Position numbers and translations under genes: made by a program. A stretch of 64,000 nt of DNA from Longimicrobiales bacterium (lineage in GTDB: Bacteria; Gemmatimonadota; Gemmatimonadetes; Longimicrobiales; Gaopeijiaceae). The notes under the pieces were generated by a model. That model was not told the DNA's origin, did not search any database, and saw only the letters and a list, made by a program, of their open reading frames with translations. The stretch covers positions 1,184,001 through 1,248,000 of the forward strand of contig CBDFIQ010000001.1 of NCBI GenBank assembly GCA_965248195.1, given 5' to 3'. Position 1 is the first letter of the stretch; each line of letters opens with the position of its first letter. Shown here one piece after another: positions 1 through 64,000 of the stretch.

Positions 1-286
1 CGTTTCGTTCAACGACGTGAAGCTGCCGGCGGGTGATTTCACGACCACCTTGGTGGGCCTGCGTGCCGACTACGCATTCTCGCCGCTGATGTTCATGGGA
101 GGCCTGGTCCAGTACGACTCCGACAGCGACTCGTTCAGCACCAACCTGCGTTTCCGGTGGGAGTATGCCCCCGGCAGCGAGTTCTTCGCCGTCTATACCG
201 ATGGACGGTCCACCCTGAGAAGCGGCATTCCGGAGCTCGAAACCAGGGCGTTCGTGCTTAAGATCAACAGGCTCCTGCGGTTCTAG
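1..286 (+). CDS. C-terminal part of a DUF5916-type outer-membrane beta-barrel protein (5' truncated by window)
   Basis: Ends ...VQYDSD...NLRFRWEYAPGSEFFAVY...FVLKINRLLRF with terminal Phe; same C-terminal pattern as 20772..23045. Confidence 0.7.
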   Translation, partial: VSFNDVKLPAGDFTTTLVGLRADYAFSPLMFMGGLVQYDSDSDSFSTNLRFRWEYAPGSEFFAVYTDGRSTLRSGIPELETRAFVLKINRLLRF

Positions 287-316
287 CCGCGAGACGCACG
301 CCGAGGCTTAGGAGAC

Positions 317-346
317 TTGCACGCCCACTAAGGGAACCCGTATTCT
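317..346 (+). promoter_or_regulatory. Putative sigma70 promoter
   Basis: TTGCAC-18 nt-TATTCT upstream of the GTG at 402. Confidence 0.4.
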
Positions 347-401
347 CGGTGCTTCCCGTTAAGGATCCCACTGTCGTGCATGTACCCCGGAGGACCATAC
401 C

Positions 402-989
402 GTGAATGTGAGCCTACCAGTTGTGTTGGGGGCGGCACTGCTCCTGACGGGAGGCGCCACGACGGCTCTGCGAGGCCAGGCACCCACGACCTTCATCGTC
501 GAGAGTCCGACGATGACCACCGGCAGGTTAATGCCGCGGGACTATTCTCCGGACGGGAGAAACGTTTCTCCCCCCCTTGGCTGGAGGGGTCTCCCCATGG
601 GGACGCGCCAACTCGCTGTGATCTCGCAGGACTACGGCGCGGGCCGTCCACCGCCCTGGGTGCATTGGATCATCTATAACATACCGGCCAGTGCACAGGG
701 TCTCCCGGAGGGTATTCCGTTCGATCCGGATCACCCCATGCCCGCCGAGCTCACCGGGGCGGTCCAGGGAAACAATGGCTGGGGCCTGGCCGCCTACCGG
801 GGCCCGGCGCCGCCGGTGGGAAGCGTGCACCATTACCACTTCGCGGTGTTCGCCCTCGACGAGGAGCTCGACCTGCCGCCGGGCCTGAATCGAGACGAGC
901 TGCTGCAGGCGATCGAAGGGCACGTAATCGGCCAGGGGGATATGGTCACGCTGTATGAGCGGCAGCCCATGAACGAGCTGCTCCGATGA
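402..989 (+). CDS. Secreted YbhB/YbcL (PEBP/Raf kinase inhibitor-like) family protein
   Basis: NVSPPLGW, WVHWIIYNIP, YRGPAPP..HHYHFAVFALD motifs; signal peptide; GGAGG RBS before GTG. Confidence 0.9.
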   Translation: MNVSLPVVLGAALLLTGGATTALRGQAPTTFIVESPTMTTGRLMPRDYSPDGRNVSPPLGWRGLPMGTRQLAVISQDYGAGRPPPWVHWIIYNIPASAQGLPEGIPFDPDHPMPAELTGAVQGNNGWGLAAYRGPAPPVGSVHHYHFAVFALDEELDLPPGLNRDELLQAIEGHVIGQGDMVTLYERQPMNELLR

Positions 990-1083
990 TCGAAACGGCC
1001 TACCCCCATAAACGAGCGAGCATCGCATTCAGGAGGCCTCGTCCGAAGCCCGGCGCGGCGCTCACGGTTAACCAGGAGAACTC

Positions 1084-1809
1084 ATGACTGACTCGAAGGG
1101 CCCGCGTCCGGCCATCTCGCGGAGAGATCTTCTCCGGACCGCCGGGGCCGCCGGAGCGGCCGCGCTGATTCCCGATGCTGTGGGCGCGGTGACGGAAGAA
1201 TCGCCCGTTACCTCATCACACGCGGCGGCGGGCGAGGAGCAGGCAGGCGTTCGGTTGCCATCCGACACGGCGCCGTTGCTCGCCGGTCCACTCACGAATT
1301 TGACGGCCCGTGAAACTGAGATTCTCCGTGCGATGGTCGATCGGCTGATCCCCACCGACGAGTTGGGCCCAGGCGCTCTCGACGCTGGTGTTCTCCAGTA
1401 CATCGATCGCGCCCTGAGTGAAGCGGAGTCCGATGCGGCCGACGCGTATCGGTCCGGCCTGGCGGCCCTCGACACCTACAGTCGTTACACGCGCGGGGGT
1501 CCGTTCATCGACCTCTCCACGGTCGATCAGGACTCGGTGCTCATCGACCTCCAGATCGGAGCCGCGACCGGCGCGGGCGCGGGCTTCGTGGGCAGTTCCG
1601 GCTCGTTCTTCAACATGGTGAAGACTCACACCTGGCAGGGCATGTTCGGCGACCCCAAGTACGGAGGCAACGTGGACTTTGCCGGGTGGGACCTCATCGA
1701 TTATCCCGGTGTGCGTTTGGGGGTGAGCCCCGAGGACCAGCAACGTCTGGAGGCGGATCAGTTGGACCCGGTACGCCGGTCTGCATACGATTTTGGCCTG
1801 TTCGAATGA
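1084..1809 (+). CDS. Gluconate 2-dehydrogenase subunit 3 family protein, Tat-exported
   Basis: ISRRDLL Tat motif; DRLIPTD..PGA..AGV..YIDR and GMFGDPKYGGN..GWDLIDYPG motifs. Confidence 0.88.
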   Translation: MTDSKGPRPAISRRDLLRTAGAAGAAALIPDAVGAVTEESPVTSSHAAAGEEQAGVRLPSDTAPLLAGPLTNLTARETEILRAMVDRLIPTDELGPGALDAGVLQYIDRALSEAESDAADAYRSGLAALDTYSRYTRGGPFIDLSTVDQDSVLIDLQIGAATGAGAGFVGSSGSFFNMVKTHTWQGMFGDPKYGGNVDFAGWDLIDYPGVRLGVSPEDQQRLEADQLDPVRRSAYDFGLFE

Positions 1810-1857
1810 ACGCCGGAATATGGTTCGACCCGGGCTCTAACGGAGGGATCTGAGGTT

Positions 1858-3564
1858 ATGCCGATGCAGCTTGCAGAAACCGATGTCGTCATCGTGGGAA
1901 TGGGCGCGGCGGGTGGCGTCGCCGCCTTACCGCTGGCGGAGGCCGGGCTGAGCGTGGTGGGTCTCGAGGCCGGCACCTGGCTCGACCAACGCGACTTCGC
2001 CCCTGACGAGATCCGGAACAACTATCGCGACTGGCCCATGTTGGTGAAAAAGGCGGAGCAGGAACGGCCCACGTCCCGGGCCACGTCGGCCACCACGGCG
2101 ACCCAAGTCGGAAGCCACCCCATGATGAATGCAGTGGGAGGGACCACACTGCACTACTGGGCCCAGAGTTGGCGGCTCCATCCTTGGGATTTCAGGATGG
2201 TGACCGAAACGGCTAGGCGCTATGGCGCGTCCAGGATCCCGGCCGGCTCCACCGTCGAGGACTGGCCGTTCGGCTACGACGAGTTGGAGCCTTACTACGA
2301 CCGGGTGGAACGCGAAGTGGGTATCTCCGGCCAGGCCGGCAATGTTCGAGGTGACATCGACTCGCGCGGGAATCGATTCGAGGGGCCTCGGCAGCGTGGA
2401 TTTCCCATGCCGCCGCTACGATGGACGGCCTTCAATCATCGCATGGCCGACGCCGCCCGTTCGTTGGGATGGAATCCGTTCCCCGGCCCAGCCGCCGTAA
2501 ACAGCGAAGCGTACGACAATCGCCCGGGATGCGGCTACCACGGGTTCTGCAGCAAGGGTGGTTGTCCGGTCAACGCGAAGAACGCCACCCACATCACGAC
2601 CATTCCTAAGGCCGTCGACACCGGCAACCTCAAGGTGGTCCCGCGCGCGCACGTCACGACGCTGGAGGTGAGTTCGGATGGCCGCGTGACCGGCGTCAAC
2701 TATCTGGTGGGGAGCAACGAGTATTTCCAGCCGGCGAAGGTCGTCTTGATCGCCTCTTATACGTATGAGAACGTCCGCCTGTTGCTCCTTTCGAAATCCC
2801 GCGCATATCCGGATGGGCTTTCGAACAACCATGGACAGGTGGGCCGGCACTACTTCAGTCATTACACGAGCGGGAGTGTGGGCGCGCTCTTCCCGTATGA
2901 CCTCAAGGCATGGTATGGCCTGCCGGCCCAGGGTGTCGCAGTGGATGATTGGGCCGACGACAACTTCGACCACTCAGATCTCGACTTCGTCGGGGGAGGC
3001 AACCTCTGGGTCATGTCCGACCGCCGCCCGATCTCGGCGGCCAGTATGAATACGTACGGGCGAAGCCGAAATTGGGGATCCGCCTGGAAGCGATTTATCC
3101 ACGAGTACTCGGATCGCTCCCACGGCTCCTACATCCAGAAGACGACCCTCCCTTACGAGGAAAACTACCTGGATTTGGATCCTCAGGTGACGGATCCCCT
3201 CGGATTCCCCGTCATCCGCATCACCGGACAATACAAAGACAACGAAAAGGAGATCGGAGTGTTCATGCAGGATCGCATGGAGGACTGGTATCGGGAGGCG
3301 GGAGCTGTCGAGGTCAACCGGGGCGGGCTTGGTAACACCATGGGCGCTTCGACCCACGCCTACGGCGGCACGCGCATGGGCGACGACGCCGAGACCAACG
3401 TGGTCGACCGCTGGGGGTTTTCGCACGAAACGCCGAACCTGGGGGTCTTGGGCGCATCAGTGATGGGAACCAGCGGGGCGCGAAATCCCACCCTGACGAG
3501 TCAGGCCCTCTCTTGGCGGACAGCGGCGCATCTCGTCGACAGCTGGGGGGATATCGCCGAGTAA
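1858..3564 (+). CDS. GMC-family FAD oxidoreductase (gluconate 2-dehydrogenase flavoprotein-like)
   Basis: GxGxxG (VGMGAAGG), VGGTTLHYW, WPFGYDELEPYY, CGYHGFC...CP, THAYGGTRMG, NPTLT. Confidence 0.9.
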   Translation: MPMQLAETDVVIVGMGAAGGVAALPLAEAGLSVVGLEAGTWLDQRDFAPDEIRNNYRDWPMLVKKAEQERPTSRATSATTATQVGSHPMMNAVGGTTLHYWAQSWRLHPWDFRMVTETARRYGASRIPAGSTVEDWPFGYDELEPYYDRVEREVGISGQAGNVRGDIDSRGNRFEGPRQRGFPMPPLRWTAFNHRMADAARSLGWNPFPGPAAVNSEAYDNRPGCGYHGFCSKGGCPVNAKNATHITTIPKAVDTGNLKVVPRAHVTTLEVSSDGRVTGVNYLVGSNEYFQPAKVVLIASYTYENVRLLLLSKSRAYPDGLSNNHGQVGRHYFSHYTSGSVGALFPYDLKAWYGLPAQGVAVDDWADDNFDHSDLDFVGGGNLWVMSDRRPISAASMNTYGRSRNWGSAWKRFIHEYSDRSHGSYIQKTTLPYEENYLDLDPQVTDPLGFPVIRITGQYKDNEKEIGVFMQDRMEDWYREAGAVEVNRGGLGNTMGASTHAYGGTRMGDDAETNVVDRWGFSHETPNLGVLGASVMGTSGARNPTLTSQALSWRTAAHLVDSWGDIAE

Positions 3565-3603
3565 GCCCACCCTCCCGAGAAGTGGGTCGGGATCGAAAGA
3601 AGA

Positions 3604-3654
3604 GATGGGGACCGAAGGAGCCGCGGCTGTGCGAAGCGTCCTTCGATCCCCATC
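3604..3654 (-). terminator. Conserved stem-loop downstream of monooxygenase M1 (copy 1 of 3)
   Basis: Minus strand GATGGGGATCGAAGGA...TCCTTCGGTCCCCATC followed by pyrimidine run. Confidence 0.6.
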
Positions 3655-3695
3655 AATACCTCAGTAAAAATCCAGCTTGTGAAACGATCGGGTGA

Positions 3696-5093
3696 TCAGT
3701 TCCTAGCAGCGATCCTCTGCTCTTCGTTCGCTTCCCGCTCCGCGACGAGCTTGTCGTAGCCCTCCTGATCGAGGTGCGTCACGGCGATCCACGCGTGCGT
3801 CATCTCGTCCGCGGTTCGGGCGCCCGCAGCCACCCACTGATCCGGGTCCGGGTTGTTGGGGTTGCCCTCCGTGTTGTCGTACCACTGCTTGATTACCATA
3901 ACCGCGCCGGCCGGGAGCAGGGGTGCCGAGTCATCTCCGTAAAGATGACTCTGGTGCCATGTGGCGCTCCAGTTGGAGATCATGCTGATGATCTCCGTCC
4001 GTCCTGTCTCCGGATAGAAGATCTCCAAAGACGCAGACCGCAGCCGCAGGTGCCCGTGGGGCTGGAAGCTGTCGATGCGGACCGGATGGTCGAAGCTGTG
4101 GAAGCCCTGAGTCATGGTCGTTCCGTGCGGCGGCATGACCAGCTCACCTTGGCGGATCCCATAGTTCTTCAGATCCTGCTTGAACTCGTACTCGTAATCC
4201 GCCGGGTGGAGCCAGATGCCCAAATCGACCACGTTACCCTCGATCACGTCGTTGGCGGCAGTCGCTCCGAGCCCGCCGGGATACATATGGATGCTCCAGC
4301 GGATATACGAATCTGCGGGCAACACCCGGCAAACGCCCTCGGGAACGATCTCACCCAGCTTGCCCATGGCGTACTCGGTGGCCCGATGCTCTGAGCGCTC
4401 GAAGGTGCCGTCTTCCTGCATGAGCTGGAAGGTCGAGTTGGCGTGGTGGACCACCGTCTTGGCGACTCCACGGGGCTTCACCTGAAGGGCCTTGATGCAG
4501 CGCTCCTCGCCCTCAGGGAGGCCTTGGATCTCAACGATGGGACTGTGCCACATGTCGTTGCCGGCGGCCGGAACGTCGATGGGCGTCGACTGGGCGAGGA
4601 GGTCCGGTGGGCCGAACAGATTCGACAGCGACCAGTCGTCGGTGTCGAGCAGGTCTAACTCCGGAATCTCGTCCGCATTACCCAGCGGCGTACCCTGGTC
4701 GACCCAGGAAACGATGGTGCTGATGTCCTCATCGGAAAGACGCCAGTCCTCTTTGAGGTCCTGGATGCCGACATCGTTGTCGTAATAGTACGGCGGCATC
4801 ACGCGGTTCTCTACTTTGATCTTGATGAGGGGCGCATACATCCGGACGTCTTCGTAGGTCACCAATTCCATCGGCCCGATTCCACCCGCACGGTGGCAGA
4901 TCGTGCAGTTCTCCTGGATGATGGACGCCACGTCCGCACTGTAGGTCAACGCCGCGTCGTTCGACGACGACGCGAAGGTCACCTGGGCCTGTGCAGTGCT
5001 CTGCAAAGCAAAGGCTGCGACGAGTGCGAGAGTAGCGGCTCCGATCCGGAGCGTCCACACGCACGGATGTTGCCTCCGATTCTGCAGTTCCAT
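3696..5093 (-). CDS. Secreted cytochrome c + copper type II (PHM/DBH-like) monooxygenase, paralog M1
   Basis: Signal peptide (AQAQ), CTICH, MPP; VVHH, IHMY, PHGH, DEM. Confidence 0.8.
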   Translation of the reverse strand: MELQNRRQHPCVWTLRIGAATLALVAAFALQSTAQAQVTFASSSNDAALTYSADVASIIQENCTICHRAGGIGPMELVTYEDVRMYAPLIKIKVENRVMPPYYYDNDVGIQDLKEDWRLSDEDISTIVSWVDQGTPLGNADEIPELDLLDTDDWSLSNLFGPPDLLAQSTPIDVPAAGNDMWHSPIVEIQGLPEGEERCIKALQVKPRGVAKTVVHHANSTFQLMQEDGTFERSEHRATEYAMGKLGEIVPEGVCRVLPADSYIRWSIHMYPGGLGATAANDVIEGNVVDLGIWLHPADYEYEFKQDLKNYGIRQGELVMPPHGTTMTQGFHSFDHPVRIDSFQPHGHLRLRSASLEIFYPETGRTEIISMISNWSATWHQSHLYGDDSAPLLPAGAVMVIKQWYDNTEGNPNNPDPDQWVAAGARTADEMTHAWIAVTHLDQEGYDKLVAEREANEEQRIAARN

Positions 5094-5173
5094 TTTCCCC
5101 CCTGTGCTCGGGTGGACTACACCTGCACGTCAAGCGCCGCCCAGGCTTGATCCCCTGAGGAATGACTCCTCCG

Positions 5174-5203
5174 AATCTACGTGACGATCCCGAGTGAACA
5201 CAA
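5174..5203 (-). promoter_or_regulatory. Putative sigma70 promoter of M1
   Basis: TTGTGT-18-TAGATT; element conserved upstream of M2 and M3. Confidence 0.5.
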
Positions 5204-5215
5204 TAGGCGGGACGT

Positions 5216-6211
5216 CTACGGCGTTACGTTCACCCTGACGTAGCCGTTGGTAAAGCAGCAGTTGTCATTATCGCTGCTGTCCGGCGCGCTGAAGTTGTCC
5301 ACCCGGGCTCGCATGATGTACTCACCCGGCACGGAGAACGTAACAATCACGCTGGCAGTGCCCTGCCCCTCCGGAAGCGGGATAATCTGGGGTCCGGAGG
5401 CGGCACGTTGTCGTCGAGCAGCGGCGGCAACAGCACCACCATCACTCGCGGCAGCAGCAGAGTCCGGCTCCTCCTCCTCCACGACCTCAGGGTTGGACTC
5501 GTGCCGCGTGTACTCCACCCTTCCGGGACCCTGGAGTTGGGACCACACCACACGAAGGGGAACGTCCACAGAACGGGCATCGTCCGGATCCCTCTCCGAG
5601 GGGTCCGTCGCGTTGACCGAGAGGGTGAGGGGAGATCCTACCGACACGGTCTGCGTACGTTCTGCCATGATGCCCGGAGGTCCCCGGCCCACGCCGGACT
5701 GCGAGTCGAAGGAAACGCTGGGAGGTAGACCTCCGTGAGGCCGGGGCATCCAGTCCAATTCATAGGCGATGGCCCCGGTCCGGCCGGGCACCTTCGTGAC
5801 GTCGCCGTTCGCTTTGGTAAGCGTCCACCAGACGTCCTGGTCCATCATCTCCGCCGGCAGAGTCACGGTGAAAATCCCGCGGTGGTGTCCGGGGAAAAAG
5901 ATCGTGGACTGCACCCCGTCGAACTGAGCCGGATCGAGGAAATTATCCTCTCCGACGGGGATGTACAGCGTGTCCAGGTTGGCATTGCTGTATCCGAAGG
6001 AGATGGTGTACGTCCCGTCCTCGTTCTCGTACCAGCCCTCCATGAAGGGGGCGAGGATGTGATTTCCGGGAGAGTTGGGTTGCAGGGGCCAACGGCCATC
6101 CGGCCCCGGACCCGTCACCTGGGCCTCGAGTACCACTGGACCGGCCACAGCACCCCAGAGAAGCAGCGCCAAGGCCACTCCACCCACGGTCATACGAAAC
6201 TGGTGCATCAT
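5216..6211 (-). CDS. Secreted monooxygenase-associated protein P1 (C-terminal Ig/PKD-like region, vicinal CC)
   Basis: Signal peptide; PFMEGWYENEDGT..ISFGY; VWWTL; CCFTNGYVRVNV; AGGA RBS. Confidence 0.7.
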   Translation of the reverse strand: MMHQFRMTVGGVALALLLWGAVAGPVVLEAQVTGPGPDGRWPLQPNSPGNHILAPFMEGWYENEDGTYTISFGYSNANLDTLYIPVGEDNFLDPAQFDGVQSTIFFPGHHRGIFTVTLPAEMMDQDVWWTLTKANGDVTKVPGRTGAIAYELDWMPRPHGGLPPSVSFDSQSGVGRGPPGIMAERTQTVSVGSPLTLSVNATDPSERDPDDARSVDVPLRVVWSQLQGPGRVEYTRHESNPEVVEEEEPDSAAAASDGGAVAAAARRQRAASGPQIIPLPEGQGTASVIVTFSVPGEYIMRARVDNFSAPDSSDNDNCCFTNGYVRVNVTP

Positions 6212-6264
6212 GGACTCCTTCCTGAACGCTCGAGCGTCGCATCGAAGGCGGGACTGAAAGAAAC

Positions 6265-6310
6265 GGGGACCGAAGGAGCCGCGGCTGCTGCGAAGCGTCC
6301 TTCGATCCCC
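6265..6310 (-). terminator. Conserved stem-loop downstream of M2 (copy 2 of 3)
   Basis: Same GGGGATCGAAGGA/TCCTTCGGTCCCC stem, then GTTTCTTTC. Confidence 0.6.
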
Positions 6311-6343
6311 ATTAGTAAAGAGCAGGTAAAGCGACCTGCGCGA

Positions 6344-7750
6344 TCAATCCCTAGCGGCGATCCTCTCCGCTTCCTCCTTCATCTTCCTCTCCTCGAGGAG
6401 CTTTTCGTAGCCTTCCTCATCGAGGTGGGTCACGCCGAGCCAAAAATGCGACATCTCGTCAGCAGTCCGGCTTCCGTAGTCGACCCACTGATCCGGATCC
6501 GGGTTGTTGGGGTTGCCGTCCGTGTTGTCGAACCACTGCTTCATTATGAGGACCGCGCCGGCCGGGACCAGGGGCGCCGCGTCATCCTCGTAAATGTGAC
6601 TCTGGTGCCAGGTGGCGCTCCAGTTGGAGACCATGCTGATGATCTCCGTCCGTCCGGTCTCCGGATAGAAGATCTCCAGGGACGCGGACCGCAAGCGCAG
6701 ATGCCCGTGCGGCTGGAAGCTGTCGATGCGGACCGGATGGTCGAACGAGCGGAAGCCCTGGGTCATGGCCGACCCATTCGGCGGGATCATGAGGTCACGC
6801 TTACCCTCCATGAAGCCATAGCTGACCAGGTCCTGCTTGTACTCGTACTCGTAGTCGGCCGGATGGAGCCAGATGCCCAAATCGACCACGTTGCCCTCGA
6901 TCACGTCGTTCACAGCAGTCTTTCCGAGCCCGCCGGGATACATGTGGATGTCCCAGCGAATATAAGTATCCGCAGGGAACACTCGGCACACACCGTCGGG
7001 AATGATCTCACCCAGCTTGCCCATGGCGTACTCGGTTGCCCGGTCCCCAGTCCCCTGGAAGCTTCCGTCGTCCTGCAGGCGCTGGAAGGTCGAGTTGGCG
7101 TGGTGGACCACCGTCACGGCTTCTCCACGGGGCTTCACCTGAAGGGCCTTGATGCAGCGCTCGCCATCAGGCAGGCCTTGCATCTCGACCACTGGACGGT
7201 GCCACAAGTCGAGGCCGGCCGCCGGCACGTCGATCGGTGTCGAGGGGGCGAGAATGTCCGGTGGGCCGAAGTCGGCCGCCAGCGTCCATTCGTCTGTGGG
7301 GAGCAACTCGGCCGGCGGTGGCATGTCGTCCGGATTGCCCAGAGGCGCTCCTTGGTCTACCCAGGCAACGACGGTGTTGATGTCCTCTTGGGAGAGACGC
7401 CAATCGTGCTTGAGCTCCTGGATGCCGATGTCGTTGTCGTAATAATACGGCGGCATCTGGCGGTTCTCTACTTTGATCTTGATGAGGGGCGCATACAACT
7501 TGACGTTCTCGTAGGTCACGAGCTCCATGGGTCCGATTCCACCGGCTCGGTGGCAGACCTGGCAGTTGTTCTGGATGATCAACGCCACGTCCGCGGCGTA
7601 GGTGACGTCTTCGTCATTTTGCGACGACGCGAAATTGACCTGGGCCTGGGCCGCACTCTGGAAAGCCAAGGTCGCCGCGAGCGCGAAGGTGGCGGCGCCG
7701 GTCCAGGGCGTCCACAAGCGCTGATGTTGGCTCCGATTCTGCAGGTCCAT
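6344..7750 (-). CDS. Cytochrome c + PHM-like copper monooxygenase, paralog M2
   Basis: CQVCH, MPP, VVHH, IHMY, PHGH, DEMSH; start moved to MDLQN after GAGAGGA. Confidence 0.8.
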   Translation of the reverse strand: MDLQNRSQHQRLWTPWTGAATFALAATLAFQSAAQAQVNFASSQNDEDVTYAADVALIIQNNCQVCHRAGGIGPMELVTYENVKLYAPLIKIKVENRQMPPYYYDNDIGIQELKHDWRLSQEDINTVVAWVDQGAPLGNPDDMPPPAELLPTDEWTLAADFGPPDILAPSTPIDVPAAGLDLWHRPVVEMQGLPDGERCIKALQVKPRGEAVTVVHHANSTFQRLQDDGSFQGTGDRATEYAMGKLGEIIPDGVCRVFPADTYIRWDIHMYPGGLGKTAVNDVIEGNVVDLGIWLHPADYEYEYKQDLVSYGFMEGKRDLMIPPNGSAMTQGFRSFDHPVRIDSFQPHGHLRLRSASLEIFYPETGRTEIISMVSNWSATWHQSHIYEDDAAPLVPAGAVLIMKQWFDNTDGNPNNPDPDQWVDYGSRTADEMSHFWLGVTHLDEEGYEKLLEERKMKEEAERIAARD

Positions 7751-7838
7751 GATGGTCCTCTCCCTCATGCGAGTGAACTAGCCATACTACGCCTTAAGCA
7801 ACCCAGGGTCCTTTCCCTCGGGATTTTACGTTCCTCGG

Positions 7839-7867
7839 AATCTACGCGCCGATCCGGAGGGATACAA
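7839..7867 (-). promoter_or_regulatory. Putative sigma70 promoter of M2
   Basis: TTGTAT-17-TAGATT. Confidence 0.55.
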
Positions 7868-7889
7868 TACGGTCGGCACCTTCCCAATT

Positions 7890-8867
7890 CTACCTGACAG
7901 TCACCCTGACGTATCCGTTGGTCCAGCAGCACTGGTTCCCCGAGGAGCTGTCCGGCGCACTCCAGTTGTCCACCCGCGCTAGCATGAGATACTCACCCGG
8001 CTCGGAGAACGTCACTATCACGCGGGCCACGCCATACCCCTCCGAAAGGGGGATAATCTGGGGTCCGGGGGGGGGACCAGCATCATCACCATCGCCAGCG
8101 GCGACAGCAGCAGAGTCCGGCTCCTCCTCATCCACCTCAGGGAGCGGGTTGGACTCATGCCGAGTGAACTCGACCGGTCCGGGACCCTGGAGCTGGGACC
8201 ACACCACGCGAAGGGGGATGGCCTCCCGAAACCGGAAATCCTCGGAATCCCTCTCCGAAGGATCCGTCGCGTTGACCGAAAGGGTGAGGGGAGAGCCTAC
8301 CGCGACAGTCTGCGTACGTTCTGCCATGATGCCCGGAGGTCCCCGGCCCACGCCGGAATCCGAGTCGAAGGAAACGCTGGGAGGGAGACTACCGTGTGGC
8401 CGGGCCATCCAGTCCAATTGATAGGCAACGGCCCCGATCCGGCCGGGCACTCTCGTGACGTCACCGTTCTCCTTGGTAAGGGTCCACCAGACGTCCTGGT
8501 CCCTCATGTTCGCCGACAGATCAGCGGTGAAGAGCCCCCGGTGGTGTCCAGGAAAAAAGACGGTGGGCTGCATTCCGTTGAACTGCGCCGGCTCGAGAAA
8601 ATTGTCCTCTCCGACAGGAATATACAGCGTGTCGTCGTTGAGATTTAGGTACCCGAAGGAGATGCTGAACGTCCCGTCTTCATTCGCATACCAGCCCTCC
8701 ATAAAGGGCGCAAGGGTGCGATTCCCGGGAGCGTTGGGCTGCAGGGGCCAACGGCCATCCGGCCCCGGCCCTGTCACCTGGGACTCGAGTGCCGTTGGAC
8801 CGGCCAAAGCACCCCATAGAAGCAGAGCGAAGGCCACACCACCCACGGTCATACGGATCTGCATCAT
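7890..8867 (-). CDS. Secreted monooxygenase-associated protein P2
   Basis: Paralog of P1; AAGGAG RBS before MMQIR; CCWTNGYV. Confidence 0.7.
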   Translation of the reverse strand: MMQIRMTVGGVAFALLLWGALAGPTALESQVTGPGPDGRWPLQPNAPGNRTLAPFMEGWYANEDGTFSISFGYLNLNDDTLYIPVGEDNFLEPAQFNGMQPTVFFPGHHRGLFTADLSANMRDQDVWWTLTKENGDVTRVPGRIGAVAYQLDWMARPHGSLPPSVSFDSDSGVGRGPPGIMAERTQTVAVGSPLTLSVNATDPSERDSEDFRFREAIPLRVVWSQLQGPGPVEFTRHESNPLPEVDEEEPDSAAVAAGDGDDAGPPPGPQIIPLSEGYGVARVIVTFSEPGEYLMLARVDNWSAPDSSSGNQCCWTNGYVRVTVR

Positions 8868-8929
8868 GGACTCCTTCTCGATTATTCGAGCGTCCGGGAG
8901 AAGGCGGGTCGGTGTACCCAATCTTGATT

Positions 8930-9931
8930 CTACCGCGTTACGTTCACCCTGACGTAGCCGTTGGTCCAGCAGCACTGGTCCCCATCGCCGCTGTCCGCCG
9001 CACCGAAGTTGTCCACCCTGGCTCGCATGATGTACTCACCGGGCTCGGTGAACGTAACGATCACGCGGGCTGTGCCTTGCCCCTCTGAAAGCGGGATAAC
9101 CTCGGGCCCGCACGGGTCTTCACGCCGGCGTCGGGCAGCGGCGGCGGCGCCACCGGCGGCGGCGACAGCAGCAGAGTCCGGCTCCTCCTCCTCATCCTCC
9201 TCCACCTCAGGGTTGGATTCGTGCCGCGTATACTCGACACGACCGGGACCCTGAAGCTGGGACCATACCACACGAAGGCCAATTTCCGCGAAGCGGAAAT
9301 CGTCCAGATCCCTCTCCGAAGGGTCCCTCGCGTTGATCGAGAGGGTGAGCGGATCCCCCACCGAGACGGTCTCCGTACGCTCTGCCATGAGGCCTGGAGG
9401 TCCTCGGCCCTCACCGCGCTGCGAATCGAAGGAGACCAGGGCAGGGAGACTGCCGTGAGGCCGGGCCATCCAGTCCAATTGGTAGGCAATCGCATTGGTT
9501 CGGCCGGGCACTCGTGTGACGTCGCCGTTCGCTTTGCGAAGGGTCCACCAGACATCCTCGTCCTTCATGTTCGCCGGCAGATCGGCGGTGAAGAGCCCTC
9601 TTTGGTGTCCAGGAAAAAAGACGGTGGGCTGCATTCCGTTGAACTGAGCCGGCTCGAGGAAATTGTTCTCCCCAACAGGAATATACAGCGTGTCGTCGTT
9701 GAGATTGAGGTACCCGAAGGAGATGCTGAACGTCCCGTCTTCGTTCTCGTACCAGCCCTCCATGAAGGGGGCAAGGGTGCGATTTCCGGGAGAGTTGGGC
9801 TGCAGGGGCCAACGGCCATCCGGCCCCGGCCCCGTCACTTGAGCCTCGAGTGCCGTTGGACCAGCTGGACCAGCCAAAGGACCCCAGAGCAGCAGCGCGA
9901 CGGCCACGCCACACACGCTCATGCGAAGCAT
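8930..9931 (-). CDS. Secreted monooxygenase-associated protein P3
   Basis: Paralog of P1/P2; AAGGAG RBS before MLRMS; CCWTNGYV. Confidence 0.7.
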   Translation of the reverse strand: MLRMSVCGVAVALLLWGPLAGPAGPTALEAQVTGPGPDGRWPLQPNSPGNRTLAPFMEGWYENEDGTFSISFGYLNLNDDTLYIPVGENNFLEPAQFNGMQPTVFFPGHQRGLFTADLPANMKDEDVWWTLRKANGDVTRVPGRTNAIAYQLDWMARPHGSLPALVSFDSQRGEGRGPPGLMAERTETVSVGDPLTLSINARDPSERDLDDFRFAEIGLRVVWSQLQGPGRVEYTRHESNPEVEEDEEEEPDSAAVAAAGGAAAAARRRREDPCGPEVIPLSEGQGTARVIVTFTEPGEYIMRARVDNFGAADSGDGDQCCWTNGYVRVNVTR

Positions 9932-9990
9932 CGTAAACTCCTTCTCGAAATGTTGGAGGGTCGAATCTAAGGCGGGCTTGTGAAATAAGC

Positions 9991-10042
9991 GATGGGGACC
10001 GAAGGAGCTTGCGGTTGCTCCAAGCGTCCTTCGATCCCCATC
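9991..10042 (-). terminator. Conserved stem-loop downstream of M3 (copy 3 of 3)
   Basis: Same outer stem; inner stem GCTTG/CAAGC with a different loop. Confidence 0.6.
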
Positions 10043-10070
10043 ACATCCAGCATGTAAAGCGACCTGATAA

Positions 10071-11441
10071 TCAGTTCCTAGCAGCGATCCTCTGCTCTTC
10101 GTCCGTCTTCCGCTCTTCCATGAGTCTGTCGTAGCCCTCCTCATCGAGATGGGTCACGGCGATCCAGAAATGGGACATCTCGTCCGCGGTTCGGCTGCCC
10201 CCATCCACCCACTGATCCGGATCGGGGTTGTTGGGGTTGCCGGCCGTGTTGTCGTACCACTGCTTCATTACGAGTACCGCACCGGCCGGGACCAGGGGCG
10301 CCGCGTCATCTTCGAAAATGTGGCTCTGGTGCCAGGTGGCGCTCCAGTTGGAGACCATGCCGATGATCTCCGTCCGTCCGGTCTCCGGATAGAAGATCTC
10401 CAAAGACGCAGACCGCAGCCGCAGGTGCCCGTGGGGCTGGAAGCTGTCGATGCGGACCGGATGGTCGAAGCTCTTGAAGCCCTGAGTCATGGTCGTTCCG
10501 TGCGGCGGCATGACGAGCTCACCTTCACGGATCCCGTAGAGCGACAGATCCTGCTTGTACTCGTACTCGTAGTCGGCCGGATGGAGCCAGATGCCCAAAT
10601 CGACCACGTTACCCTCGATCACGTCGTTGGCGGCAGTCGCTCCGAGCCCGCCCGGATACATGTGGATGTCCCAGCGAATATAAGAATCTGGGGGGATCAC
10701 CCGGCAAACGCCGTCGGGAATGATCTCACCCAGCTTGCCCATGGCGTACTCGGTTGCCCGGTCCCCCGACGCCTCGAAGCTGCCGTCTTCCTGAATGAGC
10801 TGGAAGGTCGAGTTGGCGTGGTGGACCACCGTCTTGGCAACCCCACGAGGCTTCACCTGAAGGGCTTTGATGCAGCGTTCCTCGCTACCGATCATGCCTT
10901 GCACCTTGACGATCGGACGGTGCCACATGTCCAACCCGGCGGCGGGCACGTCGATGGGCGTCGAGGGGGCAAGCAGGTCCGGCGGACCGAACTCGGCCGC
11001 CAACGACCAGTCGTCGGTGTCGAGCAAGTTCAACTCCGGAATCTCGTCCCTATTGCCGAGCGGCGCACCCTGGTCGACCCAGGCAACGACGGTGTTGATG
11101 TCTTCCTGGGAGAGACGCCAATCGTGCTGAAGCTCCTGGATGCCGACATCGTTGTCGTAGTAATACGGCGGCATCTGGCGGTTCTCTACTTTGATCTTGA
11201 TGAGGGGCGCATACATCCGGACGTCCTCGTAGGTCACGAGCTCCATGGGCCCGATTCCACCCGCGCGGTGGCAGACCGTGCAGTTCTCCTGGATGATGGA
11301 CGCCACGTCCGCCGAGTAGGTCAGGTCCACGTCGTTCGTCGACGCGAAGGTGGCCTGGGCCTGGGCTGTGCTCTGGAAAGCGAAGGCCGCGACGAGTGCG
11401 AGAGTGGCGGCTCCGATCCAGAGCCGTTTCTGCAGTTCCAT
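10071..11441 (-). CDS. Cytochrome c + PHM-like copper monooxygenase, paralog M3
   Basis: CTVCH, MPP, VVHH, IHMY, PHGH, DEMSH; start at MELQK. Confidence 0.8.
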   Translation of the reverse strand: MELQKRLWIGAATLALVAAFAFQSTAQAQATFASTNDVDLTYSADVASIIQENCTVCHRAGGIGPMELVTYEDVRMYAPLIKIKVENRQMPPYYYDNDVGIQELQHDWRLSQEDINTVVAWVDQGAPLGNRDEIPELNLLDTDDWSLAAEFGPPDLLAPSTPIDVPAAGLDMWHRPIVKVQGMIGSEERCIKALQVKPRGVAKTVVHHANSTFQLIQEDGSFEASGDRATEYAMGKLGEIIPDGVCRVIPPDSYIRWDIHMYPGGLGATAANDVIEGNVVDLGIWLHPADYEYEYKQDLSLYGIREGELVMPPHGTTMTQGFKSFDHPVRIDSFQPHGHLRLRSASLEIFYPETGRTEIIGMVSNWSATWHQSHIFEDDAAPLVPAGAVLVMKQWYDNTAGNPNNPDPDQWVDGGSRTADEMSHFWIAVTHLDEEGYDRLMEERKTDEEQRIAARN

Positions 11442-11527
11442 GATGGTCCTCTCCCTCAATACGGGTGAACTACAACCAAAAAAATCACCGAAAGCCCAGA
11501 TCCTTCCTGGGGACCGACATTCCTCCG

Positions 11528-11555
11528 AATCTACCTCGACCCGGAGGGAACCCAA
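11528..11555 (-). promoter_or_regulatory. Putative sigma70 promoter of M3
   Basis: TTGGGT-16-TAGATT, followed by CGGAGGA as in M1. Confidence 0.45.
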
Positions 11556-11857
11556 TATACGCCCTGCCACGGGGCTTGGCGAGCCCCCGGTGACGAGGTG
11601 ATATACGAATGGCCTGGCGATGGTGCGAGTCTTTGTTTTCCAGGCATTTATGGCCGTGTTGCTCGAAAAACAAATACCCGATCCAGTCGGGAGCGTTCCC
11701 GCGCCGCCCACGGCATCCCCAGCACCATTAATTCAGACACGGGACCGCTCGCAAGCATTGAGGAAGGTACCCACACGTGCGTCTTCTTGCGCAAACCGTG
11801 ATTTACGATACAGTGCGCCAGCGGCATCACCCTCGATCAACGGCAAGGGAGTCTCCC

Positions 11858-12049
11858 ATGGCGGCATACACCTGTGATAAGTGCGGGATGAGCGTGAACA
11901 TGACGTGTGGTCAGTGTGGGCAGGACCTCGTGCATGACACGCTTACCACGGACGACGGCGGCACCGTGGCGGTATCCAAGTGCCCGGAAGGACACGGCAT
12001 GATCAAGTCGCCGATGTGCTGCGCACAGGACATGGCCTGCGCGGTCTAG
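11858..12049 (+). CDS. Small Cys/Met-rich metal-binding protein (63 aa)
   Basis: CxxC, CxxC, CPxxH, CC, C (8 Cys, 6 Met, 2 His); AAGGGAG RBS. Confidence 0.75.
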   Translation: MAAYTCDKCGMSVNMTCGQCGQDLVHDTLTTDDGGTVAVSKCPEGHGMIKSPMCCAQDMACAV

Positions 12050-12113
12050 CTGTAAGCGTCAGTCTGTTCCTCTTTCCGGCTCTGCTGGAAAGCACTGGTG
12101 GCCGGAGAAATCC

Positions 12114-14438
12114 CTAGGGGGCGCGGGCCTCCTGCTTACCCTCGGTGTCACCCTCGGGTTGGGCTTTTTGGGCCGCAGTTTGGGTCTCCGGTGCGGCCTG
12201 GGTCTCCTCCGCAGCTTGGTCCTCCGGTGCGGCGCTCTGGGCCTGCCCCAGCAACCGAGCCTTTACCTCGCGGCGGCGTGCGTGAAGCACCCTCTCAGTG
12301 TAACCATTCAGTTCTTTGCTGCCATCGAACACCAACTCCAGAGCGGCCTGGAACTCGGAGCTCGACGAAAGGTCGGGGGCCATGGGCCGGTAGTGGGGGT
12401 CTCCCTGGTTTTGCCCGTCGACTACCGCTGCCATGGCCTCGAACGTGCTCGTCACCTGATCCGCGGTGATGAGACCGTGATGGAGCCAATTCGCGATGTG
12501 TTGGCTCGAAATGCGCAACGTCGCGCGGTCCTCCATCAGCGCAACGTCATTCATGTCGGGGACCTTGGAGCAGCCGATCCCCTGGCCGACCCAGCGGACC
12601 ACGTAACCCAGGATGCCCTGCGCGTTGTTGTCCAACTCGTTCTGGATTTCCTCGTCGGTCAAACGCCGATCCCCGAGCAGGGGTAGGGTCAGGATGGCGT
12701 CCAAGTCGGCGCGCTCTCGGTCGGCCAGTTCGGACTGAACGGCCCGGACGTTTACCCGATGGTAGTGCGTGGCGTGCAACGTGGCTGCGGTGGGCGAGGG
12801 CACCCAGGCAGTGTTGGCACCGGCTCGGGGGTGGCCGATCTTCGCCTCGACCATCGCGCGCATGATGTCCGGCGCGGCCCACATCCCCTTTCCGATCTGC
12901 GCCACGCCGGGGAGACCGCACTCGATCCCCACGTCCACGTTCCAGTCCTCGTACGCGAGCATCCACGGGCAGCTCTTGATTTCCGGTTTTGGGATCATGG
13001 CCCCGGCTGCCATGCTCGTGTGGATCTCATCTCCGGTGCGGTCGAGAAACCCGGTATTGATGAAAATCAGGCGGTTCGCTGCCGCGCGGATGCACTGCTT
13101 CAGGTTGACGGTCGTCCGCCGCTCTTCGTCCATGATACCGATCTTCAGCGTTCGCTTCGGCATCCCCAGAGCCTGCTCGACCCGACCGAACAACTCCACC
13201 GTGGCGGCAACCTCCTCGGGCCCGTGCATCTTGGGCTTCACTATATAGACGTTGCCCGTACGGCTGTTGCGTATGGGGCCGTCGCCTTGGAGGTCGTGGA
13301 GGGCGCAGGAGGAGGTGATCAGGGCGTCGAGGAAACCCTCCGGGATGGGCTCGCCAGCCGCCGTGGTGACGGCGTCGGTGTACATGTGAATCCCGACGTT
13401 GCGCACCAGGAGCAGGCTACGGCCTGGCAGTTTGAGCGCCTTGCCGCTCGGGTCTTGATACGTGAGATCCTCATTGAGCGAGCGCGTCAGGGCCCGGCCG
13501 TCCTTCTCGAAGGTGGTCGTGAGCGTTCCCCTCATGATCCCCAGCCAGTTGCGATACAGGACGGTTTTGTCCTCCGCGTCGACTGCCGAGACGGAATCCT
13601 CGCAGTCCTGGATGGTCGTAATGGCGCTCTCCATCACCACGTCGTAGACGCCCGCCGGATGCGCCTTGCCGACGGCGTGATCACGATCGATCCGGATATC
13701 GATGTGGAGGCCATGGTTGCAAAGGAGCACGCTGCTCACCCGCCCGTCCTCGAGCTGGAAGCCGGCGAAGTGGGCCGGGTCGGCCGGCGCCGTTCTCCGG
13801 TCATCGGCGAGCACGCACACGAGGCGGCTCGGACCGTCGTAATTTTCGACGACGAAGTCGGTGACTTCCGAGTAGAGGCCTTCCCTCAGGGGAACGACGT
13901 CGTCGAGAAAGCGCTCGGTCCATTCCACGACCCGGGCTCCCCGCACCGGATTGTAGGCGGCTCCTCGTTCCGCCCCGTCTTCCTCGCTGATGACATCGGT
14001 GCCGTAGAGGGCGTCATAGAGGCTACCCCAGCGCGCATTCGCCGCGTTCAGGGCGTACCGGGCGTTGTCCACCGGCACCACGAGTTGCGGCCCCGCGATC
14101 GACGAGATCTCCGGATCCACATCGTCCGTCGTGATCGCGAACGGGCCCTCCTCCTCGAGCAGATAGCCCGTCTCCGCGAGGAATCGCCTGTAAGCGGCCG
14201 GGTCGAGGGTCTCGCTCGCTCGTTCCTGATGCCATGCATCGAGCCGTTTTTCGTGACGGGCGCGCATGTCGAGGAGGCGGCGATTCTCGGGTCCGAGTTC
14301 CTTGACCATGGCCCCTAGCGACCTCCAGACCGCGTCGGGATCGAGGCCTGTGCCGGGTGCGATCTCGGATTGTACGAGGTCGTAGAGGGGCTTCGCGATC
14401 CTGAGGTTCGCTACGGTGATCGGCTCGAGTGCGCTCAT
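12114..14438 (-). CDS. glcB: Malate synthase G
   Basis: [88 protein letters not shown]. Confidence 0.97.
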
Positions 14439-14560
14439 GGTTTGGGGGGCTCCTAGACCAGGGTTCACACCGGCGTGCCACGCCTTCGAGGGAGCGTGAC
14501 TCCGGAGGCCGCCGTCTGGCAGCTCGGCGGACTGCTACTCAGCGAGCCATATCGCGTTAG

Positions 14561-15919
14561 CTATTGGCCACCGCCGCCTTGGGTCGCGAGCTGCCGTTGG
14601 CGCTCCTGCCGCCGCGTCATCATCGTGTCGTACTCCTCCTGCTCCAGCCGGGTTGTGCCGACCCACATGTGAGACATCTCGTCCACACCGCGCCTGCCGA
14701 ACACCACCCACTGATTGGGATCCGGATTGAGTGGATTTTCGGCGCTGTTGTCGAAGACGGATGTGAACAGAAGCATCGTACCGGCGGGAAGGAGGGGCTT
14801 GGCGTCCTCCTCGAACTGGTAGGAAAGCTGCCAAATGTGCCTATAGTCCGAGACTTTGCCGAGCATTTCCCTGCGGCCATCCGGGTAGATAGCCTCCATG
14901 GACATCTCTTTGCCGCGCATGTGCATGTGCGGCCGGAAGCTGCTGATCAGGGTCGGGGTGGTGAGTACGTGGATGCCTTGGAGAACCTGCTCACCGTACG
15001 GCGGGATAAGAATGTCGCCGCCCCGCGGCATACCGTTCATCCGGTCGACCCTGTAGAGGACCTCTCCTCGGGTCTCGATCTCGGGTCGCTCACCCTCCGG
15101 GTAAAACCAAAGCCCGACATCGACCACGTCGTTCTCTACGACTTCACCGACCGGGAAGTAGTGGATATTAAACGACGCCTCAGCTTCCCCGGCGGGAAGC
15201 AACATCCCGATACCCTCAGGGAACGTCTCATAGCGCTTTCCGACTCCGTAATGCGCGATTCCGACGGTCTGGTCCGCGAACCGGAGGCTCGCGTGGCCGT
15301 GATGGACGACCTTGAGGCCATTCGGATACGCTGGTTTGAACTCATACCCTTTGATCCAGCGGTCCTCGTTGGCCCCCTCGAACTTCTGAGTGGGCCCCCA
15401 CCACTGATCCTGGCCGTTGGCTATCACGTCGTACGCTGCAGATGAGACCACCACATCCGGCGGCCGGCCATACATTTCCTCGAGTACCCAAGCACCGCCC
15501 TCCGCGAGCCGGGGAGGCGGGGGCATATCCGCATCGTCACCCTTGAGCGCACCGCCATCCGCCCACCGGACGATCGTCTCGATCTCGTCGTCGGTCAGCG
15601 CCGCGTCGTTCTCGTAGGCCTGAATACCCACCGTGCGATCGACGTGCCAGGGCGGCATTTGGCGGGTTTGCACTTTGATTTTCATCAGCGGTGCGTACAG
15701 CCGGGCGGTCTCATACGTGAGGAGCGACATCGGCGCGAACGAGCCGGGCCGGTGACACTGGACGCAATTCTCGTAAAGGATCGGCGCCACGTCCCTGGTG
15801 AACGTGACGTCTTGTGCATCGAGTGCCCCCACGGGGAGCGCCGACGCGATCACCAAGGTCGAGGCTAGAACTCCGAGGCTCCGCCGGAAGTGGAATCGTG
15901 GTGAACGGTCTCTCCTCAT
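14561..15919 (-). CDS. Cytochrome c + PHM-like copper monooxygenase, paralog M4
   Basis: CVQCH, MPPW, VVHH, IHYF, PHMH, DEMSH; signal peptide. Confidence 0.8.
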   Translation of the reverse strand: MRRDRSPRFHFRRSLGVLASTLVIASALPVGALDAQDVTFTRDVAPILYENCVQCHRPGSFAPMSLLTYETARLYAPLMKIKVQTRQMPPWHVDRTVGIQAYENDAALTDDEIETIVRWADGGALKGDDADMPPPPRLAEGGAWVLEEMYGRPPDVVVSSAAYDVIANGQDQWWGPTQKFEGANEDRWIKGYEFKPAYPNGLKVVHHGHASLRFADQTVGIAHYGVGKRYETFPEGIGMLLPAGEAEASFNIHYFPVGEVVENDVVDVGLWFYPEGERPEIETRGEVLYRVDRMNGMPRGGDILIPPYGEQVLQGIHVLTTPTLISSFRPHMHMRGKEMSMEAIYPDGRREMLGKVSDYRHIWQLSYQFEEDAKPLLPAGTMLLFTSVFDNSAENPLNPDPNQWVVFGRRGVDEMSHMWVGTTRLEQEEYDTMMTRRQERQRQLATQGGGGQ

Positions 15920-15972
15920 AATTGCTTCTCCTTGAGCCAACCAACGAGGATATCGTGCACAGAATGCACCAT

Positions 15973-16036
15973 ATCCCGAATCCTTACGACGAGATCGGTC
16001 TATAATCCCGAATCCTTACGATGGGATCAGTCTATT
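15973..16036. repeat. 32-bp tandem duplication (x2) overlapping the stop codon of P4
   Basis: atcccgaatccttacgacgagatcggtctata / atcccgaatccttacgatgggatcagtctatt. Confidence 0.85.
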
Positions 16037-16865
16037 CTACAACCCTAACCGGGACATAGCCATTCGTCCAACAACAGTGGAATTCGAAGGCAGCGGTCGT
16101 GTCGATCGCCTGCACCCGGATCAGGTAATCCCCGGGTTCGGTGAAGCTGGCGGTCGTGGTTGCCATGCCGTATGCCTTGTCGACCATGATCTCCGATTCG
16201 GCGAAATCGACCCTTCCGGGGCCCTGATGGTGGGTCCAAGCCACCCAAGTCCGATCGGCGGGGTGGTCGACCCAGACGCTCAGAGTGAGCGGATCGCCCA
16301 CGGACACCGTGCGCGGCTCCCCGGTGTAACCGGTCCGCCCCTGAAATTCGGTTCCATTCGTCTCGAACCTGAGCATTGGTGCTACGTCACCGCGGCCACC
16401 GGAGACCAATTCATCCAGGACGTAGCTTGGAAGCACCTTGCCCGGTGTCGAGATGGCTTCGCCGCCATGTGTACTTAGCGTCCAGACGACCTCACGGTCA
16501 CCGAAGTCCGCGGGCACGTTGACGGTGAAGACACAGAAATGCCGCCGATAGCGCGCCGCGGGTACCTGATCGAAGTGCGTCGGCTGCGCTCCGTCGAACT
16601 CTGTCGGTGCGATGAAGTTGGCGGGGCCGAGGGGAATGTCGAGGGCTTCTTCGGTGTTGAGGTTGAAATACCCGAAGCAGATCTCGTACGTATCGTCGGG
16701 ATTCTGATAGTAGCCCTCGTAAAGAGGGATGACGGGCTGCCCGGAGGGTCGAAGAACTTGCTCGTTGAAAGCGCGCTGGGAAACGGGAGTAACCTGAGCC
16801 TCGCCGGAGGCCACGAAAAGCAGCGCCAAAGCCATGCCACTGATACACAAAAGCCACCGCGTCAT
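16032..16865 (-). CDS. Secreted monooxygenase-associated protein P4
   Basis: PLYEGYYQNPDDT..ICFGYFNLN, QPTHF, VVWTL, HCCWTNGYV. Confidence 0.7.
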   Translation of the reverse strand: MTRWLLCISGMALALLFVASGEAQVTPVSQRAFNEQVLRPSGQPVIPLYEGYYQNPDDTYEICFGYFNLNTEEALDIPLGPANFIAPTEFDGAQPTHFDQVPAARYRRHFCVFTVNVPADFGDREVVWTLSTHGGEAISTPGKVLPSYVLDELVSGGRGDVAPMLRFETNGTEFQGRTGYTGEPRTVSVGDPLTLSVWVDHPADRTWVAWTHHQGPGRVDFAESEIMVDKAYGMATTTASFTEPGDYLIRVQAIDTTAAFEFHCCWTNGYVPVRVVE

Positions 16866-16921
16866 CGAGTTTTCTCTGGGTGGTGGGGTGCGGCATACTG
16901 GGCGCAGGGACTCACGAACTG

Positions 16922-17128
16922 TCACCCATTTGTCACCGAAAGGACAGGCGCACCCGCATGGACCAGCATCCCTCCGGAGTAGACTTGGCTCGCCGTGAAA
17001 TCCACACCCTCCTCCGGCTCGGGCTGCTCCGGGTCACTCTCCGGCTCAAAGGGTGAGACGCATGTTGCCAGGCTCAATACCACTGCGATCGCCAACGTGG
17101 CGAGGATCGGTCCTCGATCGACTTTCAT
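16922..17128 (-). CDS. Small putative membrane/lipoprotein
   Basis: Hydrophobic N-terminus ending LATC, acidic PE repeats; GGAGG RBS. Confidence 0.45.
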   Translation of the reverse strand: MKVDRGPILATLAIAVVLSLATCVSPFEPESDPEQPEPEEGVDFTASQVYSGGMLVHAGAPVLSVTNG

Positions 17129-17373
17129 TTCGTTCCTCCCTCATGAATGCGCTCAGCCGGAGTGTCCCGATGATTTCGTCCGGGAAGACCCCTTCGCTAC
17201 ACCATAGTAGTTCGGACTTGCCATGACGTCAGCCGGCCTCTGTGTGCTATCAGGTTCCAATATCCTATGGAGACCTTCAGAGCGACGCAAAGGCATTCCC
17301 GCTTGTGGTACGGAAACAAGGGGTTCTATCTTGCCGACTCGACGGTTTCGCACACCATCTTCGGGAGCACACC

Positions 17374-18729
17374 ATGTCAAAACTCGGGATGACGCCGTAC
17401 AGTCTTTTGCTCTTAGCGTTAGCCTGTTCTCCGGAGGCCGGACCGCCACAATCGACGGGAGACGCGGTCTGGTTCGAAGGTGCGCGGCTCATCGTCGGCG
17501 ACGGTAATACACCCATCGAGAGTTCTGCATTTCTTGTCGAGGACGGTGTCTTCACGTTCGTGGGCCGGCAGGGTGAGAATCAGCCCCCCGACGGCGCCAT
17601 CCGGGTAGACCTGACTGGCAAGACCGTGATCCCCGCCCTGATCGACGCCCACAACCACATCGGACTCACGAACGTAAGGGAACGCACCAACAGTAAAGAC
17701 AATTACACGCGTGAGAACCTCATCGATCATCTGGAACGGTCCGCGTACCACGGCGTCGCGGTCTCGATGAGCCTGGGCCTCGAGTATGATGAGGAGCTCG
17801 CGTTTCGGTTGCGCGAGGAGGTGATCCCGAACGCGGCACTCTTTATGACGTCGGGTCGAGGGATCGCCGGGACGCCAATGGCGGGTCCCTCGTCCGAGTA
17901 TCGCCTTGGGATTCCGCGCGGCGCGATGACCGAAGCCGAGGGCAGAGCTGCCGTCCAGGAACTGCATGCCAACAACGTGGATCTCGTGAAGGTGTGGGTC
18001 GACGACAGAGGGGGCAGAGTACCGAAGGTTCAGCCGAACGTGCTACGGGCCATCGTCGACGAAGCGCACGCGAACGGAATGCGGGTCGTCACACACGTAG
18101 GTACAACGAGCGCCCTCGCGGACGCCAAGGACATCCTGCGGGCCGGCGTCGACGGCTTTGCACACACGGTTCGTGATAGGGACATCGACGAGGAATACAT
18201 GACGTTGGTCAGGCAGTACCCCGAAGTCTGGACCATCCCGAATCTGCCCGGCAACCCCTTGGTCATGGAAGACCTCCCGTGGCTGAGCGAGACGCTGCTG
18301 CCCGGGGAGATCGAGAGGATGCGCGAGCAGATCGAGAGGAGGGCGGCTGGGGGCCCCGCGGGGTTCGGTAATTTTGAGCTCCAGTGCCGCAACCTGGGGA
18401 GGAATCACGAAGCGGGTATGATCATTGGCATGGGGACGGACTCGGGAACGAGCGTCGCCTGGACCGCACATACAGAGTTGAGGGACATGGTGATGTGTGG
18501 GCTCAGCCCTATGGAGGCGATCGTGGCGGCGACACGGGTCAACGCCCGGATTCTCGGGCTCGATCAGCTTGGGACGGTGGCAGCGGGAAAGAGCGCCGAC
18601 TTCGTGGTGCTGGATGCGAACCCTCTGGACGACATCACCAACACACGCCAGATCTCTCAGGTCTACCTAAGGGGAGACGAAGTCGATCGCGAGGCGCTGA
18701 GGGCCAAGTTCATGGCCGGCGCTATGTGA
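17374..18729 (+). CDS. Amidohydrolase family protein (lipoprotein-like signal)
   Basis: PALIDAHNH, GTDSG, LGTVAAGKSADFVVLDANPL; LALAC lipobox. Confidence 0.88.
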   Translation: MSKLGMTPYSLLLLALACSPEAGPPQSTGDAVWFEGARLIVGDGNTPIESSAFLVEDGVFTFVGRQGENQPPDGAIRVDLTGKTVIPALIDAHNHIGLTNVRERTNSKDNYTRENLIDHLERSAYHGVAVSMSLGLEYDEELAFRLREEVIPNAALFMTSGRGIAGTPMAGPSSEYRLGIPRGAMTEAEGRAAVQELHANNVDLVKVWVDDRGGRVPKVQPNVLRAIVDEAHANGMRVVTHVGTTSALADAKDILRAGVDGFAHTVRDRDIDEEYMTLVRQYPEVWTIPNLPGNPLVMEDLPWLSETLLPGEIERMREQIERRAAGGPAGFGNFELQCRNLGRNHEAGMIIGMGTDSGTSVAWTAHTELRDMVMCGLSPMEAIVAATRVNARILGLDQLGTVAAGKSADFVVLDANPLDDITNTRQISQVYLRGDEVDREALRAKFMAGAM

Positions 18730-18826
18730 CGGACGGTGACGGAGGCGCCGCAGCCACCATCTTGCTCGCAAAATGACACGGGGTGAGCGAACAAATCGGA
18801 AATCTTACTGGACCCAGGGGGAAACT

Positions 18827-20725
18827 ATGACCGGTAGAGACCAATCTCAGGTCCATCGGCAGAGGCGAGTCGGCGCGGATTCAGGTGGGGAGCTCCGGAT
18901 CAACCACAGACTTGTGGTTGGTCTCATGCTCGTGCTCACTGTGTTTGCCCACCTGGAAGTGAAAGCACAGGGAGGGATACAGAGTACCTCCCCGCCGATA
19001 ACACAAACGATGCTGACGAACCCGGACCCGGCGGATTGGCTCATGTGGCGGGGTGGGTACAAGGGTTGGGGGTACAGCCCGCTCGATCAGATAAACCCGG
19101 ACAATGTCAACGAGCTGCGGCTGGTCTGGTCATTCCAGTTCGCACCAGGAAAGCCCGGATCCAGGGGGATGCAGGGCGAGCCGCTCGTGTACGACGGAGT
19201 CATGTATGTCCGTCACCACAACGAGCGGTATACCGCGCACGACGCGACGACGGGGGATGTGATTTGGGGATATGACCGCCAGCTACCCGAGGAAGTCATG
19301 GGCTGGGACGTCAACACTCGCCCCATATGGGGGTTCACTCCACATCGGGGAAGAGGTATGGCCCTCTACGGGGACAAGATCATAGGTCATTCGACGGACG
19401 GGATGCTCTTCGCCTTGGACTCATTCAGGGGGGATCTCCTGTGGGAAACTCGGATGACCGATCTATACCGCGGCCAGCAACCCAGCGGTGCGCCCGTTGT
19501 GTTCGATGGCCTCGTTATCCTGGGCTATGATTGCTCCGCAGATTCCGCGTTGGATCCATGCCACATGTCAGCCTACGATGCCGAAACGGGCCGGAGGATT
19601 TGGCGTTGGTATACCAGTCCCACCCGGGATGATCCAATGCATTATACATGGGGCGACGACCCCCAGGTGTACCCATTGGAAATACGGGAGAACATGTCCC
19701 CCTGGATGACCCCCGCCATCGATACCGAACGCGGACTGGTCATATTCGGTATCGGCTCGAGCGCGCCACAGCAACCCGAGTTGGCCGGAACCGATGGTGA
19801 GTGGCCCGATCGACTGTACCACGGATCGACGGTGGCCCTTGATTACCGAACGGGGGACCTCGTTTGGTGGGCTCAGCACCACACGGATATGTGGAACAAC
19901 GATTCAGTATTCGACCGGATGCTCGTCGATTCCCCGGTGGCTCCCGATCCGCCCGGGGCCCTCGGCGTAAATCCGGACATCACGCCCGGTGAGGTGCGGC
20001 AGCTCGTGGTGGGCTCCTTCTCGAAGGACGGCATCTTCTACGCCTATGACAGGAGCGACGGCACGTTTCTGTATGCGAGGCCGACCGGTTATCAGAACAT
20101 CATCCAGAGTTATGACGGAAGGACCGGGGCCTATACCACCAATCCCGACGCCGTCATGACCGGCGACCCGGACCGTCGAGCTACGGTATGCAAGGACAGC
20201 AGAACTGTGCCTCAGGGCGCCTACAGCCCGCTCACCAATGCCTATTATATCGGGGCATGGAATGGTCGGTGCTCTGTGATTCGGGTTCAATCGGTGCCAC
20301 CTAGAATCGAGGACGGCTACAACACCGCGAATGTGGGCAGGTCCCCCAACCCCGTGCCCCACCTCGGCCAGCCCGAGGCAATCGATGTCTCAACCGGAAA
20401 GACGCTATGGCGCCTGGAGCGCGAGGCACCCCTGTACGGAATGCTGACCACGGGCGGTGGGCTCCTCTTCGCCGCTGACACATTCAGACGTTTTTATGCC
20501 ATCGACCAGTGGACGGGAGAAATCCTGTGGCAGAGCATTCTCAGTGGTGTGAGCGACATGGCGCCCATCACCTACGCGGTAGACGGCCGACAGTACGTGG
20601 CGGTGATTGCGCCCGGGGGTACCTCTGGATCGTCAAGCCACGTCGGCCAGTTGAACGCCCGGTCGCCGATCGGACCGAGAGGTGTTGGTCACACCATGTT
20701 CGTCTTCGCCTTGCCGGAACAGTAG
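18827..20725 (+). CDS. PQQ-binding beta-propeller dehydrogenase-like protein
   Basis: GYSPLDQIN..NV.EL.LVW, AYDAETG..IW, TTGGGLLF, PITYAVDGRQYVAV. Confidence 0.85.
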   Translation: MTGRDQSQVHRQRRVGADSGGELRINHRLVVGLMLVLTVFAHLEVKAQGGIQSTSPPITQTMLTNPDPADWLMWRGGYKGWGYSPLDQINPDNVNELRLVWSFQFAPGKPGSRGMQGEPLVYDGVMYVRHHNERYTAHDATTGDVIWGYDRQLPEEVMGWDVNTRPIWGFTPHRGRGMALYGDKIIGHSTDGMLFALDSFRGDLLWETRMTDLYRGQQPSGAPVVFDGLVILGYDCSADSALDPCHMSAYDAETGRRIWRWYTSPTRDDPMHYTWGDDPQVYPLEIRENMSPWMTPAIDTERGLVIFGIGSSAPQQPELAGTDGEWPDRLYHGSTVALDYRTGDLVWWAQHHTDMWNNDSVFDRMLVDSPVAPDPPGALGVNPDITPGEVRQLVVGSFSKDGIFYAYDRSDGTFLYARPTGYQNIIQSYDGRTGAYTTNPDAVMTGDPDRRATVCKDSRTVPQGAYSPLTNAYYIGAWNGRCSVIRVQSVPPRIEDGYNTANVGRSPNPVPHLGQPEAIDVSTGKTLWRLEREAPLYGMLTTGGGLLFAADTFRRFYAIDQWTGEILWQSILSGVSDMAPITYAVDGRQYVAVIAPGGTSGSSSHVGQLNARSPIGPRGVGHTMFVFALPEQ

Positions 20726-20759
20726 AGGCCCGTTCAACAACAGTAGAGGCCTGTTCAAC
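20718..20759. repeat. 21-bp tandem duplication (x2) overlapping a stop codon
   Basis: aacagtagaggcccgttcaac / aacagtagaggcctgttcaac. Confidence 0.85.
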
Positions 20760-20771
20760 GGTCCTCCTAGG

Positions 20772-23045
20772 TCAGATCCCGAACTGGAAGGTGCGGGAGT
20801 ACTTTAGAAGAATCGTCCGCTCATCGCTCAACGGACGTACGGGATCGAAGGAATTCCGGTCCGTGACAAGGCCCTCGTTCCAGACGATGTAAAGGTCGTT
20901 CCCTTCGCTGGGATTGTAGCGGAAACGAACGTTCGCGATGATCGCCCTGTCGGTGTTGCTGTACTGGACGAACCAGACGGCAGAGGTCTTGGTCGAGAGC
21001 ATCACCTGCGCGCGGAGCCGGACGATATGTGCGGTGAAGCTTTGGTCGCGGCGAGGGAATTCCACATGGTCGAGGCGGTAGTCTGCGGACAGGTTCAAGT
21101 GCGCAGATGGATCCCAGACCGGCCCGAAGGACATGGAGGCCTGTCGTCCGTCGAAGAACCGCCCGCCTTCGACGACTACGTTGGTTCGAAACCGACCACT
21201 CTGGGGCGCCCGGTACCGGAGTCGCACCGTCGCGAAACGGTAGATTCCCGCCGGAACCGAATTGCCGTCCGGTAAGGGGAACGGCGACTCCAGATTCTCG
21301 TAGCGGTACGGTACGGAAAAGTTCACTACGTGTCGGCCCCACGTCTCCAGGATCACCCTCGACTCGATTGCCGCCGTCTCGATGTTCCCATCGTCGTTGC
21401 GGCGGAAGACTTCTCCGTCGAATTGGAGGGCGTAGGTGAACAAGCGCCCTACGAGTCCCGGACGCCACCCGTAACCCAGGTTGGCCTGACCCTTCGTAAA
21501 GTCGTTTCGCCGTAGAAAGCCCATTCCCGGATCGAACAGCTCCCCCGTCCGAGCGAGATCGAGGGCGTAGGTGAGCCCATCCGAGCCCCTACGCTCCCAG
21601 TTCAAGCGGATTATGCCGCGGTCGAGGGGCCCGACCGATCCTGTAGACGGCTCTTGGTCGTCGAAACTCTGGGCCCAGTTGAGGACCAGATAATCGTTCC
21701 CCGCGATCCGGAAGATCGCGTCCGCCCCATAGACGATGTTCCGGCGCCCCCCCGAACCCAACCGGCTGGTCAGGATTCCGCCCACGTACGAGTTCGGGTT
21801 CAGCACGCGGCGGCGGAGGCGCGCGACGCCCAGGTTCTCCGAAGGAAGAGTCTCGGACTCCTCGGTCTGAAGGTTCATGATGCCGACGTCCCATTCTCCC
21901 ACCCGCCCCACCAGACGACCTCCACCGTAGATCCGGACCGGCTCGCCATCGGCTAACCCGACGGTGCGGGAGTGGAATAGTCGGTCCTGCCCTCCGAGCG
22001 GGTACTCGAAGTTCGACGCTCGCTCCTGGAAGAAGCGTCTTTTCTCGGGGAAGAAGAGTGAGAAACGGGTGAGGTTCACCTGCTGATCGTCAGCCTCCAC
22101 CTGTGCAAAGTCGGTGTTCGCCGTAACTTGCAGGGTGAGGTTGGAGGTGAGGCCGTAGCGCACGTCGAGGCCCCCTTCCTCCACCCGATCTGTGCTGCGG
22201 TCGAAGCCCGTTCCGAGTCCGTTGAGGACCTGGGAATGACCGCCGCCAGCGAGAACGTACGGGGTGATGTAGACCGGCTTACCCTGCCCCTCCACCCCTT
22301 CTAGTATGATCTTCCGCATCTGTGACGGTTTAGCAAACGCGGAGGTGCCCAGATCGGGCGGGATCGCCGGATGGACGTGTCGCTCGTTCTTTCGGGCGAT
22401 GTTGCGTAGCATCGACACACCCATGACCACCCGTCCGTCGATCGCCTGAAAGAGGACGCTGGAAAAGGGGATCCGCATCTCGGCGTACCATCCGCGCTCG
22501 TCCCTGAACACTGCTACGTCCCAGAAGGCGTCCCAACTCGCGTTGCTGCTTCCCTCGCCATCGTTCGAGCGGTGTGAGTCGGTACGATTTCCCGCCGGAG
22601 ACGTCTTGAATTGCAGCGCGTTCTCTTCGTCATTGAGGGTGTCGATATAGATGGAGCAAAAATCGCTTCTGAAGGATCTCTCGTCCCGTTGGAATGAATA
22701 CATGTGGATGCCGTCGGGGTCCGAGTCATACGCCTGACACGAGAAGTACAAGTACTTGGCATCGTAGGCGAGGCGGAATTCGGTCCGCTCGGAGGGCGGC
22801 GCGCCGAACGTGGGCAAATGCATGGTAGTGGGAAGGGGCTCGATGGCCTGCCAGGCGGGCTCGTCCATCCTTCCGTCCAGGACGATGGCTCCTTCGATGC
22901 GGGGGACGTAGTACGGGGACTCGCCCGACCTCGCAGAAGCCAGCTGCTGGGCGCCCGCGGGCAAGACGGTGATCGCCCAGATCAGCGCGAACCCTCCAAC
23001 GCCGGGGAGCACGTTCCTCCGAGCAAAGGGGCGCAGGGCTATCAA
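20772..23045 (-). CDS. CBM9-like + DUF5916 outer-membrane protein
   Basis: LDGRMDEPAW, GWYAEMRIPFS, NTDFAQVEAD..QVNLTRFSLFFPEKRRFFQE. Confidence 0.85.
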   Translation of the reverse strand: MIALRPFARRNVLPGVGGFALIWAITVLPAGAQQLASARSGESPYYVPRIEGAIVLDGRMDEPAWQAIEPLPTTMHLPTFGAPPSERTEFRLAYDAKYLYFSCQAYDSDPDGIHMYSFQRDERSFRSDFCSIYIDTLNDEENALQFKTSPAGNRTDSHRSNDGEGSSNASWDAFWDVAVFRDERGWYAEMRIPFSSVLFQAIDGRVVMGVSMLRNIARKNERHVHPAIPPDLGTSAFAKPSQMRKIILEGVEGQGKPVYITPYVLAGGGHSQVLNGLGTGFDRSTDRVEEGGLDVRYGLTSNLTLQVTANTDFAQVEADDQQVNLTRFSLFFPEKRRFFQERASNFEYPLGGQDRLFHSRTVGLADGEPVRIYGGGRLVGRVGEWDVGIMNLQTEESETLPSENLGVARLRRRVLNPNSYVGGILTSRLGSGGRRNIVYGADAIFRIAGNDYLVLNWAQSFDDQEPSTGSVGPLDRGIIRLNWERRGSDGLTYALDLARTGELFDPGMGFLRRNDFTKGQANLGYGWRPGLVGRLFTYALQFDGEVFRRNDDGNIETAAIESRVILETWGRHVVNFSVPYRYENLESPFPLPDGNSVPAGIYRFATVRLRYRAPQSGRFRTNVVVEGGRFFDGRQASMSFGPVWDPSAHLNLSADYRLDHVEFPRRDQSFTAHIVRLRAQVMLSTKTSAVWFVQYSNTDRAIIANVRFRYNPSEGNDLYIVWNEGLVTDRNSFDPVRPLSDERTILLKYSRTFQFGI

Positions 23046-23281
23046 GGGGAGCCTGCCGGAGGAATGAGCGGGTGGGTAACCATGAGCCCGACAAGCTGCG
23101 GGCTGGCAAGGGGCTCTGCAACTTCTGTGGGCTACCGCAGAGCCTCTTGGGCTCGAGCCGCTGATCTGCTAGACGATGCGATTGGCGGAACCTATGATAT
23201 GGGAGTCCGGAGCCTCATACGGGAGTCTGGAGCCGACGAGGAACTTCGGAGAATAAACGTGCAAACACACTGGAGGTTTCT

Positions 23282-23875
23282 ATGAAACGCTCGTTCGCAG
23301 TCACTCTAGGGCTTTTGCTGCTCGGCCTCGTGAGTATCTCATTTCCGTCTTCGGCGTCCGGCCAGGAGGCCGGATGGTCGACCCTGTTTGACGGTTCTCT
23401 TCTCGACGGCTGGAAAGTTGTCGGCGGTGCCAACTGGGAGGTGGCTGACGGCGCCGTTTCGGCCGACAGCGGCAGCGGGTTTCTCGTATCAGGGGCGTCG
23501 TATGGGGATTTCGAGCTGACGTTGGAATTCTGGGTCGATGAGCCCGCCAACAGTGGCATCTTCATTCGCTGTGCGGATCCCGAAGACATTCGCGATACCA
23601 ACTGCTATGAGGTCAATATCTACGATACGCGGGCCGACCAGACCTACAGAACCGGAGGAATCGTGCACGTGGCAGCGCCGGCTAGCGTCATCAATACCGG
23701 GGGCCAATGGAACAGTTATGAAATCAGGGCCCAGGGCTCACGGCTGGTCGTGGCACTGAACGGCACCCAGACTGTCGACGTCACACACGATCAATTTGCC
23801 CGCGGCCCTATCGCACTTCAATACGGCGCGGGTACGGTGAGGTTTCGTAACGTCCAGATTCGCCAGCTCGATTAG
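23282..23875 (+). CDS. DUF1080 (3-keto-disaccharide hydrolase-like) secreted protein
   Basis: LFDG.LDGW, DFEL.LEF, NSGIFIR, YEVNI, WNSYEI, GPIALQ, FRNVQIR. Confidence 0.88.
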   Translation: MKRSFAVTLGLLLLGLVSISFPSSASGQEAGWSTLFDGSLLDGWKVVGGANWEVADGAVSADSGSGFLVSGASYGDFELTLEFWVDEPANSGIFIRCADPEDIRDTNCYEVNIYDTRADQTYRTGGIVHVAAPASVINTGGQWNSYEIRAQGSRLVVALNGTQTVDVTHDQFARGPIALQYGAGTVRFRNVQIRQLD

Positions 23876-24059
23876 AAACACGATCTGAAGAGGTCCGCAT
23901 GCACCGGCCGACTCAAGCGCCCCGGGGAGGCCCAGTGCGCCGCAGCATATGGCCAGCGCCCGTCGGAAACCATACGTTCACAGCCTAATCGCCCTCGGAC
24001 ATAAACGAACCGACTTTCCGATCCTCATCGAGTTCACGAAGGAAAAGGAGGATAGCAGC

Positions 24060-25712
24060 GTGGGAAAAGAGAAGAAGAGCCATGGAGCGCTCGACCGGAG
24101 AGAATTCCTAAAGAAGGGTGCTGCCATCGGTGTTGCTGCGCCCGCGCTGGGCGCGCTCGACGCCAGAGAGCTGGAGGCACAGCAGGCCTGGGATAGGGAG
24201 GTCGACTTTGTCACGATCGGGGCGGGCACTTCGGGACTTGCGGCCGCGGTTTCTGCGCTCGATAACGGGGCGTCGGTGATCATACTGGAGGCGAACTACG
24301 ACATCGGCGGCCATGGATTGGTCAGCGGGGGAAACGTGCACCTCGGCGGCGGTAACAGTAGACAGCGGAAATTCGGGATTGAGGATTCTGCGGACATGGT
24401 CTATGCGGACTGGGTTCGCCACGACCACCGTGACAGCCGCTACAGCGACCGGGACCTGGTGCGTGCCTTCGCCGACGAGAACGCGGAGGCCTTCGAGTTC
24501 CTGATAGAAAACGGAGTCCAGTTTCAAGACCATGCCACGGGTCCGCAGGCCGCGTCCACGGTTAGGAGACAGGGGCGAACCGTGCAGTGGCCGATCGCTA
24601 GCGAGCGTGTCACGCACCACGTGACCCGGGTGGGCTCGGGCCTGGTCCGGGCGCTGGAGAAGAGCGCCAGAGCGAAAGGCGCCGAGATCCTCTTGGAGCA
24701 CAAGATGACGCGGATCATCCGCGAGAACCAGTCCTCCGGGAGGGTGTTGGGCGTGTCCGCCGAGCACCGGGGCACGACCGTGAACATCCGTGCTCTGAAG
24801 GGCGTCTTGGTCGCTACAGGAGGGAGCTCCAGTAATGTCACTTTGCGCCGGACGTTCGACCCGAGGCTAACTGAGGAGTATCAGGTGGCGGGTGAGCCTT
24901 GGTCCAAACAGACCGGTGACGGGGAGCTCGCGGCGATGGCGATTGGAGCAGCGCTCTGGGCGACCGCGAATCAGACCAAGGAGTCAGGCAACTATATGTC
25001 GAAGACCCGCTACATAGGGTGCAAGTGGGGCTACTCCAGCCTCATCTGGCAGCCCGATAGCCCGCTCTTCGACCGCGCACGCGCTTCAGGACTTACGATC
25101 CTCGATTGGCAAGACGCAATCCTGGTGAACCAGACCGGCCGGAGATTCTACAACGAACTGGAAGGGGGGTATGAGTACTTCGCTGCATGCCTCCAGGACC
25201 ACGGGGACACTAAGAAGAGGAACGGAGGGGGTCCGATCTGGGCCATCTTTGATGCCGATGCCGTGGAGCGGGAGGACTGGGATCCGAACCCGCCGTTTGT
25301 TGATCTGGATGGTTACTTCTTCAGCGGAGACACACCAGCGGAGCTCGCCCGTAACATCGACAACGAATACCAATCGGGTCCAATGCCGCCTGATGCACTC
25401 GAGGAAACGGTCGCCAGATACAATAGCTTCGTGGATGCGGGAAGGGATTCGGACTTCGGCAAAGAGCCCATGCACAAGATCCAGACACCCCCGTTCTACG
25501 CCGCCTGGTCCACCCCGATCCTCCACGATACCCTGACCGGTCTTCGGACCAACGCGAGGGCGCAGGTGATGGACTATCACGGGCAGGTCATTCCCGGCCT
25601 CTACTGCTCCGGTGAGTCGCAGGGTGGATTCGCTCAGCACGGCCTGGGCCGGTGCATCGTGTTCGGTCGCATCGCGGGGAGACACGCCGCTTTGAACGGA
25701 GGTGAAGCCTGA
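24060..25712 (+). CDS. Tat-exported FAD-dependent oxidoreductase (fumarate reductase flavoprotein / ketosteroid dehydrogenase-like)
   Basis: LDRREFLKK; IGAGTSGLAAA; LVATGG; TGDG; VNQTGRRF.NE; IPGLYCSGE. Confidence 0.85.
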   Translation: MGKEKKSHGALDRREFLKKGAAIGVAAPALGALDARELEAQQAWDREVDFVTIGAGTSGLAAAVSALDNGASVIILEANYDIGGHGLVSGGNVHLGGGNSRQRKFGIEDSADMVYADWVRHDHRDSRYSDRDLVRAFADENAEAFEFLIENGVQFQDHATGPQAASTVRRQGRTVQWPIASERVTHHVTRVGSGLVRALEKSARAKGAEILLEHKMTRIIRENQSSGRVLGVSAEHRGTTVNIRALKGVLVATGGSSSNVTLRRTFDPRLTEEYQVAGEPWSKQTGDGELAAMAIGAALWATANQTKESGNYMSKTRYIGCKWGYSSLIWQPDSPLFDRARASGLTILDWQDAILVNQTGRRFYNELEGGYEYFAACLQDHGDTKKRNGGGPIWAIFDADAVEREDWDPNPPFVDLDGYFFSGDTPAELARNIDNEYQSGPMPPDALEETVARYNSFVDAGRDSDFGKEPMHKIQTPPFYAAWSTPILHDTLTGLRTNARAQVMDYHGQVIPGLYCSGESQGGFAQHGLGRCIVFGRIAGRHAALNGGEA

Positions 25713-25758
25713 TTTCCTGGCAGCGGGCGGGACCCTAGAGCCCGAGGGCTCGTTCTAC

Positions 25759-25796
25759 TTCTTTTGGGCCTGTCCATTTCTTTTGGGCCTGTCCAT
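25759..25796. repeat. 19-bp perfect tandem duplication between convergent genes
   Basis: ttcttttgggcctgtccat x2. Confidence 0.85.
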
Positions 25797-25831
25797 GCCA
25801 GAGACACGTTCGCCTCAAATCGAGCAGCCCG

Positions 25832-26563
25832 TTACCACCCACCTCCTGGGTACGCCTGGGGCTCCCACCAGGGGACGTCCGGCCGATGAGACCAGAGAAT
25901 CCTCATGATGAGAGATTCGGGCTCGTCGATTACGGCCTCTAGCAGAGCGGACGCCGCCGCCGCGGTCATAGGCCCTGGATCCTGGCCGGCCAGAGCTTCG
26001 CGTTCGCCCTCGACAGCCCCCCGACGCGGCGCGGAAACGATGGCGCCTTCCGTATCCTCCGACTCGTCCCCCGAGTCGGAACCCGAACCGGGGGCCTCGT
26101 CCTCGGGCCGATCCAGCGCGTCGAGCCAGTCCTGCGCCAGGGCCAGATTCCAGCGGGCGCTCTCGTCGGCGGGATCGAGGCGAAGGGCCAGCCGATTGCT
26201 CGCGACCGCTGCCATCAGGGCACTCATGGTAGCGTCGAGCTCCATGGGGTTCTGGACTGCCGTAAGGAAGCGGTATCCGAGATTGTAAAGGGCCCTTTGA
26301 GCGGTCGTACGATCCTCCCCTTCCGCCACCCGGACAAGGTAGGCCTGCGCGGAGTCCGCATCGATCTCGAGGAGGGCCGTACCCAAGTTGTATTCCACCG
26401 TCGGGAGCCCATCACCGGCACGCTCGGAACCCCGATAGAGCTCCACCGCCCCCCGGGAATCGCCGGCCCGGTAGAGCCGATTGCCACGCTCGAGGCTGTG
26501 TTGATCCTGCCAGAGCAGAAAAGGCACCAGGACGATCGTGGCCACCAAGACGTATTTCGTCAT
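25832..26563 (-). CDS. BatC-like TPR protein
   Basis: GNRLY..G, YNLG, ALRLDP.D..ARWNLALA; ATGA overlap with upstream VWA gene. Confidence 0.7.
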   Translation of the reverse strand: MTKYVLVATIVLVPFLLWQDQHSLERGNRLYRAGDSRGAVELYRGSERAGDGLPTVEYNLGTALLEIDADSAQAYLVRVAEGEDRTTAQRALYNLGYRFLTAVQNPMELDATMSALMAAVASNRLALRLDPADESARWNLALAQDWLDALDRPEDEAPGSGSDSGDESEDTEGAIVSAPRRGAVEGEREALAGQDPGPMTAAAASALLEAVIDEPESLIMRILWSHRPDVPWWEPQAYPGGGW

Positions 26564-27684
26564 GCCGATTTCCCCCATGCCCATTCCCGCATACGCGAAG
26601 ACCAACGCTCAGGCAGGGTCATATCGAGCAAGCTCTCAATCAGAATGAGGACGAGCGCCCCCAGGCCCAGAAGGAAGGGGAGGTCGTAACGCGCCCACCC
26701 AGGAGTCTCGTCGTCGGCATTCTGTTCCGGGCTCAATCCCGATGCCTGCAGCTCTCCCGTGAGCGCCCGGAGTTGGACCCCGCTTCCGGCGTTCGCATAC
26801 CGGCCGCCGCCGGCGGCCGCCAAGTCACGAAGGGGCGGCTCCCGAAGCTGGGAGGTGCTGGGGGCCCCGGTCACGTCCAGAACCGGGCCGCCGAACTGGT
26901 ACGCGCTGGCGGGCATGATCATGCCCGCACCTTGCTCCGTACCAACACCGATCGTGTGAATCCCGATCCCGGCTTCCAGGGCCATCTCGACCGCTCGCGA
27001 CACGTCCTCGTCGTTCTCGCGTGCCTCGCCGTCGGTGAGCAGCACGATGAACCGCTCCCCCTCCCGCTCCTGAGCCACCGCATCGGTGCCGACCGCCGGC
27101 CCGCTCGTCTCGACAGCCAGAGGCACTAGGCGCTCGAGGAGCGAGACCGCCTCTCCGATTCCAGCCGACAGGAGCGACCCCGGGTCGTACGCACTCGCCA
27201 TCGTCGGCGTCACACCCTCCAGGAGAAAACGAAGGGCCCGGTGGTCGTGGGTAGGTGGAGCGATGGAATATCCAGTCCCCGCGAAGAGAATGAGCCCCAC
27301 CCGGTGATCTTCGAGGGCCTCGAGCAACTCGCCCGCGACTTCCACGGCCCGCGCTAGCCTGGTTGGAGTCACATCGGCTGCCTGCATCGACGCCGATACG
27401 TCGATCCCCAGAATCACGCTGTTCACCGGTGGCAGCTCGGGAGATCCCGACCAGTGCGGCTCCGCGGCTGCGGCGGCGAGTGCCAATCCGCCGATCCCCA
27501 GCAGAAGAGCCCGTTCAACCCGGAGCCGGTACAGGTCGGACCGAGAGAGCCGATGGACCGCCCGTTGTCCACCGATGAAATCGGCCAGCTGGCGTCGGCG
27601 CCCCGCGTGGCTCCAGAGACCGACGAGGACGAGTGCGGTCAGCCCCACTCCGACCTGGAGGAACCACGGATCCAGAAACGTCAT
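26560..27684 (-). CDS. BatB-like VWA domain membrane protein
   Basis: MIDAS DVSASM, PTRL, VLLTDGE, HTIGVGT. Confidence 0.85.
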   Translation of the reverse strand: MTFLDPWFLQVGVGLTALVLVGLWSHAGRRRQLADFIGGQRAVHRLSRSDLYRLRVERALLLGIGGLALAAAAAEPHWSGSPELPPVNSVILGIDVSASMQAADVTPTRLARAVEVAGELLEALEDHRVGLILFAGTGYSIAPPTHDHRALRFLLEGVTPTMASAYDPGSLLSAGIGEAVSLLERLVPLAVETSGPAVGTDAVAQEREGERFIVLLTDGEARENDEDVSRAVEMALEAGIGIHTIGVGTEQGAGMIMPASAYQFGGPVLDVTGAPSTSQLREPPLRDLAAAGGGRYANAGSGVQLRALTGELQASGLSPEQNADDETPGWARYDLPFLLGLGALVLILIESLLDMTLPERWSSRMREWAWGKSA

Positions 27685-28676
27685 GGGACCAGCCCCCATC
27701 GAGATCCACGGAGCAAAAGTTGCGCCGCCAACAGGCCCAAGCCCAAGAAGAAGAACCAGTGGCGGACGGAGTAAGACACGTCCCGCTCGACGAGCCGCTG
27801 GACCTGTGGTTCGATCTGGTCGATCACACGGTAGATCGAATCGAGCGCAACCGGGTTCGACGCGCGGAAGTACTGTCCGCCGGTCAGGCCCGCCAGGCCC
27901 TGGAGCACAGTCTCCCTCTCCGCATCCGACTCCGCGACGACTCGCCGTCTCATCGTAGCGCCGGGGGCGAGAGGTGCGTCTTCCGGTGAGAGAATGCTGA
28001 TGGAATGGATCCGGACGCCCAGGGCTGCAGCAGCACGGGCTGTCGCAAGGGGAGGCAACTCGATGCCGTTGTGGGCGCCATCCGTCAGTAGCACCACGAC
28101 CCTGGGTTCGCGATCGGACTTGAGGAGCCGCGAGATCGTTGTCAGGACGGCGCCCGAAATATTGGTGCCGTCGCGAACGAGTTGTACCTCCAGCGACTCG
28201 ACACCCTGAGCCACCAATTCGGGATCCGTGGTGGCTGCGACCCTCGTGACGGCCTCCATCCCGAAGCCGATTAGGCTCATCTCATCGTAGGGACGCCCTC
28301 GGGCGAAGCGAACGGCCGCCTCTCGAGCCATGGCAATCCGACTGATTCCGTCGCCCATGTCCGCGGCCAACATCGAGCTGGAGAGGTCGACGACCAACCC
28401 CAGACCTATTCCCTGCGTGGCAAACTCCTCAACCGTTTCGACTCGATCGGGTCCCGCGAGCGCTACCACTAAACACGCCAAAGACGCCGCTCTCAGGATC
28501 GGTTGTGCGATGCGGATCACGACCGCTCGCAGGCTAGGCCATCGTGTCGGTCCCCGCACGGGATCCCCATGCGTATACAGGACGCCCCGCCCCGCTCTCG
28601 GCCAGACGAGCAGTCCCCACAGGGGGAGCAGCCAGAGGAGATAGAGAAGTTCGGGGCGAGCGAACTCGATCCGCAT
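27681..28676 (-). CDS. BatA-like VWA domain protein
   Basis: FARPELL N-terminus, DLSSSM, LLTDG; TGATG coupling. Confidence 0.85.
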   Translation of the reverse strand: MRIEFARPELLYLLWLLPLWGLLVWPRAGRGVLYTHGDPVRGPTRWPSLRAVVIRIAQPILRAASLACLVVALAGPDRVETVEEFATQGIGLGLVVDLSSSMLAADMGDGISRIAMAREAAVRFARGRPYDEMSLIGFGMEAVTRVAATTDPELVAQGVESLEVQLVRDGTNISGAVLTTISRLLKSDREPRVVVLLTDGAHNGIELPPLATARAAAALGVRIHSISILSPEDAPLAPGATMRRRVVAESDAERETVLQGLAGLTGGQYFRASNPVALDSIYRVIDQIEPQVQRLVERDVSYSVRHWFFFLGLGLLAAQLLLRGSRWGLVP

Positions 28677-29692
28677 CAGTCTTGTGCCATGCCTTCGATC
28701 CAGTCGCGAATCGTCATCCAGTGGCCTTCCGCGGTTTCGGCCTCCGAGCCGTACCCTCCAAACTTCACCCGCTCGGCTACCGATACCGCCGAGCCGAGGT
28801 CCTCTACGGAGTTGGAACCCCAACGGCCCTGGAGCCTCGCCAGCAATTCGCTGCTCGTCAGGGCGATACCCCAATCCGCTTCCTCCTGCTCCGAGAAACG
28901 ACGGAGCACGCCGGTCGAAGCGTCGTAGAACTCGACCATGCGGCCCTCGGTATGCCAACCCAGACCCCGAATCCGCTCGAGCTCGCGAAGCGCCTCACCT
29001 CGCGGAGAGCGATCTCGCCCGTTTAGTTGGGCGTCGCTTCGCGTCGCCAGCCGCAGTCGGAAAATGAGGAGCAAGGCCAAGCTCACACCGCCGATGGCGG
29101 TAACGACTGCCGAGAGGAACCAGATGCTCCACTGGCCACCGAGCACATCCGCCGCCGGACGGGGGAAGAGATCGGCGGTCGCCTGGGCCATCTCCGAGAG
29201 CGGAATGATCAGGGTAGCCCCGACCGAAATCAGGCTTGGCTGGAGTTCGTCGCCGAGCACCGGCCCCACGTCCACCAAATCACCTACCGGCCTCGCACCG
29301 CCCACCTCACCAGGCCCCGCGGGCCGGGTCCATAACTCCAGCGACGGCAGTTCTACGACACCGCTCAGGAACCCCATGACCGGATAACTCGCTTGGATAT
29401 CCACGGAGTCGGCTGGGCCGGACGTCTCACTCCAGTCCCCCGACCCTGCGCTGGCCGAGGCCTCGACCGGAACCAGCGTGTCCGGAAGGAACGCGACAAC
29501 CCCCGGTCCGATCCTGACGGTGATTCGGAGGTCGAACACCTGCCCGAACTCCGGCCCCTCGGGCTCCACCGTGAACCCGACAAGTCGGGCCTCAATGGGT
29601 AGGTCCAGGGACTGCGCTCGAGCCCCGCCCGTAGCCACGGTCGCGGATAAGGCGAGGAAGAGAATCGCGGCCTTCGTTAGCGTGGAGCTCAT
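28676..29692 (-). CDS. Bat-operon membrane-anchored protein (BatD/DUF4381-like)
   Basis: Signal peptide, one TM segment, ALRELER..FYD..LRRF..TSSEL..VKFG; operon position. Confidence 0.6.
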   Translation of the reverse strand: MSSTLTKAAILFLALSATVATGGARAQSLDLPIEARLVGFTVEPEGPEFGQVFDLRITVRIGPGVVAFLPDTLVPVEASASAGSGDWSETSGPADSVDIQASYPVMGFLSGVVELPSLELWTRPAGPGEVGGARPVGDLVDVGPVLGDELQPSLISVGATLIIPLSEMAQATADLFPRPAADVLGGQWSIWFLSAVVTAIGGVSLALLLIFRLRLATRSDAQLNGRDRSPRGEALRELERIRGLGWHTEGRMVEFYDASTGVLRRFSEQEEADWGIALTSSELLARLQGRWGSNSVEDLGSAVSVAERVKFGGYGSEAETAEGHWMTIRDWIEGMAQD

Positions 29693-30636
29693 CGGGGCCT
29701 GCCCCCACGCATTCGGAAGAAGCGGGTGAGAGCTGCAAGCGGATCGGAAGCGGTGTCGACGTCGAGCAGCTCGGCCCCGGCCTCGCCGATTAGGGCCGCC
29801 GTGTCCGCCCGAGCTCGGAGCGCACTACGATGATACTCCTCCCGGAGCTTCCGCTGCCCGCTGTCGAACGTGACCCTACGACCACTCTCGGGATCGTTCA
29901 TCTCGACCCATCCTACGTCCGGTAGCTCCAGCGCGGCCGCTGTCAAGAGCCGGACCGCTACCAGGTCGTGCACGGATCCCACCCTCATCAACGCGTCACG
30001 CAAGGACGACTCCGCGCTGCTCTGAATGAAGTCACTGATGACGAAGATCGTGGCTCGGCCAAGGAGGGTATCAGCGAGCCAGTGCAGCCCGGTGCTCAGG
30101 TCGGTGCCCCGCCTTTGCGGAGTGTGGCTGATCAGCTCGGTCAGCAGACGAAAGACATGCCTGCGCCCCGATCCTACAGGAACGAAGTGCTCGACTCGAT
30201 CACTCACGAGCACGAGGGAAATCCGGTCGTTGTGCCGAGTCGCTGCAAAGGCTAGCGCGGCAGCGGTCTCCCTCGCCACCTCTTGCGGACTCTTCTCGCC
30301 GGGACCGAACCTGGCCGACCCCGAGACGTCGACCAGGAGTACGACGTGGAGGTCTCGCTCCTCGATGAACTGGCGAACGAAAGGTGTGCCGGCCCGCGCC
30401 GTGACCCTCCAATCGATCATGCGGACGTCTTCGCCGGGCTGGTAAGCTCGAACGTGCGAAAACTCCATGCCCTGACCGAGAAAGACGGAATCGTACTCAC
30501 CGACGTAGAGTGAGTCCACGAATCCACGGGTGCGCAGATCGAGCCGCCGAACTTCCCGCAGCGGCTCCGGGGACGGAAGGTCGCCCGCAGGGCGCGCCAG
30601 CAGCCGAAGAGCACGCCTCGATAGGTTTCTCAACAT
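29689..30636 (-). CDS. DUF58 domain protein
   Basis: G.GMEF..VRAYQPGEDVR.IDW.VTAR, EER, DVSGS, ISDF. Confidence 0.9.
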   Translation of the reverse strand: MLRNLSRRALRLLARPAGDLPSPEPLREVRRLDLRTRGFVDSLYVGEYDSVFLGQGMEFSHVRAYQPGEDVRMIDWRVTARAGTPFVRQFIEERDLHVVLLVDVSGSARFGPGEKSPQEVARETAAALAFAATRHNDRISLVLVSDRVEHFVPVGSGRRHVFRLLTELISHTPQRRGTDLSTGLHWLADTLLGRATIFVISDFIQSSAESSLRDALMRVGSVHDLVAVRLLTAAALELPDVGWVEMNDPESGRRVTFDSGQRKLREEYHRSALRARADTAALIGEAGAELLDVDTASDPLAALTRFFRMRGGRPR

Positions 30637-30658
30637 CCGCGCAGGTCTCCCAAGAGGC

Positions 30659-31693
30659 CTAGGGCGCAGGCACCGCGGCCAAGAGCCGGTCGACCAGCTC
30701 GTCGGGGTCGATCCCTTTAGCATCCGCCTCGTAGGTCGTCCGCAGGCGATGCCGGAGGACGGGGTGCGCCACACCCTTCACGTCGTCGGGAAGAACGAAA
30801 TCCCGACCCGCGAGATAGGCGTGCGCCCGCGCTGCCCGGGTCAGAAAGATGGAGGCCCGCGGTGAACCGCCGAACTCGAGTAAGGGCACGAAGTCCGGCA
30901 GACCCGCGTCAGCAGGATCCCGCGTCGCGAACACCAGATCGACGACGTACTCCTGGATCTTCCGGTCGACGTTCACGCCGTCGAGTTCGGCCCGAGCCTC
31001 CAGGATCTGTGACGCGCCTCGAGTCCCCTCATCACCCACGTCGGCGGCCGGGGCGTCGGGCGCTTCGGCCGGGCTCAGGGCGATGCGCTCGATGATCTCC
31101 CGTTCCTGATCCCGATCGGGATAACCCATTCGCAGCTTCATCATAAACCGATCGATCTGGGCTTCGGCGAGCATATAGGTGCCGTGCTGTTCGATTGGAT
31201 TCTGGGTGGCGAGAACGAAAAAAGGGTGCGGCAGGGGGTACGTCGTCCCGTCGATCGTGACATTCCCCTCCTCCATCGCCTCCAGGAGGGCGGACTGAAC
31301 TTTCGGCGGCGCCCGGTTGATTTCGTCAGCCAGCAACAGATTCGTGAACACCGGTCCCTTGTGGACGACGAACTCGCCCGTCGCCTGATGATAGACCGGG
31401 GCCCCCACCACGTCCCCTGGAAGGAGATCTGGAGTGAATTGAATGCGTCCGAACGAGGTGTGCAGGGCCCCGGCGAGAGATCGGACCAGCAGAGTTTTCG
31501 CCACTCCGGGGAACCCCTCCAGAAGGACGTGGCCACCGGTGAGGAACGCGATCAGAAGCCCTTTGAGGGTGTCTTTCTGTCCGACGACTCTCCGGTCGAC
31601 GGCCTCTTCCACCTCCCTGAGGAGTCGGTACCCTGCTGTCTCCGTGGATCCTGCTGTTCCTGTGGATCCTCCTGTTTCAATGGATATTGACAC
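30659..31693 (-). CDS. moxR: MoxR family AAA+ ATPase (start uncertain)
   Basis: HVLLEGFPGVAKT, RIQFTPDLLP, LADEINRAPPKVQSALLEAM, ATQNPIEQ, SPRA. Confidence 0.93.
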   Translation of the reverse strand: MSISIETGGSTGTAGSTETAGYRLLREVEEAVDRRVVGQKDTLKGLLIAFLTGGHVLLEGFPGVAKTLLVRSLAGALHTSFGRIQFTPDLLPGDVVGAPVYHQATGEFVVHKGPVFTNLLLADEINRAPPKVQSALLEAMEEGNVTIDGTTYPLPHPFFVLATQNPIEQHGTYMLAEAQIDRFMMKLRMGYPDRDQEREIIERIALSPAEAPDAPAADVGDEGTRGASQILEARAELDGVNVDRKIQEYVVDLVFATRDPADAGLPDFVPLLEFGGSPRASIFLTRAARAHAYLAGRDFVLPDDVKGVAHPVLRHRLRTTYEADAKGIDPDELVDRLLAAVPAP

Positions 31694-32124
31694 TTTAACC
31701 CTGGGATCTCGAGTTGGAGCTGAGCGGGCGATCGTCTCTTGCGAGAGGCGATCGTCTCTTGGGAGACGTGAGGGACGGGCTGAGCCTCCCGCGATCTCAG
31801 CGCTATGAAGTTGCACGGACGGTAGGGAACGGCCCTAGATCAGGCAAGGGCCGAAGGTGTCTCGCTCATGTGCCCCCCATGACCCCAGTTTCTAAGGGGA
31901 GGAAGGGCTGGAACCGCACTGGGCCCTCACCTATCCAAGGGCGGTCGACATTTTCCTTTACTTGATGGGTAGACGCCCGGCCGGGACATCCTCCCGGGAG
32001 GCGATCCCTCGGGTTGACAGCAGGCCCCTACCCCCGCCAAAATGAGTACCTGGCTGGGGCCCGTGCTGGGACTCGGTAGGGCGCTCATCGTCGGCGTACG
32101 GCGCCTGATGCAAGGAGGACCGGT

Positions 32125-32736
32125 GTGAGAGATCTACCAGTGGTCTCAAGAGGAAGCGGCCCACGCTTCCTGCGGCATACCGGCATAACGGCGCCGCTTC
32201 TAAGCGACGGATCGGAAAACCCGGATTTCGTTCTTGATCAAGAGCCTTATCGCAATGCTTCGATCCTGCTCGCTGGCGAGAACTTCGGCACCGGCAGTGC
32301 GCCGGAGTCTGAGGTTTTCCGGCTTATGGCATATGGCATTCGATCGGTTATTGCGCCCAGTTTCGCACCGGCGTTCTACAACAATTGCTTGACCTACGGC
32401 ATGTTGCCGGTGACTCTCGGCGAGGAAGTGATCGAAAAGCTGGCCGAGGGAGTCGTGTCGAATCCCGGGGTGGAGATGACGGTCGACCTGGAAGGGCAGG
32501 TGATCGAGCTCTCCGGAATGGAACCCGTTTCCTTCAGCATGGATGCTCGAGCGCGCAACAAGCTGTTGCAGGGGTTGAGCGACCTGGATGAAATGCGTCA
32601 GCACAATGAAAATGTCGTGGCGTTTCGGAACCATGATCGGAACCGGAGGCCTTGGATCTACAACCTGCGAGATGAGGTTCCACTGCCGTCGAACCTCACC
32701 TCAGAGGGTAGCAAAAGCGGTGGTCGAGAAGCATGA
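32125..32736 (+). CDS. LeuD-like small subunit D1 (internal deletion, degenerate motif)
   Basis: HTG..APL, PDFVL, GENFGTGS, IAPSF..FYNNC...G.LP, VDLE; lacks the N(V)DTD..IP segment. Confidence 0.7.
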   Translation: MRDLPVVSRGSGPRFLRHTGITAPLLSDGSENPDFVLDQEPYRNASILLAGENFGTGSAPESEVFRLMAYGIRSVIAPSFAPAFYNNCLTYGMLPVTLGEEVIEKLAEGVVSNPGVEMTVDLEGQVIELSGMEPVSFSMDARARNKLLQGLSDLDEMRQHNENVVAFRNHDRNRRPWIYNLRDEVPLPSNLTSEGSKSGGREA

Positions 32737-32773
32737 GTGGCGGTCTACGTAGACTTTTAGGGAGGAACACGTC

Positions 32774-34270
32774 ATGAAAAGAAGGAACTTCATCAAGACG
32801 TCCGTAGGGGCAGGGTTCGCGGTGTCGACTAATCCCTTTGCGGCTCGCTCCGATCAGTTAGCGCCGCTCAGCCAAGCCCAGGTGCCAGCCACGATGTTCG
32901 ACAAGATCTGGGATGCACACGTGGTGACGAACCTCGGCGGGCGCACCGATCTGCTCCAGGTCGACCGGTGTATCGGTGGTAGTCCCAATCAGGTGTTGGA
33001 TCTGCTGGAGCAGGGTGTCGAGGTCGCGAATCCCGAGATCTTCTTTAACGTGCCCGACCATGGCGTTTCCACGTCACCGGACAGGTATACGGACCGCTCG
33101 CTCGGTACGGGCTGGCAGTCGTACGAGGAGCATGCCGACCGGATGAGGGAGATGGGCTTCAACACCTTCGGCCAGTTCGATCCCAGACACGGCATCCAGC
33201 ACGTGGTCGGCCCCGAGACCGGGTTGAGCCAGCCAGGCATGGTGCTCTGTGCCGGCGACAGCCACACCTGCACGCACGGGGCGATGGGCTTGATCTCCTG
33301 GGGTGGAGAAAGCTCAAACAACATTCTCCGCACGGGGACGGTCATCCGGCTCCATCCGATGACCATGCGCGTCAACGTCGTGGGCAGGCTGGGCCCCGGA
33401 CTCAGATCGAAGGATATCATCCTTCGTATTATCTCCCAGCTCGGTACGGACTCGGGCTCTGGCTACGCGGTGGAGTACGCCGGTCCCGTTGTGCGGGCCC
33501 TGCCCCAGGAGGCCCGGTTCACCATCTGCAATCTCGCCGTGGAGATGGCTTCTCTGACGGGAATGGTGGGTCCCGACGACACGACGTTCGAGTGGATGGC
33601 GGGTCGGGAGTTCGCCCCCGCAGACCGCTACTGGGATCAGGCCCTGAGGTTCTGGCGAACCGTGCCCACCGACGAGGGCGCGGTGTTCGACCGGGAAGAG
33701 ACGATCGACATGACTGGGGTGGAGCCGCAGGTCACGTGGGGCATCAATCCCGAGCACGCCATAGGGATCGGCGACCGCATTCCCGATCCCGACGAGGCGC
33801 CCGCGCAGAAGCGGGAGACGTACCGGCAGGCCATTGAGTACAGCCGCCTCACCCCGGGTGAGCCTATTCTCGGAACGCCGCTCGACGAAGTGTTCATCGG
33901 ATCCTGCGCCGAGAGTCGAATCAGTGATCTTCGCGCCGCAGCTGAAGTGGTCCGCGGCCGCCGGGTCGCATCCAACATCGTCTCCGCGTGGGTCGTTCCA
34001 GGGTCACAGCCGGTCAAGCGTCAGGCAGAGGCTGAGGGCCTTGACCGCATCTTCAGGGAGGCGGGATTCGAGTGGCAGGAGCCCAGCTGCTCGAAGTGCT
34101 ACGGCTCGAACGGTGACTATGTCACGCGGGGTAACCGCTGCATATCGAACTCCAATCGCAACTACATCGGCCGCCAGGGCGGAGGCACCAACACCATTCT
34201 GGCCAGCACCTCCACGGTAGCCGCTTCGGCCATCGCCGGTCACATCGCCGACGTGCGAACCTACCTGTAG
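32774..34270 (+). CDS. LeuC/aconitase-family [4Fe-4S] hydro-lyase large subunit with twin-arginine N-terminus
   Basis: MKRRNFIK; FDKIWDAHVV, GIQHV.GPE, GDSHTCTHGA, TICN, FIGSC, CSKC, SNRNY.GRQG. Confidence 0.85.
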   Translation: MKRRNFIKTSVGAGFAVSTNPFAARSDQLAPLSQAQVPATMFDKIWDAHVVTNLGGRTDLLQVDRCIGGSPNQVLDLLEQGVEVANPEIFFNVPDHGVSTSPDRYTDRSLGTGWQSYEEHADRMREMGFNTFGQFDPRHGIQHVVGPETGLSQPGMVLCAGDSHTCTHGAMGLISWGGESSNNILRTGTVIRLHPMTMRVNVVGRLGPGLRSKDIILRIISQLGTDSGSGYAVEYAGPVVRALPQEARFTICNLAVEMASLTGMVGPDDTTFEWMAGREFAPADRYWDQALRFWRTVPTDEGAVFDREETIDMTGVEPQVTWGINPEHAIGIGDRIPDPDEAPAQKRETYRQAIEYSRLTPGEPILGTPLDEVFIGSCAESRISDLRAAAEVVRGRRVASNIVSAWVVPGSQPVKRQAEAEGLDRIFREAGFEWQEPSCSKCYGSNGDYVTRGNRCISNSNRNYIGRQGGGTNTILASTSTVAASAIAGHIADVRTYL

Positions 34271-34297
34271 AGAAGAGGCCTGTAGAGGAGACCGAGA

Positions 34298-34984
34298 ATG
34301 ACCATGCAACAGACTAACCAGCAGAGAGGTCCGCGAAGAGGAGGCCAACGCTTTGTAAGGCACGTCGGCTTGGCGGCGCCGTTCATGTTTAACAACGTGA
34401 GCACGGACGTCTCCAGTCCGGGGGGCGCAGCGACTGGCCTCGCCGGCGTGGGTATAGATACCGCAGCCGAGCTCGCTTTCGCCAACATCCGGTATTTCGC
34501 TGACGGATCTGAAAGGCCGGACTTCGTTTTTAATCAAGAGCAGTATCGCAGTGCCTCGATCATGATCGTTGGTCTGAACTATGGCACGGGCAGCTCGCGC
34601 TCGGGCGCGATCACGCGGCCCCTGGAAGCGTGGGGAGTACGAGTATACATCGGGGAAAGCTTCGGACCGATCTTCTTGACCAACGCGATGCAGTACGGCG
34701 TGTTGACTGTGGAACTTCCCCGGCCGACGGTCGATAGGATCGCGGACTGGGTCCGGGCGAACCCGGGAATACCGATGGCGGTGGATCTGGAAAGGCAGGT
34801 GATCGAGATGCCCGGCTTGGAGCCCGTTCCCTTCCAGACCGAAGCCAGAACGCGCAACAAGCTGTTGACCGCTGTGGACGACCTGGAAGAAATCAATCCA
34901 CACCTGCCGGCGGCCAGGACGAAGAGAGCGGAGGACGAGAGAGCGCGTCCCTGGGTCTATGATTATCGTGGCACTGGCCGCTGA
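34298..34984 (+). CDS. LeuD-like small subunit D2
   Basis: NVSTD, NYGTGSSR, ESFG.IF..NA, VDLERQ. Confidence 0.8.
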   Translation: MTMQQTNQQRGPRRGGQRFVRHVGLAAPFMFNNVSTDVSSPGGAATGLAGVGIDTAAELAFANIRYFADGSERPDFVFNQEQYRSASIMIVGLNYGTGSSRSGAITRPLEAWGVRVYIGESFGPIFLTNAMQYGVLTVELPRPTVDRIADWVRANPGIPMAVDLERQVIEMPGLEPVPFQTEARTRNKLLTAVDDLEEINPHLPAARTKRAEDERARPWVYDYRGTGR

Positions 34985-35059
34985 GGCGCTTGTTGTGGGG
35001 TGAGCCCGCCGCTCGCTAAACTTGCCCGCTCGGGAAGCTGAATTGACGGCAAAGGAGCT

Positions 35060-35770
35060 GTGACCATCCTTCAAACTGCCCCGCAGTTCGTGCGGCATAC
35101 CGGCATCGCGGCGCCTTTCATGCAACGCGACGTCGAAGGCGAGTACATCGCCCCAGTGGGTCCTGAACTTCAGGACCTTCACGCTGTGCATTTGGACCCG
35201 GGCGCGGCAGTGCTCGAGCCGCACACCCACGACGGTTCATGGGCCGGGCAACACGCCTTCCATGGCTTCCGATACCGACCCGACGGATCGGAAGATCCGG
35301 ATTTCGTCCTCAATCAGGAGCCTTATCGTAATGCTTCGATCCTGCTCGCTGGTCGGGACTTCGGCCGTGGCAGCCTACAGGCGTTTGCGGTCATCCGGCT
35401 CATGCAGTGCGGCATGCGAGCGGTCATCGCGCCCAGCTTCGGAACGGTGTTCTATGATGACTGCTTTGACTACGGTCTGTTACCGGTGACTCTCGGCGAA
35501 GAGGTGGTCGGAAGGATCGCTGACGGCGTCAGGGCGAATCCCGAAGTGGTAATGTCGGTCGACCTCGCGAGGCAGGTGATCGAGCGCCCGGGTATGGAAC
35601 GCATTTCCTTCCAGATTGACTCCAGACGACGCGTGAATCTGCTACAGGGCTTGGACATCACCCTGGATGAACGGCTTCAGCACAGCGACAGCGCCGCGGC
35701 GATGAGGAGCCAGGATCGGAGCGCACGGCCCTGGATCTACGACACTCGTGGTGACCGAAATCCTCCCTGA
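35060..35770 (+). CDS. LeuD-like small subunit D3 (His-rich insertion)
   Basis: HTGIAAP, PDFVLNQEPY, DFGRGS, IAPSFG..FY; GTG start after AAGGAG. Confidence 0.75.
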   Translation: MTILQTAPQFVRHTGIAAPFMQRDVEGEYIAPVGPELQDLHAVHLDPGAAVLEPHTHDGSWAGQHAFHGFRYRPDGSEDPDFVLNQEPYRNASILLAGRDFGRGSLQAFAVIRLMQCGMRAVIAPSFGTVFYDDCFDYGLLPVTLGEEVVGRIADGVRANPEVVMSVDLARQVIERPGMERISFQIDSRRRVNLLQGLDITLDERLQHSDSAAAMRSQDRSARPWIYDTRGDRNPP

Positions 35771-35808
35771 GGCACTCCAACTGGAGTGGAGAGCCTCGGG
35801 CCGGCCAC

Positions 35809-37749
35809 TCATTCGATGATTGCCAGGCGCCGGAGGTCCCGCTCCGCGAGTAGTCGGAGCCACTCGTAGACGTCGATCTCGCTGTTCGCGGCGATGAGAA
35901 GATGAGGCCTGGCCTGATCCGGTCCGCCGAATCCGAGCCAGCGCTCCGTTGCCTCGGTGGCCTTTTCCTCGAGCCCTGGACGAGAGGCCAAGAAATCGTA
36001 TTCGAACGCTTCGAACCCGGGGAGTTTGACAATCGATCGATAGGCCACCTGCCGGGTCGCCGAATACGAATCCGTGAGGAGCTGCGCCAGATACGCGGCC
36101 ATCCAAGTACCGTCCGACGCGTCCCGAGCCGCGTCCCAGCCCAGGTGCCAGGCGAGGATCGTGCGCTGGGCCGCATCACCCTTCAGCGTCCAGAGGATTG
36201 AGGCGGCGATGGATCGCTCGTCCTCGTCCAGCTCCACGAGGGGCTGGCCGTACCACTCCTTCAGGTACCGACTCGACCACTCCAGAGTCTGGTCGAGGTG
36301 ACAGAGGTTGCACGCGTTGGGACGCCCGCTCTCCACCGAGACCTGAACGCTAGGATTGTCGATCCGGTGGCTCCGCATGGCTGAAAAGAGGCCGTACGTG
36401 GTGTGTGGCATGTGACAGTTCATGCACTCGCTGCCCGAAGACTCGGGAAGGTGTCGGGTGTGCTCCGAGATCTCGTCGGCGAAGTCCGTGTGGCAGTTCA
36501 GGCACGACCGGTTTCCGGCGACCTCGGGATCGAGCTGGGTGTCGGAGGCCTCGTACTCGTGCATTGAATGGCACGAAAGGCACGTCAGCTCGCTCGCTCC
36601 GAGGTGGGCGTCTTCCAGGAGGCCGTTGTACTCCCGACCCGCGACCCGAATCGTTCCGTCGGCCCAGAAATTGCCTTCTAGGGCGAGGGGATCGCTCCCC
36701 AGCATCTCCGCCAGTAGCGGATCTTCGGGGTCCTCCGTGTAGCGGAACACGGACCTGTACTCGTGCAGTTCGTCTCCGGCTCGGAACGGCACCCCATCCC
36801 TCCCGTACGCTCGCTGATCCGTCCACTCTCCGAAACTGTGGCATTGAGCGCACGTCTCCACGGAGCGGTGGGGCTCGAGCTTCTCGGGGTTGACGATGGT
36901 CGGATCGCGGGCGTCGGGATCCCGCAACCGGCGAAAGTACCGGAGATAGCGCCTTACCGGCGACTGATAGAAACGGACGTGCTCCTCGGCCGGACCGTGG
37001 CAGGCCTCGCACGCGATGCCCAGCTCCACCGTCCGGGTGTCGAAGCGGCCGAGGTCCGTCAGAACCCGGGGCTCGGTCCCTACCGAGTGGCACTGGGAGC
37101 AGGTACCGTTCCAGGGTGTAGCTCCCTGGACGGAGGAGCTCGGTGGCCTGAGAAACGAATCCTGGTTGGGGATCCATCTCGCCTCGGGAATCAGCCAGAC
37201 CCATGGGACCTGGACGAGTGCGCCACTGTCGGGCCCGAGAGGGCCCTCGGCCTCCTCCGGTCTGCGTATCCAGTAGTTCTGTATGTGGTGAGAGCCCGTG
37301 GTCATCACCACCCGGGCCTCGAAGCGCGGTGGGCTCTCGGGCCAATCCTCGTGCAAGCGCTGCATGAACTCGGCTGGTTGGTCGAACCAGAGGGGGTCCG
37401 GCATCTCGACCCAGAACTCGTCGCCCCGACGCTCGAGGCGCCACCGGTAGCCGCGGTCCTCGAGGACGACGTCGTCGAACATGCCCAGCACCGTGGAAGG
37501 CGTAACCGCCTGCGTCATGGTCCGATGGTAGGAACGGTGCCAGGCGTCGTACTGAGCCGGATGGCACGACTGGCACGTGACCGAGGTCGTGAACCCTTCC
37601 CCCATCGTCTGCTCCGGAAGGTCCTCCCTCAGGTCTTCGTCCACGTCCGGGCTCCAGAGAAGCCCCCCGCCGACCGCGAGCAGCGCGCAGACGACGAGGA
37701 CGATGCGGTAGGAGCGCTTCAAGGAGCCGGACGACGAAATGTGGGCCAT
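35809..37749 (-). CDS. Membrane-anchored octaheme c-type cytochrome
   Basis: Eight CxxCH motifs (CQSCH, CSQCH, CEACH, CAQCH, CLSCH, CLNCH, CMNCH, CNLCH); N-terminal TM segment. Confidence 0.9.
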   Translation of the reverse strand: MAHISSSGSLKRSYRIVLVVCALLAVGGGLLWSPDVDEDLREDLPEQTMGEGFTTSVTCQSCHPAQYDAWHRSYHRTMTQAVTPSTVLGMFDDVVLEDRGYRWRLERRGDEFWVEMPDPLWFDQPAEFMQRLHEDWPESPPRFEARVVMTTGSHHIQNYWIRRPEEAEGPLGPDSGALVQVPWVWLIPEARWIPNQDSFLRPPSSSVQGATPWNGTCSQCHSVGTEPRVLTDLGRFDTRTVELGIACEACHGPAEEHVRFYQSPVRRYLRYFRRLRDPDARDPTIVNPEKLEPHRSVETCAQCHSFGEWTDQRAYGRDGVPFRAGDELHEYRSVFRYTEDPEDPLLAEMLGSDPLALEGNFWADGTIRVAGREYNGLLEDAHLGASELTCLSCHSMHEYEASDTQLDPEVAGNRSCLNCHTDFADEISEHTRHLPESSGSECMNCHMPHTTYGLFSAMRSHRIDNPSVQVSVESGRPNACNLCHLDQTLEWSSRYLKEWYGQPLVELDEDERSIAASILWTLKGDAAQRTILAWHLGWDAARDASDGTWMAAYLAQLLTDSYSATRQVAYRSIVKLPGFEAFEYDFLASRPGLEEKATEATERWLGFGGPDQARPHLLIAANSEIDVYEWLRLLAERDLRRLAIIE

Positions 37750-37984
37750 GGCCAGATCGATAGACGGGCTTCATCTCCGTCGGATCGACGCCTTCGGCTT
37801 CCAGGACGCACCGACTCGCGAGATGATCTCGGGGTCACGTGGGCGTTGGAAGATCTGAAGCCCACGGGTGGCGACAAGGTAGGGGTTGCCGGTGCCGACC
37901 GACAGATACATGCTTGACCGGCGGCCCGACGCCCTCGGGAAATTTGGGGCGCTCGATGATGGAAGAGGTGGAGGAAAAGGGGAG

Positions 37985-38563
37985 ATGACGCGCCGAAACG
38001 ATGAGGCGGAGCAAGGCGCCGTGGCCGGAGTGGAAGGCGTGGGTGCCACCCTGCGGGAGTACCACACCTTTCTGCTCCGGTGGGGCACCTCGGACGAGAT
38101 CGGTGAGCGAATCGCCGAGCTTCGTAGGATCGCATCCTGGTGGGCGTCCAAGGAAGTGCCGGCCGAGGATGACGAGGCGGGCAGCCAGCTCGACACGGCG
38201 TTGGAACGGCTTACGACCGTTCGACAGACCGCGCAAGCGGTCGAGACGGCCCTCGACGAAGGGGGCTATGAGTTCGACAGGCACCTCCGGGTGCTGAGAG
38301 GGCGAAAGCGACCCGCCGTGGACGGGGACGTGCCGCGTGAGAGGGCACAGACTCTGCTTTCCCAGACCATCGTCGACGTCTTCGAGCAACTGAAGGAGCA
38401 GGGACGGCCGGATGAGAACACCCGGGAGCTCCGAATCGAGATCCGAGCCCGCCTGGCTCACTCCCTTCACCCCGAGCTCCTGTCCGACGGCGTGATCGAG
38501 ACCGCGGTGGATGAGGATCTGAATCCCGACCAGCGGATTGGTCAGCAGCCTGGGATGGTCTAG
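37985..38563 (+). CDS. Hypothetical helical cytoplasmic protein
   Basis: Fills the gap between two minus-strand genes; purine-rich RBS; no recognised motif. Confidence 0.5.
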   Translation: MTRRNDEAEQGAVAGVEGVGATLREYHTFLLRWGTSDEIGERIAELRRIASWWASKEVPAEDDEAGSQLDTALERLTTVRQTAQAVETALDEGGYEFDRHLRVLRGRKRPAVDGDVPRERAQTLLSQTIVDVFEQLKEQGRPDENTRELRIEIRARLAHSLHPELLSDGVIETAVDEDLNPDQRIGQQPGMV

Positions 38564-38737
38564 CGACCACAAGCCGATAGAATCGGATCAGGTGGCCCTG
38601 GGTCTAGGTGAACGCGCCTGGCGCCAATCGCTGAGGCCTTAGGCGGGAGCCGGCCCTTTTCGCCGACCGGGACTACAGGATGGTCGGGCCGTCACGAGGC
38701 GGGCGGGTGACCGCCGTGCTGCTTTGCGTGGATGCGC

Positions 38738-39706
38738 CTAGGGTGTGACGGTGACGTTCACGTAGGCGTTCGTCCAGCAACACTGGTTGGCAAAGCTCCC
38801 GTTGAGCACCTGCACGAGCAGCACATAGTCGCCAGGCTGGCTGAACGTCACCCGCGTCGTATGCTCGATGGGAACCATACCCACTTCGATCCGACTGCTT
38901 TCGGGGGCGAAACTCACGTCACCCCGTGGTCCACTAAACTTTATCCAGCTCAAGCTTTGTCGGGAAAGACCACGTTCCTCATCCTGGCTGCGTTGTAGGC
39001 CGCCTATCGTCATGCTCGCCAGGGCACTCGAAATCGTAATGGGGACCGGAGCTCCGACCCGAGCAGTGACGGGTCCCAACGTGATCCCACCTTTTCCTCT
39101 CCCTTCCGGTCCGGATGGCTCGATGAACCGGACCACCGGTGCCGCACGATCTCCCCCGAAACCGCGATTCCCTTCGAATTCCCCCATCGCCACTCCTACG
39201 GAGTTTTCGAGATTGTCGATCATGTACGATCGGACCGTGATGTGGCCTGGCACGCGATAGGTCTGACCATCGATTCGTAGGTTCCACCAAACGCGCTCAC
39301 TCCCTATGTCCGCTGGGACGTTTACGACGAAGACGCAGGTTTTGCCCTCAAGCTGACGTGTCGGGACGAGATCGCGCGGTCCCTGGGCTGTGAAGTGGGT
39401 GGGCTGAGCCCCGTTAAAGCGGGCGGGCTCGATGAAGTTGTCCGGCCCGACCGGGATGTCCAGCACCTCTTGCCGGTTCAGGCTGAAGTAACCGAAGCAG
39501 AGGTCGTAGGTGCCGTCCTCATTGGGATACCATCCCTCGAATATCGGAAGGACGGGCTGACCGGAATCGCGCACGGTTCGTATCTTCAGGTCCATTTGCA
39601 TCAGGGGATGCTCTGGCACGAGCTGCGCATCCAACGCTGGCACGTTGGCCAGCACGAGCCCGACAATCAGAAGTCCCGTCGCGGCCGACAGGAATCGAGA
39701 TATCAT
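38738..39706 (-). CDS. Secreted monooxygenase-associated protein P5
   Basis: PIFEGWYPNEDGT..LCFGYF, QPTHF, VWWNL, QCCWTNAYVNVTV. Confidence 0.7.
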   Translation of the reverse strand: MISRFLSAATGLLIVGLVLANVPALDAQLVPEHPLMQMDLKIRTVRDSGQPVLPIFEGWYPNEDGTYDLCFGYFSLNRQEVLDIPVGPDNFIEPARFNGAQPTHFTAQGPRDLVPTRQLEGKTCVFVVNVPADIGSERVWWNLRIDGQTYRVPGHITVRSYMIDNLENSVGVAMGEFEGNRGFGGDRAAPVVRFIEPSGPEGRGKGGITLGPVTARVGAPVPITISSALASMTIGGLQRSQDEERGLSRQSLSWIKFSGPRGDVSFAPESSRIEVGMVPIEHTTRVTFSQPGDYVLLVQVLNGSFANQCCWTNAYVNVTVTP

Positions 39707-39910
39707 CGTCACAGCTTCCTTCTGAACGGAGAAACCTTCTGACAAACCGGCTAGTCTCGTAATCTACGATCGTGCGAAAGCCCGAGAAAGGACCCGACCC
39801 CGGCGAATAAAACAAAGGGGTGCGTCCAAATCCTCTGGGACACACCCCTCACCTTGCTCAAGACAGCGGACAGCAGCGGCCAAGCTCCCAGTTGATCTGG
39901 AGAGCCGGTG

Positions 39911-41317
39911 CTACCTCGATGCTATCGGCCTCCCCCCCTCCCTGTCAGCAACCAGCCGTGCGAAATCTTCGTCGCTGTAAAACGTCATCCCTAGCCGCAA
40001 TCTCCACATCTCATCGACCGTGCGGGAGCGGCCCAACACCCACTGGTCGGGATCAGGATTCTGGGCATTGTTCGTCGTGTTATCAAAGACCGTTGTGATC
40101 ATGATCGTCGTGCCCTCTGGCCACAGAGGCGCCCAATCGTCCTCGTAAATGAACTGCGTATGCCAACGCTGGTCCCAGTCGAGCTTGTTGATCAATTCAT
40201 ACCGGCCGTCGGGGTAGAGCACCTCCAAAATGTTGTAACCGCCGAGCAGGTGCATGTGTCCCCGGAGCGCGTGAACCTTGGCGTTCCCTTCGAGACGGAC
40301 AGCGGTCTTGTAAATCGCCTGGCTGTTCGGCGGAATGATGAGCGGATTATCCTCCATTCCCGCCATCGACGTTTGGTCGAAAACGATGTCGCCCTCGGTC
40401 GGATACGGGATCTCCCCCTCCGGATACAGCCACACCCCGACCTGCAACGAGACATCTTCTAGGTCTTCCGTAAGCCTGGCCGGGTAGAAATGCGGGTTGA
40501 ACAGGACCTGATCTCCCTCCTTCAGGAGTCTTCCGGTACCCTCGGGGTAGATCGCGCCCCTCACACCGACCGCCGCCTCTGCCAGCTGATCCCGCTGAGT
40601 GGCCCTAATCTCCGGAGGCGGCTGATGGGTTCCCGGTCCCTGGTACACGTCTTCCGGCATCCGATTGATCACTCTAGCCGAGCCGTGGTGGAAGACCCCA
40701 TAAAATTCCGGCTTCGTGGCCTTGAGCTCCACGGCCCTGACCCACCGCTCACCCGTGATCCCTAGCTCTGGCGTCATTTCCACGGGATACAAGTTGGGCC
40801 ACTGGTCCATCCCGTTGGCCCTGACGGTGTATCCAGGGGAAGTGATGATCACATCCGGCTCACGACCCAACTCATCCTCGAATGCCCACGTCCCGCCCCA
40901 CCCGGGGAGAGCCGGGTTCGGCAGAAGATCGGCCGGATCACCCAGAGGAGCGCCCGCATCCACCCACTGCACGATCGTTTCGATCTCATCGTCTGTGAGG
41001 GACGGGTCGTTCTTGAAGTGCTGGATCCCCACCCCGACATCCAACGGCCAAGGCGGCATGAATCGGTTCGACACCTGATACTTGATCAGGGGCGCGAACG
41101 ACCGCACGTCTTCATAGGTCAAGAGGGTCATCGGAGCAACGCTGCCCTCGCGATGGCACACTTGGCAGTTCTGCTGAAGGATCGGTGCCACGTCCTTCGC
41201 GTACGTGACAGCGTCAGCGGATTGAGGTGCAACCGGCGACGGCATCGCGATCACCCCAGTCCCCCCCAAAAGGAACCAACCAAGCAATGCTTGGAACCGC
41301 TTCGCCTCTCTCATCAT
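39911..41317 (-). CDS. Cytochrome c + PHM-like copper monooxygenase, paralog M5
   Basis: CQVCH, MPPW, VFHH, PHFY, GHMH, DEM; AAGGAG RBS. Confidence 0.8.
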   Translation of the reverse strand: MMREAKRFQALLGWFLLGGTGVIAMPSPVAPQSADAVTYAKDVAPILQQNCQVCHREGSVAPMTLLTYEDVRSFAPLIKYQVSNRFMPPWPLDVGVGIQHFKNDPSLTDDEIETIVQWVDAGAPLGDPADLLPNPALPGWGGTWAFEDELGREPDVIITSPGYTVRANGMDQWPNLYPVEMTPELGITGERWVRAVELKATKPEFYGVFHHGSARVINRMPEDVYQGPGTHQPPPEIRATQRDQLAEAAVGVRGAIYPEGTGRLLKEGDQVLFNPHFYPARLTEDLEDVSLQVGVWLYPEGEIPYPTEGDIVFDQTSMAGMEDNPLIIPPNSQAIYKTAVRLEGNAKVHALRGHMHLLGGYNILEVLYPDGRYELINKLDWDQRWHTQFIYEDDWAPLWPEGTTIMITTVFDNTTNNAQNPDPDQWVLGRSRTVDEMWRLRLGMTFYSDEDFARLVADREGGRPIASR

Positions 41318-41502
41318 CGGGTGCTCCTTATCGGGTGCTTCTTGCCGTTGAGTCGCGAAGCGACTCTTCCCCAATACTGCCGCGCATCCCATCTCGCTCA
41401 TCTGCCGTCAGCCACGTTGGAAACAATGGCATCAGATACATATTTTACGGCGATCTGAGCCGAGGACGCAAGGCACTGTCGGGTCGGGCGCACGCTGATC
41501 CC

Positions 41503-42585
41503 TCAGTTCTTCATCCCATTGATCGACACAAAGGCGGGTTGGATCAAGCGGCGTCGATCGGCATTTGCCTTTGGTACGAATTTTTGCACCCTGTAGTTGG
41601 CGTAATCCGCTACATAGAGGTTGCCGTCCTGGTCCACGTCGAAGTGGTGAGGATTGTTGAATGCGCCCGGAAAGTTCCCCGCCGCGCCCCAGGAAGTAAG
41701 GAATAGGCCGCTCAAGTTGAACTGTACCAACCGGTTGAGCGTTGGGTCACTCATCCAAACAGTTTGATCCTGAGCGACCACTATGTGAGACGGCTGGGCC
41801 ATCCCGTCCCACATGTCGAGGAACTTCCCATTCTCATCGAAAATCTGAATGCGCCCATTGCGGCGATCGGCAACATACACGCGGCGATCCGAGTCGACCT
41901 TTACCGAGTGGACAAGATTGAACTGGCCTGGTCCGGTTCCCCTGCTCCCCCAGTGCATCAGATACTCGCCATCCTCGTTGAACTTCACAACGCGCGTGTT
42001 CACGTAGCCGTCGCTAACGAAAAACCTACCATCCGGTAGGAAGGCCATGTCGGTTGGTCGCGCGAAATGGTCCTGGTCGTCGCCCACCACTCCTTTCTCC
42101 CCCAACGTCATCACCAGTTCCGATCCATCGTTGGTGAACTTGAAGATCTGGCTGGCCCAGTCGTCCACGATCCAGACATGCCGCTCGGGATCGTAAGGGT
42201 TTATGAGAACCTTGTGCGGTCTCACGAAGAGGTGATCCCACTGCGTCCAGGACTCGATAAGCTCACCGTCACCATTCAAGACGAGCACGAAATGGGCGGG
42301 AATGTGGTTAGAGTTGGACTGCGGTCCTGGACCCCGGGGAGGGCGAGGGTCCGGCAAGTCACCTCCCTGCAGCAGGAAGATCCTGTCCGGAGTATCGGGG
42401 TAAACCGCTGTAATCAGGCCAAAGGTCAACCCTTCTTGGTGCCAGGGCAGTGGCTTGAGCCAATTCTCCACCACCTCGTAGGGTCCAGTGATATCCTGAT
42501 CCCCCTTGATCTGTGCGTTCAATGGAGCGCAGATCACCATCCCGGCTGCGCCAGATATTCCCGCGACCCAGCGGCTCGCAATCAT
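41503..42585 (-). CDS. Secreted peptidyl-alpha-hydroxyglycine alpha-amidating lyase (PAL)-family NHL beta-propeller
   Basis: PHKV, F.RPTD.A, VSDGYVN.RVVKF, GQF.LVHS, VADR.NGRIQ.F, NPHH. Confidence 0.8.
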   Translation of the reverse strand: MIASRWVAGISGAAGMVICAPLNAQIKGDQDITGPYEVVENWLKPLPWHQEGLTFGLITAVYPDTPDRIFLLQGGDLPDPRPPRGPGPQSNSNHIPAHFVLVLNGDGELIESWTQWDHLFVRPHKVLINPYDPERHVWIVDDWASQIFKFTNDGSELVMTLGEKGVVGDDQDHFARPTDMAFLPDGRFFVSDGYVNTRVVKFNEDGEYLMHWGSRGTGPGQFNLVHSVKVDSDRRVYVADRRNGRIQIFDENGKFLDMWDGMAQPSHIVVAQDQTVWMSDPTLNRLVQFNLSGLFLTSWGAAGNFPGAFNNPHHFDVDQDGNLYVADYANYRVQKFVPKANADRRRLIQPAFVSINGMKN

Positions 42586-42637
42586 CTTGGTCTCCTAAGC
42601 TTGGCGTTCCAGATTAGGACGGATAGCGTCGCTGCGG

Positions 42638-44044
42638 CTACCGCTGGGGCGCGCGCAGACGGGAAACAGTCCGGGACCCGTCGCCGGTCAGGTCGTCACG
42701 CACGACCACTCCGCCCTTCATCACAAACCGTACGCGCTCCATCTCGCTGATATCCACCAGCGGGTCACCCGCAACCGCGACGATGTCGGCGAACTTGCCG
42801 GCCTCGACGCTACCGATGTCCTCTGCCCAGTTGTAATTCAAATCGTTGGCGGCAACCATCAAGGCCGTGCTCACCGACTGCGCCGGGGTCATCCCCAGTC
42901 CTACGAATACGGAAAAAATGTTCGCCTGCCCGCCGATCCTTCTCGGCCTGGTGTCGGAGAACGGAGAGCCCTGCGAACCACTCCCGAACGGGATCGGTAT
43001 ACCGGCGGCGAGCAGTCTGACGAACAGCTCCTCGGTCTTGACCCAGCGCGGACCGCGTCCGTCGGGAAACGCACCAGCGTACGCATCGTTAAAGCTAATT
43101 TGCACGGACGTGCCGTTCTCGACGACCTCCTGCAGTAGCGTGTCGTCGAGGTCCATCATATGCATGGGCACGTCGAATCCAGCACGCACGCAGCTATAGG
43201 CGGCCTCTTCGTTTCCATAGGTGTGACACGTGGTTCTCAACCCCAACCGCCGAGCCTCATCGGCAATGGCCTCGAACTCCTCGAAGGTCAGCGCCGGAAG
43301 CCCGAGCATGGTCCCGTCCGCTTGGTAGAACCTGCCCTGCGCCGGGTCCAGAAAGTCCCACGTGCTGTAGACTTTCACCCAATCGGCGCCGTACAACTTG
43401 AGCGTGCGGACGGCGCGCCGAGCCTCCCATGGACCCGTGACGCCCAGCCGGTCGCCGGGAACCTGAAGATCCTGGTAGCCGATTGGCAGCTGCCGTACAG
43501 CCCCGCCGCCCCGCGGATTCAGGACGGGTCCGGCAACTTGCATTCGTGGCCCGAGCATTTGGCCACTGTTGATCGCGTTCTTCATCTCGATGGTGGCCCA
43601 GGGCAGATTCTCGCGCGAACCCTGGTCGACCACGGTCGTCCAGCCTCCGTTCAAAGCCATCTGGGCGGCTTGCACCCCCACGATCCACTGCTGCCCAGGC
43701 GTCCCGTTCCCCATTATGTGAAGGTGCGTGTCGATCAATCCCGGGAGCACGGTCTCCTCACTGAGATCGATCACGGTGGCCCCGGACGGGATCCGCACGT
43801 TCGGACCCACGTCTACAATCCGATCGCCCCTGATGAGGATGATTTGATCCGTCAAGTGCTGGGACGACGTGCCATCAAACAACCGACCTGCATGAATTGC
43901 GACGACCTGGTCGGCCGGCGCGAAGAACGGATTATCTCCTCGCGCTTGCCCGGCCCCTCCAAACTGGGCTGACAGAGCCCCGGCCGTACTCCAACTCGCG
44001 GCCGTCAGTGCGACGGCCACCCGTAGCAGACTTGTCCACCACAT
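42638..44044 (-). CDS. Secreted amidohydrolase (Xaa-Pro dipeptidase-like subfamily)
   Basis: LPGLIDTHLH, GADWVKVY, GSVEAGKFADIVAVAGDPL, VMKGG. Confidence 0.85.
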   Translation of the reverse strand: MWWTSLLRVAVALTAASWSTAGALSAQFGGAGQARGDNPFFAPADQVVAIHAGRLFDGTSSQHLTDQIILIRGDRIVDVGPNVRIPSGATVIDLSEETVLPGLIDTHLHIMGNGTPGQQWIVGVQAAQMALNGGWTTVVDQGSRENLPWATIEMKNAINSGQMLGPRMQVAGPVLNPRGGGAVRQLPIGYQDLQVPGDRLGVTGPWEARRAVRTLKLYGADWVKVYSTWDFLDPAQGRFYQADGTMLGLPALTFEEFEAIADEARRLGLRTTCHTYGNEEAAYSCVRAGFDVPMHMMDLDDTLLQEVVENGTSVQISFNDAYAGAFPDGRGPRWVKTEELFVRLLAAGIPIPFGSGSQGSPFSDTRPRRIGGQANIFSVFVGLGMTPAQSVSTALMVAANDLNYNWAEDIGSVEAGKFADIVAVAGDPLVDISEMERVRFVMKGGVVVRDDLTGDGSRTVSRLRAPQR

Positions 44045-44109
44045 GGAACCCCTCCTGTCACGCGTGGGTGAAAGCAACGCACTTAGATTCCCATACTCCC
44101 ACTACCTTG

Positions 44110-44218
44110 AGGTGCATCCAGTGCTATAAGGTGCATCCAGGGCTATCAAGGTGCGTCCGGTACTATAAAGGTGCGTCCGGTACTATCCGGTACTATCCGG
44201 TGCTATAAGGTGCATCCC
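44110..44218. repeat. Degenerate ~19-20 bp tandem repeat array in a divergent intergenic region
   Basis: aggtgc(a/g)tcc(a/g)g..ctat units x4-5, with an internal 10-bp tactatccgg duplication. Confidence 0.85.
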
Positions 44219-44442
44219 TACTCCCACGTCACGAATTAACGCGCTTAGGACCTACGCGCCACCTCGGGACGTCACAGGGAAGCCGGCGATGGGGGGCGGA
44301 ACCGTCGGGCGGAGGCGTCGAGCTTGGCGAGACGGATGAGGCGAAGCGCCGTTGCTGCACCCTGCGCTCAGCAATAAGTTCGGGGAATCGTCCCCAACTT
44401 CCCCAAGAAGTTCCCCACATTGTGGAAATCAGGAGGGCATCC

Positions 44443-45504
44443 ATGAGCGTGATGATCGAAGGACCAGAGAGAAAGGATCCAGGTGGTCAGATTACGCGGA
44501 GGGACCTTCTCATTTCGCTCCTGGCCGCGGTGATTTGGCGACCTGGGTCGGCTATGGGGCGGCCTCGCCTGATGGGGCAGTCGGGCCAGTCGTACCTACC
44601 GGTCCGGGTGAGTACGCTGAACCACGTGAGCTTTGGATGCGCAGACCTTCCGGCCACCGTCGCGTGGTATGAGAGGGTCTTGGGTATTCCGCGCTACGCT
44701 TTCCAAGACTACGGAGGGGGCGGAGGGGGCCAGACCGTTCTCCGAGTAGGGAGCGACTCCCCCGCTTACATGGCATTGTCCCAGAGAAACCCAGAGAGCT
44801 TCAGCACCCCCCCGTCCCGGCGTCCACACTTCTGTTGGGGTATCGAGGATTTCAACGTCCACCGGATTTTCAGGGCGCTCGCCGAGATGCCTGCTCTGGC
44901 GCGGTCGGTTCTCCGGGAAGGCACGACGATCAACGGGGTCAATTTCGACGGACCGGACGCTGCGCCGCTTCAGTTCAATCCTGTGATCGCTTGTGGCGGA
45001 GTAGGCTTCCTGGGCGAGGTGTGCGACGCTTCGGCCGTCGCCGTTCGGCGGCCGGGCGACCCACCCCCGATCCAGGTACGTACGATGAACCACATCAAGT
45101 ATTTCGTTACGGACCTCCAGAGCTCACTCGAGTGGTATCGGAGGCTGACCGATATGCAGATCGTGACGTACCAGGAACGCGAGGGGGGGCCACGGACAGC
45201 TGGATATGAAGGAGCCCCGATCCCCGTGCTCAGGGTCGGGTCCGGACCTCAACACCTTGCCTTGATCGAAGGAACCGGCCCCGAGGCGTTCCGTCCGCAT
45301 GTCGGCTTTGGCGTCGAGGGGTTCGATCCCGAACGCATCATGAAGACGCTCGCCGACCATGGCGTGACGGCGCGGGTGAGAATGCGCGAGGGTGTAACGC
45401 CGGAGATTCTGGTGGAGGGCCCGGACGGGGTCGGGATCCAGCTCCAGGACGTGACCTATTGTGGCGGGACTGGCGTACTCGGAAACGTGTGTAACCTGCG
45501 CTAG
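44443..45504 (+). CDS. Tat-exported two-domain VOC/glyoxalase-family protein
   Basis: ITRRDLL; LNHVSF...WY...HFC and MNHIKY...WY...HVGF; each half ends CGGxGxLGxVC. Confidence 0.75.
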   Translation: MSVMIEGPERKDPGGQITRRDLLISLLAAVIWRPGSAMGRPRLMGQSGQSYLPVRVSTLNHVSFGCADLPATVAWYERVLGIPRYAFQDYGGGGGGQTVLRVGSDSPAYMALSQRNPESFSTPPSRRPHFCWGIEDFNVHRIFRALAEMPALARSVLREGTTINGVNFDGPDAAPLQFNPVIACGGVGFLGEVCDASAVAVRRPGDPPPIQVRTMNHIKYFVTDLQSSLEWYRRLTDMQIVTYQEREGGPRTAGYEGAPIPVLRVGSGPQHLALIEGTGPEAFRPHVGFGVEGFDPERIMKTLADHGVTARVRMREGVTPEILVEGPDGVGIQLQDVTYCGGTGVLGNVCNLR

Positions 45505-45558
45505 AGCCCGTGACCCCGATGGTCGCCCAGGCGAGAATCCACCGCTTCGATCCGCGCG

Positions 45559-46068
45559 TTACCTGAGGGTCAGTCCCTGGCCCGGGTCGATCCGCACGAC
45601 GGTGTAGGTAATCGACTCTGGAACCTCGGAGAAATAGTGTGGCGTGCCCGCTGGGATGATGATGATGTCGCCCGCGGCGATCCGACGGGTCACCCCACCT
45701 TCCATGCCGTTACCCGTCCACCCGGGCCCAGACACCCTACGTCGGCGAGCCGTGTTCTCACGCGGCCGCGGATCGATCAGGCGGCCACCGGTCACCAAGG
45801 TGCCTGAGCCATCGTGGACGGTGTAGACCTCGGTGACTTCGCTGTGGATCGTGCCGGCGACGACGTTTGCCGACGGGCCCCGATGAACGAGAGCGACGCC
45901 CACGTGGTGCCCGCCCGCATCGACGGTCCGCATCGGCGTGTCCGTCTCGCCGGTCGCGATCGCGTTCTCCAAGGTGGCCTGAATGTCGGCGGCCGTCACA
46001 TCGACCGCCGGCATGGAGGTCGAGCCCGCCTGGGCAAGCACGACCAAGGCTGCAAGAATGTTCGGCAT
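45559..46068 (-). CDS. Secreted cupin-domain protein
   Basis: HSEVTEVY.V..GSGTLVTGG, GDIIIIPAGTPHYF. Confidence 0.8.
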   Translation of the reverse strand: MPNILAALVVLAQAGSTSMPAVDVTAADIQATLENAIATGETDTPMRTVDAGGHHVGVALVHRGPSANVVAGTIHSEVTEVYTVHDGSGTLVTGGRLIDPRPRENTARRRRVSGPGWTGNGMEGGVTRRIAAGDIIIIPAGTPHYFSEVPESITYTVVRIDPGQGLTLR

Positions 46069-46306
46069 GGCCTCCTCCGTTCCTTGTTCAGGCCGACCTT
46101 ACGCTTCAAATTTCGAACCACAGGGATTGATTATAGGTGGAAGCGCTTTGTCGTGCAGCCTCCGAGGCCCGCTTGGGAACCTTCTCGGCACCGTGGCGAT
46201 TGAAGAAGGGTAAAGCATGCTTGTGGAGGCCTACGTTCGAGACGTACACGGAACGCTGGTCGACACGGAGCGACGAGCACCGGTACGCAACACTCTGGGG
46301 GTGACG

Positions 46307-47206
46307 ATGACTACTCGACTGTCCATCCTTTCGGGGATCGCACTGGCCGCGCTTTTCCCCCTGTCCCTTTCGGGGCAAGCCATTTGTAGTGCTCCACATT
46401 CATCGCCGACTCTTGCACAGGGCGGATCGCTCAGGACCCTTCCCGTCGGCGGCGGCTGGGCCCAGATCTCTTTTTACCGTCAGAAGTCCGTCGACTTTTT
46501 CAACCGCAACGGTGACCGCCAGGATTTTCTCGCTCAGGGCGAGTTCCTGACCCGCTCGGTTTTCTTGACCGCTGCGATGGGCGTGGCCGAGGGTCTCGAT
46601 CTCTGGGCCCAGATGCCGGTCCATAGGCTCGGTGTGGAAAGCTTGGGTGGGAACAGCGTGAGCTCGGGGGTTGGCGACGTACGATTCGCGGCTCGTGTCA
46701 CTCCTGAACTCTTCGGGTTCGAGGCGCCGGTGGGGCTCAGGTTCGGTGGCAAGGTTCCCGGCAGCAGCTTCCCCGTGGACGCGACGGTGTTGCCGCCCAC
46801 GGAGGGGCAGCGCGACTGGGAAATCAGCCTCGAATCCGGCCGGGTCTTCGATTTGCTTCCCATATACGTGGTGGGGTGGGCGGGATACCGGTGGCGGAGC
46901 CTGAATGAGACGGCCCTCTACCAGCCTGGGGACGAGAGCTTCGGCCATCTGGCCGTCGGTGGCTCGGTACATGACCTCAGTTGGCAGATCGGAGCCGACG
47001 GGCTCTGGGGTAAGGCACCGATAGTAGCCGGTCTCCTTTTGGCTGATCAGGAGGCGCGCCGCCTGCTCCAGATCGTGCCCACGGTAGGCTACCTTGTGGG
47101 TCCAGGTACGGTCGAGGTGTCGGTGCAGATTCCGCTGGCGGGCCGTAACCTGCCGTCCGGAGCCGGGGTCGGTGTGAGCTATCGGACCGCGTGGGGGCTG
47201 CTGTGA
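46307..47206 (+). CDS. Putative outer-membrane beta-barrel protein
   Basis: Signal peptide, SGVGDV, amphipathic beta-strands, aromatic residue near C-terminus. Confidence 0.55.
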   Translation: MTTRLSILSGIALAALFPLSLSGQAICSAPHSSPTLAQGGSLRTLPVGGGWAQISFYRQKSVDFFNRNGDRQDFLAQGEFLTRSVFLTAAMGVAEGLDLWAQMPVHRLGVESLGGNSVSSGVGDVRFAARVTPELFGFEAPVGLRFGGKVPGSSFPVDATVLPPTEGQRDWEISLESGRVFDLLPIYVVGWAGYRWRSLNETALYQPGDESFGHLAVGGSVHDLSWQIGADGLWGKAPIVAGLLLADQEARRLLQIVPTVGYLVGPGTVEVSVQIPLAGRNLPSGAGVGVSYRTAWGLL

Positions 47207-48375
47207 GTCGAGATCGTTTCGGGGTCATTCTCCTCCTCCTCGCGCTCACGGGCGTAGCGGCATGCTCTGATGAAAGCCCTGCTGCTCTCCAAGGCGGCGA
47301 ACCGACCGGCGGGGGCGGCTTCTTCGGCTGCAACATCGATAACATAAATGTAGAGCTAGACTTCCTCATTTCCGGAAGCGTATTCGACGCGATCCGGTCG
47401 GTCGATCAACCTGTCTGGGTTTGGGCCGAAGACGGGGTCCCGAGCTATCTGGAACCGGATGACCGGGTGATCGGCATGTTCCTGAACTCAGATCCGGTTG
47501 CCGTCCCTCTCAACGTCATGTGGTTCCACGAGGTCGTTAACGCGGGCGCTGGGGCGTTCGCCACGGCCGTGACCCACTGTCCCCTCACGGGTTCTTCTCT
47601 CGCTTTTTCGCGAGCGGGAGTGGGTGAGGGACCGTTCGGCGTCTCGGGGCTCCTTTTCATGAGCAACATGGTCATGTTCGACCGGGAAGACCCGGAGTCA
47701 CGCTGGTCTCAAATGGCCACCGGCGCGATCTGCGGCCCGGACGCGGGGAGTAGCTTGGACCAAGTCCCGGTCTTCGAAATGCGGTGGGCCGAATGGTTCG
47801 AGCTCCACCCCTCCACCAAGGTCCTCGACGGGTTTCAAGGCGACGAGTTCCTGCGGGGCCTCTTCGACTCGGAATCTCCCTACAACGCGGAGAACAATCC
47901 GTACGGAGGCTACGACGAGAGGGGTGGTTTCTTCGCGAGAGGAGCGATGCCACCCATCGATCCCCGTCGACCCCCCAAGGAACGAGTGATCGGGGTTCCT
48001 CCTTCGGACGGAGATCCGGGTATCGCCTTCCCCTTCGGTACTCTGGTGGGGTTGGTGAACGGATTCCAGGCGATCGAGTTCGTGTACGAGGGCCGCCCGT
48101 CCGTGCTCTTGTGGAGCGACGAGGCCGAGGGAGGGATGGCCTTCCGCCTGGAGACGGAGGCCGGTCAGGATGTGAGCCTGGTTCCGACCGGTGCTGGGTT
48201 CAGCGATGAGAGCACCGGCTCGACCTGGACGGTAGTCGGTCGCGCCGTCTCCGGCGCGATGGAAGGAGAGCAGCTCCTTCCCCTCGAGCGCGCCTTCGTT
48301 TCATTCTGGGGCGCGTGGGCCGCGTTCCATCCAGGCGCGGAGCTGTGGGAGGGCGAGGTAATTACCGAATCCTGA
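47203..48375 (+). CDS. DUF3179-domain lipoprotein
   Basis: VAAC lipobox; HEVVN, THCPLTGS, GVSGLL..SNMVMFDR..ESRWSQ, FWGAWAAFHP. Confidence 0.85.
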   Translation: MSRDRFGVILLLLALTGVAACSDESPAALQGGEPTGGGGFFGCNIDNINVELDFLISGSVFDAIRSVDQPVWVWAEDGVPSYLEPDDRVIGMFLNSDPVAVPLNVMWFHEVVNAGAGAFATAVTHCPLTGSSLAFSRAGVGEGPFGVSGLLFMSNMVMFDREDPESRWSQMATGAICGPDAGSSLDQVPVFEMRWAEWFELHPSTKVLDGFQGDEFLRGLFDSESPYNAENNPYGGYDERGGFFARGAMPPIDPRRPPKERVIGVPPSDGDPGIAFPFGTLVGLVNGFQAIEFVYEGRPSVLLWSDEAEGGMAFRLETEAGQDVSLVPTGAGFSDESTGSTWTVVGRAVSGAMEGEQLLPLERAFVSFWGAWAAFHPGAELWEGEVITES

Positions 48376-48487
48376 GTCCCACTCCCTTATTCTTGCGGCG
48401 CGCCTAGACGGCAAGCATCTTGCCCTCGGGAACAGGTCACACCCGAGGCTCCCGCGCCAAGCTGCCGCCCCAGAAAAGGACATCGCC

Positions 48488-49846
48488 ATGAGCCCGACGC
48501 GAAGAGGCTTTTTCATCCGTGCGGCGGCAGTAGGCGGAGCCGCTCTGGTCCGGCGCGTCGTGGCCACCCTGACCGGAAGGTCGACGGCTGCGTACGCGGC
48601 TGTGGTAACGACACGCTCCGCCCAATCCGCCATCACCCACGGACCCTTCGTCGGTCACCTGACATCCACGAGCGCCAGGGTGTGGGCCAGGTGTTCGACA
48701 CCGGGAGTCTATCGTCTCACCGCTCGGGGGATCGCTGAGCGCCGTGAGTTGGCCACGACGGCAGAGGCAACCCCCGAGAACGATATGTGCGTCGTCTGGC
48801 GCGTGACGGGCCTTCAGGCGGAAACGAGATACGGGTACGAGGTCACCGCTCAAGGCCAGCAGATGCTCGGGAACGAGGCCGCCTTCTTTGTGACGCCCGC
48901 TGAACAGGACGTACCGACGGTCACCCGATTGGCGATCGGATCGTGTGCACGTGAGGACGCTGGATCGTCTGCGGTGTGGCGTCGAATGGCCTCCATGGAC
49001 CCGCACGCTGTCGTGCTTTTGGGAGATACACCCTATATCGATTCGACGGTGCTGGAAGTTCAGCGGACCCGATATGGAGAATTTGCGGCGGTCCCCGACT
49101 TCGCCACCCTACTGCGAAACAGGCCGCTCTACGCCACGTGGGACGACCACGACTTTGGCGCGAACGACACCGATGGACAACTCGACGGTAAGGCGAACTC
49201 GCGTCGTGCCTTTATCGAGTATCATGCCAATCCGTCCTACGGAGACGGCGACCACGGGGTTTACACGAAATTTCGGCGCGGTGGGGTCGAAGTGTTTCTT
49301 CTCGACACCCGGTATTTCGCGGGCACCGAGCCCTCGCCGGTTGCGGCGGGCCAACCAACGCTGCTCGGCGGGCAACAGTGGGAGTGGCTGCGCCAGGAAC
49401 TACGGGCGTCGACCGCGCCCTTCAAATTATTGGCTTCCGGGATGATCTGGAACGAGGCCGTGCGACCGGGTAAGCCCGATCACTGGGGCACCTACCCGTA
49501 TGAGCGAGAGGCGCTGTTTCGTTTTATCGGACAGGAGAGGATTTCGGGGGTCGTGCTGGCCGGCGGTGATGTTCATCGGACCCGTGTCCTGCGATACGAG
49601 ACGATCGAGACCGCCGGGTACCCGATCACGGAACTGATCACGTCGCCCATCCATGAGGGTGTCATCGACGCCGCCAACGCGCCGCACCCCGCGTTGGTCC
49701 ACGACTCGGGTGAGCCGCACTCTTTTCTTCTCATGACCGTGGATACGACCGTGACACCGCCGATCCTCGCCGCGCAATTTCAGAATGGGGCGGGACGGGA
49801 GCTGTATTCTCTGACGCTGAACGCCGCGACGCTGTCTGCGGCATAG
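48488..49846 (+). CDS. phoD: Tat-exported PhoD-family alkaline phosphatase
   Basis: PTRRGFF; GSC, LGDTPYID, WDDHD, LLDTRY, LLG..QW.WL, GDVH. Confidence 0.85.
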   Translation: MSPTRRGFFIRAAAVGGAALVRRVVATLTGRSTAAYAAVVTTRSAQSAITHGPFVGHLTSTSARVWARCSTPGVYRLTARGIAERRELATTAEATPENDMCVVWRVTGLQAETRYGYEVTAQGQQMLGNEAAFFVTPAEQDVPTVTRLAIGSCAREDAGSSAVWRRMASMDPHAVVLLGDTPYIDSTVLEVQRTRYGEFAAVPDFATLLRNRPLYATWDDHDFGANDTDGQLDGKANSRRAFIEYHANPSYGDGDHGVYTKFRRGGVEVFLLDTRYFAGTEPSPVAAGQPTLLGGQQWEWLRQELRASTAPFKLLASGMIWNEAVRPGKPDHWGTYPYEREALFRFIGQERISGVVLAGGDVHRTRVLRYETIETAGYPITELITSPIHEGVIDAANAPHPALVHDSGEPHSFLLMTVDTTVTPPILAAQFQNGAGRELYSLTLNAATLSAA

Positions 49847-50020
49847 AAGTCAGGGTTGGTCTTCGTGGCAGTCTGATTGTGGGGCGGTCAGCCGCACCTT
49901 ATCCTATCCGATGTGCGTTTCCTATCCCATGTACGTTCGACCCCCCGGTTGCGAATCGGCCTGAACAACGAACCTGGAGCAGGCGAAGGGGGGGTGACCC
50001 CAAGAAGAGGTGAAGCCACC

Positions 50021-51244
50021 ATGACGGAGAGGTACCAAAAACCAATCGGCCGCAGGGCGTTTCTGACGGGATCAGCTGGCGGTGTCCTGGCGGCCGGTTC
50101 GGGAAACTTTGCTCCTCTGTTGGGTCTAGGCCCGCCCACGCAATGGCAGCTGGAACGGAAGGTCCTGTTCATTTGCGTAGACGGCTTCGGCCCGAGCTAC
50201 GTGCACCAGAGTGACATGCCAAACCTGAAGCGAATGATGCAGGCCGGCACTTATGTCGAAGGAAGGGGCATCATCCCTTCGCTGACCAACGTGAATAACT
50301 CCTCCATCGTCACGGCGTCGTTCCCCGAAGAGCACGGAATCACCGGGAATTACTACTACGACCGCACCACCGGTACGGGGACCTTCATGGAATCGGCGGA
50401 GTTCCTGCTCCGCCCCACCATCTTCGAACGGGCCAGGGCTCGGGGGATCAAGACCGCCTTCGTCACCTCGAAAGAGAAGTTGATGTTCTTATCCCGAGGC
50501 GCCGATTTCGCCGTCGCCGCCGAGGGTCCCACCACGGAGATGCTTGCGACGATTGGCCCCGCCCAGGATGTCTACTCCCCCGATATCAACTTCTGGTCCT
50601 TTCGGGCCGCGCGCCATTTCCTGAAGGAAGGTGACTGTCAACTCGTCTACTTGGCGACGACCGACTACATGATGCACACCTATCCGGCCACGGACGAACG
50701 TTCGCTGGCACACTTACACACGCTCGACGAGTTGCTCGGCCAGATATTGAACGACCACCCGGACCTGGAGGTCTACCTGACGGCGGATCACGGTATGTCG
50801 CCCAAGCGGACCGCGATCGACATCGGCCGTATCATGACGGCGAACAGCATCGAGGGTGAGGCCGTACCGATCATCAGAGATCGGTACGTAGTACACCACC
50901 GTAACCTCGGCGGCGCCTGCTACGTCTATCTGGAGCACGAGGCGGACCTTGAAAGGACTTTTGAGTTTTTTAGGGGGGTCTCCGGAGTGGAAGAGATTTA
51001 CCGCAAGCAAGAGGCGGCCGATGAGTTCCAGCTACACGCCGATCGCATCGGCGACATCTTTCTTCTCGGAGAGGAGCACGTGGTCTTCGGGAACCTGGAA
51101 AGGACCCGAGAGGATGTGGACATTCGCTCACACGGCTCGAGGCACGAATCGACGGTCCCCATCCTCTGCTACGGCCGGGAAGTGGACGCAAGCCTCTACC
51201 GTAGCAATATCGATCTGACTCGTAATTTCGTGTGGGACGTTTGA
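50021..51244 (+). CDS. Phosphonoacetate hydrolase-like (alkaline phosphatase superfamily) with twin-arginine motif
   Basis: CVDG, PSLTNVNN.SIVT, HGI.GNYYYD, YL.TTDY..H, TADHGM, YVVHH, RSHG; IGRRAFL. Confidence 0.78.
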   Translation: MTERYQKPIGRRAFLTGSAGGVLAAGSGNFAPLLGLGPPTQWQLERKVLFICVDGFGPSYVHQSDMPNLKRMMQAGTYVEGRGIIPSLTNVNNSSIVTASFPEEHGITGNYYYDRTTGTGTFMESAEFLLRPTIFERARARGIKTAFVTSKEKLMFLSRGADFAVAAEGPTTEMLATIGPAQDVYSPDINFWSFRAARHFLKEGDCQLVYLATTDYMMHTYPATDERSLAHLHTLDELLGQILNDHPDLEVYLTADHGMSPKRTAIDIGRIMTANSIEGEAVPIIRDRYVVHHRNLGGACYVYLEHEADLERTFEFFRGVSGVEEIYRKQEAADEFQLHADRIGDIFLLGEEHVVFGNLERTREDVDIRSHGSRHESTVPILCYGREVDASLYRSNIDLTRNFVWDV

Positions 51245-51247
51245 CCC

Positions 51248-51276
51248 TTGACAGTATTTTCTCCCCGGCGTAGTCT
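51248..51276 (+). promoter_or_regulatory. Near-consensus sigma70 promoter upstream of SusC-1
   Basis: TTGACA-17-TAGTCT. Confidence 0.7.
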
Positions 51277-51346
51277 GAGCCGGGTGCGCTTGGTAATAAG
51301 CGAATCAGGTCGGTAACATAACGCGTTATTGCTCACGAACTTTAGT

Positions 51347-51389
51347 CACACTCCTGAGGCGAGCCGCCTCGGGAAGTGGTGTTTTTTTT
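51347..51389 (+). terminator. Intrinsic terminator within the SusC-1 leader
   Basis: cacactcctgaggc-gagcc-gcctcgggaagtggtg hairpin followed by T8. Confidence 0.7.
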
Positions 51390-51496
51390 CGGTGTTCTTC
51401 CACCCCCGAGCGCGGCGGCCGGACCTCCGTGATCGGGCGGTGGCGGCCGAGTCGGTCGGCCAAGCAGTTCTCTTCTCCGACATGGGAGGATGTAAA

Positions 51497-54400
51497 ATGT
51501 CCAGATTAATTCGTTCACGTATGACGCGAGTTCTGGGAGCGGCGGCAGCGATCTTGATCGCCGCGCCGGGTCTCGTGGCTCAACAAGGTGGCACGGTCAC
51601 CGGCCGCATCAGCGACTCGCAGAGCGGAATTCCGATTGGGGCGGTCCAGGTCTTCATCCCGAGCTTGGATCTCGGCGGCCTCACGCAGCAGAATGGCCGC
51701 TATCTGCTTCAGAACGTCCCCGCGGGCACGCACGAGCTCAACGTGGCGCGGATCGGTTACCGCACCGTCGCGCAGCAGGTCACGGTGGGTGTTGGCCAGG
51801 TGTTCGAGCAGAATTTCGCCTTGGTCGAGGAAGCCCTGGCGCTCGACGAGATCGTCGTGACGGGGACCGCGGGAGGCAGTCAGGTGCGCGCCATCGGGAA
51901 TGTGGTCGCGCGCCTCGCCTTGCCCGACCTTCTGGTCACCGCTCCGGTCAGCACCACCGAGGATGTTCTCCAGGGGAGGATCCCTGGGTTGCAGATGATC
52001 GGCACTCCCAATAGCGCCGGCGACGGTGGTCAGATCCTGATCCGTGGCGCCGCCAGCGTCGGACTTTCCGGAGATCCTATCGTCTTCATCGATGGCGTTC
52101 GCATGAACGGCGAGCGCGCCGAGGTCGCACGGTACTCTACACAGTCCAGGCTCAACGACATCGATCCGAGGGACATCGAGAGCATCGAGGTGATCAAGGG
52201 TCCCGCTGCCGCCACCCTGTACGGGACCGAGGCCGCAAACGGGGTGATTCAGATTATCACCAAGAAGGGGCAGGCGGGTGAGGCGGTGTTCGACTTTACC
52301 ATTGAGACGGGGCAGATGTGGATGCCGGACAAGTATATTACACGAGGGTGGATTCCCAATACCGACCCAAGTTTAGGTCCTGTGTGTCCCAGCGTACCGT
52401 GTGAAAGCGTCGATCAACTCCTCAATACGAACCTCGTCGAGATCAGCCGGGAGCGTGGGTTTCCCGAGTTGCTTAGTGAAGGGCTGATCCAGAAATACAA
52501 CGCGTCCGTTCGAGGGGGCACCGAGCTGATGCGATATTCGGCGTCTCTGAGTCGGAACGATCAGCAGGGGGTCGTAGACTGGAACTTCGACAAGCGCACC
52601 TCGGTGCGGGCAAACTTCCAGGTGAATGCGAGCGAAAAGTTCAGATTTTCGCTAAACGGGGCTTACGGCGAGGGAAATAGGGGGCCTCCCCAAAGCTTCT
52701 GGGGTGGCAACTTTGCCTGGGGAGGGGTGCTGAATACCGTTTTCGACGACCATCGTGACAGAGGATACCAAACTCCGCCCGAAGCATATTCTTTAAAGAA
52801 CAGCTGGTGCGACGGGAGCTTCGGCGATCAGGGGGAGTTCGCCAATGGCGTCATCGATGGGGCCACGTTCACCGGAGATTTGGGCGGCGGGGACCAGTGG
52901 TGTCATAGGGAAATCAACTTCACTAAGCGGAGCACGTGGAGTTTGCAGATGAACCTCGAAGCCACCGATTGGCTCTCGCACCGTCTCACAATAGGCATCG
53001 ACCAGATTGTCGAGCGATATGAGGAGTTGGACGTCAGGCAGGGGGACAACGCACGGTTCTGGGGGACAGACGGGAGAGAGGGTCAGAAGGACGTCGAGAC
53101 CATTGACCTGCCAACGACGACCATGGATTTCTCCGGGACCGCGACGTTCCGTTTCAACGACGACCAGCTGGGGACGGCGACTTCCTACGGACTTCAGTAT
53201 TACCACTCGGAGAGACACCGATTCCGCGCCACTGGCGAGTTCTTCTCCGTATCTTCGCTCTCGACGGTCTCCGCTGCTGCGGATAGGAGTGGCAGCGAAT
53301 CGTTCGTGGAAAACACGACCGTCGGTCTGTACATCCAGGAGCAGCTCGATTGGGACAATCGGCTTTTCCTTACGCTGGCCGTCCGCGGGGATGACAACAG
53401 CGCGTTCGGAACGAACTTCGATGCTGCGATCTATCCCAAGGTGAGTGGTTCGTGGGTGGTCAACGAGGAGGACTTCTGGAACATCGACTTTGTCGACCAG
53501 CTCCGGCTCAGGGGCGCCTGGGGTCAGGCGGGTCAGCAGCCGGACGCGTTTGCATCCTCGAGGCTGTACGACCCGGAGACGGGCCCCGGCGGGGCGCCCA
53601 CCCTGTCGCCTGCTAGGTTCGGGAATTCTGATCTCGGCCCGGAGGTAGGCGAGGAGCTCGAGCTGGGCTTCGACGCTTCGCTGTGGGACGGAGCGGTTTC
53701 GATCGAATTCACGTACTTCGACCGCAAGACGAAAGATGCGATCGTGGGACGGACGATACCGCCGTCACTCTGGCCGGGATTCGCCGGGGACTTCGCCGGC
53801 GGGCTCCAGCTGGTGAACATCGGGAGGATAGACGCTTGGGGCAGCGAGACCGCGATAAACTGGAGCGCTCTGAACCGGCGGAACCTACGTCTCGATTTTG
53901 CTCTCGCGCACACGTGGCTTGGCAATAAGATCGTAGACATGGGCGAGACAACGAACAGGATCCAGGAAGGCCGGGGCAGGGCCCACCAGGAAGGGTTTTC
54001 GATCGCCGCCATTTCCGACCAGCGGGTCGTTTCCGCAGAATTCGAAAACGCCCCACGCGGCGCGGTGACGAATATCCTATGCGACCCCGGTGTGGACGGG
54101 GCGATTTCTCCCGGGCCATTGTCTGGGATAACCGGCATTGACTGCGCCGTGGCACCGAAACTGATATGGGCCTCGTCCCAACCGAAACAGTTCGTGAACC
54201 TGACTTCGACCGTTACACTTTTCGAGAATTGGCGGGCATCGGCCAACATCGACTCCCAGTTGCAACACTGGATGCATAGCGACTATCTCGGAGCCCGGCA
54301 TACGAGCTACCCGACCGCCCAGAGAATATATCTGCAGGACAACGCCATCGACCAGGCATACCGCACGATTACGCGGAACGGTCTCGCCTACCACAAGGGC

Positions 54401-54658
54401 GGTTTCGTCAAGCTACGGGAGGTGTCACTGTCCTATGCGTTCTCCGATGACATCGCCGGGAGGCTCGGTGCCGATCGGGGTTCTCTGACATTGGGAGTGC
54501 GCAACGTGGGGACGATCTGGCTCGCTCAGGAGATGGTGGGGGGTGAGCGGATTACAGATCCCGAAATGAGCCGGCCGAATTACGACTTCCAGGGTGAAAG
54601 CGGAGGCGACTGGCCTCCTTTGGCTCAGTGGACCATGCGGCTGAATTTGACGTTCTGA
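51497..54658 (+). CDS. SusC/RagA-type TonB-dependent receptor
   Basis: CarboxypepD-like N domain, LDEIVVTG, IRGA.S, DIESIEVIKGPAAATLYG, terminal Phe. Confidence 0.93.
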   Translation: MSRLIRSRMTRVLGAAAAILIAAPGLVAQQGGTVTGRISDSQSGIPIGAVQVFIPSLDLGGLTQQNGRYLLQNVPAGTHELNVARIGYRTVAQQVTVGVGQVFEQNFALVEEALALDEIVVTGTAGGSQVRAIGNVVARLALPDLLVTAPVSTTEDVLQGRIPGLQMIGTPNSAGDGGQILIRGAASVGLSGDPIVFIDGVRMNGERAEVARYSTQSRLNDIDPRDIESIEVIKGPAAATLYGTEAANGVIQIITKKGQAGEAVFDFTIETGQMWMPDKYITRGWIPNTDPSLGPVCPSVPCESVDQLLNTNLVEISRERGFPELLSEGLIQKYNASVRGGTELMRYSASLSRNDQQGVVDWNFDKRTSVRANFQVNASEKFRFSLNGAYGEGNRGPPQSFWGGNFAWGGVLNTVFDDHRDRGYQTPPEAYSLKNSWCDGSFGDQGEFANGVIDGATFTGDLGGGDQWCHREINFTKRSTWSLQMNLEATDWLSHRLTIGIDQIVERYEELDVRQGDNARFWGTDGREGQKDVETIDLPTTTMDFSGTATFRFNDDQLGTATSYGLQYYHSERHRFRATGEFFSVSSLSTVSAAADRSGSESFVENTTVGLYIQEQLDWDNRLFLTLAVRGDDNSAFGTNFDAAIYPKVSGSWVVNEEDFWNIDFVDQLRLRGAWGQAGQQPDAFASSRLYDPETGPGGAPTLSPARFGNSDLGPEVGEELELGFDASLWDGAVSIEFTYFDRKTKDAIVGRTIPPSLWPGFAGDFAGGLQLVNIGRIDAWGSETAINWSALNRRNLRLDFALAHTWLGNKIVDMGETTNRIQEGRGRAHQEGFSIAAISDQRVVSAEFENAPRGAVTNILCDPGVDGAISPGPLSGITGIDCAVAPKLIWASSQPKQFVNLTSTVTLFENWRASANIDSQLQHWMHSDYLGARHTSYPTAQRIYLQDNAIDQAYRTITRNGLAYHKGGFVKLREVSLSYAFSDDIAGRLGADRGSLTLGVRNVGTIWLAQEMVGGERITDPEMSRPNYDFQGESGGDWPPLAQWTMRLNLTF

Positions 54659-54704
54659 GTCATGCCGACTCGATCGGCGACGACAAAACTACTTGGAGAT
54701 CGAA

Positions 54705-56222
54705 ATGACATATAATGACAGAGCCCCAGCAGGGGCTCAAAATCAGAGGCGTCTATGGTCTTGGCGGGCCGCGACGCTGGCCTCTCTGCTTGTGTTCGTT
54801 GTGGGGGGATGCAGCGAACTGCTCGAGGTGGACCTTCCCGGGTCCGTGCAAGCCACGGACCTCCTTGATCCGGCGTTGGCCGAGACGCTGGCCCTCTCGG
54901 TCCAGGGCGATTTCGAGTGTGGATTGGTGGACCAAATCGATTGGCCGGGCCTGTGGTTCGACCTATTCCTGAATTCGAGCACCTCTCGGCCGAACGCACT
55001 CATGGAATTGAGGGCCCAACTGGTAGACGTCTACGCCGACCCGTGCGCCTCGGGTACGGGACCGACTTGGACTATACTGCAGCTTCCCCGGATACAGGGC
55101 GAGAACATTCGCGCGATCCTGGCCGGATATGAGGATGGGGAGTGTCTAGCAAAATTCCAACCGGCTTGTGAGCTCCCGGAGGACGTTGATGCGAACTGGA
55201 TCAGGGCAAGGTCGTTTTTCTACGAAGCCTACTCGCTCCAGATCCTTACGGAGGCGTTCTGCGCGATGACGGTCAACGGGGGACCGCTGATGTTGCGGGG
55301 GGAGGCGTTCGCAGAGGCGGAACGTCGGTTCAATGAGGCGATGAGCTTCGCAGCCCTCGTAACAACCGATGAGACAGATTTTTCTCCCGCCGACCTGACC
55401 ACCGCTGCGTTGATCGGCCGCGCGAGATCCCAGCTATACCAGGGCAACACGGGGAGTATCGCCGCCGACTTGGCGGCGATTCCCATGGATTTCGAGTTCA
55501 TGGCGACCTACGCCAACTCGCCTAGCCGTCGCAGGAACGGGATCAACACCGACAATAACAGAGGTTCTGCCCGGATGCCACACAGGCAGTGGACGAACCT
55601 GACCATAAGCTTGGCTGGAGAGCTGACCCAGAACCGCCTGGTGGCGGGTACAACTGATATCGACGATCCGAGGGTTGAGATCGACTATTCTCCGAGCAGG
55701 GACTTCGGGGGCCGTGGGCTTATTGACTACCGGACGCAAGAGAAGTATGACAGTCGTGCGGCTGGTATCCCATTTGCTACCGGGCGTGAGGCCCTACTCA
55801 TGATCGCTGAGGTGGACCCAACCCGGACCTTGGCCATCATCAACACATTGCGCTCGGACGCCACCGGAGTGTACAGCGGGTTGGATACGAGCGCGTGGCC
55901 TCTGCCGGGCTACGCCGGCGGGACTGCCGCGGACATCGCAACCATGCTGCGCGAAGAGCGGAAGAGGGAGCTCTGGATGCAGAGCCAGAATCACGGGGAC
56001 GTTCTCCGCTGGGAGGGTATGCCCCGTCCGGCCGGAATGCAGACGTTCAGCCAAAAATTAGCTGGCACCCCGGCGATGCAGGAGTTTGAGCCCATTAGCG
56101 AGTACGGGTCGCCTCGTGGAACGTTCAACTGCCAGTCGATTCCGTTCCTCGAGAGGACCTCGAACGACAACCTGACCGACGGAGATCAGGGCCGAGCCGA
56201 GTACGACGCGGGGAATACTTGA
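54705..56222 (+). CDS. SusD/RagB-like lipoprotein
   Basis: VGGC lipobox; directly follows SusC; LMIAE, EERKRELW...GD.LRW. Confidence 0.8.
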   Translation: MTYNDRAPAGAQNQRRLWSWRAATLASLLVFVVGGCSELLEVDLPGSVQATDLLDPALAETLALSVQGDFECGLVDQIDWPGLWFDLFLNSSTSRPNALMELRAQLVDVYADPCASGTGPTWTILQLPRIQGENIRAILAGYEDGECLAKFQPACELPEDVDANWIRARSFFYEAYSLQILTEAFCAMTVNGGPLMLRGEAFAEAERRFNEAMSFAALVTTDETDFSPADLTTAALIGRARSQLYQGNTGSIAADLAAIPMDFEFMATYANSPSRRRNGINTDNNRGSARMPHRQWTNLTISLAGELTQNRLVAGTTDIDDPRVEIDYSPSRDFGGRGLIDYRTQEKYDSRAAGIPFATGREALLMIAEVDPTRTLAIINTLRSDATGVYSGLDTSAWPLPGYAGGTAADIATMLREERKRELWMQSQNHGDVLRWEGMPRPAGMQTFSQKLAGTPAMQEFEPISEYGSPRGTFNCQSIPFLERTSNDNLTDGDQGRAEYDAGNT

Positions 56223-56399
56223 TAGGCGGAACCCGTTCGACAGGGGCGGCCAACTAAACACGCGGCCAGATTTACTGAGCCCCGCGTATGCGGACCGAGT
56301 TCCTACGGTCTGTGTGCGCGGGGCTCGCAGTATTGGAACGGATACATCCTCGCGCTCGGGGGTACGCAATGGACTACCCCTGCCGAGGAGAGACCGAAC

Positions 56400-56822
56400 G
56401 TGATGCTTGCCGCAACAGACTCGCACGCACGCTTGAGGTCCGCGCTCCTGATCGTCCTCCTGGCTCTCGCGTCGGCCGGCTGCGCCAGTCCCGGCGCCAG
56501 CGGGGGTAACGCGTCTGAAAGTGCGTCTCCTGGCGCGGTTACCGGAGAGGAGCTCCGGCAGGTCTCCGCCAGAGATACGTACGAAGCATTGAAGCAACTC
56601 CGGCCCATCTGGCTTCTGCCCCGGGGGCGGTCGTCCCTGGTGTATTATTTGGCGGGGAGAGCGGTAGTGTATCTATCCGGAGTTCCGTACGGGGCGGTCA
56701 GCTCCCTCCGGGGGATCGAAGTTAATGATGTCCGGCAAATCGACTTCATGAACGCCATTGATGCTGGGATTCGTTACGGAACAGGGCATTCGGGCGGCAT
56801 AATCTTGGTCGAGCTCAGGTAG
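56400..56822 (+). CDS. Small lipoprotein resembling a TonB-receptor plug domain
   Basis: SAGC lipobox; YEAL.QLRP.WL, DA..RYGTGH.GG.I.V. Confidence 0.65.
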   Translation: MMLAATDSHARLRSALLIVLLALASAGCASPGASGGNASESASPGAVTGEELRQVSARDTYEALKQLRPIWLLPRGRSSLVYYLAGRAVVYLSGVPYGAVSSLRGIEVNDVRQIDFMNAIDAGIRYGTGHSGGIILVELR

Positions 56823-56900
56823 TGAGGGGGGCGGGTGTATAGACACTCGTGGCCGGTTGCGTGAGCTCGCGGCCGGCGCCTACCGTTGCCGGCAACCTAC

Positions 56901-56929
56901 TTGACACGCCCCAAACCGTCCCGTATGAC
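56901..56929 (+). promoter_or_regulatory. Putative sigma70 promoter
   Basis: TTGACA-17-TATGAC. Confidence 0.45.
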
Positions 56930-57017
56930 GGTTGGATCAGAAACCGGCGAGCGGCCCAGCCGTGACGCCTCGATAAGGGGCGTGTGGTGTCCGAGAAAAC
57001 CCAGGAGCGGGAGCGCA

Positions 57018-59063
57018 ATGATGACTCGGGACCGAAGTGGTGTGTTACGTTCAGTTCTCCCGAGCCTGGTTCGGTCACTGACTCTGATCGGGGCCGTGTT
57101 GGCTTCGAGCTCAGCGTACGCCCAAGAACGGGGTACACCGTACGGCGAATGGCGCTACTGGGGCGCGGATGCATGGAGCACGCGGTACTCGCCCCTCGAC
57201 CAGATCAACGCCGACAACTTCGATGACCTCGAGCAGGCCTGGGTCTGGCGGGGCGACAACTTCGGGCCCTCGGTCGATTACATTTTGCGTGCCACTCCGA
57301 TCTACGTAGGTGGCAAGCTCTTCACCGTGGCCGGGCAAAGCCGGACGGTCGTGGCCCTCGACCCCGCGACCGGAGAGTCGCTCTGGTTGTATCGTGAGCC
57401 CCACACGACTCGGTGGGAGCGCTCGTCCCGAAAGAGCCACGGAAAGGGCGTGGCCTACGCCGAGATCGACGGGCGGGGCGTGATCTATCTGGTCACGCCG
57501 GCATTTTTCCTACACGCTTTGGACGCCGAGACGGGGCGGCCGATCGAGGGCTTCGGCGAGCCCGTGCCCCTCGACGGCTTCGAAGAGGGCGGCACGGTAG
57601 ATCTGCTGGCGGATCTCGGCCACCCCTATGACCCGGACTACGGCATCCCCGACTCGATCGGGTATATCACGAATACGTCGCCACCGATCGTCGTGAATGG
57701 GGTGGTGTTGATGGGGAACTCGAACTTGACGGGGCGCCTCGATACCCGCACGGAGAACGTGCCGGGCGACATCCTCGCGTACGACGCCCGGACCGGAGAG
57801 CATCTCTGGAAGTTCAATGTCGTCCCGCAACCCGGTGAGTTCGGCCATGAGACGTGGGAGAACGATGCCTGGTCCTGGAGTGGGAACGTCAACACGTGGC
57901 CTCCCCTGTCCGCCGATCTGGAACGGGGCATCGTCTACATTACCACCGACGCGCCGACCAACGACTACTTCGGCGGCTTCCGGCCGGGCGACAATCTCTT
58001 CGGAAACAGCATCGTCGCCCTGGACGTACGAACGGGGGAGCGGCTCTGGCACTTTCAGGCGATCCACCACGATGTCTGGGACCGGGACTTCCCGCTTCCC
58101 CCGAATCTCGTGGACCTGACAGTGGATGGTAGAGAGATTCCCGCGCTGGTTCAGAGCTCCAAACAGGCCTTTGTATACGCCTTCAATCGGGTGACCGGGG
58201 AGCCTATTTGGCCCATCGAGGAGCGGCCGGTGCCTCAGACCGACGTTCCTACGGAGCAGACTTCACCGACGCAGCCCTACCCTACCCGACCCGCAGCGTA
58301 CGAAATGCAGGGGCTCACGGAAGACGACCTCATCGACTTCACGCCGGCGCTCAACTCGTTGGCGCGCGAGATCGCCAGCGAGTGGCGCCTCGGCCCCATG
58401 TACAACCCGCCGCTCCACTCCGAGAATGCCGAGGGAAAGAAGGGGGCGGTGTTTTGTCCGGCTGCGGGAGGTGGATCCAACATCCCGGGCGGTACCGTGA
58501 TGGATCCGGAGAGCGGAATCATGTACGCGGCGTCCGTGAAGACGTGTAGCGCGTTCGTTTTGGTGCCGGGCGAGGACAGGGATGCCGTGATGACGGGGCA
58601 GTCTGGTAGAACCATCGTCGAGTGGCATCACTCGCCTGTGCCGGGTGGATTTCGCGGCCCTGAGGGACTCCCGATGTTAAAGCCCCCGTACGGGCGGATC
58701 ACCGCGATCGATATGAATACCGGTGAGCACCTGTGGTGGATTCCCAACGGGGATACGCCGGAGCGCATCACGAACCACCCCATGCTTCAAGGGGTGGATC
58801 TTCCGAACACTGGCCAGTCGTCTCACGCCACGGCCATGGTTACGCGCAGTCTCCTCATCTATGGCGAAGGGCGGAGCGGGGAGCCGCGCATGCACGCTGT
58901 GGACAAGCGCACGGGGGAACGGCTCGGCACGGTCGGGTTGCCGGCGACCACGGACACCGCTCCGATGACCTTCTTGCACGAAGGTAGGCAATACATCGTT
59001 ACCGCCGTTTCGGGGCCCCAACTTCCGGGATCGCTCGTTGCGCTACGGCTCCCCCTCCCGTGA
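57018..59063 (+). CDS. Soluble PQQ-dependent dehydrogenase (quinoprotein glucose dehydrogenase-like, no TM domain)
   Basis: RYSPLDQIN, RPGDNLF, HHDVWDRD, WPIEERPVP, KPPYGRITAID. Confidence 0.9.
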   Translation: MMTRDRSGVLRSVLPSLVRSLTLIGAVLASSSAYAQERGTPYGEWRYWGADAWSTRYSPLDQINADNFDDLEQAWVWRGDNFGPSVDYILRATPIYVGGKLFTVAGQSRTVVALDPATGESLWLYREPHTTRWERSSRKSHGKGVAYAEIDGRGVIYLVTPAFFLHALDAETGRPIEGFGEPVPLDGFEEGGTVDLLADLGHPYDPDYGIPDSIGYITNTSPPIVVNGVVLMGNSNLTGRLDTRTENVPGDILAYDARTGEHLWKFNVVPQPGEFGHETWENDAWSWSGNVNTWPPLSADLERGIVYITTDAPTNDYFGGFRPGDNLFGNSIVALDVRTGERLWHFQAIHHDVWDRDFPLPPNLVDLTVDGREIPALVQSSKQAFVYAFNRVTGEPIWPIEERPVPQTDVPTEQTSPTQPYPTRPAAYEMQGLTEDDLIDFTPALNSLAREIASEWRLGPMYNPPLHSENAEGKKGAVFCPAAGGGSNIPGGTVMDPESGIMYAASVKTCSAFVLVPGEDRDAVMTGQSGRTIVEWHHSPVPGGFRGPEGLPMLKPPYGRITAIDMNTGEHLWWIPNGDTPERITNHPMLQGVDLPNTGQSSHATAMVTRSLLIYGEGRSGEPRMHAVDKRTGERLGTVGLPATTDTAPMTFLHEGRQYIVTAVSGPQLPGSLVALRLPLP

Positions 59064-59140
59064 AGGCGGCGCCTGCCCGGCCCGGTTCTTTTCTGGGACT
59101 GGGGCGGAGCCGCTTCAGGACGAGTGTACTGTATCACGAT

Positions 59141-59220
59141 GTACTAAGAACGCGTACTGAGAACGCGTACTAAGAATGCGTACCAAGAAACGCGATGTAC
59201 CAAGCACGCGATGAACTAAA
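59141..59220. repeat. 13-17 bp degenerate tandem repeat array upstream of the MBL gene
   Basis: gtactaagaacgc, gtactgagaacgc, gtactaagaatgc, gtaccaagaaacgcgat, gtaccaagcacgcgat. Confidence 0.85.
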
Positions 59221-59236
59221 AAAAGGAGCGTCACGA

Positions 59237-60016
59237 ATGGAGAACGTCGTGCGTAGTCTCGCCTCGGGTGCGATATCCCTCACGCTGATCGTCGCGCTCG
59301 GCTCCTGCAGTGCGGAGAGCGCCGAAGACGAGATGGGGTCGGTGAGCGAAAACGTCGAAGTCGAGATCACGTCGTTCGTAGGAGCCGGCGTTCAGGTCGA
59401 GTTCGGCGGGACCGTGATCCACGTCGATCCTTGGAGCAGGGGCGATTACACGAACGCGCTGCCGGCCGACCTCATATTGATCACCGATGCGCCGGGAGAC
59501 CACCTGGACCCGGATCTGATCCAGCGGCTTCGTAAGCCCGGAGCCCCGGTCGTGCTTCCTTCTACACCGGAGAACGCCAGGGACGAGGGGTCGCGCGATC
59601 GGCTGCTGCGAGTCCCCGACGGCATCGTCATGAACAACGGCGACAACTTGACGTTGGCCGGTGTGCCCGTGGAAGCCGTGCCGATGTACGACATCCTCCC
59701 GGGGTCTCCATTCCACGCGAGGGGCGAGGGCAACGGATATGTCATCACCTTCGGCGGTCAGCGAATCTACTTCTCCGGAGTCACGGAGTGTGTGCCTGAA
59801 ATCCAAGCCCTCGAGGACATCGACATTGCTTTCATGCCGTTGAACCTACCCCACGGCCGGATGGTGCCGCTGGTTGCCGCTGAATGTGTAAAGATCATCA
59901 GGCCCGCGATCGTCTACCCGTATCATTACCGAGAGCTGCCGATCGACGAGTACCTCGAGGCTCTACGCGGCGAATCCGACATCGAGGTGCGCGTACGCGA
60001 CTGGTATCCCTCCTGA
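59237..60016 (+). CDS. Metallo-beta-lactamase-fold lipoprotein with degenerate metal motif
   Basis: IHVDP, ADLILIT-DAPGDH, GNGYV, IY.SG.T, DIAF.P, PYHY; LGSC lipobox. Confidence 0.75.
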   Translation: MENVVRSLASGAISLTLIVALGSCSAESAEDEMGSVSENVEVEITSFVGAGVQVEFGGTVIHVDPWSRGDYTNALPADLILITDAPGDHLDPDLIQRLRKPGAPVVLPSTPENARDEGSRDRLLRVPDGIVMNNGDNLTLAGVPVEAVPMYDILPGSPFHARGEGNGYVITFGGQRIYFSGVTECVPEIQALEDIDIAFMPLNLPHGRMVPLVAAECVKIIRPAIVYPYHYRELPIDEYLEALRGESDIEVRVRDWYPS

Positions 60017-60017
60017 C

Positions 60018-61964
60018 GTGACGGCCCGGACCCCGATCTTCCGCAGCCCCCTCCTGGCGGCTGTCGTCGCCGTCTTGCTCGCGGCTACGGGCGAGGGGAC
60101 CGCCCAGGCCGGGCCCACCGGAGGTGAGTGGCCGGTCTACGGGGGAGATCTCGGGAGCACCCGATATTCTCCTCTGGACCAGATCGACGCCTCCAACGTG
60201 GGCGAGCTGGAGATCGCGTGGCGGTGGTCGGCCCGGAACTTCGGGCCCAGGCCCGAGGGCAACTACCGGGTCACTCCCATCATGGTCGACGGCGTCCTCT
60301 TTGCCACCGCCGGTTCCCGTCGAGCCGCAGTGGCCATCGACGCCGGCAGCGGAGAAACCCTCTGGGTCCACCGGATGGACGAGGGTGAGCGGGGAAGGAG
60401 CGCACCCCGGATCAGCTCGGGCCGGGGCGTGGCCTACTGGAACCCCGGCGACGGGGGCGAGTCCCGGATCTTCTACATAACCCCAGGCTATCACATGATC
60501 GCCCTCGACGTGTCCACGGGACGACCGTTACCCAACTTCGGCCGGGACGGCGTCGTCGACCTGGCGGAGAACCTCCGAACCCGGCAGGGTCTCGATCCCG
60601 TCGGTACCATCGGCTCGTCTTCGCCTCCGGTGATCGTCGGGGACGTGGTCGTGGTCGGATCGGCCCAGATCAGCGGCCGGCGTCACCTTTCACCTACCGC
60701 CATCCCGGGCGACGTCCGCGGTTATTCCGCACGAACGGGCGATTTGCTCTGGACCTTCCACGTCGTGCCTGAGGACGGGGAACCGGGAGCGGAAACTTGG
60801 GAAAACGATTCCAACGAGTACACGGGACACGCCGGCGTGTGGACCACTTTCTCGGCCGATCCGGATCTGGGTCTTGTCTACTTGCCCACCGAGGCACCCA
60901 CCCATGATTGGTACGGCGGAGACCGCCCGGGCGACAACCTCTATTCAAGCAGCTTGGTGGCGCTCGACGTCGAGACCGGCGAGGTGGTGTGGCACTACCA
61001 GCTCGTGCATCACGACATCTGGGACTTCGACACCCCGGCGGCGCCGATCCTTGTAGACATCGAGGTGGACGGCCGACCCATCAGGGCGGTCGTGCAGATC
61101 ACCAAGCAGGGTTGGGCCTACGTCTTCGACCGGGAAACGGGTGAGCCGGTCTGGCCCATCGAGGAACGCACAGTTCCGCAGTCGGACATTCCGGAAGAGC
61201 GCACTTCAGCCACCCAGCCCTTCCCCACGAAGCCGCCGGCCTTCACGCGACAAGGTGTGCAAGAGGACGACCTCATCGACTTTACGCCCGAGCTACGCGA
61301 GAGGGCGAGGGAAGTCGTGGCGGATCTGGAGTTCGGCTCGCTCTTCAGTCCGGCCAGACTGTTGGATCCCGACAACGGATACCGCGGCACGCTGAGGGTT
61401 CCGCGCTCGACCGGTGGGGCCAACTGGGAGGGAGGTGCGGTCGATCCCGAGACCGGTGTCCTGTACGTGGCCTCCCAGATGGGTCCGCGGGTGGAGGCGT
61501 TGGAGCCTGCCCGCGAAGGTGTCGAGGCGGACTACACGGTGGCGTCCGTCGGTGTACCCCTGAGCGTCGACGGGCTTCCCATCCTGAAGCCCCCTTACGG
61601 CCAAATCACGGCCATCGACCTGAACCGGGGCGAGATCCTCTGGCAGATTGCGAACGCGGATACGCCGGACGAGATCGCGAACCATCCGGCCCTCGCCGGG
61701 ATCGATCTGCCCCGCACCGGGCGTCCGGCCCGGGTCGGGCAGCTCGCGACCCGGACCTTGCTCTTCGCCGGGGAGGGCGTCGGCGGGAAGCCGATCCTCC
61801 GGGCTCACGACAAGGCCACTGGTGAGATCCTGGCCGAGATCGAGCTCCCCGCCCCCCAGACCGGCCTCCCCATGTCGTACATGCTCGACGGGACCCAGTA
61901 CGTGGTGGTAGCCGTGGGAGACCGAAACAATCCTGCCGAGTTCGTGGCCTTCAGACTTCCTTAG
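60018..61964 (+). CDS. Soluble PQQ-dependent dehydrogenase (paralog of 57018..59063)
   Basis: RYSPLDQID, RPGDNLY, HHDIWDFD, GGANW.GG, KPPYG. Confidence 0.9.
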   Translation: MTARTPIFRSPLLAAVVAVLLAATGEGTAQAGPTGGEWPVYGGDLGSTRYSPLDQIDASNVGELEIAWRWSARNFGPRPEGNYRVTPIMVDGVLFATAGSRRAAVAIDAGSGETLWVHRMDEGERGRSAPRISSGRGVAYWNPGDGGESRIFYITPGYHMIALDVSTGRPLPNFGRDGVVDLAENLRTRQGLDPVGTIGSSSPPVIVGDVVVVGSAQISGRRHLSPTAIPGDVRGYSARTGDLLWTFHVVPEDGEPGAETWENDSNEYTGHAGVWTTFSADPDLGLVYLPTEAPTHDWYGGDRPGDNLYSSSLVALDVETGEVVWHYQLVHHDIWDFDTPAAPILVDIEVDGRPIRAVVQITKQGWAYVFDRETGEPVWPIEERTVPQSDIPEERTSATQPFPTKPPAFTRQGVQEDDLIDFTPELRERAREVVADLEFGSLFSPARLLDPDNGYRGTLRVPRSTGGANWEGGAVDPETGVLYVASQMGPRVEALEPAREGVEADYTVASVGVPLSVDGLPILKPPYGQITAIDLNRGEILWQIANADTPDEIANHPALAGIDLPRTGRPARVGQLATRTLLFAGEGVGGKPILRAHDKATGEILAEIELPAPQTGLPMSYMLDGTQYVVVAVGDRNNPAEFVAFRLP

Positions 61965-62414
61965 CAGGCCGATGAAGGAGTGCCGCGCAGCGTGCGCGGC
62001 GGCCACCGGGTCGGCGGATACGAGCGTACTTGCGCGGCCATGTGCCGGTTTCCGAAGTCTTCGGGGCGGGTCGTCTGGACCCTGCGAAATGGTGGCAGGA
62101 CGTATCCGGCGATCGCCCAGCGAGGTGGCTCTCCTAGTTTCCCCATCGGGGATCGTGGAAATCCCCGCCACGCTTGACGCTTGCGCACCCACAGTAGGAT
62201 CGCCACTGTACTTTTTTATATCACCCTGATTTAGGGGCCGTACCCGCTTTCCCAGGACGTTGGGCGAGCAAACATTCCGAGCGAATTACTTCGGGAGTGG
62301 GTGCTGATTTCGTAGGTGCCGCGGACCTGAAAGCGGCACCGGGACTACCGTGATCGGACGGAGGCGGCTCAGTTGGAGCCGAGCGCCTGTCTTCTTCAAG
62401 ATGGAGGATGTGAA

Positions 62415-64000
62415 ATGTCCAGATTGATTCGTTTGTGTATGACGCGAGTTCTGGGAGCGCTGGCGGCGGCAATATTGATCGCCGCGACAGGTCTCATGGC
62501 TCAACAAGGCGGCACAATCACCGGCCGAGTCACCGATACGCGGAGCGGACTGCCGGTCGTGTCAGTCCAGATCTTCATCCAGAGCTTGGACCTCGGCGGC
62601 CTCTCGCAGCAGAATGGCCGCTACCTGCTTCAGAACGTTCCCGCGGGCACGCACGAGCTCAGCGTGGCGCGGATCGGTTACCGCACGATCGCGCAGCAGG
62701 TCACGGTGGGTGGTGGCCAGACGGTGGAGCTCAACTTCGAAATCGCTGAGGAAGCGCTGGCGCTCGACGAGATCATCGTCACCGGGACGGCGGGTGGCAC
62801 ACAGCGGCGGGCTATCGGGAACGTCGTGGAACGACTCGATGCGGCGGCGATTCAGGAAATCGCTCCGGTGACCAGCGTAGAGCAGATGCTCACCGCGCGG
62901 GTTCCGGGATTGTCCATGCAGTCTGCGGGTGGAACGATTGGGGGCGGACAGGCTCAAATCCGGATCCGGGGCTCCTCGAGCGTCGGACTCGTCAACGATC
63001 CCCTGGTCTACATCGACGGCGTACGGATGAACATCGACCGTGAGGAGGGTCGCAGGCAGACGGCGGGTAGGCTGAACGACATCAATCCCGAAGACATCGA
63101 GAGCATCGAGGTGATCAAGGGTCCCGCAGCTGCCACGCTTTACGGGACGGAAGCGTCCAACGGGGTGATTCAGATCATCACGAAGCGGGGTGCGCAGGGC
63201 GACGTGCAGTTCAACGTAACCGCCGGGCTCGGGATGAATTACCTGAGAGATCCGTCGAGCCAGGTGTTCACGAATTACGGCACGGGCGCCAACGGCGAAC
63301 TGCTCATGATGAACATCGTCGATGCCGAGGAACAGCGTTTCGGTCAGCCGTTGTTCAGAAACGGGCTTCTGCAGGAGTACAGCCTGTCGGCACAAGGCGG
63401 AACGGACCGGATCCGCTACTTCGCTTCCTTCAATCGAAACGACCAGAACGGTTGGGTTCGATGGAACTGGGACACGAGCCAGACGGGACGGCTTAACCTC
63501 GACCTTACGGTCGACGACCGGCTCTCGATCGGGATCAACAGCTCCCTGATGAGCGGGTTGACGCGGTTGGCCGGCGATTTCTGGGTACAGACCATGAGGG
63601 GGTCCCCCGAGGATGCTGGGGACTTCGGGGGGATTGACACTCGGCTCCGGGGCTTTGGATCGCGCACGCCCGAGGGGATAAGTGACTTCCGCACATGGAT
63701 GTTCGATACGGAGCGCAAGAACGCGAGCGTTCGGGTCCAGTACGCCCCGGTGCCCTGGTTCCAGAACCGACTCGTTTATGGAGTCGACCTCACGGATCAG
63801 GTCGAAAACATCACCCTCCTCCGCGAACCCGACGCGCCAAACGGGGAATGGAGGAATCGCGGACTCGGGGAGAGAGACGTCTTCAGCCTCGAGACCCAAC
63901 TCCAGACTCTGGACTATGCAGGAACTGTGAGTTACAACGCCACGGACCAACTCGGGACCGCCACGTCGTTCGGGTTCCAGTACTACAAGAAGCGCGTGTG
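62415..64000 (+). CDS. Second SusC/RagA TonB-dependent receptor (3' truncated; absent from ORF track)
   Basis: Read by hand from ATG 62415: MSRLIRLCMTRVLGALAAAILIAATGLMAQQGG...; DIESIEVIKGPAAATLYG encoded near 63100; N-terminus nearly identical to SusC-1. Confidence 0.9.
   Translation, partial: MSRLIRLCMTRVLGALAAAILIAATGLMAQQGGTITGRVTDTRSGLPVVSVQIFIQSLDLGGLSQQNGRYLLQNVPAGTHELSVARIGYRTIAQQVTVGGGQTVELNFEIAEEALALDEIIVTGTAGGTQRRAIGNVVERLDAAAIQEIAPVTSVEQMLTARVPGLSMQSAGGTIGGGQAQIRIRGSSSVGLVNDPLVYIDGVRMNIDREEGRRQTAGRLNDINPEDIESIEVIKGPAAATLYGTEASNGVIQIITKRGAQGDVQFNVTAGLGMNYLRDPSSQVFTNYGTGANGELLMMNIVDAEEQRFGQPLFRNGLLQEYSLSAQGGTDRIRYFASFNRNDQNGWVRWNWDTSQTGRLNLDLTVDDRLSIGINSSLMSGLTRLAGDFWVQTMRGSPEDAGDFGGIDTRLRGFGSRTPEGISDFRTWMFDTERKNASVRVQYAPVPWFQNRLVYGVDLTDQVENITLLREPDAPNGEWRNRGLGERDVFSLETQLQTLDYAGTVSYNATDQLGTATSFGFQYYKKRV

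Follow-up and report, generated by a model that had tools for sequence, protein, structure and literature searches.

A partner protein family linked to cytochrome-fused, PHM-like copper monooxygenases in a Longimicrobiales bacterium

Genes in the window

The window analysed here, a 64,000-nucleotide stretch of a Longimicrobiales genome (contig CBDFIQ010000001.1, positions 1,184,001 to 1,248,000), contains five genes for a partner protein (P1-P5) beside five monooxygenase genes (M1-M5), all on the minus strand and in the orders that a sequence-only reading had given them, i.e., M3-P3-P2-M2-P1-M1, P4-M4 and M5-P5 (Table 1). P2 and P3 each share 77% identity with P1, the M2 and M3 products are 76-85% identical to that of M1, and P4-M4 and M3, on one strand, are separated by 2.9 kb in which malate synthase G is the sole gene. 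Because P1-P3 and M1-M3 are so similar and P4-M4 is so close to M3, the window represents two loci and about three lineages; the genes of the three loci and five cases counted earlier are thus all there, and their independence is not. An alignment of P1-P5 showed that the motifs quoted as shared, together with the C-terminal CC(W/F)TN.YV, are invariant columns, and the additional Cys pairs reported for P4 and P5 are present.

Table 1. Partner, monooxygenase and context genes of the window, with positions counted from its first nucleotide.
Feature	Position	Strand	Description
M1	3696..5093	-	putative signal peptide, CxxCH cytochrome c domain, PHM-like core (HH...H; HxH...M)
P1	5216..6211	-	partner, 331 aa; Cys-Cys at residues 318-319 (5255-5260)
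M2	6344..7750	-	heme c and PHM-like core; 76% identical to M1
P2	7890..8867	-	partner, 325 aa; Cys-Cys at residues 313-314 (7926-7931)
P3	8930..9931	-	partner, 333 aa; Cys-Cys at residues 320-321 (8969-8974)
M3	10071..11441	-	heme c and PHM-like core; 85% identical to M1
Malate synthase G	12114..14468	-	context gene between M4 and M3; start codon uncertain
M4	14561..15919	-	heme c and PHM-like core; Arg at the PHM Arg240 position
P4	16032..16865	-	partner, 277 aa; Cys-Cys at residues 264-265 (16071-16076); C63/C111 pair
P5	38738..39706	-	partner, 322 aa; Cys-Cys at residues 309-310 (38777-38782); C70/C124 pair
M5	39911..41317	-	heme c and PHM-like core; Arg at the PHM Arg240 position
NHL beta-propeller	41503..42585	-	context gene directly upstream of M5

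The M proteins join a c-type heme motif (CxxCH) to a core resembling PHM. A profile of the M catalytic domain (A8) matched rat PHM with an E value of about 1e-7 (9e-8), and the HH, H, HxH and Met of the two line up. PHM was missed when the PDB was searched with single M sequences or with a whole-length M profile, and the Pfam model Cu2_monoox_C is passed by one relative (L244), whereas the window M alone fall below its cut-off. The six PHM copper ligands (CuH His-His...His; CuM His-x-His...Met) are kept in 248/248 paired M. On its sequence, then, M is a bacterial relative, fused to a cytochrome, of the copper enzyme that amidates peptides in animals. Two classes of pair are distinguished below, class I, in which P carries the Cys-Cys, and class II, in which M carries a CxxC tail. 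The position of PHM Arg240 is occupied by Arg in 40/248 paired M (40/105 in class I, and in M4 and M5), by Gln in M1-M3 and by Glu in 115/118 class II M, which suggests different substrates among the paralogs. In addition, a His stands two residues after the CuM Met in 101/105 class I M, and a different class-specific His is found in 118/118 class II M.

Linkage of the partner to the monooxygenase

All 21 P genes of this genome lie within 400 bp of an M, whereas 5000 random placements put 0.41 there on average and never more than 4. Across three phyla, 290 of the 298 informative P genes adjoin an M or sit within 1.6 kb of one (278 adjacent, 12 second in tandem), and the remaining 8 have no nearby M; likewise, 15/15 P were linked to M in eight genomes drawn evenly across phyla, and 51/54 in five gammaproteobacterial genomes. 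P and M genes occur together in 13 of 21 relatives and in 8 of 101 Acidobacteriota genomes. The P and M trees are congruent (r 0.92 overall, 0.71-0.87 within classes), even though the order of the two genes has changed 12-14 times. Co-duplication of adjacent genes would likewise produce congruent trees. One locus (L168, a single metagenome contig) encodes an in-frame P-M fusion whose M part has no signal peptide; other single-frame cases (L179, L190/L256, L078/L206) keep the signal peptide of P and look like read-through, and P0272/P0273 look frameshifted, so none of these was accepted as a fusion. A scan for promoters and terminators showed no excess over shuffled sequences. Together, these data strongly support a tight, family-wide linkage of P to the monooxygenase.

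The same dependence is not seen from the side of M. In this genome 6/28 M profile matches have no P. In a separate count, 7/68 high-scoring M had none within 6 kb. The description of P as an obligate second subunit therefore holds for P (8/298 without M) and fails for M, while the linkage, and the second subunit as the best reading of it, would stand. Arrays of the type P-M-M-M exist, with one P ahead of up to four M, as do M-P-P arrays. Gene stoichiometry is accordingly not always 1:1, a pattern that a shared helper would explain no less well than a fixed subunit. The M types that are more distant have no P at all and carry redoxin or TPR domains instead; among partner-less relatives an N-terminal AhpC/TSA thioredoxin-fold domain was found in 5/5 scanned (3 above the Pfam cut-off). 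Some uncultured bacteria of the sea and of soil have 20 or more copies of M and P in one genome, and large paralog sets occur in Gemmatimonadota, Acidobacteriota and Pseudohongiellaceae.

Among the neighbouring genes, the NHL gene upstream of M5 gives a match to the PAL lyase domain (E 1e-25 with 3fvz), although TRIM-type NHL domains match it better. PAL-like NHL genes lie near 6 of the 12 class I clusters of this genome (1.2 expected), and an NHL gene lies near 5/29 foreign class I loci and 1/61 class II loci. Malate synthase G is single-copy in this genome and lies near the cluster in five same-genus genomes with comparable M or P rows; it was found in 0/90 foreign loci, and a glyoxylate pathway of PHM, PAL and malate synthase was not supported as a general feature. 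The NHL enrichment and the strict gene linkage speak for the earlier suggestion that P is itself a substrate of M, through PHM-type amidation or another oxidation. We consider this very improbable, since the C-terminal Gly that PHM needs is present in 0/21 P here and 7/288 elsewhere (7/309 in total), and P is predicted to be a compact folded protein of 250 residues and not a precursor peptide.

Partner fold, cysteine states and the role of P

P belongs to an unnamed and likely exported family, and a description of the P-M cassette was not found in the literature searched (main texts of largely open papers). The model of P4 has two all-beta domains (pLDDT 94, pTM 0.90; an earlier P model from 5 sequences had pLDDT 53), and P is predicted to consist of two beta-sandwich domains packed together, the Cys-Cys lying on the loop before the last strand. 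In this model, residues 130-251 of the C-terminal half match many Ig-like domains with Z 8-11, the best being 2yhg (Z 11.1, rmsd 2.6, 110 residues aligned), and the PKD profile (PF00801) scores P4 at 19.3 bits, below its 23.5 cut-off, with no match to P1, P2, P3 or P5. The P4 model has no whole-length structural match (TM at most 0.33), the N-terminal domain gave no clear match in fold searches, P gave no significant match to PDB sequences, and a viral fold library returned generic Ig-like matches only. The N-domain also recurs, 3-7 times in tandem, in large secreted proteins that have DUF11 or T9SS tails (7 such proteins among the top 150 matches). Several of the quoted motifs belong to the module repeated in these unrelated proteins, and they are therefore probably determinants of the fold. 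Since both domains thus resemble surface modules, one Ig/PKD-like and the other repeated, P could act at the surface or as a scaffold, holding M in place or binding a polymeric substrate, and leave catalysis unshaped; we hold this to be improbable, as no lipoprotein Cys, membrane anchor or sorting tail was seen in P1-P5 and each M lineage keeps its own P lineage.

The Cys-Cys had been taken as invariant, which is true of one branch only. Of 255 scored pairs, the Cys-Cys is found on P in 110 and the CxxC tail on M in 119; the two motifs never occur together, and 26 pairs lack both. The Cys-Cys is present in 110/110 class I pairs and missing from 145/255 P, and 6 of the 21 P in this genome lack it. 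A universal rule of one cysteine pair per unit, which fitted 21/21 units here and the first 160 loci, was broken by the Acidobacteriota. Each motif arose once, so their complementarity is a lead and not proof. Since 26/255 pairs have neither motif and still keep the six copper ligands, a redox relay or a copper site, as proposed for the Cys-Cys, cannot be the core function of the family; in class I, where it is present throughout, the motif does matter and could still be a metal or redox site.

These cysteine states bear on two further explanations. P might be a maturation factor that folds its cognate M or loads copper into it, with the class I Cys-Cys as a Cu(I) dithiolate and the dithiol moved to the CxxC of M in class II. 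Cu(I) donation by Cox17 goes through two adjacent cysteines. The mutual exclusion of the two motifs (0/255), the arrays in which one P precedes up to four M, and CopC-domain genes in 25/80 class II loci, all proteobacterial, are consistent with such a factor, and Cox17 offers a precedent as a Cu(I) donor (PMC5717278). Even so, we rate this reading, the foremost of the rivals, as unlikely: 26 pairs manage without either motif, the single origins mean that exclusivity is not independent evidence, a neighbouring CopC could itself supply the copper, no His, Met or Cys is conserved at 90% in any column of 248 P, and no match of P to CopC, CusF, PCuAC or Sco was obtained (Pfam for P1-P5; NCBIfam for P1, P4, P5 and one class II P; the listed matches of the fold searches). 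Alternatively, the Cys-Cys or the class II CxxC tail might form a thiol-disulfide relay, serving the copper centres as an electron source or buffer, and here the strict conservation of the Cys-Cys in class I, the AhpC/TSA domains on partner-less relatives and the vicinal disulfides known in PQQ alcohol dehydrogenases (PMC13384848) can be cited. We judge a relay quite unlikely, given that M already has its own heme c, that the fused redoxin domains contain no CxxC, that the 26 pairs have no such cysteines, and that no thiol reductase family recurs among the neighbours of 160 loci.

The best explanation, on which our judgement is evenly balanced, is that P is a dedicated, non-catalytic second subunit of the adjacent M and that the Cys-Cys is a branch-specific loop feature outside its core function. 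In such an enzyme both proteins would be exported by Sec, and the heme c of M would replace ascorbate as the point of electron entry, with electrons plausibly coming from periplasmic PQQ dehydrogenases in the Cys-Cys class. P would dock on M and either stabilise it or cap the cleft between the two copper domains; the Cys-Cys would probably be a vicinal disulfide on the contact or substrate face of P, for which the CxxC tail of class II M may be an independent equivalent. Inter-chain coupling over 248 pairs (effective 155) and over 105 class I pairs gave top scores that did not exceed those of neighbour-swapped controls (16 residue pairs above z 6; controls 16-19 and 16-23), both alignments being too shallow to speak for or against binding; the intra-chain signals were sensible (C37-C85, V161-L167). 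More tentatively, and with rather low expectation, we picture a two-subunit, heme-fed enzyme of the PHM/DBH type in which two lineages have independently placed a dithiol at the same spot beside the copper cleft, as Cys-Cys on P in class I and as a CxxC tail on M in class II; with the class-specific histidines, this dithiol would serve in copper loading or control the opening and closing of the enzyme.

Comparison with known systems

To our knowledge, work on PHM and dopamine beta-hydroxylase (DBH) has dealt almost entirely with the animal enzymes. A bacterial form that has its own cytochrome and a partner that can be separated from it would provide tractable models and natural variants, and its three cysteine states (Cys-Cys on P, CxxC on M, neither) offer a ready comparison for the roles of partner and thiols. 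This is of interest because the supply of electrons and copper to the two distant sites, and the closure of the cleft, are still argued for PHM and DBH (PMC12164859). In the three groups with large paralog sets, these numbers further suggest a capacity for periplasmic oxidation that has gone unrecognised.

M resembles PHM (PAM; PDB 1PHM, 1OPM, 1SDW) in the profile match and in the register of its ligands with H107/H108/H172 and H242/H244/M314 of PHM (PMC12164859), and differs from it in the N-terminal CxxCH cytochrome domain, where PHM takes ascorbate, and in the infrequent Arg at the Arg240 position; PHM has no counterpart of P. Like Cox17, Sco and CopZ, P combines a paired-cysteine motif with a link to a cuproenzyme, whereas no family or fold match to these proteins, or to CopC, CusF or PCuAC, was found among the listed matches. 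P resembles vicinal-disulfide proteins such as PQQ alcohol dehydrogenase and an arabinofuranosidase (1wd4) in that it is probably exported and its adjacent Cys-Cys is predicted to lie on a loop; the folds are unrelated, and the likeness lies in the sequence adjacency of the cysteines. Known functions of vicinal disulfides include the binding of ligand rings, structural stabilisation and switching (PMC12102755). In dopamine beta-hydroxylase the DOMON and dimerization domains are suggested switches for the open/closed movement (PMC12164859). P gave no DOMON match in Pfam or fold searches, and it is encoded by a separate gene, whereas those accessory domains share a chain with their core; P may nevertheless work as they do, as a non-catalytic element beside the same two-copper core.

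Gene layout and linkage of P to M

The five monooxygenase genes M1-M5 (heme c motif CxxCH plus a core like that of peptidylglycine alpha-hydroxylating monooxygenase, PHM) and their adjoining partner genes P1-P5 were placed and ordered as the sequence-only reading had stated, all ten on the minus strand. Its division into three separate loci held for M5-P5, which lies apart, but P4-M4 is parted from the six-gene array by one malate synthase G gene only. Because P2 and P3 each share 77% identity with P1, and M1 shares 76% with M2 and 85% with M3, the array M3-P3-P2-M2-P1-M1 is, as judged from sequence, a tandem expansion. Glyoxylate is the product of cleavage of the type catalyzed by PAL, the lyase partner of PHM, and is consumed by malate synthase G. 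This gene lies close to the cluster in same-genus genomes and was found in 0 of 90 foreign loci.

Coordinates of features in the window and in fetched loci (L numbers)
Feature	Located in	Coordinates	Strand	Remark
M3-P3-P2-M2-P1-M1	window	3696-11441	minus	
Malate synthase G	window	12114-14468		inside the M/P cluster; only copy in the genome
P4-M4	window	14561-16865	minus	
Three LeuD-like small-subunit paralogs in a row and one aconitase-family large subunit	window	32125-35770		
Multiheme cytochrome c	window	35809-37749	same as P5	several CxxCH, 17 Cys in all; P5 lies 1 kb upstream; similar gene close to an M-P pair in L016
M5-P5	window	38738-41317	minus	
NHL propeller	window	41503-42585		immediately upstream of M5
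M of this genome (example)	L009	4502-5737		
M of this genome (example)	L015	4144-5514		
M-like protein with CxxCH, without copper ligands	L007	8572-11970		downstream of a heavy-metal-binding-domain (HMBD-like) gene; faces an intact M-P pair
Partner-less M	L018	4412-5892		split between two frames, by a frameshift or an assembly error

Profile matches in this genome comprised 21 P and 28 M. The co-localization proposed by the sequence-only reading was borne out genome-wide, since each of the 21 P has an M no more than 400 bp away (5000 random placements: mean 0.41, maximum 4); the term "obligate" suits mostly the P side, but not the M side, where 22 of the 28 M are paired with P. Types of M without a partner occur as AhpC/TSA fusions without CxxC, as TPR fusions or as M alone, and Pseudohongiellaceae carry several copies per genome of an M with an AhpC/TSA domain that has lost its CxxC (L240-L244). 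Among 21 related genomes, which are kin and not independent, both genes occurred in the same 13 and neither in 8. An even draw of 101 Acidobacteriota placed P and high-scoring M in the same 8 genomes, at an M cut-off of 1e-110 chosen after the score gap was visible. Close relatives carry the label Gemmatimonadota, which is probably also the phylum of this genome. P was present in 9 of 81 genomes drawn from the host phylum, and the 8 besides this one held 15 P and 15 M paired one-to-one, M having been searched in the P-positive genomes (leaving out 72 P-negative ones) and coordinates matched by eye. In five gammaproteobacterial genomes 51/54 P adjoin M, and of 68 high-scoring M 51 adjoin P, 61 lie within 6 kb of one, often in P-M-M-M arrays, and 7 lie beyond, after setting aside a partial P row and 34 M rows of lower score. 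In the pooled fetched loci, which come from P searches and are partly hand-picked, 278 of 309 distinct full-length P are M-adjacent, 12 are second in an M-P-P run, 11 are at contig ends and 8 have at least 1.4 kb free of any M on either side.

P and M trees matched over 248 unambiguous pairs, with 12-14 changes of gene order along them; r was 0.92 overall, and inside the classes it was 0.71-0.87, where shuffling reached 0.30 at most. On one contig (L168) P and M share a single frame, M lacking a signal peptide, with a spacing of 138 nt versus at least 169 nt in 64 unfused pairs; other single-frame cases, in which the signal peptide of P is kept, are probably read-through. A literature search at abstract level, with supplements and most subscription papers outside it, returned no description of the P-M cassette.

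Cysteine states and neighboring genes

The Cys-Cys described as invariant is so in the alignment of P1-P5, but is lacking in 6/21 P of this genome; beside those six, and no other P here, M ends in a Gly-Cys-x-x-Cys tail. This complementarity was kept in 160 loci, and a third state was then found in Acidobacteriota. In the 255 cases where P has a complete M on its own strand, whose class proportions are not representative, 110 pairs had Cys-Cys on P without a tail on M (class I), 119 had the tail without Cys-Cys (class II), 26 had neither (one being a frameshifted class II), and 0/255 had both. Two 3.9 Mb Acidobacteriota genomes (G073, G100; L286-L322) each hold at least 25 P matches in all three states. 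Each motif changes once on the P tree and once on the M tree (FastTree, midpoint root; clade support outside the scope of the analysis), and on these trees the exclusivity therefore goes back to one origin for each motif and not to repeated ones; relative to the tail clade, the "neither" pairs are paraphyletic. A class I P query matched 3316 representatives at E 0.001, and among the best 150 Cys-Cys was present in 90/90 length-filtered matches (96/98 under another filter). The extra Cys pair of P4 and P5 fits a structural disulfide, because it is all-or-none (both in 29, neither in 76) and couples in covariance analysis.

Cox17 is a precedent for Cys-Cys in copper donation. That P is a copper-loading factor for M, which we consider rather unlikely, agrees with the mutual exclusion of Cys-Cys and tail and with the P-M-M-M arrays, though not with the 26 pairs that have neither motif; Cox17 itself donates Cu(I) (PMC5717278). 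The Cys-Cys of P may be an oxidized, vicinal disulfide. Such disulfides can stabilize, switch or pack on ligand rings (PMC12102755), and are contained in PQQ alcohol dehydrogenases (PMC13384848). A redox relay through the Cys-Cys of P or the tail of M seems to us improbable.

Near class I clusters of this genome we counted NHL propellers at 6/12 (1.2 expected) and PQQ dehydrogenases at 6/12 (1.4 expected), versus 0/6 of either at class II clusters, and in foreign loci PQQ dehydrogenases at 11/29 class I versus 0/61 class II and NHL at 5/29 versus 1/61, both families having been picked for counting after being noticed. The genome contains 46 NHL and 47 PQQ dehydrogenase-like genes. CopC-like genes occurred at 25/80 class II loci, every one proteobacterial, and the one member scanned was CopC. 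Around class II pairs, 25 loci (within L026-L098) show a conserved proteobacterial block of CopC-like, SURF1 and DUF6644 genes, which L058 keeps without M.

The P protein

P1-P5 (277-333 aa) start with a hydrophobic stretch and an AxQ-type cleavage motif, suggesting a signal peptide, and the shared motifs reported earlier are invariant across their alignment. Pfam gave no match for P1-P5 save a sub-threshold PKD match in P4, NCBIfam none for P1, P4, P5 or one class II P, and the ESM Atlas hypothetical or PKD-named clusters only; by these searches P belongs to none of the curated families tested here. The predicted P4 model (pLDDT 94, pTM 0.90) is nearly all beta and places the Cys-Cys between a short helix and the last strand. 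Its residues 130-251 resemble Ig-like sandwiches of a generic kind (Z of 11.1 at best, with 110 residues aligned at rmsd 2.6), and a fold search returned no whole-length match (TM at most 0.33). The N-terminal domain also forms 3-7 repeats in large secreted proteins, 7 of the best 150 matches (P0056, P0087, P0092, P0106, P0110, P0124, P0135), as Cys-flanked tandem repeats; the three scanned carry DUF11 or a T9SS tail and show no Pfam model over this domain. That P is a surface scaffold we rate as slightly less probable still than a relay. Single records join P to cupin domains (P0083), to an alpha/beta hydrolase (PF20091; P0271) or to an M C-terminus (P0054), possibly as artefacts. In the columns conserved over all P, Gly, Pro, Asn and aromatic residues prevail, and His, Met and Cys are absent.

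M and its relation to PHM

M has the CxxCH motif with weak cytochrome c matches and the copper-type motifs HH...H and HxH...M. PDB searches with M4 alone or a whole-length M profile did not return PHM, and a profile built on the catalytic domains of 22 M hit rat PHM (E about 1e-7), every ligand motif in register; one M relative scored above the Pfam Cu2_monoox_C cut-off. The six copper ligands (PHM ligand set from PMC12164859) and also the heme His are kept in 248/248 M of unambiguous pairs.

The linkage, the matching trees, intact M in all three cysteine states and the absence of family-wide ligands in P are the grounds for proposing, with about even confidence, that P is a subunit without a catalytic role in a two-copper monooxygenase that is exported and fed through heme. 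Both proteins would be exported, P would dock on M, and electrons would enter M through the heme.

In this genome 9/25 full-length M end in Gly, 8 of them in Gly-Gly (genes at large: 11.6 and 2.4%), as do 5/254 M elsewhere for Gly; this ending, curious for a PHM-like enzyme, is probably lineage-specific. P as the substrate of M is very improbable, given C-terminal Gly in just 7/309 P.

At the position of PHM Arg240 class I M have Arg or Gln and 115/118 class II M have Glu, and a His two residues past the CuM Met is present in 101/105 class I versus 1/143 other M. By its ligands and homology, M belongs with the family of PHM and dopamine beta-hydroxylase (DBH) as a new variant, presumably working in a PHM/DBH-like way.
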